Shown here one piece after another: positions 1-25,680 of a DNA stretch of 25,680 bases. This DNA comes from a virus (Duplodnaviria > Caudoviricetes). Location: the IMG/VR virus record IMGVR_UViG_3300012924_000025, positions 1 to 25,680 of that record; one strand, written 5' to 3'. Numbering within the stretch: the stretch's first letter is position 1; each line of letters opens with the position of its first letter. The position numbers were made by a program, and so were the translations under genes. The notes below the pieces were generated by a model. It was not told where the DNA came from, ran no database searches, and saw only the letters and a list, made by a program, of their open reading frames with translations.

Positions 1-437
1 TCAACCGTCCCTCGGAAGAAATCAAACCCGCGCCGGTGCTCCCCCAGGGCAGCTACCACGCCGTGGTCCTCGGGCTTCCAGAACAAGGAGAATCCTCCCA
101 GAAGAAAACCCCCCAACTGAAGTTCATCCTGAAGATCCTCGCCGCCCTCGAAGATGTCTCCGATGAAGACATCGCGGAGTTCGAGGCCGTGGATGACAAA
201 GGCCTTGGCGAAAAGGTCGTCGGCCAGGAGATCGAGAACATCCTCTACATCACCGACAAGTCCGCGATCATGCTGAAGGAGTTCATCCTGAACTGTGGCG
301 TGGACCTAACCGGCCGATCCCTTGCCGAAGGTATCGACGACACCCCCAACGCGGAGTTGATCATCAATATCAAACACGAGGAGATGAAAAACGGCCGGGT
401 GTTTGCCAAGGTCGGCTCCACCGCGAGGCTGGGCTAA
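1..437 (+). CDS. DUF669-like putative ssDNA-binding protein, 5'-truncated by window edge
   Basis: Frame is open from base 3 (NRPSEEIKPAPVLPQGSYHAVV...). The 'P-LP-G-Y' start, 'SSQKKTPQLKF' strand and C-terminal 'KHEEMKNGRVFAKVG' resemble phage DUF669/SSB-like OB folds. Lies in the replication module. Confidence 0.6.
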   Translation, partial: NRPSEEIKPAPVLPQGSYHAVVLGLPEQGESSQKKTPQLKFILKILAALEDVSDEDIAEFEAVDDKGLGEKVVGQEIENILYITDKSAIMLKEFILNCGVDLTGRSLAEGIDDTPNAELIINIKHEEMKNGRVFAKVGSTARLG

Positions 438-441
438 CGAC

Positions 442-603
442 ATGGCCGAGGAAAAGAAAGACCCCAACGAGAACCGTGAAGGCTACGAGCTATTCGATGG
501 CAAGTGGCAGAAGGTGATCAACGGGGATCGTAGTGGCTGGTGGCGGTTCCACGACCACTACGACCGCGATGGATACTGCGACAACCCTAATCGCGGGTAC
601 TAA
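442..603 (+). CDS. hypothetical protein, 53 aa, Trp/Asp-rich
   Basis: ATG at 442, 4 nt after the upstream stop, with GAGG upstream. MAEEKKDPNENREGY...HDHYDRDGYCDNPNRGY. Confidence 0.65.
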   Translation: MAEEKKDPNENREGYELFDGKWQKVINGDRSGWWRFHDHYDRDGYCDNPNRGY

Positions 604-612
604 TCACTCCTG

Positions 613-641
613 GGGAGGGGCCAATCCCGGCCCCTCCCTTT
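613..641 (+). terminator. GC-rich stem-loop, possible weak intrinsic terminator or processing site
   Basis: Perfect 10-bp stem GGGAGGGGCC (613-622) / GGCCCCTCCC (629-638), loop AATCCC, then only TTT. Sits in an intergenic gap. Confidence 0.5.
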
Positions 642-657
642 CCTCTAAGGATCCCAA

Positions 658-1083
658 ATGTCCAAACACACCAAGGTACAACCAATCATGGGTGAGCCAT
701 TCGATGTCAACCAGATCGACGAAGAGTTTGCGGGGCTCGTCCAAGAAGCACATGACCGATCTGGAGAGAGGATTGGCCGTCTCCGCCTTCCAAGAGGGGA
801 TGGCGATCAAGATCATAGCCAGGGCGCTCCGGCGCAGTCCAGGGACGATCAGGGAATTCCTCCAGAAGCGCCTGCGGAGGACCCAATTAACCCCTCGTAC
901 TACCGACAGCACCCAAGTGGGGTTGAATGCATCGACGTCGTCGAGCACATGACTTACAATCTCGGCACTGCGTATGCATATATCTGGCGGGCTGGGAAGA
1001 AGGGGGATATCGTAGAAGATCTCCGCAAGGCCCAGTGGTATCTGGACCGGGAGATCATGCGGCTGACGAGGGCGCCGAGATGA
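658..1083 (+). CDS. DUF3310 (SaV / T7 gp1.7 nucleotide-kinase-like) protein with disordered N-terminal extension
   Basis: C-terminal DPINPSYY..SGVECIDV...NLGTAYAYIWRAGKKG..EDLRKAQWYLDREI is the typical DUF3310 signature. SD AAGGA precedes the ATG. Confidence 0.85.
   Translation: MSKHTKVQPIMGEPFDVNQIDEEFAGLVQEAHDRSGERIGRLRLPRGDGDQDHSQGAPAQSRDDQGIPPEAPAEDPINPSYYRQHPSGVECIDVVEHMTYNLGTAYAYIWRAGKKGDIVEDLRKAQWYLDREIMRLTRAPR
704..952 (+). CDS. overprinted (+1 frame) helix-turn-helix protein, 82 aa (alternative start 752)
   Basis: KHMTDLERGLAVSAFQEGMAIKIIARALRRSPGTIREFLQKR matches the HTH_38/IS30-type pattern HLT..ER........G.S...IAR.L.RS..TI.RE..R. GGTGAG lies 7 nt before ATG 704. Confidence 0.65.
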   Translation: MSTRSTKSLRGSSKKHMTDLERGLAVSAFQEGMAIKIIARALRRSPGTIREFLQKRLRRTQLTPRTTDSTQVGLNASTSSST

Positions 1084-1307
1084 AACACGCAAGAGCCGAC
1101 TATGATCGTTTTCAAGATCCAGAAGGGATAATTCCTGCTGACGAGCCGGTGTTCTTACTTCGTGGTCAAGATAAATTGGCATGGCATGTGGTTAAGATAT
1201 ACGCATTCTGTGTTGGACTGACTGGTGACACTCATATGGCTAAGGTCTGCAAGGACTGGGCCAATGTGATGCGAGACTGGCCAAAGAAAAAGACACCTGA
1301 CTTATGA
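1080..1307 (+). CDS. hypothetical phage protein, 75 aa (DEPVFLLRxQD motif)
   Basis: ATGA overlaps with both neighbours. About 44% GC over 1101-1240. Confidence 0.75.
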   Translation: MKHARADYDRFQDPEGIIPADEPVFLLRGQDKLAWHVVKIYAFCVGLTGDTHMAKVCKDWANVMRDWPKKKTPDL

Positions 1308-2404
1308 AACCCATCCTCCTCGTCGGCGAACAACAAGGCGAGGCAGAGGCGAAGATCTCCCGAACCTTCGTCGGCACCACCGGGGCGGAACTATTGCGAA
1401 TGCTCCACGACGCGGGGGTCATTGAATTGACCCCCTCGGACCGTTCCTGCCTCTCTCGCTTCTATCGCTCTCGCGACCCCTGGACCCTGGACGCAATCTG
1501 GCGGGCCCATCCCGAAGTCTTCCGAACCAACGTGTTCCAACAATTCCCTCCAGCCAACGATCTCACATTCTTCTGCGGCCCGAAGAAGGAGGGGATCCCC
1601 GGCTACCCTATGCTCGCCAAGTCCAAATACATCCGAAAGGAATTCCAACATGAACTCGATCGCCTCGGCAATGAAATCCTTGCGCACGATCCTAATCTCA
1701 TCATCTGTCTCGGTAACACTGCTCTTTGGGCTCTGGCTGGCCGGACAGGCATCACGAAGCTTCGGGGTACCACCTGCGTTTCTACTCATCTTGTGTCTGG
1801 CTACAAGCTGCTACTTACGTACCACCCGTCTGCGGTCACGCGCCAATGGGAACTCCGCCCCGCCACCGTCGCGGATCTCTCCAAGGCCCTGAAGGAAAAG
1901 GACCACCCCGATGTCCGACGCCCCCAATGCACCATCTGGATTGAACCCAGCCTTGACGACATTGCTAGATTCATCCGAGATCACATCGTTGGATGCAAAA
2001 TCCTTTCTGTTGATATTGAGACTTCTGGCAATCAGATCACATGCATTGGATTCGCTCCACGACCAGACCTTGCGCTTGTTGTTCCAATCCATGACTCCCG
2101 GAACGCGAAGGGAAGCTATTGGCCATCTCCGATCGATGAGCGGCGGTGTTGGGAGCTTATACGTCCGGTCCTTGAGGCTACAGAAATACCTAAGCTCTTC
2201 CAGAACGGACTCTACGATATTCCCTTCATCCTCAGGACAACGGGGATCAGAGTAATGGGGGCGACGGAGGACACCATGCTTCTGCACCATGCCTTGCAAC
2301 CAGAAAGCCTGAAGAGCCTTGGGTTCCTGGGGTCGATCTATACGGATCACGGGCCTTGGAAGAGCGAGCGGAAGGGAACCGACACAATAAAGCGTGATGA
2401 ATGA
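1304..2404 (+). CDS. uracil-DNA-glycosylase-like domain fused to DEDD 3'-5' exonuclease (N-terminal part of split DNA polymerase A)
   Basis: Family-4-like UDG motifs LVGEQQG..E, FVG..G, TNV, ICLGNTA, TYHPSA. Exo I VDIET and Exo II FQNGLYD, then DTMLLHH and SLGFLGS. Confidence 0.85.
   Translation: MKPILLVGEQQGEAEAKISRTFVGTTGAELLRMLHDAGVIELTPSDRSCLSRFYRSRDPWTLDAIWRAHPEVFRTNVFQQFPPANDLTFFCGPKKEGIPGYPMLAKSKYIRKEFQHELDRLGNEILAHDPNLIICLGNTALWALAGRTGITKLRGTTCVSTHLVSGYKLLLTYHPSAVTRQWELRPATVADLSKALKEKDHPDVRRPQCTIWIEPSLDDIARFIRDHIVGCKILSVDIETSGNQITCIGFAPRPDLALVVPIHDSRNAKGSYWPSPIDERRCWELIRPVLEATEIPKLFQNGLYDIPFILRTTGIRVMGATEDTMLLHHALQPESLKSLGFLGSIYTDHGPWKSERKGTDTIKRDE
1650..1892 (+). CDS. overprinted (+1) putative two-TM membrane protein, 80 aa
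   Basis: AAAGGA lies 8 nt before the ATG. Two hydrophobic segments and a basic tail. Host-frame codons end in T in 24/61 here versus 5/60 at the gene start. Confidence 0.55.
   Translation: MNSIASAMKSLRTILISSSVSVTLLFGLWLAGQASRSFGVPPAFLLILCLATSCYLRTTRLRSRANGNSAPPPSRISPRP
1911..2255 (+). CDS. overprinted (+1) Leu-rich hypothetical protein, 114 aa
   Basis: AAGGA lies 8 nt before the ATG. About 20/47 host codons end in T over roughly 1952-2092. Confidence 0.45.
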   Translation: MSDAPNAPSGLNPALTTLLDSSEITSLDAKSFLLILRLLAIRSHALDSLHDQTLRLLFQSMTPGTRREAIGHLRSMSGGVGSLYVRSLRLQKYLSSSRTDSTIFPSSSGQRGSE

Positions 2405-3900
2405 GAATAATCCAAACCTCCGATTGCACACCAGATGAAATCCCCTCCCAGGAAGAACGCGATTGGGTCTACAACGGACTCGACTGCTGCATCACAGCGG
2501 AGATTTTGGATGTGCTACTTCCTCAACTAGATGACCACACAACCAAAACATATGCCTTTAGCCGTGCATTGCAGGGACCTGTTCTCGAGATGCAACTGCG
2601 GGGAATACTTGTGGACCAAGCCCGACGCCACGAGGTCATCGAGGATTACTACGACAAAATAGATCTCCTCGCGGATCAACTCGATGAGATCGTCCTGAAT
2701 GGGGTTGGCATGCCCACCTTCAACTGGCGCTCCAACCCCGACCTCCAGCGCCTGTTCTACGAACACCTCGCCATCCCAGTGATCCGCAACCGCGGCCGAC
2801 CCACGTGTGATCACAAAGCCCTGGAGAAAATGCAACTCTATGTGGTGGCCCGGCCGATTGTGAACCGTCTCTTGGTGATGCGTGAACTGCAAAAAAAGAT
2901 CGATTTCCTCAAAACCGGAGTAGACCCTGATGGACGAATCCGCACCTCTTACAACATCCCTGGAACAAACACAGGCCGATTTAGCTCAAGCTATAGCGAA
3001 TTTGGCACTGGCGGAAATCTACAAAACGTCGAGGAGAGCCTTAGAAGCGTTTTCATCAGCGATCCGGGATGGAAGTTCGCCAAGTTCGACGCCAAAAGTG
3101 GGGAATCCTACATCGTCGGGGCCATCGAGGGCAACCTCTTCGACGATTGGAGATATCTAGATGCAGTCGAATCTGGAGACGTGCATACAACGGTTGCTCG
3201 AATGTGTTGGCCCGACCTTGGGTGGACAGGTGACTTGGCAAGAGACACGGAAATCGCCGAACGACCATTCTACCGACATTACAGTTACCGTTTCATGTGC
3301 AAGAAACTCGGCCATGGAAGCAACTACGGAGGCCAGCCCCAAACCCTCGCCATGCAAACCACCCTCCCCGAGCCCATCGTTATCGGATTTCAGCCTAAGT
3401 ACTTCGCGGCATTTCCTGCCCATCTACGATGGCACGAATGGACCGATGATCAACTACGAAGAATTGGATTCCTTGTTACGCTCACAGGGCGTAGGCGTTG
3501 GTTCTTCGGTCGACGTACTGAAGCATCCACTCTCCGGGAGGCTATCGCTTACGATCCACAGGGAAGCCTAGCCGACATCGTAAACCGCGCAATGCTCCGC
3601 ATCTGGCGCAAGCGCCCGTGCCTCCTGATGATGCAAGACCACGACGCGCTGACATTTATGTACCGAGAAGAAATGGAAGATGAAATCATACCAACGCTCC
3701 AGCGAATGCTCCCCGAGGAGATCCCCCTTCAGCACGGCCGGGCAATGTGCATCCCATACGATTGCAAAATAGGCTGGAACAAGGGGGAATACCATGCTGA
3801 AGAAAACCCAGACGGGCTCAGGAACTTTGGGGGAGGGGACAATCGAAGACGTCAGCCGAAAGTGTCCCTCGTGGATCGATTGCTTCATAGAAAACACTGA
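2401..3900 (+). CDS. polA: DNA polymerase family A, polymerase part (begins with Exo III motif)
   Basis: YNGLD (Exo III), FNWRS, TGRFSS, NLQN, motif A DAKSGE, motif B RFMCKKLGHGSNYG, TLTGRRR, PQGSLAD, motif C QDHDAL. Confidence 0.95.
   Translation: MRIIQTSDCTPDEIPSQEERDWVYNGLDCCITAEILDVLLPQLDDHTTKTYAFSRALQGPVLEMQLRGILVDQARRHEVIEDYYDKIDLLADQLDEIVLNGVGMPTFNWRSNPDLQRLFYEHLAIPVIRNRGRPTCDHKALEKMQLYVVARPIVNRLLVMRELQKKIDFLKTGVDPDGRIRTSYNIPGTNTGRFSSSYSEFGTGGNLQNVEESLRSVFISDPGWKFAKFDAKSGESYIVGAIEGNLFDDWRYLDAVESGDVHTTVARMCWPDLGWTGDLARDTEIAERPFYRHYSYRFMCKKLGHGSNYGGQPQTLAMQTTLPEPIVIGFQPKYFAAFPAHLRWHEWTDDQLRRIGFLVTLTGRRRWFFGRRTEASTLREAIAYDPQGSLADIVNRAMLRIWRKRPCLLMMQDHDALTFMYREEMEDEIIPTLQRMLPEEIPLQHGRAMCIPYDCKIGWNKGEYHAEENPDGLRNFGGGDNRRRQPKVSLVDRLLHRKH
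2930..3160 (+). CDS. overprinted (+1) helical hypothetical protein, 76 aa
   Basis: GGAG lies 9 nt before the ATG. Amphipathic helix LEQTQADLAQAIANLALAEIYK. A/T-ending host codons about 24/47 versus about 7/42 at 2701-2826. Confidence 0.45.
   Translation: MDESAPLTTSLEQTQADLAQAIANLALAEIYKTSRRALEAFSSAIRDGSSPSSTPKVGNPTSSGPSRATSSTIGDI
3161..3571 (+). CDS. overprinted (+1) hypothetical protein, 136 aa (possible second start at 3446)
   Basis: GGAG lies 8 nt before the ATG, which abuts the TAG of the previous +1 ORF (TAGATG). Confidence 0.4.
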   Translation: MQSNLETCIQRLLECVGPTLGGQVTWQETRKSPNDHSTDITVTVSCARNSAMEATTEASPKPSPCKPPSPSPSLSDFSLSTSRHFLPIYDGTNGPMINYEELDSLLRSQGVGVGSSVDVLKHPLSGRLSLTIHREA

Positions 3901-5056
3901 GATCCTGGAGAGCCCACGGATCTGGCGCCAGTGGGCCGCGATCTCGACCATCGCGGCAGTGGTGGAGCAGAGGGTTTATGTGCGAAGCGGTGGGGATCGG
4001 CTCTACCCGAACATCTACTGCGGGCTAATCGGCCACGCCGGAACCGGGAAGACCCGGTCCATCTACAAAGGCCGCGACTACTACATGACCATCGAGGAAC
4101 CCCATCCGGCACCCACCTCTATGTCCGCCGCCTCGATGATCGACTCGCTGAGCAAATACAAACGAAAGATATTGATGCCCGAGGACGGGCCCCTGGAATA
4201 CAACTCCATGTACATCACCGCCGACGAACTCTCTGCGTTCATGCATAAATACGACGAAGAAGCCATCGGCACCATGTCGGCCTTTTACGACCCGCGGGCC
4301 TATGGGCAAACCCGGCGGGGGAATGACATTAACATCAAGATCAAGAGCCCCCAACTCAATCTAATTGTAGGCACCACCCCTTCCAACCTACTCCACTACA
4401 TGCCCGAATCCGCCTGGGAACAAGGCTTCACCTCGCGGATCATCCTTGTATTCTCCGACGAAAGGACCATTGGTGATGACTTCCAAGACGTTGATAACAG
4501 CCTTAACCCTGATCTCATTGCTGACCTGCGCCATATCGCTTCACTCGTGGGTCAGTTCCATGTCACAGAAGATTATCGCTCGCTCGTCAACCAGTGGCGA
4601 CAATTGGGGGAGCCTCCGGTCGTCTCACACCCAAAGCTTATCCACTACGGCACCCGAAGGCGTGTACATTTGTACAAACTCTCAATGGTCAGTGCGATTG
4701 ATCGGGGTGACCTGCTCGTACTCACCCGAGATGACTTCAACCGCGCGATGAATTGGATGACCGAGGCCGAGCGGTTCATGCCTGACATATTCAAAGCCGG
4801 CGCGGGGAACGCCGACGCGAAGGCAATGGATCAGATCTTCCACTACGTGCTCACGGAAGGGGTCCGTGGACCGGTCCCGGAGCGCAAAATCATCCGCTTC
4901 GCGAAGGACCTAGTCCCACTCCATTCCATCGAACGGGTGGTCCAAATAATGATAATGTCCCAAATGCTCCGCATGGTGAGGCAAGACTTCCGCACCCAGG
5001 CCCGGTGGTTCAAAGCCGAGGTGCCGGATGTGGATGAGGATGGGAATTTGGTCTAG
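3794..5056 (+). CDS. DUF3987-like AAA+ P-loop ATPase, putative replicative helicase
   Basis: Walker A GHAGTGKT, Walker B ITADE, sensor-1 GTTP, Arg finger GFTSR, possible C-terminal winged helix. SD AAGGGGG. Confidence 0.75.
   Translation: MLKKTQTGSGTLGEGTIEDVSRKCPSWIDCFIENTEILESPRIWRQWAAISTIAAVVEQRVYVRSGGDRLYPNIYCGLIGHAGTGKTRSIYKGRDYYMTIEEPHPAPTSMSAASMIDSLSKYKRKILMPEDGPLEYNSMYITADELSAFMHKYDEEAIGTMSAFYDPRAYGQTRRGNDINIKIKSPQLNLIVGTTPSNLLHYMPESAWEQGFTSRIILVFSDERTIGDDFQDVDNSLNPDLIADLRHIASLVGQFHVTEDYRSLVNQWRQLGEPPVVSHPKLIHYGTRRRVHLYKLSMVSAIDRGDLLVLTRDDFNRAMNWMTEAERFMPDIFKAGAGNADAKAMDQIFHYVLTEGVRGPVPERKIIRFAKDLVPLHSIERVVQIMIMSQMLRMVRQDFRTQARWFKAEVPDVDEDGNLV
4476..4751 (+). CDS. overprinted (+1) protein with N-terminal signal/TM segment, 91 aa
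   Basis: AAAGGA lies 9 nt before the ATG. MTSKTLITALTLISLLTCAISLHSW. About 14/34 T-ending host codons locally. Confidence 0.5.
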   Translation: MTSKTLITALTLISLLTCAISLHSWVSSMSQKIIARSSTSGDNWGSLRSSHTQSLSTTAPEGVYICTNSQWSVRLIGVTCSYSPEMTSTAR

Positions 5057-5355
5057 GGGTATTCTCCGTCCACGGAGGCCCGTGGGTGGGTCATCCACCC
5101 AGCACCCCGGCGAAGGTCTTCGTAATTCCTCTGAAGCATTGTCATCTGATTGTTCAGGTTGGTAATCTGATTCGTCTGCACCGCTTGCATGATCACCACC
5201 TCAGCAAGCTTTTTCAATTCCGATTCCAACCCGGTCAGCTTCTGCCCCATGGCTTTGTTACTCCAATCATTACGCAATACCATACCATAGCCGCCGGCTA
5301 GGAAGAGCAAGGTTTGCACCCCTATGCCAACCAGAAATTCCCAGTGTTCCAGCAT
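5053..5355 (-). CDS. small membrane protein, N-terminal TM + coiled coil (lysis-associated?)
   Basis: FLVGIGVQTLLFLAGGYGMVL followed by a heptad coil. Last gene of the lysis cluster. Confidence 0.7.
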   Translation of the reverse strand: MLEHWEFLVGIGVQTLLFLAGGYGMVLRNDWSNKAMGQKLTGLESELKKLAEVVIMQAVQTNQITNLNNQMTMLQRNYEDLRRGAGWMTHPRASVDGEYP

Positions 5356-5356
5356 C

Positions 5357-5923
5357 TCACAGCCCCGGGATCGGTACCAGCTTGGCGATGCCTGCGGCGC
5401 CGGAAATGGCCGCGGAGATGAATTGAATCACATTGGCCTGGGCTAGCTGCGCCGCCCCTGCGCAAGAGGTGAAGAGCTTCCCTTGTGGAGAGAGATTGTC
5501 AATGATCTCCGCAGCGGTTTCCACATCGGTGAACAGATGTGGATCGGGCTTGGCCATTGGGGTGCCATCCTTATTCTTAAGCCCATCGCCATTTGACTGC
5601 TGGTTCACCACAATGATCGCATCCCAACATTGCTTCCGGATCGCGCCCCCGTTGGTCTGGGCCGCACCTGCCATCGCAGAGGCGTATTGCAAATCCACAA
5701 GCGCTGCGGCTTGGATCTTGGCCCACAAGGCCTCCGCGTCTTTCTTCATATTCCCAGTGAGTTGCAACCCCGTGGAGGGATCTCCATGGAATTTGTTCTT
5801 CGCGTCTTCGACCAGATCACCCGTGAAGACCGGGCCCTGAGGAGCAGGAGCGGCTCGACGTGGGGCCTGAGCGAAAGCCGAGGTTGTTCCCAACGCCAGC
5901 ACCAGTGCCAGTGCGATCCTCAT
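5357..5923 (-). CDS. exported protein with Sec signal peptide and hydrophobic C-terminus (lysis cluster)
   Basis: MRIALALVLALGTTSAFA|Q, two Cys, C-terminus FISAAISGAAGIAKLVPIPGL. No lipobox. Confidence 0.7.
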   Translation of the reverse strand: MRIALALVLALGTTSAFAQAPRRAAPAPQGPVFTGDLVEDAKNKFHGDPSTGLQLTGNMKKDAEALWAKIQAAALVDLQYASAMAGAAQTNGGAIRKQCWDAIIVVNQQSNGDGLKNKDGTPMAKPDPHLFTDVETAAEIIDNLSPQGKLFTSCAGAAQLAQANVIQFISAAISGAAGIAKLVPIPGL

Positions 5924-6279
5924 GACGCAGCCCTCGCGGTTGCATTCACTGCCGCCGTTGCACTCGGCACTGGGGCGATCTTATCAATAGACTTGTCAGT
6001 GGCTATCTTGGCTAGGGTCGCGTTGGCTTTCTCGTTCACGTCAAGATGCTCCACTCCATCCATCGCTAGGACGGATTTAACCTGCGCCCCTTGGCCGGAG
6101 AACATCGTGACAAGGCCACCGAGGACCGCATTGCCAAGGCTACAGATCGATACGATGACATGTGCAGCGTTGGGGCCCATTAGATCAGTAAGCTGGGCCG
6201 TGGAGCCGATTAGGGCTCCGTTGACCACAAGGATGATACCGAGGATTTGTACCGCGGTGAGGTTCTTAAGCGTTTCCAT
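5920..6279 (-). CDS. putative holin-like two-TM membrane protein
   Basis: AAGGAG lies 7 nt before ATG 6279. Two hydrophobic helices. Directly downstream of the endolysin. Confidence 0.6.
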   Translation of the reverse strand: METLKNLTAVQILGIILVVNGALIGSTAQLTDLMGPNAAHVIVSICSLGNAVLGGLVTMFSGQGAQVKSVLAMDGVEHLDVNEKANATLAKIATDKSIDKIAPVPSATAAVNATARAAS

Positions 6280-6805
6280 TCTGGACTCCTTCAATCATCT
6301 TCATTGCAACATCATGGACTTGCTTGTTCCTGTTGAGCCAACCTTTGGTGAACCGAGGCTGATGAAGGCCGATGTAGAACGCCTGCTTCTCAGCGGTATA
6401 GGCATTCAACAGCTTCACCGGATCGGCCAAGGCCTCCTTGAAAGCCTCCCGGGTAATAGCCCCAACCCTCCCATCCGCAGCAACTCCAAGCGCACGCTGG
6501 CCCAAGATGATTGCACGATGGGGACCGGCATTCACGCACATGTCGAAGAAAACATAATCCGTACCAATCGGAATCCGATCGCACCACGGGTCCCAATATT
6601 CATCGTGGTAGATTGCACTGATCTCATCTTCCGAGGCATGGAAGACATCCTGCACTGCAAGGCCCTTCTCCCTCCGCCACGCGTCGTATTCCCTCTGGGT
6701 GATCCCTCGGGACGTACGCCCCCCATGGTCGGCGGGATCGTCATCATTTCCACCCTCGGACTTGAGCACTTCCCTCAGGCTCGCATTGAAATTCATCGCC
6801 GTCAT
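6266..6805 (-). CDS. endolysin, glycoside hydrolase family 108 with PG_binding_3 domain
   Basis: EGGNDDDPADHGGRTSRGIT, IYHDEYW, FDMCVNAG, DGRVG..T, FTKGWLNR. Confidence 0.92.
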   Translation of the reverse strand: MTAMNFNASLREVLKSEGGNDDDPADHGGRTSRGITQREYDAWRREKGLAVQDVFHASEDEISAIYHDEYWDPWCDRIPIGTDYVFFDMCVNAGPHRAIILGQRALGVAADGRVGAITREAFKEALADPVKLLNAYTAEKQAFYIGLHQPRFTKGWLNRNKQVHDVAMKMIEGVQNGNA

Positions 6806-9800
6806 TTCTCAACCCTTAGCTTTGTGGTCCCTCGGGTAACCCCGCGTAGCAACTCACCAGGACCCTTGGGTCTATCCTGACGATTGGCGTAGTCAATGCC
6901 AAAGCGGGCAGCATTGGCGACCGCCTTGGGCATCATACCCGAGGCTTCGCCAGCGAAGGTGAGGAAGTCTTGAACGGTCTTCCCTGCGTGTTCACGGTTT
7001 AGGGCCACTTTGCCCTTCATTACATCCCGGACGGCCTTGTCGAGATCGCCCTCGGCGGAGGTCAATAGGCCGGCACCTGGGGTGTGCCCGGAGGTGAAGG
7101 CATCGATTAGGTCGCGGAGGTAGAGGAATGAGGAGCCCGCACCCTTAAGGCCACCAAGGAGCACTCGTTCGCCAAGCCCCCGACGGTCGTCTTGGTTCAG
7201 CCCCGTGACCCATTCCTCGATCGCGGTGGGGATGACGTAGTAGGTGAGAATATCTGCAGAGAGCCCTGGGAGGAGCTTGGCGGCCGAGGCAATCTCCCCA
7301 CGTTTCCCAAGCTGGAACGTGTCGTTCATGGTGTGCATGATCTCAATCCGCCGTTGCATCACCGTGCCGAAGAAGCCGTAGACCGACGTGAGCCATCCGT
7401 GCAAAGGCCCCCCACCGCGGACCAACGCGGGTTGGTTCGTGGTTGCGGTGGATCCATGTTGACTCCGCACCGAACGATCCGCAATGTCCACCGCTTCGCC
7501 AAAGGAGGAGCCCTCCCCCAGGGACCGTTCAAACCTCGCGACCCAAAGTGGCACCGCGGAGAGCTTATCCGACATCGCCACTGGCCACGCGCCCCATTGC
7601 ATTACCTTCTCCCGCATGGAGGGGTAGCCGTATTGTTCCGACAAGGCCCCACCGAGGGTTTCTCGCCAGTTGCGCTCCCGGCGTTGGAGTTCCTCTGAAG
7701 CGTCGAGGGCGAATTTCCACCATGTCTTCCCGACCTCCGGCGATTGCCCGAAGAGCTTCCCGTAGGACTGCGCCATCGCGACCGGACCGACATCGCGCAT
7801 GGACATGAAGAAGGCAGTGGGGGCGTGTTTTAGCACTGTATAGAGATTGGCCCCGATGTACGTAGAGATCGTATTCTGCCGGAGTATCTCACTCGCCTGC
7901 CCCAACTTGGCCCAAACCGCGCCGTTGATGGATTGCTTCCGAGCGAGGTCTTCGAGATACGGCTGGAGAAGCTGGGCGTAGTGCTTGCCGTAGTGCTGGG
8001 TGATTGTGTTTTGCAACGAGGGATCCATCAGGATCTTCTGGGTCTCCAGCAGGGGCTCCCGGAAGTTGATATCATGAATCATCTGATCCAAGTGCTTCGG
8101 GATCATTCGGAAGCTGAGGTCCACTGGATACACCGCCCCGGTGCGGCTCTTGGTATAGCCGTTCGATGTCAGGATATGCCCAAAGTCCCCATCCTTATAC
8201 GGCCCCCCACGCATTTTCATCTTCTCCGAGAGCCAGATGGGATCGGGAATGAGCTTGTGGTACCATCCCCGATAGGTTCCAAATGGGGTGTCGATTGGTT
8301 CCAGCGGGATCTTATCCACCGTTTGCCCATTCAGGCGCTCATAGACGTTGTCCGCCCGCTTGATGAGATCGTTCCAGATCGTATCCCCAAACTTCTGTGC
8401 CCGGTCCCAGTCGGCCTTCGTGGTATTCCGATGAAGCCATTGCATCAACGCTTCGGGATCCGCGCCCCAGCCCTTCGCGAGGACGTTCCAGTTGGACCGA
8501 TTCCCAGCATTCTGAAGCATCGCCAGGACGTTTTCCCTGGTGAAGGTACTGTATCGGAAGATCTCCGGATCCAACGGTGGGGGATCCATCTTCTTCTTCA
8601 TATCCCCCCAGTCTCCAAGGGCCCGATAGGCGGTGGAGATCTCTCGGGAGAGCTTAGCTTCGCTGTTCGCCGCCCGCGAGAGGGGATAGGTGACGAATTT
8701 GTGAAACAGCCCCCGAGCATCCGCGCGGTCGAAGCGATTCATCAGCGTGGGGATCGAAGTGCTACCGGCGATGTATTGCTTCGCGAGCCCAGGTTCATAC
8801 CCCGCGGGCACGGCCTTCTCCCGGAAGGTCTTCACCTGATCTTTCATCTCCCCCAGGATCTGCTTGCGATCAAACGCCTCCCCTTCGCGGTAGACCTTGC
8901 GTTCCCCACGACCGTTTTCTACAAGGGCGTCAATGGTGCCTTTGACCTCTTTGAAATCTGCGTAGGGAAGCTGATCCACCGGCTTGCGAAACTGAGGGTC
9001 CTGCAAAACATCCGCGAGGGGCATATCCCGCAGGCCCATTGACTCCGTTAGCTTCGCCTGGAGGAATTGCTCCAAGGTGGTCTCGGCCTGCCTTCCAATA
9101 TTCTCCTGGATGTTCTGCACCGAGCGGGCACCCTTATATCCAATCCGCCGCAAGACATCCTGAATATGATTCCTATACTCCCCTTCCACAGAGGGGACCT
9201 CCCTCTTGGCAAAGGTCTTCGCGGTTCGGTTCAACTGGGTTCGTTCTCGTTCGTACTCCCGGGCCAGCTTTGCAGCAATAGTTGCATGATTCCGCTGTTG
9301 CGAAAGGCGGTAAGCCTCCGCCCAATCGCCCCTAGAAGCCGCATCTTCGATCTTCCTCCCTAGCTTCCCCGCAGTTTGCACAATCCGATCGAACTTAATC
9401 TGGCCCACAGGCGTTTGATCAAACACCCCTTTGACCATGGCCCGGGTTTGCTCCTTCGTAAACTGCGGTTCTTCCCCCGCCGCCAGTGCATACGCTAAGG
9501 TCTCCTCATGGACGAGGTTAAGCTGGGTCTCACTAACCGCCTGGTCCTTCGCTTCTTCCATGATCTTCTGGCCAAGGTCTCCAAACTCTGCGTTAACCCT
9601 GCGGTCTGTCTCGACGTCAATAAGCCGGTTGAGATAGTCTCGTTGAGACATTCCTGCAACTCGGCGATCTTGCGTAAGCATCCCAAGTCTCTCGACGAGT
9701 GCGTCTCCGGAGGTGTATCCGAAATGCGGAGCGAGGTCATCGGGGGAGACTCCTTTCGCTTTCTGCACGTATTCCTTCGGGAGGATCGAGCGCTGCTCGG

Positions 9801-12603
9801 GGGTTAGGGCATCCGGATGCAGCTTGATGTCCCCCTTCGCGAAGAGTTCATCCGTGGCGAGATCTGGCCGGCCGGCGAATTGCTCGCGGACTTCGTCACG
9901 GATCTCCGTCCGGCGGTCTTTCCATTCCTTGGTCATCGTCCGCTTATGCTGCCGCTCGGCACGGGCGGTGGCGGCTGAGAGGTCTTCGTTGTTCCTCTTC
10001 TCGATCAGGCGAAGCATCCGATCCATATGGGCCTGGGTCACCCCAAGCGCCTTGGCCTCGGCGAAGATTCCTTCGCGTTCGGGGATGCCTGGGGCGACCT
10101 CGCGGGCAGGGGGTTTGTCGTCGGGTTGGAACTTCGGATCGCCTTCGTCTTCCTTAGCTTTCCGAGCAGCGATCTTCTCGTCCAGTTCTTTCTGGAAGTC
10201 CTGAAGCTCACGGAAGGCCAAATCTGACTTCTGTTTGCGTGCCTCGCGCCCGGTCAACTGTTGGTTTTGATTGGCTGCTCGGCGAAAATTGGTGACGTTG
10301 TCATCTTGCTGCGCTGCGAAGCGATTGAACGATGGCTTGGCCAGTTCAGCCTTGGGCTCCCTAGAGCCGATCTCTCCCGAATCAATCTTCTCAAAGATCT
10401 TCTCCCAAGAAAGATCATGCCCCAGCATCTCCCCAAACCTCTGCCGCAGGCCTTCGAAGAAATCCTTAATCCGTTGGAATAGGGTGGCGTGGGCTTTGTC
10501 AAACGCGCCCCCATTGGCCCAGTGCTGATAGGCCTCGGCGATGCCTTCCTCGGTAAAATTGGCACCCTCATACTTCCCCCACCGTTCCGCAACGCTGTAG
10601 CGTTTGACCCAATCCCTCTGGGAGGCCTTCTCAAGAGTGCTCCATTCCGCATCGGAGAACATCCCCATTTTCTTCAACGCGTGGATGGACTCGTGCCGGG
10701 CGGACCCAATCGGATCTCGGTTGTTCAGAGAGACAACGATCTGGCGCAGGTTCGGGAAGAACACCCCCCGGGGATTGCCGACTCCGTCCACGGAGATGTC
10801 GTGGGCCACATCGCGCCCGGCGTCGGGAACGATCCGACGGAGTTCATTCAGGACAATCCGGCCCATCGGAGTGTCCGAGGCAAGGCCTTTGCCTTCGCTT
10901 TCGAACAGGGCGGAGACCCCAGCATGGAGATCTTCCCAGTTTTGGGAGAGCAGATTGCGGAAGTGCTCGTGGGTGATTGCGTCAAAGGCGTCGCCGCTCT
11001 GGACCTTGATCGTGGCCGGGCCCGTGCGCCCCGCACGCTCGCGAGCACCAGAGATCCGGAAGCCACCGATCTCTTTCACGTTTGGGTAGGCGGATTTGAT
11101 CTGGGCCAGCAGGGATCGGGTCAACCCTGGCCCGAAGGAATTAGGCCCAAAGCCTTGTGCCTCCAGTCCACCGATGTTGTCGATGTAAACCTTGGTCCCA
11201 CCCTCCCTGGCAGTGGCCTCAAGGAATCCAACCTTCTTGCCAGTCTCGTCGAGGATACGGAATTGATCCGACCCGATCACGCCAGTCTTGGCATCGATAT
11301 CAGGGCCTTTGGCCTCCAGCGTCAGCTTGCGATCCCCGATCTGGAACATCGGCTCCATGCCACCCGATCCGCGGACCAGCTGGACCGGATCGGCAATCGC
11401 CGAGCGTTCTCCCAGCCCAGAGAGCTTCGTCTCGTCCAGGGTCAGCCCACCATCCCGAAGGCGAGTGAAGTCGTGGAGTTCCTTCGCCACTTCGGGTTCG
11501 ATGTGGGCGAGGTAATCCGCGAGTGGGATCTGCACATCCCCACCGTAGCCCTCCGCGGCTTCTAGCGATTGGCGAAGCCCGGGGACAAAGCCGAGGATGC
11601 CATCATCCGCCGTTGGAACCTTGTCCCCATAGAGCTTTCGAATGGCGTCAGCGTCAATCCCAATCTCACGATCCCCAACGTGAGATCGTACAAACTGGGC
11701 GTAGAGTTCCGGGCTGCGATCTCGGGTAGCGGACTTGTTTCCCTCAGCCAGAGCCTGTTTAAATGCATCGCCGTCGACCTTCGCCTGTTGGGTTTTCACA
11801 TCGTCGATGATCGGGTGGACCCCTAGAGGGGGCTCTCCCGAGGGGTATTTATCCGCGATGTCCAGGCCGGATTTCATCTTCGCCAGGAGATCGGCGTTTT
11901 TGTTCAATAGGTCCCCTGGGCCACCTTGTGGGTGAACGCCAACATCCCCCCGCATCATGGCCCATTCGGCCATGGCTCGGGCTTCGCGAGCCACCCCGGC
12001 GCCGAAGACCTTGGTGATGCCATCCTCGCCCAATTGGAGAAACCCAGAGGTCACCCGAGAGAGCGACTCCGCACCGATTTCACCGAGGCCCAGGGCCCGG
12101 GTCACTGGGCTCAACAACGACGCCGTGCCAGGGTGCTTCAACGCCCATTCCATCTCCGAAGGGCGATCGCTGTAGCCTTTGTAAAACCGCTGGTAGCCCT
12201 CGGGCGCGAGGGGTTGCTCGCCGAAGCCTTGCATGAAGGATCGGGCGATCGAGTCACTCTTGAGCCAGCCCTCCAAGCCCGATTGGTCCCCAAGCCGAGA
12301 GAGATGCTGGGAGGCAACATCCAGCTGCCCAAGGTCATCGTGGCTGACGCGAGCGGCCATGGGATGGGAGTTGAGATAGTCTGCGATGTGAAAGTTATCA
12401 CCGATGATGGATGAGCCAAGGGCGGCCTTGTGCTGTCGTTCGAACCCATCGATGTCCCCATAGATCGCGGTTGAGGGCACCCCGGTGGCTTGGGAAAGCT
12501 CCAGCGCCCGTGCGGCCTCATCCGCGTTTTCATCCATCGCGGAGTAGTTCGCCATCTGCGCCGTGCGGGCTTCGTCGGTAAAGAAGTCTTCGGACATGCT
12601 CAT
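6802..12603 (-). CDS. large internal virion (ejection) protein, 1933 aa, with zincin-like HExxH domain and possible GNAT-like domain
   Basis: Size, helical composition and position after two other internal-protein genes. RHESIHAL (10695-10681) with downstream EEGIAEAY. Confidence 0.8.
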   Translation of the reverse strand: MSMSEDFFTDEARTAQMANYSAMDENADEAARALELSQATGVPSTAIYGDIDGFERQHKAALGSSIIGDNFHIADYLNSHPMAARVSHDDLGQLDVASQHLSRLGDQSGLEGWLKSDSIARSFMQGFGEQPLAPEGYQRFYKGYSDRPSEMEWALKHPGTASLLSPVTRALGLGEIGAESLSRVTSGFLQLGEDGITKVFGAGVAREARAMAEWAMMRGDVGVHPQGGPGDLLNKNADLLAKMKSGLDIADKYPSGEPPLGVHPIIDDVKTQQAKVDGDAFKQALAEGNKSATRDRSPELYAQFVRSHVGDREIGIDADAIRKLYGDKVPTADDGILGFVPGLRQSLEAAEGYGGDVQIPLADYLAHIEPEVAKELHDFTRLRDGGLTLDETKLSGLGERSAIADPVQLVRGSGGMEPMFQIGDRKLTLEAKGPDIDAKTGVIGSDQFRILDETGKKVGFLEATAREGGTKVYIDNIGGLEAQGFGPNSFGPGLTRSLLAQIKSAYPNVKEIGGFRISGARERAGRTGPATIKVQSGDAFDAITHEHFRNLLSQNWEDLHAGVSALFESEGKGLASDTPMGRIVLNELRRIVPDAGRDVAHDISVDGVGNPRGVFFPNLRQIVVSLNNRDPIGSARHESIHALKKMGMFSDAEWSTLEKASQRDWVKRYSVAERWGKYEGANFTEEGIAEAYQHWANGGAFDKAHATLFQRIKDFFEGLRQRFGEMLGHDLSWEKIFEKIDSGEIGSREPKAELAKPSFNRFAAQQDDNVTNFRRAANQNQQLTGREARKQKSDLAFRELQDFQKELDEKIAARKAKEDEGDPKFQPDDKPPAREVAPGIPEREGIFAEAKALGVTQAHMDRMLRLIEKRNNEDLSAATARAERQHKRTMTKEWKDRRTEIRDEVREQFAGRPDLATDELFAKGDIKLHPDALTPEQRSILPKEYVQKAKGVSPDDLAPHFGYTSGDALVERLGMLTQDRRVAGMSQRDYLNRLIDVETDRRVNAEFGDLGQKIMEEAKDQAVSETQLNLVHEETLAYALAAGEEPQFTKEQTRAMVKGVFDQTPVGQIKFDRIVQTAGKLGRKIEDAASRGDWAEAYRLSQQRNHATIAAKLAREYERERTQLNRTAKTFAKREVPSVEGEYRNHIQDVLRRIGYKGARSVQNIQENIGRQAETTLEQFLQAKLTESMGLRDMPLADVLQDPQFRKPVDQLPYADFKEVKGTIDALVENGRGERKVYREGEAFDRKQILGEMKDQVKTFREKAVPAGYEPGLAKQYIAGSTSIPTLMNRFDRADARGLFHKFVTYPLSRAANSEAKLSREISTAYRALGDWGDMKKKMDPPPLDPEIFRYSTFTRENVLAMLQNAGNRSNWNVLAKGWGADPEALMQWLHRNTTKADWDRAQKFGDTIWNDLIKRADNVYERLNGQTVDKIPLEPIDTPFGTYRGWYHKLIPDPIWLSEKMKMRGGPYKDGDFGHILTSNGYTKSRTGAVYPVDLSFRMIPKHLDQMIHDINFREPLLETQKILMDPSLQNTITQHYGKHYAQLLQPYLEDLARKQSINGAVWAKLGQASEILRQNTISTYIGANLYTVLKHAPTAFFMSMRDVGPVAMAQSYGKLFGQSPEVGKTWWKFALDASEELQRRERNWRETLGGALSEQYGYPSMREKVMQWGAWPVAMSDKLSAVPLWVARFERSLGEGSSFGEAVDIADRSVRSQHGSTATTNQPALVRGGGPLHGWLTSVYGFFGTVMQRRIEIMHTMNDTFQLGKRGEIASAAKLLPGLSADILTYYVIPTAIEEWVTGLNQDDRRGLGERVLLGGLKGAGSSFLYLRDLIDAFTSGHTPGAGLLTSAEGDLDKAVRDVMKGKVALNREHAGKTVQDFLTFAGEASGMMPKAVANAARFGIDYANRQDRPKGPGELLRGVTRGTTKLRVEK
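9495..9740 (-). CDS. overprinted (+1) hypothetical protein, 81 aa
   Basis: AAAGGAG lies 9 nt before the ATG. Helical middle and Arg/Lys tail. Host codons are locally A/T-ending (AGA CTT, CGA GTT GCA GGA, CTT ATT). Confidence 0.45.
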   Translation of the reverse strand: MTSLRISDTPPETHSSRDLGCLRKIAELQECLNETISTGLLTSRQTAGLTQSLETLARRSWKKRRTRRLVRPSLTSSMRRP

Positions 12604-14402
12604 TGTGTAGCGCTCGCACCGGCGGCGGGTTTGCCGTAGAGTTCCTTATATTTCTCCGCGTGGTAGAAACGCTGGATCATCGAATCGGTTGGGTTGGTAA
12701 TGCCTCGCTTCTGCCAGATATCCAACCCTCGAATGCGCTCGGCGTCCTCGTCGGAGACGGGCATTTGGTACAACGGGGTGGTTTCCTTATTGAACACAAA
12801 CCACCCTCGGCGCCCGGTTAGCTGTTCCTGAACCAACCGCGACCCCATGGTCCGGATCTCTTCCGGGGTGGGCACCTTCCCGGTCTTGCCAGAGTCGAAC
12901 TGCTCCAGGGCGTCCTGAAGCCCCCCGACGAATTGGTAGTACCCTTCCTTGTCCCCTCCAGTGTGCGAAATCCCCGCGGAGTTCAAATCCGGTCCGAGGA
13001 TCGCCAGTGCCCTGGCCACTCTTGGATCTTGTTGGGATTGCTTCTTCATCCCATCCTGAAGACTCATCAGCCGTTCCTTCTGCTGAACGGTTAACTTCGC
13101 TTCCGATGCGAAGTCCTTCCCAAGGAACGCCACCCGGGTTTCGTTATCTGGGGAATTGGCCATCCCTACAAAGCCGTGAGTGATCTGGAGGTTCTCCGGC
13201 GTGGTGGGGATGCGGTATTCCCCAGTGGCGTTCCGGCGAAGTTGTTCGTTTATCTGCTGAACCTTCGCTGGGTTGCGGCTCAGTGCATCCAGCGCTGGGG
13301 ACACGTTGGGATCCAGAGCCTTCAACTGTTCAATACTGGTCGGTGGCGACCCTTCAGCGTTGGCTTTGAGCATTGCCTTGCCCACAGTGACAAGGTTTTG
13401 GTTATCACTATCCCGTTCCACCCGCTTTTGCAGGCCGTAGTCGGTCATGATCCGCTGGCGAACGTAGTCTTTGAACAGGTCGTCTTGGATGCCGGTTTTC
13501 TTCATGATCGCATCCGCTCGGGTCATCCCATCTGCGAGGTATTGCTCCTCGGTTTTCTCATCCTCATCGCCTTCCTTACGCCCGGCCAGGACCTGATCGG
13601 ATATGATCCGCGAGCCTTGTTGGCGGAAGTTGGTCTGGACTGTGGCTTGGACCCGAAGGGCATCGGCCGGGAGCAGGGCCCCGGTCTTAGCAGCGGCATC
13701 CGCGAGGGATTGCGCCCCAATCGCATCGGTCTTTGCCAGCCCCACCACTCGCTTTGCGGTTGCGGCGGAGACATTCTGCGCGGAGGTTTCCTTGATCTGA
13801 TCCGTGCTCCAACCCGAGTTCCGCCCTTGGGCTTCGGTCTCTGAGGCGATGGTTCGCACACCGCGTTGGTACGAGAGTTCATCGGTCGGGTGCTCGCCGA
13901 TGAAGTCCGAGGCTTGGTCGACTCGGGCCGTGGAGGCCCCATTCGCGGCCACTCGGGCTTGGCGGGCCGCGTGCCCGGCCGCAAGGCGGATCATCGAGCC
14001 CATGTTTGCCAAGGAGGATCCGTCGTACATGGTCTGGGCTTGGAGATTGCCTAGTTTGTCCCGGAACTGCCCGCGCATGGTGCGGAGGTTGTCGATGTGG
14101 GCCGAGAGGGCTTCGGGCGAGGCGTTCTCGCCTTCCCGGGACATGAACTCCGCGTCGGCCTTGCCTGCGGCGACCATGTAATCGGCGTCGGCGTTCTTGG
14201 CGGCGGTTTCGTTTTGCAGACCCTTCAGCTGAACCGCTTGTTCCCAGATGCGATCCGAGGATTTCTCAATGTCGGCCCCGAGGCCCTGGAGCGCATGGCC
14301 TACCGCGCCGCCAAAGGCCTCGACCGGTACGGCGAGGTTCGGCCCGGCTACGCCTTGGGTTGAAGGGGCTACGGAGGGGACCAGATCGGGAACGGCAACC
14401 AT
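12600..14402 (-). CDS. internal virion protein, 600 aa (positional T7 gp15 analogue)
   Basis: TAATG coupling at 14404-14400. Ala/Gln-rich helical protein with 'FGGAVG..LQGLG' N-terminus. Syntenic position. Confidence 0.75.
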   Translation of the reverse strand: MVAVPDLVPSVAPSTQGVAGPNLAVPVEAFGGAVGHALQGLGADIEKSSDRIWEQAVQLKGLQNETAAKNADADYMVAAGKADAEFMSREGENASPEALSAHIDNLRTMRGQFRDKLGNLQAQTMYDGSSLANMGSMIRLAAGHAARQARVAANGASTARVDQASDFIGEHPTDELSYQRGVRTIASETEAQGRNSGWSTDQIKETSAQNVSAATAKRVVGLAKTDAIGAQSLADAAAKTGALLPADALRVQATVQTNFRQQGSRIISDQVLAGRKEGDEDEKTEEQYLADGMTRADAIMKKTGIQDDLFKDYVRQRIMTDYGLQKRVERDSDNQNLVTVGKAMLKANAEGSPPTSIEQLKALDPNVSPALDALSRNPAKVQQINEQLRRNATGEYRIPTTPENLQITHGFVGMANSPDNETRVAFLGKDFASEAKLTVQQKERLMSLQDGMKKQSQQDPRVARALAILGPDLNSAGISHTGGDKEGYYQFVGGLQDALEQFDSGKTGKVPTPEEIRTMGSRLVQEQLTGRRGWFVFNKETTPLYQMPVSDEDAERIRGLDIWQKRGITNPTDSMIQRFYHAEKYKELYGKPAAGASATQ

Positions 14403-14941
14403 TAGGAGAACATCCCTTGTTTGGAGCCTTGGGACCATTTCGAGGCGACCGAGGACCCGGCGTTGATGAAGGAACCGATTTCGGATATGGTCCCAGCGGT
14501 TTCATCTTGCTGGGCGGTCATCTGATCAAGGTTGGCCTCGGCCGTGTCCGTGGCGGCTTTGACCTCGTATCCATACGCGGTCTTCGACGCGTCCCATTTG
14601 ATTACGTTTTGATCGTACGCGGCCACGGTGGACATATCCGAACGGACCTTCTCCCCGGTGCCAGAGTTGACATCGAACCCCGAGCCACTCTGCACGACCT
14701 TCTCCTGGGCTATCTGCTGTCGGGCCTGGAGACCCTTGCCCTCGGCCTGGGCTTCGCCTGCTTGCAGGGCCCACGAGGCGTTTTGTTCGGAGACTTGTTT
14801 GTTGATCAGGGCCACGCCGGCTTTGTACCGTGCCGCACCCGCTGCGGCGTCGGCGGATTCCTTCGCGCCTAGGCCCCCAACGGCGCCACCAATCGCGGTG
14901 CCGACCATTGCCGTTACGGCCATTGTTCCTGGGTCAACCAT
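14402..14941 (-). CDS. internal virion protein, 179 aa (T7 gp14-like position)
   Basis: MVDP start, Gly/Ala hydrophobic N-terminus, SGFDVNSGT motif typical of this family. Confidence 0.8.
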   Translation of the reverse strand: MVDPGTMAVTAMVGTAIGGAVGGLGAKESADAAAGAARYKAGVALINKQVSEQNASWALQAGEAQAEGKGLQARQQIAQEKVVQSGSGFDVNSGTGEKVRSDMSTVAAYDQNVIKWDASKTAYGYEVKAATDTAEANLDQMTAQQDETAGTISEIGSFINAGSSVASKWSQGSKQGMFS

Positions 14942-15332
14942 TCTGAGGGCTCCGGATTTCGAAGGGGATTAGCCCTGAGTGGGGTTGACCAAACTCCGCG
15001 CCGAGCCAACCGAGCCAACGCATGGACCCGGTGCCGAGATGGCAATGGCCGGTGATGCTGGGCCAGCGCCAGAGAAGGGCGGAGATGACCTTGCGGGAAT
15101 AGCGGCCGAGGAGGATTGGGTGGCGAATGGGGAGGTTTAGCATCCAGAGATAGGCTGTGTCGGCCATGAACGATGGGGGGATGACTCCCCAGCAGGCTTC
15201 GAGTTCGCCGTTGACATGACCGGCCCAGACCTCTCCGGCGATGGCGCAGTAGTCGAACATCTGGTGGTCCCTGGGAGACATTGCGAGGTGCGGCGGGAGA
15301 TGCGGCGGGCCGTGAGTGATTTGGATGTTCAT
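14934..15332 (-). CDS. T7 gp13-like / acetyltransferase-fold virion-associated protein
   Basis: 'ACWGV....TAYLWML' and 'SMRWLGWLGAEF'. Conserved position between tail tubular B and the internal proteins. Confidence 0.75.
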   Translation of the reverse strand: MNIQITHGPPHLPPHLAMSPRDHQMFDYCAIAGEVWAGHVNGELEACWGVIPPSFMADTAYLWMLNLPIRHPILLGRYSRKVISALLWRWPSITGHCHLGTGSMRWLGWLGAEFGQPHSGLIPFEIRSPQNG

Positions 15333-17953
15333 TTCTGCGAGTCCCCTACTTCGATCTCAGGGATGACGCCGAGCACGGATGCGGGGTATGGGTTGGGCTG
15401 TTGGATGCAGTATTGACCAAAGACGTCCCATTGCGGATCGACGATTATCCGGGCGTCGGTGGTTTGGAGCCCGGCCACCAGAGCGTTTGACATGGTACCG
15501 ACGTTGCCTAAGGCAAGGTCCTTCATCGGCAAGGCGGTGGCGAAGCTTCGCCCCGCGGAGAGCCCAAGGGCGTCTTTGGCACGGACGGTCACCGCGGAGA
15601 CTTTCTTCCGTTTGCCTTGGACGGTGGGTTGGCCGAGGTCTAGGGCGAGGGTTTGGATCTGGGGAAGGAAGGCCAGGCCGACGGTTACGATCGAGGCGTT
15701 GGGGATGGCTGTGAGGCCGGTGGTTCCACCTGGGCCGAAGACGAAGGTACCAGAGATGGGCATGGTGAAGTTGATCACGACCCCGTCGGCAAGACCAGTG
15801 ACGACTGCGCCGGCGAGGTGTTGGGCGCCGGAGAAGCTGGTCGCTGGAGCACCGTTGTAGCCGATCCCCGCGTCGACCTGCCAGGAGGATTTGTAATTGT
15901 TCGGGTAGGTTAGTTCAACGAAGCGTTCGATGTAGTAGACCAACGCGCCGTTGATGTTGCGTTGGACACAGTGGTAGATGGCGTCGACCGCGCCGATGGC
16001 GGTGGTTTCGGTGACGGTCGCGATGGATTTGAACGCCCCTTGAGTGTCGGAGTGGGCCCAGGCGATCATCTCTTGTTCTTTGAGGAAGGTCAGGGAGAGC
16101 AGTTGACCATCGTTGCGGACCGCCCAGACGACTTTGAAGGGTTCCTCCGCCCAGGCCCACTCTAGAAGCTGGAAACCGTAGAATAGGTGCGAGGAGAGGA
16201 TTGAGATGTCAGTCCCGGTGAAGACCTGAGTGTAGAAGTTGAACACGAGGTCGCGGACGATCGAGCCTTTGGCCTGGAGGTAGAGGATGTTGTCGTTGGC
16301 GACGATTGGAGGGCAGACGCCGGCCGCGCCGTTGTAGGACTGCGGTCGGGCGGAGAAGCTAGTTGCGGAGATGGGTGCGCCTGAGGTGCCTCCATTGACG
16401 ATCCAAGAGAGCTTATCGGCGAGAACGATCAGGCCTTGAGGCTGAGGGATCAGCCATTGGAGTGTGCTCAAGACCCCGGAGACAAGGGTGCCTTGGATGG
16501 CGTTATCTGGGGCGGTGGGGAAGGTTGTGTCGAAGTTGAACGGCGAGCCGGGCTGGGAGAAGTTCATCTGTTGAACGGATTGAACCGGCGCAGCGAGGCA
16601 AAGGCGTTGGTCTTGGAACCCTGGGACGGAAGGGTTGCCGGCGGATGGGGCGCCGAGGACGGCCGTGGCTGCACCGCCGCCTCCAGAGAGTCCGCCTACG
16701 GCTGGCGGGGAGCCGTAGCCGGTACCAGGAGAGGTCATGGCGATCGAGGCTAAGGTCCAGGTGACATTGAATCGGGCCGAGCCGTCGCCGTGACCGGAGG
16801 TGGAGAAGAAGCCGGTGGGGGAGATGGTCTGGCCATTGCCCGAAGCGAGGGACCCGGCGGCGATGATGACCACGCCGGATAGCGTGCCAGCGAAGCCAGT
16901 GGTGGAGGTGACTTGTAGGGTGGCCCCACCCGCGAGGAGGATGGTATCGCCGACATTCCATCCGGTGCTAGCCACGGCGATCGATACCGCGGTGAGTTGG
17001 CAATAGGCGATCGCAGCCGCGCCGGATCCGCCTCCGCCGGTGAAGGTCGGGGTTGGGACGGTTACGTTGGTGAAGTTGCCCGGGTTAGTGATGGTGACAG
17101 ATTGGACCCCGGTTCCAGAGAATGGGTTCTGTGGGATCGGTGGGCCCTGGGAGAAGTCCGGGGTGATGTTGGTGTCGTTGAAGGTGATCCCGGTGAAGTT
17201 CCCTGCGAAGCCATATTGGGCCCCGGCGGCAACGGTGTTGGTCATGCTCACGAGGGATTTGTAAACGTTGTAGCTGACGGCGCCGGCGACGGAGGCGATG
17301 TTGATGGTGTTGGTGTAGTTGGTACCGAGAAAGGTCCGGTTCGCGAATGGGACCTGCGCGGTGGGATCGGATTCCTGCCCGTTGGCATCGACGGAGGTCA
17401 GCAAGTAGGCCACGCACTGGGTGCCCGCAGGGGCATTGGATGCGGCGGTGATTCCGCCCGGCGGGGAGATGGTCGCGCCGAAGGTGATTGGGGCCAGGGT
17501 CCAATTGGTCGCGGAGATCAGGGTGAGGATGTAGGGCGGGTGGTTCGGGTGGCAGATGATGAGTTGGTTGACGTTCTGGGCGAACTTTAGCTGGGAGAGT
17601 TCGGCGGAAGTGTAAGGCGAGGCGATGGTGTAGATCGGGCCCCCAGAGAAGACCGGCGCGCCGTTGTTGTAGAACGCGAGGTAGCCTGCGCCGTTGAGGA
17701 CGCCGAATTCGAGAATGTAGGCCACGGTGAATGAGGCCTGGAAGGGGATCAGCCGCGGTGGGCCCGAGCCATTGTTCTGCGACTTGGCGACGAAGCGAGT
17801 GCCGGGTCGGGTAGTTGCGCCACCGCGGTAGTCTACGAAGAAATTCCGTAGAAGGGCCGCACCGGAGTGGTACTTGGCTAGGTCCACCCGAGCGTTCAGC
17901 TGCGGGGCCCATTCGCCGGCGTTCCAAGAGGTTTGGATTGCGTTATCGGACAT
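15329..17953 (-). CDS. tail tubular protein B (nozzle, T7 gp12 / P22 gp10-like)
   Basis: QTSWNAGEWAPQL..RVDL..Y, GGATTRPGTRFV, RLIPF, LKFAQ, QDQRL, WAVRNDGQL, AWAH, YIERF. Confidence 0.9.
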   Translation of the reverse strand: MSDNAIQTSWNAGEWAPQLNARVDLAKYHSGAALLRNFFVDYRGGATTRPGTRFVAKSQNNGSGPPRLIPFQASFTVAYILEFGVLNGAGYLAFYNNGAPVFSGGPIYTIASPYTSAELSQLKFAQNVNQLIICHPNHPPYILTLISATNWTLAPITFGATISPPGGITAASNAPAGTQCVAYLLTSVDANGQESDPTAQVPFANRTFLGTNYTNTINIASVAGAVSYNVYKSLVSMTNTVAAGAQYGFAGNFTGITFNDTNITPDFSQGPPIPQNPFSGTGVQSVTITNPGNFTNVTVPTPTFTGGGGSGAAAIAYCQLTAVSIAVASTGWNVGDTILLAGGATLQVTSTTGFAGTLSGVVIIAAGSLASGNGQTISPTGFFSTSGHGDGSARFNVTWTLASIAMTSPGTGYGSPPAVGGLSGGGGAATAVLGAPSAGNPSVPGFQDQRLCLAAPVQSVQQMNFSQPGSPFNFDTTFPTAPDNAIQGTLVSGVLSTLQWLIPQPQGLIVLADKLSWIVNGGTSGAPISATSFSARPQSYNGAAGVCPPIVANDNILYLQAKGSIVRDLVFNFYTQVFTGTDISILSSHLFYGFQLLEWAWAEEPFKVVWAVRNDGQLLSLTFLKEQEMIAWAHSDTQGAFKSIATVTETTAIGAVDAIYHCVQRNINGALVYYIERFVELTYPNNYKSSWQVDAGIGYNGAPATSFSGAQHLAGAVVTGLADGVVINFTMPISGTFVFGPGGTTGLTAIPNASIVTVGLAFLPQIQTLALDLGQPTVQGKRKKVSAVTVRAKDALGLSAGRSFATALPMKDLALGNVGTMSNALVAGLQTTDARIIVDPQWDVFGQYCIQQPNPYPASVLGVIPEIEVGDSQK

Positions 17954-19074
17954 TAGCTAAACCCAGGCCACATTCCGCCCCAATCGAATCCGGTGTTGTA
18001 TGGGCCTGAGGCCCCATCGGTGTAATCGACGCCTCGCATCCGGATCCAATCAGGGATGACGTTGTTCACAGTCAGCGCCTCATTGCCATCGTTCCCTCGG
18101 GCGATCCGGATGACCTCGTTGCCTTGGGTGATTACAAGGTTCGAGAGGGACTTGTCCCCGGTGAGGGCTTTGCAAAGGGCCCCGCCGAGTACGAAGGCGT
18201 AGGCTTCTTGGAAGTCGTCATCGAAGACGTTTTCATCGGTGATGTTCTTCACGTAGTTCAAAAGGCCGAATTCTTGGTTGGTGAGGATTACTCGCTGGTC
18301 CCCTGCGGCGGCGGTGAAGGTGAGGTTGAAGGTGGCACCGGTGCCGAGGCCGGTTGTGCCTGTGCCGCCAAGGTTGCCTGGGTTGGGACCCTGAGCGGAT
18401 GGGTTCGCAACCGGCGCGAAGTAGCTCCCGGAGAATGGAACGACTTCGTTTGGGATGATAGGGACAATAGCGACAGAAGTGACAACCCCAAGAGCACCAA
18501 CCCCAGTGACCTGCAAAGTAGCTGGGCATCCAACTGGGGGAAGGCCTTGTGCACCTTGTGCGAGAGTGATAAGATCGCCCAGAGCATAGCCGGCGCCTCC
18601 TGAGGCCACAGTGGCAGCGGTGACGGAGAAGAATTGGTCGACGGCGACTTTGAACTGGACTGGCGGGCCTTGCCAGAACGAGGCTGCGCCACCGGTCACG
18701 GCGGTGGTGATGGGAACGCCGCCAGCGAAGCCAGTTGCGGTTTGAGGGGTGATCCAACAGGCGCGGATGCAATCGAAGGGGTATTGGTATTCGTACGCCC
18801 ACGGCGGGGCCGGTTGGCCCTTTTGCCATAGTTGGGTCGCGGGGGAGGTGTTCTCTGGGGTGCCGGGGATGGAGGTGATGAAGTTGAGGGCGATGGTTTG
18901 GAACGCGAAGGACCAAGGGGCCATCCGAAGCAAACGTCGGCGGAAGGAGTCGTAGATGATGTTACTCTGAATCGCTTCGTTGCTTCCATTGCTAGCAAGC
19001 TCTGCAGCCGTAACTGTGGTCCTAGACCCAAAGGTTTGCAAAGCACGATTCACCATGTCTACTTTGGCAGTCAT
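17953..19074 (-). CDS. tail tubular protein A (adaptor, T7 gp11-like) with beta-rich insertion
   Basis: VDMVNRAL..FG, YDSFRRRLL..APWSFA, WAYEYQYPFDCIR, FDDDF..A....L...L...LTG, DWIRMR. Confidence 0.88.
   Translation of the reverse strand: MTAKVDMVNRALQTFGSRTTVTAAELASNGSNEAIQSNIIYDSFRRRLLRMAPWSFAFQTIALNFITSIPGTPENTSPATQLWQKGQPAPPWAYEYQYPFDCIRACWITPQTATGFAGGVPITTAVTGGAASFWQGPPVQFKVAVDQFFSVTAATVASGGAGYALGDLITLAQGAQGLPPVGCPATLQVTGVGALGVVTSVAIVPIIPNEVVPFSGSYFAPVANPSAQGPNPGNLGGTGTTGLGTGATFNLTFTAAAGDQRVILTNQEFGLLNYVKNITDENVFDDDFQEAYAFVLGGALCKALTGDKSLSNLVITQGNEVIRIARGNDGNEALTVNNVIPDWIRMRGVDYTDGASGPYNTGFDWGGMWPGFS
18288..18587 (-). CDS. overprinted (+1) single-TM protein, 99 aa
   Basis: Perfect AGGAGG (18601-18596) lies 8 nt before ATG 18587. 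TM-like SLGLVLLGLSLLSLLSL. Host codons end in T over roughly 18460-18587. Confidence 0.55.
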   Translation of the reverse strand: MLWAILSLSHKVHKAFPQLDAQLLCRSLGLVLLGLSLLSLLSLSSQTKSFHSPGATSRRLRTHPLRVPTQATLAAQAQPASAPVPPSTSPSPPPQGTSE

Positions 19075-19508
19075 TTAAGCCATCCCCAATTACGGCCGCT
19101 GCGAATATAACTGATAGCGGTCCAAGACATGTCATATGCTTTGGCTATAGAGGCGACAGAATAGCCTTCGACGATGAATTGACGAATGTCTCTCACATCC
19201 TGCTCAGTAAGCTTTGCCTGCCCTTGGCGTTCTCCAAATACATGGCGACCTTTAGCGATCTCATCATCTTTGTTGTCTTTATGTGTTCCTAAGAATAGAT
19301 GCTTTGGATTGATGCAAGGCTTGTTATCACAAGTGTGACAGACTATCATACCTTTAGGTACAGGGCCTTTGTGGTGCTCAAATGAAACTACGTGAGCACC
19401 ACGGTCGCAAATAGCACCATAACCTGAGCCTGACATAGCGCCAGTAAACACCCAACAGTTGTTAGGCGCCATCGCTATCCTATCGAGCAATTTACTGGCG
19501 ATGTCCAT
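19071..19508 (-). CDS. free-standing HNH homing endonuclease with C-terminal HTH
   Basis: CWVFTGA...GYG, AHVVSF, VCHTCDNKPCINPKHLFLGTHKDNKDD, AKLTEQDVRDIR. About 45% GC over 19141-19380. Confidence 0.92.
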   Translation of the reverse strand: MDIASKLLDRIAMAPNNCWVFTGAMSGSGYGAICDRGAHVVSFEHHKGPVPKGMIVCHTCDNKPCINPKHLFLGTHKDNKDDEIAKGRHVFGERQGQAKLTEQDVRDIRQFIVEGYSVASIAKAYDMSWTAISYIRSGRNWGWLK

Positions 19509-19714
19509 TAGTAGCGCCCCTGTGAGCCGCAGCAGCCGTTATTGACCCCGCCAAGGCCAGGGCGGCCGCTTTCAGAGCCGGGGGAATCCGGTCCGTTCAC
19601 GATGCCATGGTTCTTGCCATGGAGGCCTGGGGATTGCGGATCGTTGATGTTCTTCGGTCCGCAAGGGGGTTGGTAGTTGTTAACGTCCTTTGACGTTTGC
19701 TTGCCTCCGGACAT
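19508..19714 (-). CDS. small Gly/Pro/Asn-rich protein, 68 aa, ends GSQGRY
   Basis: GGAGG SD. One-base stop/start overlaps with both neighbours. Confidence 0.75.
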   Translation of the reverse strand: MSGGKQTSKDVNNYQPPCGPKNINDPQSPGLHGKNHGIVNGPDSPGSESGRPGLGGVNNGCCGSQGRY

Positions 19715-20064
19715 CAGAGCCTCCTTCGGGGAAGAGCGGAGGGCCGAGCAGCAGCGGCAGGATCAGCCTTGAGATCGGCTTCGGCCTCAGGCTCTTCCCC
19801 GGCCTCTTCTTCAGTCTCCTCCGACGCAGCCTCATCTGAGGCCTCTCCGGAATCGGTCCGCTGGGCAGCCGCGCCGGGTTCCTGTTCGGCGAACCCAGCG
19901 AAGGTTTCCGTTTCCTGTGGGCGGCCGAAGCCATTCGGGCCCATTTCCTCGTTGATCTGGCGCAGGCGGCTAAGCGCAGCGCCGGAGATGTTGGTCAGGT
20001 TGCCCACCTCGTGAGCGGTTTTGTGGATATGGAGGAGGGCGGCGATTTCATCGATGGTGTGCAT
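19714..20064 (-). CDS. acidic, largely disordered protein, 116 aa, ends PRRRL
   Basis: ATG at 20064 with AAGGA upstream, 1 nt after the upstream stop. Confidence 0.75.
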   Translation of the reverse strand: MHTIDEIAALLHIHKTAHEVGNLTNISGAALSRLRQINEEMGPNGFGRPQETETFAGFAEQEPGAAAQRTDSGEASDEAASEETEEEAGEEPEAEADLKADPAAAARPSALPRRRL

Positions 20065-20065
20065 T

Positions 20066-20329
20066 TTAGTGCTTTCCTTGTGAGCCAGAGGAACGGATGA
20101 CTCGACCCGCGCCAGGGCCGGAGCCATCCCAGCCCTCAACCGGGCCGTTTGGGGAGAACCCATTGCCGAGGTCCATGTTGGGGTATTTCGGGGTGAAGTC
20201 CCCCGAGTCGGTGGTGTGGTTGCCCTTGGCGTTGCCGAGATAGGACACCGCAGCGGGGTTTTTAATCTGGGGCCGCGGTTCGACCTTTTGGTCCCGCGGG
20301 CCTTTGATATCTGCTTGGCCTTGTTTCAC
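20066..20329 (-). CDS. small Gly/Pro-rich protein, 87 aa, ends GSQGKH
   Basis: GTGA overlap with the upstream gene. GGAG SD. Confidence 0.75.
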   Translation of the reverse strand: MKQGQADIKGPRDQKVEPRPQIKNPAAVSYLGNAKGNHTTDSGDFTPKYPNMDLGNGFSPNGPVEGWDGSGPGAGRVIRSSGSQGKH

Positions 20330-20733
20330 TTTGCTTCTCCGTTGGTTGGCTTTGCCAGTTGGCGGCTGTGATCGTAGCGAGGGGTAACGGGATGTTTGGT
20401 CATATCCCGGCGGACCTTTTCAAAGTGCCCACCGTCACTGTGGAGATCGTGGAGGATTTGCCTGGCCCGATCGTGGTTGCGCTCCATTTCCTTGTCGATC
20501 TCCTCCGGGGGCTGAAGGCCAAGGGTGACGTATTCACCCTTGACGTGGACGACGTCGTGGAAGTAGTTCATGAACCGACGCATCTTCTCGGGCACCTCCT
20601 TTTCTGCCTCACCCATGGCGTAGAGGGCTTTGGACACACCTTGGCGAATGGTTGTTAGTTCGCGGGCGATTCGGAAGAGGAGATCGCGTTCGGTCACCGA
20701 GTCGTCGAGTTTGAATTCAGGTTCGTCGGCCAT
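20326..20733 (-). CDS. hypothetical helical protein, 135 aa
   Basis: AGGA SD. Normal codon usage. In operon order. Confidence 0.8.
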   Translation of the reverse strand: MADEPEFKLDDSVTERDLLFRIARELTTIRQGVSKALYAMGEAEKEVPEKMRRFMNYFHDVVHVKGEYVTLGLQPPEEIDKEMERNHDRARQILHDLHSDGGHFEKVRRDMTKHPVTPRYDHSRQLAKPTNGEAK

Positions 20734-20812
20734 TGAGTAATCCTATGGTTAATACAACAGCCCCAGCCAGGGGTAGCATGGATAAGCAGATCAGTAGAGA
20801 TTCGAGGTTCAT
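20717..20812 (-). CDS. 31-aa single-TM peptide (not in ORF track)
   Basis: MNLESLLICLSMLPLAGAVVLTIGLLNGRRT*. ATGA overlap with the upstream gene, AAGGA SD, fills the apparent gap. Confidence 0.6.
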   Translation of the reverse strand: MNLESLLICLSMLPLAGAVVLTIGLLNGRRT

Positions 20813-21153
20813 TTGTCTATCCTTGGCACGTGTGGGGTGTTGAGGGCATCGAGGATCGAGGCGATGAATTTGAGCGTGGGGGTTCTGGCAAGGGTGGCGG
20901 CACGTTCACAGGCGGTGATCGCGGGGTCGATCGCATCGGACTTCTTGGCCTGGGCGAGGGCCTCGAAGCAAATCCGGCGGGCCACGAAGATTGGGTGGCG
21001 GTTGTCGCTCCACATCGCGACGAGCTTTTGTAAGGCATCGGGTGGGATCTTCGCTAGGCGAGCAGAGAGTTCAGCTGTGGTCACCTCAGGGAGTAGGCCC
21101 TGAGCGAAGGCCGGACTGGCAAGTAGCAGGATCGCGAGGATGATTTTGATCAT
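20809..21153 (-). CDS. exported helical protein, 114 aa (possible fibre chaperone/accessory)
   Basis: Signal peptide MIKIILAILLLASPAFA|Q, two Cys, ATGA-coupled to the fibre gene. Confidence 0.7.
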   Translation of the reverse strand: MIKIILAILLLASPAFAQGLLPEVTTAELSARLAKIPPDALQKLVAMWSDNRHPIFVARRICFEALAQAKKSDAIDPAITACERAATLARTPTLKFIASILDALNTPHVPRIDK

Positions 21154-23033
21154 TGTTGCGACGTCGGTCCGTTGTTGTCGATATCGGTGAAATCCCAGGT
21201 CCCGGCGGTTGGGACTACCCCGCCCGCGTTGTTGCAGTCGGTGTAGAGAGAGAAGGTTCCGCCGACGTGGTAGAGTGGGACCGGGGACATTGAGGTTGGG
21301 AAGACAATATTAGCTACCTGCCCAGCTGCCTGGAGACCGAAGGTCAAAGCACCATTTCCGGTGTTGACGAAACCTCCCATGAAGATGTTACAGCCAATCC
21401 AAGAGGCCGCTGTTTTCCACTCTAGCTTGCCCCAAACGTGCCCGACGGTGTTGTGAACTTCGCCGAAGGTCATGGCTTCGAGATCGTTGGTGTTGTAGCC
21501 GTATAGGGTCGGCGCGGCTCCGCCAAGGGCTGCGGTTGGGAAGTTGACTATGTCTGGGGTGAGGAGCGGTGGGTTCCAATGGGAGAAGGCGACGGTTTTT
21601 TCATAGGTGTTGGTGTGGAGTTGCGACTGGACCATCGACGGAACGAACGCGGCAGTCGGGAGGCAGACGTCGAATACGTCGCCAGAGTTGCCGGAGGGTT
21701 GGAAGCCAAACTGCACGGAGGTTGCGGTTTGGGAAATGGTTCTGGTGACGGATACGAATTGGTACCCGCCGAGGCTAACACCGGTCAGGGCGGAACTGAA
21801 AGTGGTCCCAGCGCTGTCTTGGATGTAGATGTTCCCTGTGCTTCCGCCGCCTTGGATGCGTTGGAAGATGGCCATGCCCAAGGTGACGGTTTGACCTCGG
21901 TAGAGAGGGAGAAGGGCCGGGGTGATGTCGTCGATCAAAAGTTCATTGCCGGTGGTCCCCTTACGGAGCCCGAGTGGGCGTTCGCAGCCGGGGTAGACGG
22001 TGGAGATGGGAGTGGAAGCGGCGCCCCAATCGTCGGGGAAGGCACATAGCGTGCCAGTCTTGGTCCAGCCGTCCGGGCCGGTGGAGGAGCCACAGTCGAG
22101 GGGGGAGACGGGGATGATGGTCGCGGCTGCGGAGGCTGCGGGGGAGATGCCACTTAACGCAGGCGAATGCAGGGTAACGGAGGTATTGGCTATTACATTG
22201 GTGACCCGCGCCGCAGTGACGTAGCCGCCGTTACATTGAACTTGCACACAGGTGATGAAGCCACCGCCGGCGAAGCCCCAGAAGGACACAATGTTGGAGA
22301 CGATCGCGATGTCGCCAACGCGGAGGGTTTGGGTGTTGGCGCAGGTGAAGACCGGGTCCGCCGTAGAGATGGTAAAGGCAGTACAGGAAACGTTGGTTTG
22401 ATTCGCCGTACCTGCGGCGTTTTGCTTTGTGCTGAAAGCAATGCAACACCACAGCCGCCATTGGTTGTTCTGGAGCAGGTTGTCGACGGTGCCGCCAGTG
22501 GTGGAAATGGTGGTCGGAACGGCTGCGCCACCTGAGCCGGGGTAGACCGGGACTTGGCCAGCGGTCGCGGCTGCTTGGCTTCCGCCCAGGCCACCGTTGG
22601 CGAGGCTGACCGGGAAGGCAAGAGCGGCGCATTGGAGACCAGAGGCGTTCACGTAGACGAGGGCATGAACACCGTCGTTGGCGCAGGGCGGGACAGCGAT
22701 GTTCTGCATGTCCGCGGTGCCAGCGGTGGGGTTGATCCAGATCGAGTTCGCAATGCCTTGTGGAAGCTGGGCGAGGGTGGCACGGCCGGAGAGGTTGGAG
22801 AAGGCCGGTTGGGCACAGACCGAGGCAGCCCCGACCACGTTGACGAATTGATTCGCCGGACAGGTGATGAAGCCGGGGATGGAGGAGGCAGCGATCTGGG
22901 CCAGAACGAAGCGAGTGTTGGCACAGGCGTTTGTGTTATCGCCAAGGGTGCGATCGGAGCATTGGGTGTTTTGGGCCAGCGCAGGGAAGGCGAAGAGGGC
23001 TAGCGCAGCCGCGAGGAGGAGCTTCCGAATCAT
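21150..23033 (-). CDS. tail-fibre / receptor-binding-like protein, 627 aa, with signal peptide and 18 Cys
   Basis: Start at 23033 by ATGA coupling. Fibre motifs GDNTNACANTRFV, QPAFSNLSG...AQLP, VSLANGGLG. CBM-like NLLQN...PDGW...GQTVTL domain. Confidence 0.75.
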   Translation of the reverse strand: MIRKLLLAAALALFAFPALAQNTQCSDRTLGDNTNACANTRFVLAQIAASSIPGFITCPANQFVNVVGAASVCAQPAFSNLSGRATLAQLPQGIANSIWINPTAGTADMQNIAVPPCANDGVHALVYVNASGLQCAALAFPVSLANGGLGGSQAAATAGQVPVYPGSGGAAVPTTISTTGGTVDNLLQNNQWRLWCCIAFSTKQNAAGTANQTNVSCTAFTISTADPVFTCANTQTLRVGDIAIVSNIVSFWGFAGGGFITCVQVQCNGGYVTAARVTNVIANTSVTLHSPALSGISPAASAAATIIPVSPLDCGSSTGPDGWTKTGTLCAFPDDWGAASTPISTVYPGCERPLGLRKGTTGNELLIDDITPALLPLYRGQTVTLGMAIFQRIQGGGSTGNIYIQDSAGTTFSSALTGVSLGGYQFVSVTRTISQTATSVQFGFQPSGNSGDVFDVCLPTAAFVPSMVQSQLHTNTYEKTVAFSHWNPPLLTPDIVNFPTAALGGAAPTLYGYNTNDLEAMTFGEVHNTVGHVWGKLEWKTAASWIGCNIFMGGFVNTGNGALTFGLQAAGQVANIVFPTSMSPVPLYHVGGTFSLYTDCNNAGGVVPTAGTWDFTDIDNNGPTSQQ

Positions 23034-23416
23034 ACGTTGCTCTCTATAACGGTTAGGGGGTTGGTCGTGCCAGTTGCGGCGAGGGCCTGCCATGCCTTCT
23101 GGCATTCGCCATCGACAACTAGGCTTCCACCGTTGCCGAAGACACGAAGGGTACCACCGAGGAGGGCGGTGGTTGGGGTGAATGGGACATCCGAAGGGGA
23201 GACCGGGGCGGTGCCGAGCACCCCTTGGATTGTTGTTTGCGAGACGAAGATGTCATTCGGGCCAGGGTTGTGAAAGGTGAGTTTCTGGCGCGAAGGGTTG
23301 GCCTGGGCAACGACAACGTTGGCGGCGTTGGTGATGTTGTTGAAGCCGTAGGTCTTGCCTCCATTGGCCCCGGCTACAGTTCCGGAGTCGCCGGGGCTTC
23401 TGGAGATGATACCCAT
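23030..23416 (-). CDS. beta-sandwich virion decoration-like protein, 128 aa
   Basis: ANPSRQKLTFHNPGPNDIFVS motif seen in small phage structural proteins. No signal peptide. Confidence 0.65.
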   Translation of the reverse strand: MGIISRSPGDSGTVAGANGGKTYGFNNITNAANVVVAQANPSRQKLTFHNPGPNDIFVSQTTIQGVLGTAPVSPSDVPFTPTTALLGGTLRVFGNGGSLVVDGECQKAWQALAATGTTNPLTVIESNV

Positions 23417-24162
23417 TAGATCCTCCGCTCGACTACGGTCTTGCGGGCGCGGAGACGGGATTCGGCTTCGCGGGCCCTGGCAGCTTCGGCGGCCTCGGCG
23501 AGTTCTTCTTCGGTCGGCTCCGCTGTGGGAAGCTCGTCTTCGAACTCAGCGTGTTTGGTCTCGCCCGATTCGCGAACGATGCGATCGAACTCGTCCTGTG
23601 CGGGCTCGGGGGCTGAGGTCACTGCCACTGCGGCAAGGGATTCCATCGGGGCCTTACCAGTCATGATCGCGATCAGCTGGGCATTCTGGGCCATCACGGC
23701 GGCCATGGCTTCCATCATTTTGTCCAGACCGTGGGTTGCGGAGGGTTGGAGAGCCGTGGTGGCGCGAAGGTCCGTCAGGGAGGTGATCAATTCGTCACCC
23801 AGACGGGCGTAGAACCCGGCCCGCTGCGACTCTTCATCGATGCCCTGAGTGGGGATCCATTTGAACTTCGCGGTGACCTCGCGGGCCTCGTCGTCGAGGG
23901 GGACCATGCCAGGGGTGGGATCGCCTTCGAAGACGATGTCTCTGGGATTGCCCTTGCCCGGCCAGCAGACATGGATCTCGCCGTCCATTTCGTTGTTGGG
24001 GAATTTCACGTTCCAGTCGTCTGCCACTCGGGGGTCGAGATGCAAGGGGACTTTGAACATCTTCCTCGTGGGCTTGCCAGTGCGGGAGTCGATCGCGGTT
24101 TGTTCCCAACGGGAATCGGGGGCGTTGAGGTAGTGGGGTTCCGTCAATTTCCATCGTGCCAT
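23416..24162 (-). CDS. hypothetical protein, 248 aa, globular N-domain + acidic tail ending VVERRI
   Basis: AAGGAG lies 7 nt before ATG 24162 (MARWKLTEPHYLN). Confidence 0.8.
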   Translation of the reverse strand: MARWKLTEPHYLNAPDSRWEQTAIDSRTGKPTRKMFKVPLHLDPRVADDWNVKFPNNEMDGEIHVCWPGKGNPRDIVFEGDPTPGMVPLDDEAREVTAKFKWIPTQGIDEESQRAGFYARLGDELITSLTDLRATTALQPSATHGLDKMMEAMAAVMAQNAQLIAIMTGKAPMESLAAVAVTSAPEPAQDEFDRIVRESGETKHAEFEDELPTAEPTEEELAEAAEAARAREAESRLRARKTVVERRI

Positions 24163-24176
24163 GTTAAGGCTCCTTT

Positions 24177-24617
24177 TCAGAATTGTGCGTACCAGATCAA
24201 CACCGACATGGTAGCTGCGGATGAGGTGGCGCATAGCGCCTGTGAGAGGTTGCTGGAATTGGATGCGTATTGTGAATGATCTTGGTTTGGTGAGTTTGAG
24301 CTAACGTTGAACGTCGGCGATAGCTTCTTGGTGCCGGTGTCACATGGGTTGGTGGTTTGGGTACCGGTGGTAAAGGCGATGGTGCCATTGGCACCTGTGT
24401 TGGTTACGTTCCAACCACAGAGGAAGATGGTCTGGCCAGCGACCGCAGGAACGATCGCGGTCGAGGTTGTGAACCCAACTTCCTGTACCGCGACCTTGTT
24501 GCATAGGATGAGATTGGTCGGGCCAGATACGTTCTCTGCGTTCGCGGTTGGCGCCCAAGCCCACAGGCTCAGGCTCAGCGCAGCGAGGAGACAGATGGAG
24601 AGCCTGAGCTTGTGCAT
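24177..24617 (-). CDS. beta-rich protein with signal peptide, 146 aa (decoration-like)
   Basis: MHKLRLSICLLAALSLSLWAWAPTANA|E. Four Cys in the mature part. Thr/Ser/Gly-rich strands. Confidence 0.75.
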   Translation of the reverse strand: MHKLRLSICLLAALSLSLWAWAPTANAENVSGPTNLILCNKVAVQEVGFTTSTAIVPAVAGQTIFLCGWNVTNTGANGTIAFTTGTQTTNPCDTGTKKLSPTFNVSSNSPNQDHSQYASNSSNLSQALCATSSAATMSVLIWYAQF

Positions 24618-25093
24618 TAGCGTACCCTATACCAAGAGGTGGTTGAGAGAGCGTATCGGAACTCGACCGACGAGCCCGCAGCGAGAGTGGCGAAGGAAGT
24701 GTTGTTGACGAGAGTTGAGCCGTCAGAGACGGTTACGGTCGCGCCGGTGAAGGCACCGCCAGAACCGTTGACCCATTCGAAGATTTCCCCATCCCAAGGC
24801 AGCGGGGGAAGGGTCACTGCGAGCGAGGCAGAGGCGGCGGTGGAGACGAGGGTGCCGGTGGCAGTGGTCAAGACCAAGGTGCCAGAGGTCAAAGCCGTGG
24901 TGGTGAGACCAGTGGCGTTGCGAAGTTGGGAAGACGGCGCGAAGATAGACGGGCCACCGGGTCCGCCTTGAGCCATGGTCACGACTTCCGAACCGGACAT
25001 AGTTCGGTTCGTCAGTGCGGTTTGGGCCCAGACTGCCCCGATGATTGCCAGGGCCGCTAGGGCCCCAGCCAGAAGTGTGCGGAAGCGAGTCAT
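24617..25093 (-). CDS. beta-rich protein with signal peptide, 158 aa (head fibre/decoration-like)
   Basis: GAGGG SD. MTRFRTLLAGALAALAIIGAVWA|Q. Motifs 'VTLPPLPWDGE' and C-terminal 'Y...TTSWYR' are typical of fibre/decoration domains. Confidence 0.75.
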   Translation of the reverse strand: MTRFRTLLAGALAALAIIGAVWAQTALTNRTMSGSEVVTMAQGGPGGPSIFAPSSQLRNATGLTTTALTSGTLVLTTATGTLVSTAASASLAVTLPPLPWDGEIFEWVNGSGGAFTGATVTVSDGSTLVNNTSFATLAAGSSVEFRYALSTTSWYRVR

Positions 25094-25103
25094 GCCATTT
25101 CCC

Positions 25104-25658
25104 TCAATTCGCCACAACAACGCCGGCGGGATATCCACCGAGCACTGCGTTGGCTTGTTCTGGGAGATCGTGACGGTCGAGGACGAGGTAGGCCTGGAGT
25201 TCCCCGGCGGAGTGGGTGCCGACGGAGATGTATTGGAGTTGCAAGAACCTCGGAAGGGGCTGCCCAGCAACGGGCCGGGGGATGTCGATGTCCGCAAGGC
25301 GGGCGCCGAGGATGAGGATTGCCTCGGCGTAGACCGGCGAGGTGTACATGGTGACGTAGGCACCGGCTGCGCCAGCACCGTTGTCAGGGGCGCCTTGGAG
25401 GTTCACTTGGAGCGAGGTGCCACCGGTGATTGCGACGGTGACCACGGCGAGGATTTTCATCGCCGGGTCATCGCCGATGCCGATGTCACGGGCTCCGCCA
25501 CCTTGGGCGGAGAGTGGGATGCCCAGGAGGCCTAGGTCAAAGGCGTTGGAGGAGACCTGGGTGCCTGTGGTCGGGCGGTCGGATTGGGGTCCGAGAACGG
25601 GAGGACCAGAAGCTCCCTTTGAAGAACCAGTGAAGCACAGAAGACCATCGAGGATCAT
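25104..25658 (-). CDS. Bbp16-like capsid cement protein
   Basis: MILD..L.F, SSNAFDL, RDIG.G, GGTSLQV.LQ, RFLQLQY, G.L.A.LV resemble BPP-1 Bbp16. SD AAGGGAG. The major capsid gene is expected just beyond the window. Confidence 0.8.
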   Translation of the reverse strand: MILDGLLCFTGSSKGASGPPVLGPQSDRPTTGTQVSSNAFDLGLLGIPLSAQGGGARDIGIGDDPAMKILAVVTVAITGGTSLQVNLQGAPDNGAGAAGAYVTMYTSPVYAEAILILGARLADIDIPRPVAGQPLPRFLQLQYISVGTHSAGELQAYLVLDRHDLPEQANAVLGGYPAGVVVAN

Positions 25659-25680
25659 GTTAAACTCCCTTGAATTGAGA

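Follow-up and report, generated by a model that had tools for sequence, protein, structure and literature searches.

When gene E of phage phiX174 overprints gene D in the +1 frame, T-ending codons of the enclosing gene are turned into a membrane helix. This lysis gene inside D appears in the reference list of PMC8227390. In phage T7, the embedded genes 4.1 and 4.2 (in gene 4, primase/helicase), 18.7 (in 18.5), and 19.2 and 19.3 (in terminase gene 19) are all in the +1 frame by their RefSeq coordinates, and four of the five are annotated as hypothetical proteins. A guide to annotation (PMC8785237) gives embedded spanins as the main example of embedded genes, which it describes as rare in tailed phages and as calling for caution; such advice would mean that genes of this kind are dropped from annotation by design.

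The 25,680-nt stretch of DNA analyzed here (the window) resembles T7 in having a podovirus-type genome and small same-strand genes within replication and morphogenesis genes. Whereas none is annotated in the T7 polymerase gene 5, this phage has two in its polymerase gene (polA) and two in its UDG-exonuclease gene, as tandem pairs over catalytic motifs; the likeness is of kind only, and no sequence relationship is implied. ORFs 1650, 4476, and 18288 (all ORFs are named by their lower coordinate) are alike in principle to phiX174 E, although E has a lysis role in a small ssDNA genome, whereas here a GH108 endolysin is encoded separately, at 5053-6805 along with adjacent membrane-protein genes. 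Embedded spanins (lambda Rz1 in Rz; T7 18.7 in 18.5) are likewise nested +1 genes for envelope proteins of tailed phages, but the enclosing genes here encode enzymes or a tail protein rather than i-spanins. An embedded o-spanin (Rz1-like) reading was rejected, since a lipobox occurs in none of the eight product sets and the enclosing genes are those of the UDG-exonuclease, the primase, and the tail tube. The closest cultured phage, Caulobacter phage Kuura (OQ067476; 36% identity in UDG-exonuclease and polA), shares the order UDG-exonuclease, polA, and primase-like gene, followed by opposite-strand virion genes; however, no nested genes are annotated in it, and its +1 frames are without comparable SD-led counterparts, as judged by inspection of one genome rather than statistically. 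Our literature searches, with subscription literature mostly outside their coverage, turned up no publication on nested genes for this family of phages. The kind of gene is already known from the +1 embedded genes of T7; what is new is how densely the genes are packed, their position over catalytic motifs of both polymerase and exonuclease, and their gain in stages.

The first-pass annotation had listed ten same-strand +1 ORFs as a hidden layer of genes within replication and virion genes. We confirmed that all ten start with ATG and lie, in the +1 frame of the same strand, wholly within an enclosing ORF (hereafter the host gene, with its host codons; the bacterial host is not meant). The SD-like purine run claimed for each was found 6-9 nt upstream of all ten starts, with SD duplex energies from −3.7 kcal/mol (1911 and 4476; weak) to −10 kcal/mol (9231 and 18288). 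As a layer of genes, the proposal was supported for seven, through start conservation and stop avoidance, but not for 9231 (unsupported) or 11562 (doubtful), with 9495 probable; the layer sits mainly in the replication module, and 18288 is the sole solid case among the four ORFs in virion genes. Comparison with relatives indicates that the seven (704, 1650, 1911, 2930, 3161, 4476, and 18288) are kept by selection: after deduplication at 95% nt, the close clade conserves start and open frame in between 19/23 and 40/41 genomes. Below, stops are given as seen/expected in the +1 frame, and the SN rate is the host-synonymous, +1-nonsynonymous rate measured in disjoint close pairs. The relatives share ancestry, and kinship is corrected for only in these pairs and in the tree-aware stop test. 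The reduced dS that had been anticipated was found in six of the seven, with SN rates cut by a third to six-sevenths, whereas 3161 showed no such reduction; this argues for amino-acid-level constraint on the second frame in 704, 1650, 1911, 2930 (weaker with wider pairs), 4476, and 18288. Double coding covers 1755 of the 4399 nt of the replication module (40%), and four or five nested frames lie across three adjacent enzyme genes in 13/13 complete close-clade loci. Altogether, we propose, with a probability of roughly 0.8, that at least seven nested +1 frames with their own conserved SD and ATG are likely translated small-protein genes, whose products would be accessory factors that work on the host cell while the phage replicates. 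That the seven frames are translated is, taken by itself, very probable.

Two of these frames lie in polA (2401..3900, + strand), which encodes the polymerase part of a family A DNA polymerase (Pfam DNA_pol_A, E = 9.7e-30). The first, 2930..3160 (+), would encode an acidic protein of 61-76 aa, likely one long helix, over polymerase motif A. Its start and open frame are conserved in 35/37 close-clade genomes (stops 1/21.1), and the host codons at its start are Gly GGA in 37/38 (background 0.41) and Asp GAT in 38/39. Its SN rate is lowered (0.226 vs 0.387), a drop that is nearly gone with wider pairs (0.295 vs 0.31-0.34). The second, 3161..3571 (+), spans 136-155 aa over polymerase motif B, and its ATG directly follows the TAG of 2930. 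Here start and open frame are conserved in 40/41 (stops 1/130.4), the start is written with Arg AGA in 40/42 (background 0.20), and Leu CTA/TTA in 32/42 (backgrounds 0.10 and 0.05) writes the adjoining TAG. The 2930 start, counted in 12/42, and ORF 3161, counted in 15/42, have a narrower spread than the enclosing gene. The SN rate of 3161 is not lowered (0.425 vs 0.387), its 4-fold difference is 0.38 vs 0.29-0.34 in the flanks, no conservative amino-acid bias was found in it, and its AF2 model (pLDDT 42) is without a confident fold. Its A/T wobble shift is +0.21 when the frame is intact (n = 78) vs +0.05 when it is broken (n = 24). In favor of 3161 as a gene are its open frame, its fixed start, and its shifted composition; site-level amino-acid constraint was not observed.

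An extra candidate, a cationic +1 micro-ORF of 16-32 aa (30 codons in the window), lies just before the primase start at 3680..3772 (+). Its ATG is present in 38/41 genomes (21.9 expected) and its SD in 36/41, with stops 2/30 in the region 3661-3720; in the window its SD is weak (−3.0), and 21 nt separate its end from the primase ATG. ORFs 2930, 3161, and 3680 share a reading frame with the primase gene. Such an arrangement could mean that the act of translation is selected, through ribosome cover of the mRNA, coupling, or polarity relief toward the primase, with the peptides as by-products. The TAG-ATG junction, the position of 3680, and the combination in 3161 of avoided stops and a fixed start with wobble sites that change at a neutral rate and an unfolded model all speak for this explanation, which is most plausible for 3161 and 3680, if still unlikely for each. 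For the whole set we regard it as distinctly unlikely: SN rates are lowered in six ORFs, the number of transmembrane segments is constant among members (1650 and 18288, below), and even 3161 shifts its wobble composition only when intact. Moreover, there is no continuous translational relay, because many stops interrupt the +1 frame from 3571 to 3680.

Upstream of polA, the host gene at 1304..2404 (+) joins a uracil-DNA glycosylase-like domain to a 3'-5' exonuclease, the latter being one part of a split family A polymerase (Pfam UDG and DNA_pol_A_exo1; PHROG 17). Its first nested frame, 1650..1892 (+), would encode 65-80 aa with two predicted transmembrane helices. Start and open frame are conserved in 30/32 (stops 2/59.3), the SN rate is 0.228 vs 0.40/0.52, two hydrophobic segments are present in 32/33 members, and at the start the host residues H and Y are both written as xAT codons in 30/32. 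The second, 1911..2255 (+), lies over the exonuclease motifs, is family-wide, and would encode a soluble helical bundle of 114-166 aa, with five helices in the AF2 model (pLDDT 66). It is conserved in 34/37 (stops 5/96.5), its SN rate is 0.18-0.21, and host D, N, and H at its start are all written as xAT in 35/37. In distant relatives, its start site shifts among several positions, with helices and SD kept. Homolog searches returned 7 matches for 1650 and 47 for 1911 (29-92% identical for the two jointly), all of them unnamed. For the 1911 product, Foldseek against PDB and BFVD gave no match at E ≤ 0.001, a PDB sequence profile search gave none, Pfam gave just two stray single-member matches among 64, and the best ESM Atlas match was 0.78. 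For the 1650 product, the best Atlas structure match (0.88) is unnamed and serves as a lead only. The +1 frame is also stop-poor upstream of 1650, as might be expected if ribosomal frameshifting from the enclosing gene yielded alternative C-termini instead of separate proteins. This possibility is very remote, given that a conserved SD-ATG stands at the 5' end of each frame, that moving starts retain their SD, and that +1 stops occur directly before the 3161 ATG and 3-10 codons upstream of the 2930 start.

The DUF3987/primase-like gene (3794..5056, +; PHROG 14296, E = 3.6e-38) itself overlaps the end of polA with its first 35 codons, also in +1, and polA has +1 stops 0/29 in 3781-3900. Nested in it, 4476..4751 (+) would encode 91-98 aa (up to 155 in some), with an N-terminal hydrophobic segment (one transmembrane helix) followed by a Ser/Thr/Cys-rich tail. 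Start and open frame are conserved in 28/32 (stops 1/136), and the start lies six codons earlier in many relatives. The SN rate is 0.178 vs 0.37/0.45 in disjoint close pairs, with no drop in all-against-all pairs (0.65 vs 0.66), and the A/T wobble shift is +0.13 when intact vs +0.04 when broken. Among distant primases, the frame is open in 1/22, with stops 97/103.7, and 0/33 family members matched Pfam. ORF 4476 is probably the youngest of the set.

At 704, the order of events appears to differ. The enclosing ORF (658..1083, +) has a DUF3310 domain (Pfam E = 1.3e-8) and a 74-aa N-terminal extension that overlaps 704..952 (+), a putative gene for a basic helix-turn-helix (HTH) protein of 82 aa. 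Start and open frame are conserved in 20/21 (stops 0/23.7), and the SN rate is 0.072 vs 0.487. HTH_38 was matched in 16/16 relatives (best E = 3.1e-10); the product of the window scores 25.9 bits (E = 8.5e-6) against a gathering score of 27 bits. We found 290 HTH homologs, and locus L242 has a largely free-standing copy; one HTH homolog carries a name from Bradyrhizobium sp. 179. The DUF3310 extension drifts (NS 0.238) while the overlapping HTH stays constrained, and in every one of the loci listed with an overlapping HTH match the DUF3310 frame is open for 67-131 codons upstream of the domain. The first-pass annotation had taken 704 for a small gene overprinted on its enclosing gene. The direction is probably the reverse: these comparisons point to HTH as the older member, probably overgrown by an extension of the neighboring DUF3310 gene.

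On the opposite strand, the gene for a tail tubular protein A-like product with a Gly/Thr-rich insert (17953..19074, −; PHROG 394, E = 1.5e-31) encloses 18288..18587 (−), predicted to encode 85-99 aa with a basic N-terminus and one transmembrane helix. Start and open frame are conserved in 19/23 (stops 12/51.1), the SN rate is 0.269 vs 0.41/0.48, the start is written with Tyr TAT in 46/64 (background 0.38), and one hydrophobic segment is present in 17/17. The other three ORFs lie in a gene for a 1933-aa virion/ejection-type protein with an LPD22 domain (6802..12603, −; PHROG and Pfam searches). ORF 9495..9740 (−; 48-81 aa) has its start and open frame in 6/9, plus L267, with stops 6/21.2; its SN rate is not lowered, its GC3 drop tracks ORF presence, and it is a probable clade-limited gene. 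ORF 11562..11768 (−; 68 aa) is doubtful as a gene: the frame is open in 7/8 but only 6.8 stops are expected, SD-ATG is present in 2/8, and in the window it has an unusual GC3 dip (0.001 of windows). ORF 9231..9344 (−; 37 aa), with SD-ATG in 1/9 (the window only) and stops 4/4.0, is unsupported.

An enrichment of SD-led ORFs over synonymous shuffles had been expected, and an excess was found. With 300 shuffles of 26 enclosing genes as the chance baseline, we observed 8 +1 ORFs of ≥60 aa with SD ≤ −6 (3.5 ± 1.35 in shuffles; 0/300 reached 8), 12 of ≥60 aa with SD ≤ −4 (5.6 ± 1.7), and 16 of ≥35 aa with SD ≤ −4 (9.9 ± 2.3), and no excess in the +2 frame. About half of such ORFs in one genome are nevertheless due to chance, so that only relatives can tell them apart. 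In a blind scan of 18 enclosing genes in five frames, long stop-free segments appeared at 704, 1650, 1911, 3161, 4476, and the polymerase/primase overlap, with just two weak ones of 30-34 codons elsewhere; 2930 and 18288 surfaced as conserved SD-ATG columns, and no long conserved ORF was found in the +2 and antisense frames. In the tree-aware test, stop events per wobble change were 0.005-0.033 within five ORFs, compared with 0.44-0.55 in six flanks, with core boundaries here and for the stop counts chosen after inspecting the maps. The claimed T-ending codon counts in the UDG gene (24/61 vs 5/60) were reproduced, with the best 61-codon window (24/61) at 1649 and 5 in codons 56-115. The broader claim that most ORFs sit on an A/T wobble patch stood in part: GC3 is 0.08-0.18 below the enclosing-gene mean in 7/10, but the drop is slight or absent at 704, 1650 (where T3 rises instead), and 2930. 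Although shuffles yield 3.5-10 SD-led +1 ORFs per genome, and chance is probably the explanation for 9231 and perhaps for 11562, for the seven an origin in chance, in biased codon or dinucleotide use, or in A/T-rich patches brought in by recombination is scarcely credible and is refuted by the close-clade stop counts and the tree-aware test. Distant relatives have stops, in normal numbers, at the same host codons where the close clade avoids them (as in the primases above), and flanks and other frames are without the depletion. Dozens of genomes have the patches at the same columns, and the closest polA relative of the window is L176 (0.91-0.96) both inside and outside the ORFs.

The reading of seven nested genes suggests how they may have arisen. 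Each host wobble base falls on position 2 of a +1 codon, where hydrophobicity is set; T- or A-ending host codons could therefore write transmembrane and amphipathic helices with the enzyme unchanged, and SD and ATG would be built from synonymous choices (GGA, AGA, AAG, and GAT/CAT/TAT before G). Translation would begin internally on the mRNA that also encodes the enzymes, and 2930 and 3161 may be coupled via the TAG-ATG junction. Profile matches of six products have an open host frame underneath in 771/774 cases, as expected for overprinting, and 4476, 3161, 2930, 1911, and 1650 are narrower in distribution than their enclosing genes, without remote homologs. We infer that six genes were overprinted, one after another or in pairs, on enzyme or tail genes that were already old, with 1911 and 1650 early, 2930 and 3161 later, and 4476 last.

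Of the seven products, one is predicted to bind DNA, three to sit in membranes, and three to be soluble. None of the ten matched PHROGs (0/10), and NCBIfam and PADLOC searches gave only weak HTH-type or chance matches; for the proposed takeover, exclusion, and anti-defence roles, no PHROG or PADLOC family of anti-defence, exclusion, or defence matched. Across sequence, profile, and structure searches, only the 704 HTH matched a family or fold. As a doubtful guess, 1650 and 4476 might work from the inner membrane to exclude superinfecting phages or interfere with the envelope, 704 might regulate phage transcription, and 1911 and 2930 might bind host or phage proteins. Somewhat better placed, if short of an even chance, is the broader idea that in this widespread uncultured podovirus family the +1 frame of replication enzymes is a standing nursery, in which 40% of the module, polymerase and exonuclease catalytic motifs included, would carry translationally coupled tandem genes of different ages. 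Among them would be the de novo folded helical protein 1911, de novo membrane proteins, and 3161 at an early stage, with its production already under selection while its sequence is still free to vary; as a group they would make up a host-takeover operon that gene callers do not see. With gene births that differ in age yet share one frame, and with natural controls, the family makes questions of de novo protein origin testable; it also points to small phage proteins that act on bacterial hosts as a class yet to be mined.

Six internal sigma-70 promoters are predicted in 1-6000 (2.8 ± 1.8 in shuffles), just one of them on the + strand (932-960), and none accounts for the polA ORFs. Polymerase relatives from genome bins are mostly on short contigs, in unrelated taxa. 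One polymerase scan matched 436 viral contigs, which amounts to hundreds of public family members.

The window, a linear virus record with a completeness of about 53%, carries a replication module on the + strand (DUF3310, 658-1083; UDG-exonuclease, 1304-2404; family A polymerase, polA, 2401-3900; primase-like, 3794-5056) and, on the - strand, a podovirus-type module for lysis and the virion. Its closest cultured phage, Caulobacter phage Kuura (described in PMC9959647), has 36% identity and an identical gene order. All ten ORFs that the first-pass annotation placed in the +1 frame of host genes, each ATG-led with a Shine-Dalgarno (SD)-like run, were found: 704..952 in DUF3310, 1650..1892 and 1911..2255 in UDG-exonuclease, 2930..3160 and 3161..3571 in polA and 4476..4751 in primase (+), together with 9231..9344, 9495..9740 and 11562..11768 in a 1933-aa virion gene (6802..12603) and 18288..18587 in the tail tubular protein A-like gene (17953..19074) (-). 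We refer to each by its first coordinate. Its count of T-ending codons (24/61 versus 5/60 in the UDG gene) was obtained again unchanged. In synonymous shuffles of 26 host genes (300 replicates), 3.5 ± 1.35 ORFs with a strong SD and at least 60 aa arose, compared with 8 observed, a number reached in 0/300 shuffles. Looser cut-offs gave 12 observed versus 5.6 and 16 versus 9.9 in the +1 frame, and the +2 frame of the same genes held no ORF excess over shuffles. The enrichment is therefore real, but about half of the set is expected by chance. Since shuffles yield roughly half as many ORFs, the window by itself puts the real share at about half and does not tell which ORFs belong to it.

Relatives were taken from polymerase matches (viral, best 80 of 436; metagenome, best 80 of 167) and from tail-tube matches (best 80 of 143). 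The replication-gene set excludes the window's own copies (L021, L025, L174), Kuura, 141 duplicate or contained matches, 6 interrupted by internal stops and 2 containing N; rows kept among the matches listed, window included, numbered 136 for polymerase, 105 for UDG-exonuclease, 108 for primase and 29 for DUF3310. From the virion-gene set, an earlier one, 15 matches with stops were left out. Start, open-frame and stop counts were made after dropping rows >95% identical, expected +1 stops were computed from the residues and codon usage of each host gene, and ORF core limits were set once the maps had been viewed.

Judged from these alignments, seven of the ten frames are under selection, which upholds the proposed hidden layer for the larger part. 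Start and open core were retained in 20/21 rows for 704 (+1 stops, 0 seen versus 23.7 expected), 30/32 for 1650 (2 versus 59.3), 34/37 for 1911 (5 versus 96.5), 35/37 for 2930 (1 versus 21.1), 40/41 for 3161 (1 versus 130.4), 28/32 for 4476 (1 versus 136) and 19/23 for 18288 (12 versus 51.1). Scanning 18 genes blind, each in five frames, recovered the same long segments plus the polymerase/primase overlap, and elsewhere only two weak short segments. On trees, stops were gained or lost 0.005-0.033 times per wobble change within five ORFs versus 0.44-0.55 times in six flanks. Distant primases (35-52%) serve as a natural control: the 4476 frame was open in 1/22, with 97 stops seen versus 103.7 expected. 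The starts themselves are assembled from optional codons: Arg AGA (40/42; background 0.20) and Asp GAT (40/42) at 3161, Gly GGA (37/38) and GAT (38/39) at 2930, host residue D, N or H written xAT in 35/37 at 1911, H or Y written xAT in 30/32 at 1650, and Tyr TAT in 46/64 at 18587, the start of 18288.

The expected reduction in silent rate (host-synonymous, +1-nonsynonymous, SN; disjoint close pairs) held for six frames: 704 (0.072 versus 0.487), 1650 and 1911 (0.228 and 0.21 versus 0.40/0.52), 2930 (0.226 versus 0.387, the drop being slight in wider pairs), 4476 (0.178 versus 0.37/0.45, masked in saturated all-pair comparisons) and 18288 (0.269 versus 0.41/0.48). It failed for 3161, which has the strictest stop avoidance of the set and a nearly fixed start, yet whose wobble positions are substituted at a neutral rate (0.425 versus 0.387) and whose AF2 model reaches pLDDT 42. 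Even so, its wobble shift to A/T is confined to intact frames (+0.21, n = 78, versus +0.05, n = 24, in genomes that are not independent). We favor, at a probability of roughly 0.65, a disordered protein that is young and has been selected for its composition; the less probable reading is selection on translation itself rather than on the product.

The three ORFs of the 1933-aa gene fared less well. As a gene, 9231 is unsupported (start in 1/9, the window only; 4 stops seen versus 4.0 expected), and 11562 is doubtful: its frame is open in 7/8, yet just 6.8 stops are expected and SD-ATG is present in 2/8, although the GC3 dip of the window is unusual. A gene at 9495 is probable, with start and open frame co-occurring in 6/9, also in the relative L267, and a GC3 drop that tracks presence; its SN rate is not reduced. 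Because few close relatives cover this gene, it may hold young window-specific ORFs.

The frames seem, from their distribution, to be gains of different ages. Of the 40 scorable loci whose polymerase identity is 55-64%, 38 have an open 1911 core, starting at several positions and in many with strong SDs, and 1650 is deep as well; 2930 and 3161 are shallower, fading at <72%, and 4476 is nearly limited to the close clade. Among close-clade loci covering five assayed regions (n = 13), 6 have five frames and 7 have four, whereas 38 of 49 more distant loci have two or fewer. Overprinting on core genes, as originally claimed, is consistent with six frames, whose products' profile matches lie under an open host frame in 771/774, as expected. 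At 704 the newcomer is probably the DUF3310 host extension instead, given 290 HTH homologs, a largely free-standing HTH copy (L242), short DUF3310 genes without HTH (L131, L151, L160), an HTH/extension overlap occurring as a unit ahead of a different C-terminal domain (L211:3449-3904, L239:3192-3716), and an extension that drifts over a constrained HTH.

Six nested frames double-code 1755 of the 4399 nt of 658-5056 (40%). They cover what we take to be the UDG YHP motif (about 1820; 1650), exonuclease motifs I and II (2012, 2204-2218; 1911) and polymerase motifs A (3088; 2930) and B (3301-3330; 3161). The abutting TAG-ATG junction of 2930 and 3161, produced by rare Leu codons in 32/42, suggests that the two are coupled. 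The 704 product is a basic HTH (HTH_38 match in 16/16); hydrophobic segments number two in 1650 (32/33) and one each in 4476 (26/33) and 18288 (17/17); 1911, 2930 and 3161 are predicted soluble. No lipobox occurs in the product sets. The 1911 model has five helices (pLDDT 66) and no significant Foldseek match in PDB or BFVD. A second in-frame ATG lies at 1671 (+), 7 codons downstream of 1650, in 24/34, and is the sole start in some lineages; a two-TM gene with dual start is possible.

The +1 frames are most likely internally initiated genes on enzyme mRNAs, in which ribosomes would start within the host gene and its wobble base would serve as +1 codon position 2. A lysis role is argued against by the separate lysis cassette at 5053-6805. 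As a guess, membrane products could act in exclusion or envelope interference, the 704 HTH in regulation and helical products as binders; PHROG, NCBIfam and PADLOC searches gave no family match backing any role.

Overprinting is known from phiX174 E. The nested +1 frames are real, and their design is that of T7, in whose RefSeq record 4.1, 4.2, 18.7, 19.2 and 19.3 are nested, all +1 to their hosts; T7 lists none in its polymerase, unlike the window phage with 2930 and 3161. For one study, 75% of overlaps are reported to be +1, more so if internal (PMC8227390), and other papers describe embedded genes as rare in Caudoviricetes (PMC8785237), one mycobacteriophage case (PMC12908700) and less overlap in longer genomes (PMC2992710). 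In the literature covered by our search, no paper addressed nested genes in this phage family. New here are the density, the overlap of catalytic sites and the dated series of gains.

Further features were seen nearby. Upstream of the tail tube gene, an A/T-rich HNH endonuclease gene (19071-19508, -; GC3 0.43) is probably a recent mobile insert. A small A/T-rich gene between DUF3310 and UDG-exonuclease (1080-1307, +), present in 1/20 first-set loci only, likely starts at 1080, not 927. The polymerase is split in two genes, UDG-exonuclease and polA, which overlap directly by ATGA in the window (seam at 2401); many relatives carry 150-600 nt of other DNA there. The primase starts 35 codons inside polA (3794-3900, +), likewise +1, with both frames kept and very low silent rates, and just upstream of this start ends a cationic +1 micro-ORF of 16-32 codons (3680-3772, +; ATG in 38/41 relatives). 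In L004, L009, L012 and other relatives, another +1 frame, often ATG-led, spans polA codons about 17-94 (2450-2680); this frame is broken in the window. Over 2461-2640, 15 stops were seen versus 68 expected, and the 4-fold rate is not lowered. In the relatives furthest from the window (47% PolA), a single +1 frame of 260 codons runs across both polA ORFs (L018:3874-4659, L019:2627-3406), and the 1911 position has a different, hydrophobic +1 product (L019:1491-1763), possibly through independent overprinting.

Follow-up and report, generated by a model that had tools for sequence, protein, structure and literature searches.

A helix-turn-helix gene nested out of frame within a phage DUF3310 gene

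Do two completely overlapping reading frames of a phage genome both encode proteins and, if so, which of the two is the newcomer? The question is raised by a 25.7-kb virus record (hereafter, the window, that is, the whole stretch of DNA that was analysed), in which an open reading frame (ORF) with a C-terminal DUF3310 domain encompasses a second, +1 frame ORF that encodes a helix-turn-helix (HTH) domain. Fully nested genes with comparative proof for both frames are rare among the tailed phages, and the nested frame is usually viewed as the new one; here, we propose the opposite. In the literature covered, with most subscription journals and supplements lying outside, no description of this locus was found. 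Our overall conclusion, which we consider probable, is that the two ORFs are a conserved, fully overlapping gene pair, the HTH protein likely being produced from its own internal ribosome-binding site (RBS) and likely acting as a DNA-binding regulator.

The overlapping frames and their genomic setting

The plus strand of the window encodes a DUF669-like protein (weak match), a uracil-DNA-glycosylase/exonuclease (UDG), a family A DNA polymerase and a primase-like protein, and the minus strand carries tail genes, a gene set that suggests a short-tailed phage. The UDG-exonuclease protein of the nearest cultured phage is only 36% identical. The complete relatives have genomes of ~50 kb; a tyrosine integrase is absent from all five of these (the control matched in 14 of 14 cases), and none of the five showed a match for a phage RNA polymerase, but the control for the latter search likewise produced no match. 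Two candidate cultured relatives were rejected, namely, Caulobacter phage Kuura, in which the slot holds a gene judged by eye to be unrelated, and a stretch of Microcystis phage Mel-JY34 that had no profile match.

Several features of the surroundings can be recorded in their own right. The DNA polymerase A of the window is split (1304-3900) into a UDG-plus-3'-5' exonuclease gene, with a weak match to the N-termini of SPO1-type polymerases, and a polymerase gene. A variable slot separates the DUF gene from the UDG gene: the window has a 75-aa ORF there (1080-1307), one contig of run X1 skips positions 1083-1313, and relatives carry other small genes. Positions 442-603 contain a 53-aa ORF without a Pfam or PHROG match, the C-terminal half of which reappears 5' of a stand-alone HTH gene in one relative (L079). 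Among the tail genes lies a free-standing gene (19071-19508, minus strand) for an HNH_3 endonuclease, the C-terminal domain of which is HTH_38-like.

The outer, frame-0 gene (658..1083, plus strand; 141 aa), which is preceded by a Shine-Dalgarno (SD)-like site (646..651, plus strand; predicted duplex, -5.8 kcal/mol), consists, by ORF analysis, domain search and structure modelling, of a leader, a linker and a DUF3310 domain. The conserved, acidic leader (658..756, plus strand; pI 4.6) contains a PF motif and a predicted helix at residues 17-34; in the AlphaFold2 model of the entire protein, the pLDDT is below 50 at residues 32-68, over the HTH, and the DUF3310 domain is helical. The original prediction regarded everything upstream of the domain as a low-complexity leader, which fits the poorly predicted linker over the HTH but not the first ~33 residues, a conserved module that is present also in relatives without the HTH. 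It was right in that there is no later start before the domain, frame 0 lacking ATG, GTG and TTG codons between ATG 688 and DUF3310. The same PF leader is found attached to DUF3310, to DUF6378 and, in L039 (~2187-2504), to a domain that looks unrelated on visual inspection, with examples in the window (658-756), L039, L025, L116, L148 and L181; possibly, it is a portable targeting or interaction peptide.

The DUF3310 domain (880..1071, plus strand) is identified by Pfam, PHROG and fold matches: residues 79-130 match PF11753 with E 1.3e-8 and 35.2 bits (cut-off 24 bits), the protein matches a PHROG labelled 'nucleotide kinase' with E 2.4e-23, and the fold matches are SaV-like. One paper implicates DUF3310 in the activity of T7 gp1.7 as a nucleotide kinase and describes the DUF3310 protein Waterfoul gp47 as cytotoxic (PMC9339283), and another lists DUF3310 as the domain of the lactococcal SaV (PMC8306868). 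For the frame-0 protein, nucleotide kinase activity is putative, being an annotation transfer.

The nested +1 gene (704..952, plus strand), the start of which lies 7 nt downstream of an internal SD-like site (690..696, plus strand; -8.3 kcal/mol), codes for a protein of 82 aa (pI 11.9) with a single HTH_38-like domain; both this frame and the outer one were recovered at the coordinates originally given for them. The HTH core (743..880, plus strand) comprises three predicted helices (~758-793, 806-826, 839-880) in the AlphaFold2 model; read in frame 0, the same stretch is a linker that, by the comparison of pN/pS in each frame, is free of amino acid constraint. The C-terminal tail of the nested gene overlies DUF3310 and is not conserved. 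The search against HTH_38 (PF13936) that the original prediction proposed did yield a match, at residues 14-49 of the complete ORF (E 8.5e-6; at 25.9 bits, slightly short of the cut-off), with the 52-aa core slightly exceeding the 27-bit cut-off (27.2 bits). The HTH of relatives reaches up to 36.4 bits, and 40 of the 46 aligned members match at E<=0.01. The core is modelled with helices at residues 11-22, 27-33 and 38-51 (mean pLDDT 86.5), and its best PDB match by sequence is 2LVS (E 6.8e-12), the DNA-binding protein Cbp2 (PMC3597662). A Foldseek search with the model returned no PDB match at E<=0.001; the top rows are HTH domains throughout, yet with E>0.1.

The HTH_38 domain is associated with the N-terminus of IS30-type transposases. 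Nevertheless, the notion of an IS30 element does not hold up: the ORF encodes a mere 82 aa, without a Pfam match to a transposase core. Among the longest 25 of the 299 inverted pairs, none brackets 704-952.

Directly 5' of the RBS of the outer gene, there is a hairpin rich in GC, with a pyrimidine tract after it (612..639, plus strand; -25.9 kcal/mol), that is likely to be a terminator or a processing site; it is not among the results of a consensus terminator scan. In relatives, the equivalent hairpin (for example, L023 2925-2960, L088 2043-2078 and L148 1927-1962) has a loop of six bases that hardly varies (GCAAAT or GCGAAT), from which the loop in the window differs, with the pyrimidine tract and the RBS next to it. 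Such a hairpin is present in 40 of the 50 nested, 19 of the 54 HTH-less and 2 of the 4 stand-alone loci (defined below) compared with 1 of 106 UDG gene bodies, and the hairpin region has no Rfam match in the five loci tested. The hairpin of the relatives could serve for processing or as a terminator that is read through with the help of an antitermination factor. Within the window, a search for operators revealed no convincing repeat family, and a promoter scan returned two weak promoter-like matches.

Conservation of both frames among relatives

The loci for comparison were collected chiefly via the neighbouring UDG-exonuclease gene (28 loci, the top-ranking 80 of 521 viral and 80 of 448 metagenome matches, and five loci from genome contigs), so that most were not selected for the presence of the HTH; smaller searches used both overlapping proteins and the upstream gene as queries. 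Exact duplicates were discarded, as was the window's own copy; the window itself was counted. Loci scoring at least 15 bits with an iterated HTH profile were taken as HTH loci, 54 distinct ones including the window, and the UDG tree covers 107 loci (the 111 with at least 650 nt upstream, after exclusion of three distant loci and a truncated one).

The two fully overlapping genes that the original prediction envisaged are indeed the rule, with the +1 frame residing inside an open leader-linker-DUF frame in 50 of the 54 HTH loci, that is, in 49 besides the window. The C-terminal domain is DUF3310 in 43 of these and DUF6378-like in seven (E 1e-3 to 3.5e-6 in the three tested), and the leader motif lies upstream in frame 0 in all 50. 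It is missing there in the remaining four loci (L074, L079, L080, L096), which have stops in frame 0 and a stand-alone, leaderless HTH gene with its own start; in these, a DUF6378-like gene starts 3' of the HTH core. In over half of the loci in the UDG tree (54 of 107; 34 of these with a DUF6378-like gene), the flank retrieved contains no HTH, so the HTH looks dispensable. In 17 distinct HTH-less loci, the PF leader is joined directly to DUF6378, yielding proteins ~40 residues shorter than the nested type (PF-to-HGxF distance of 28-43 aa compared with 66-88 aa in the seven nested DUF6378 genes). Loci with a nested HTH, without an HTH and with a stand-alone HTH are interleaved across the UDG tree. 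One locus (L001) shares with the window an identical leader and a 96% identical UDG fragment, whereas its HTH has diverged and DUF6378 replaces DUF3310; the exchange of the two domains downstream of a common leader points to a slot for swappable cargo. Separately, the DUF3310 genes of unrelated phages (L002-L017) have an in-frame, N-terminal HTH-like segment (HTH_11 match with E 8e-4 in L008) that does not score with the nested-HTH profile and, judging by these matches, is a second, independent pairing of an HTH with DUF3310.

The maintenance of both frames can be gleaned from the absence of stops. The 50 nested HTH cores contain no frame-0 stop, compared with 99.7 expected when each HTH is synonymously recoded with the codon usage of its own locus; for 14 representatives with less than 60% DNA identity, the numbers are 0 and 26.9. 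As a control, the neighbouring UDG-exonuclease gene was read in the corresponding frame, which is open in ~7% of segments. Because frame 0 stays open in 28% of the synonymous recodings of the HTH of the window itself, the window alone is no proof of dual coding, and it is the relatives that supply it.

The two frames differ in the constraint on the amino acid sequence. Over the HTH core, pN/pS in three bins of sequence identity is 0.25, 0.31 and 0.48 in the +1 frame versus 1.09, 1.60 and 1.25 in frame 0 (pooled, non-independent pairs from 49 loci, L167 being excluded for an indel). Strain variants on contigs point the same way, the changes being silent in 6 of the 7 changed codons in the +1 frame compared with 1 of 8 in frame 0. 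Thus, the HTH sequence is conserved and frame 0 is merely kept free of stops. Both frames are maintained, and amino acid selection over the overlap acts on the HTH; we have little hesitation in considering the dual coding real and conserved. An indel that would explain the two frames as an assembly error, another possibility raised at the outset, was sought and rejected, given that none occurs in 704-952 on contigs from four runs (30 of 30 bins covered by X1, perhaps the window's own source, 24 by X2, 13 by X3 and 12 by X4) and that the 49 other loci share the layout.

Translation of the HTH frame and rival explanations

A +1 start codon precedes the HTH domain in each of the 50 nested loci, and in 44, the leader contains an SD-led +1 ATG (-5 kcal/mol or below), compared with 4 of 17 HTH-less loci; the duplex score is loose, 42% of the 469 ATGs that lie out of frame within the UDG gene reaching -4, and real UDG starts score poorly (median -2.6). 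These ATGs fall at three offsets (32, 9 and 3 loci, with ATG 704 of the window in the nine-locus class), and in six nested loci (L040, L041, L060, L064, L132, L139), they are weak or missing. The contrast with the HTH-less loci is seen after clustering at 80% (22 of 27 versus 3 of 12) and 70% (12 of 16 versus 3 of 10, p 0.043), but is gone at 60% (8 of 12 versus 3 of 9, p 0.2). A +1 stop separates the leader motif from the HTH in 24 of the 50 nested loci and, in 21, is located no more than two codons 5' of the SD-led ATG; in those loci, this stop excludes a +1 shift occurring farther upstream. In agreement with the original observation that a canonical slippery heptamer is lacking, an in-phase X XXY YYZ is present in a single nested locus out of 50, and a permissive scan returned chiefly the conserved NPS codons. 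The combination of SD-led ATGs, preceding +1 stops and scarce heptamers makes internal initiation the best reading, and very probably, the HTH protein is made from a separate internal start.

The alternatives involving frameshifts or chance are all improbable to various degrees. The original prediction allowed for a -1 frameshift that yields an HTH-DUF3310 fusion. Ribosomes would then start at the +1 ATG and shift near 860-895, with the fusion as the main or a side product, and certain observations could be cited for this scheme, namely, the in-frame HTH-like segments of L002-L017, a non-canonical run that coincides, in 14 loci, with the conserved NPS codons, and a database protein from one contig (P0001) that reads as the HTH followed by frame 0. 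However, P0001 switches frame several times and therefore looks like a sequencing error, the HTH of L002-L017 is outside the nested-HTH profile, the best 150 profile matches include no clean in-frame HTH-DUF fusion, and the openness of frame 0 from the leader through the HTH would be left unexplained; given also the lack of a shared heptamer and of contig indels, we consider such a fusion quite improbable. A +1 shift that would join the leader to the HTH, without internal initiation, would account for the six nested loci without a good SD-led ATG and for a database protein (P0036) in which the leader is joined to a clipped HTH, but it faces the stops directly 5' of the ATG, the three different offsets of the SD-ATG pairs and the failure to find a shared shift motif, and we give it very little credence. 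Finally, the real genes might be limited to the HTH gene and a short DUF3310 gene that begins at ATT 886, the long frame 0 being fortuitous or an assembly error. A strong SD (-9.5 kcal/mol) at ATT 886, the lack of frame-0 amino acid constraint over the HTH and the recoding result for the window alone are all compatible with this reading, and 18 of the 50 nested loci likewise have an SD-led frame-0 start between the HTH motif and the domain. Nevertheless, this explanation is barely credible considering the absence of stops across 50 loci, the conservation of the leader in frame with the domain whether or not the HTH is present, the indel-free contigs, and the 16 of 50 loci that contain no ATG, GTG or TTG between the HTH motif and the domain.

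A different kind of alternative concerns not the expression but the nature of the HTH, which could be a remnant of a selfish, out-of-frame homing endonuclease insert that has lost its nuclease and persists as a passenger or a domesticated domain. There is a precedent, an out-of-frame HNH insert in a methylase of phage ShiLan (PMC11855218). The interleaving of the nested, HTH-less and stand-alone states fits this scenario, but ordinary module exchange fits as well, since either homing or module recombination would produce a patchy distribution on the UDG tree. The HTH profile weakly aligns with the C-terminal HTH of the HNH_3 protein of the window (pairwise E 4.5e-5, probability 69%), so that an out-of-frame HNH relic is conceivable, and the HTH of one relative (L040) matches a PHROG labelled HNH endonuclease (E 0.002); the Pfam matches of the window ORF and of 46 cores are, however, to HTH families only, with no HNH nuclease. 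Furthermore, the +1 ORFs are short, ending 53-112 aa past the HTH motif (54 loci), with tails over the conserved DUF domain; the start and stop of the HTH gene lie outside the extra segment; purifying selection on the HTH is ongoing; and most of the short relatives described in the next section are single-HTH proteins, many with a shared start motif. On balance, a homing remnant is an unlikely, although not a negligible, explanation.

Origin and likely role of the nested gene, and comparison with known systems

An index-free profile search with the HTH retrieves 1,848 proteins at E<=0.001, and 43 of the best 150 are no longer than 135 aa; most of these 43 contain a single HTH and many share the start motif, with unrelated tails. 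By these profile matches, the HTH belongs to a broader family of small proteins with a single HTH. It is poorly visible otherwise: tblastn with two queries found no match among 50,697 phage records, a word-indexed search with the HTH alignment gave two proteins even though the frame-0 protein is present in the database, and few nested-type HTH calls occur among the short matches within the best 150 of 1,848. A likely regulator is thus mostly missed by gene callers.

The breadth of this family, the amino acid selection on the HTH frame and the existence of the leader-DUF gene without an HTH together make the frame-0 linker, most likely, the new part. Hence, the polarity is probably the reverse of that in the original prediction, in which the HTH was overprinted on DUF3310, and the HTH would be the old gene. 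In the HTH tree (midpoint root, 45 columns, long branches), the four stand-alone genes group (support 87) within the nested diversity, and nested members are found on both sides of the deepest split, hinting that the stand-alone genes are derived.

Under the scenario that we favour, an HTH segment of ~40 codons would have entered, or been captured by, a pre-existing leader-DUF6378/DUF3310 gene and would have been tolerated because frame 0 reads it as a floppy linker. Ribosomes would load on one mRNA at both 658 and 704. That the HTH protein is a DNA-binding regulator appears reasonably likely from its HTH_38-like domain and the match to Cbp2, so that its description as a candidate regulator can be kept; as a phage transcription regulator, it would most likely control the surrounding block of replication genes, which the gene pair opens. 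The DUF3310 protein, like its characterized relatives, would likely be involved in nucleotide supply or host takeover. More speculatively, and only as a tentative suggestion, the HTH might be a nuclease-free, frame-transparent cassette that is repeatedly gained, lost and un-nested in one gene slot and regulates the block that carries it. If so, it would represent a hidden class of accessory phage genes that travel inside the linker of a host protein, the C-terminal domain of which is swapped around the cassette. Because a single clade holds the HTH-less, nested (with two C-terminal domains) and un-nested states, the origin, persistence and resolution of the overlap are directly testable.

Several known systems resemble parts of this arrangement. 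The three-helix HTH_38 domains of the IS30 N-terminus, Cbp2 and the Tc3 transposase share profile matches and the three-helix model with the nested protein which, unlike these, is a single domain of 82 aa, with neither a transposase core nor a second HTH repeat. The outer protein resembles T7 gp1.7, SaV and Waterfoul gp47 in its C-terminal DUF3310 domain but differs from them in the clade-specific acidic leader and in the linker that encodes a second protein. Lambda Rz/Rz1 is an internal same-strand overlap. So are gene E within gene D of phiX174 and the spacer of the hepatitis B polymerase (PMC8227390). With phiX174 E/D, the present pair shares a gene that is wholly contained within another one, in a shifted frame and with its own start, and with the hepatitis B spacer, a linker frame that bridges older domains across another gene. 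However, the nested gene of phiX174 arose de novo whereas, in the present pair, homologs of the nested gene are widespread and the linker of the outer gene is the likely novelty, and in contrast to both systems, overlap-free and overlap-resolved relatives coexist. As in the ShiLan methylase, an extra segment is stop-free and disordered in the frame of the host protein and encodes a recognizable protein in the other frame, its distribution among relatives is patchy, and related ORFs are free-standing upstream in other phages. In contrast to ShiLan, the hidden product is a lone HTH without a nuclease, the start is SD-led within the leader of the host gene (the ShiLan insert has no detectable RBS), both the start and the stop fall beyond the extra segment, the C-terminal domain is swapped between DUF3310 and DUF6378, and selection on both frames is measured across 50 loci. 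Combining a stop-free insert with the lack of a nuclease, the locus works in a ShiLan-like manner without being classed as a member of that group.
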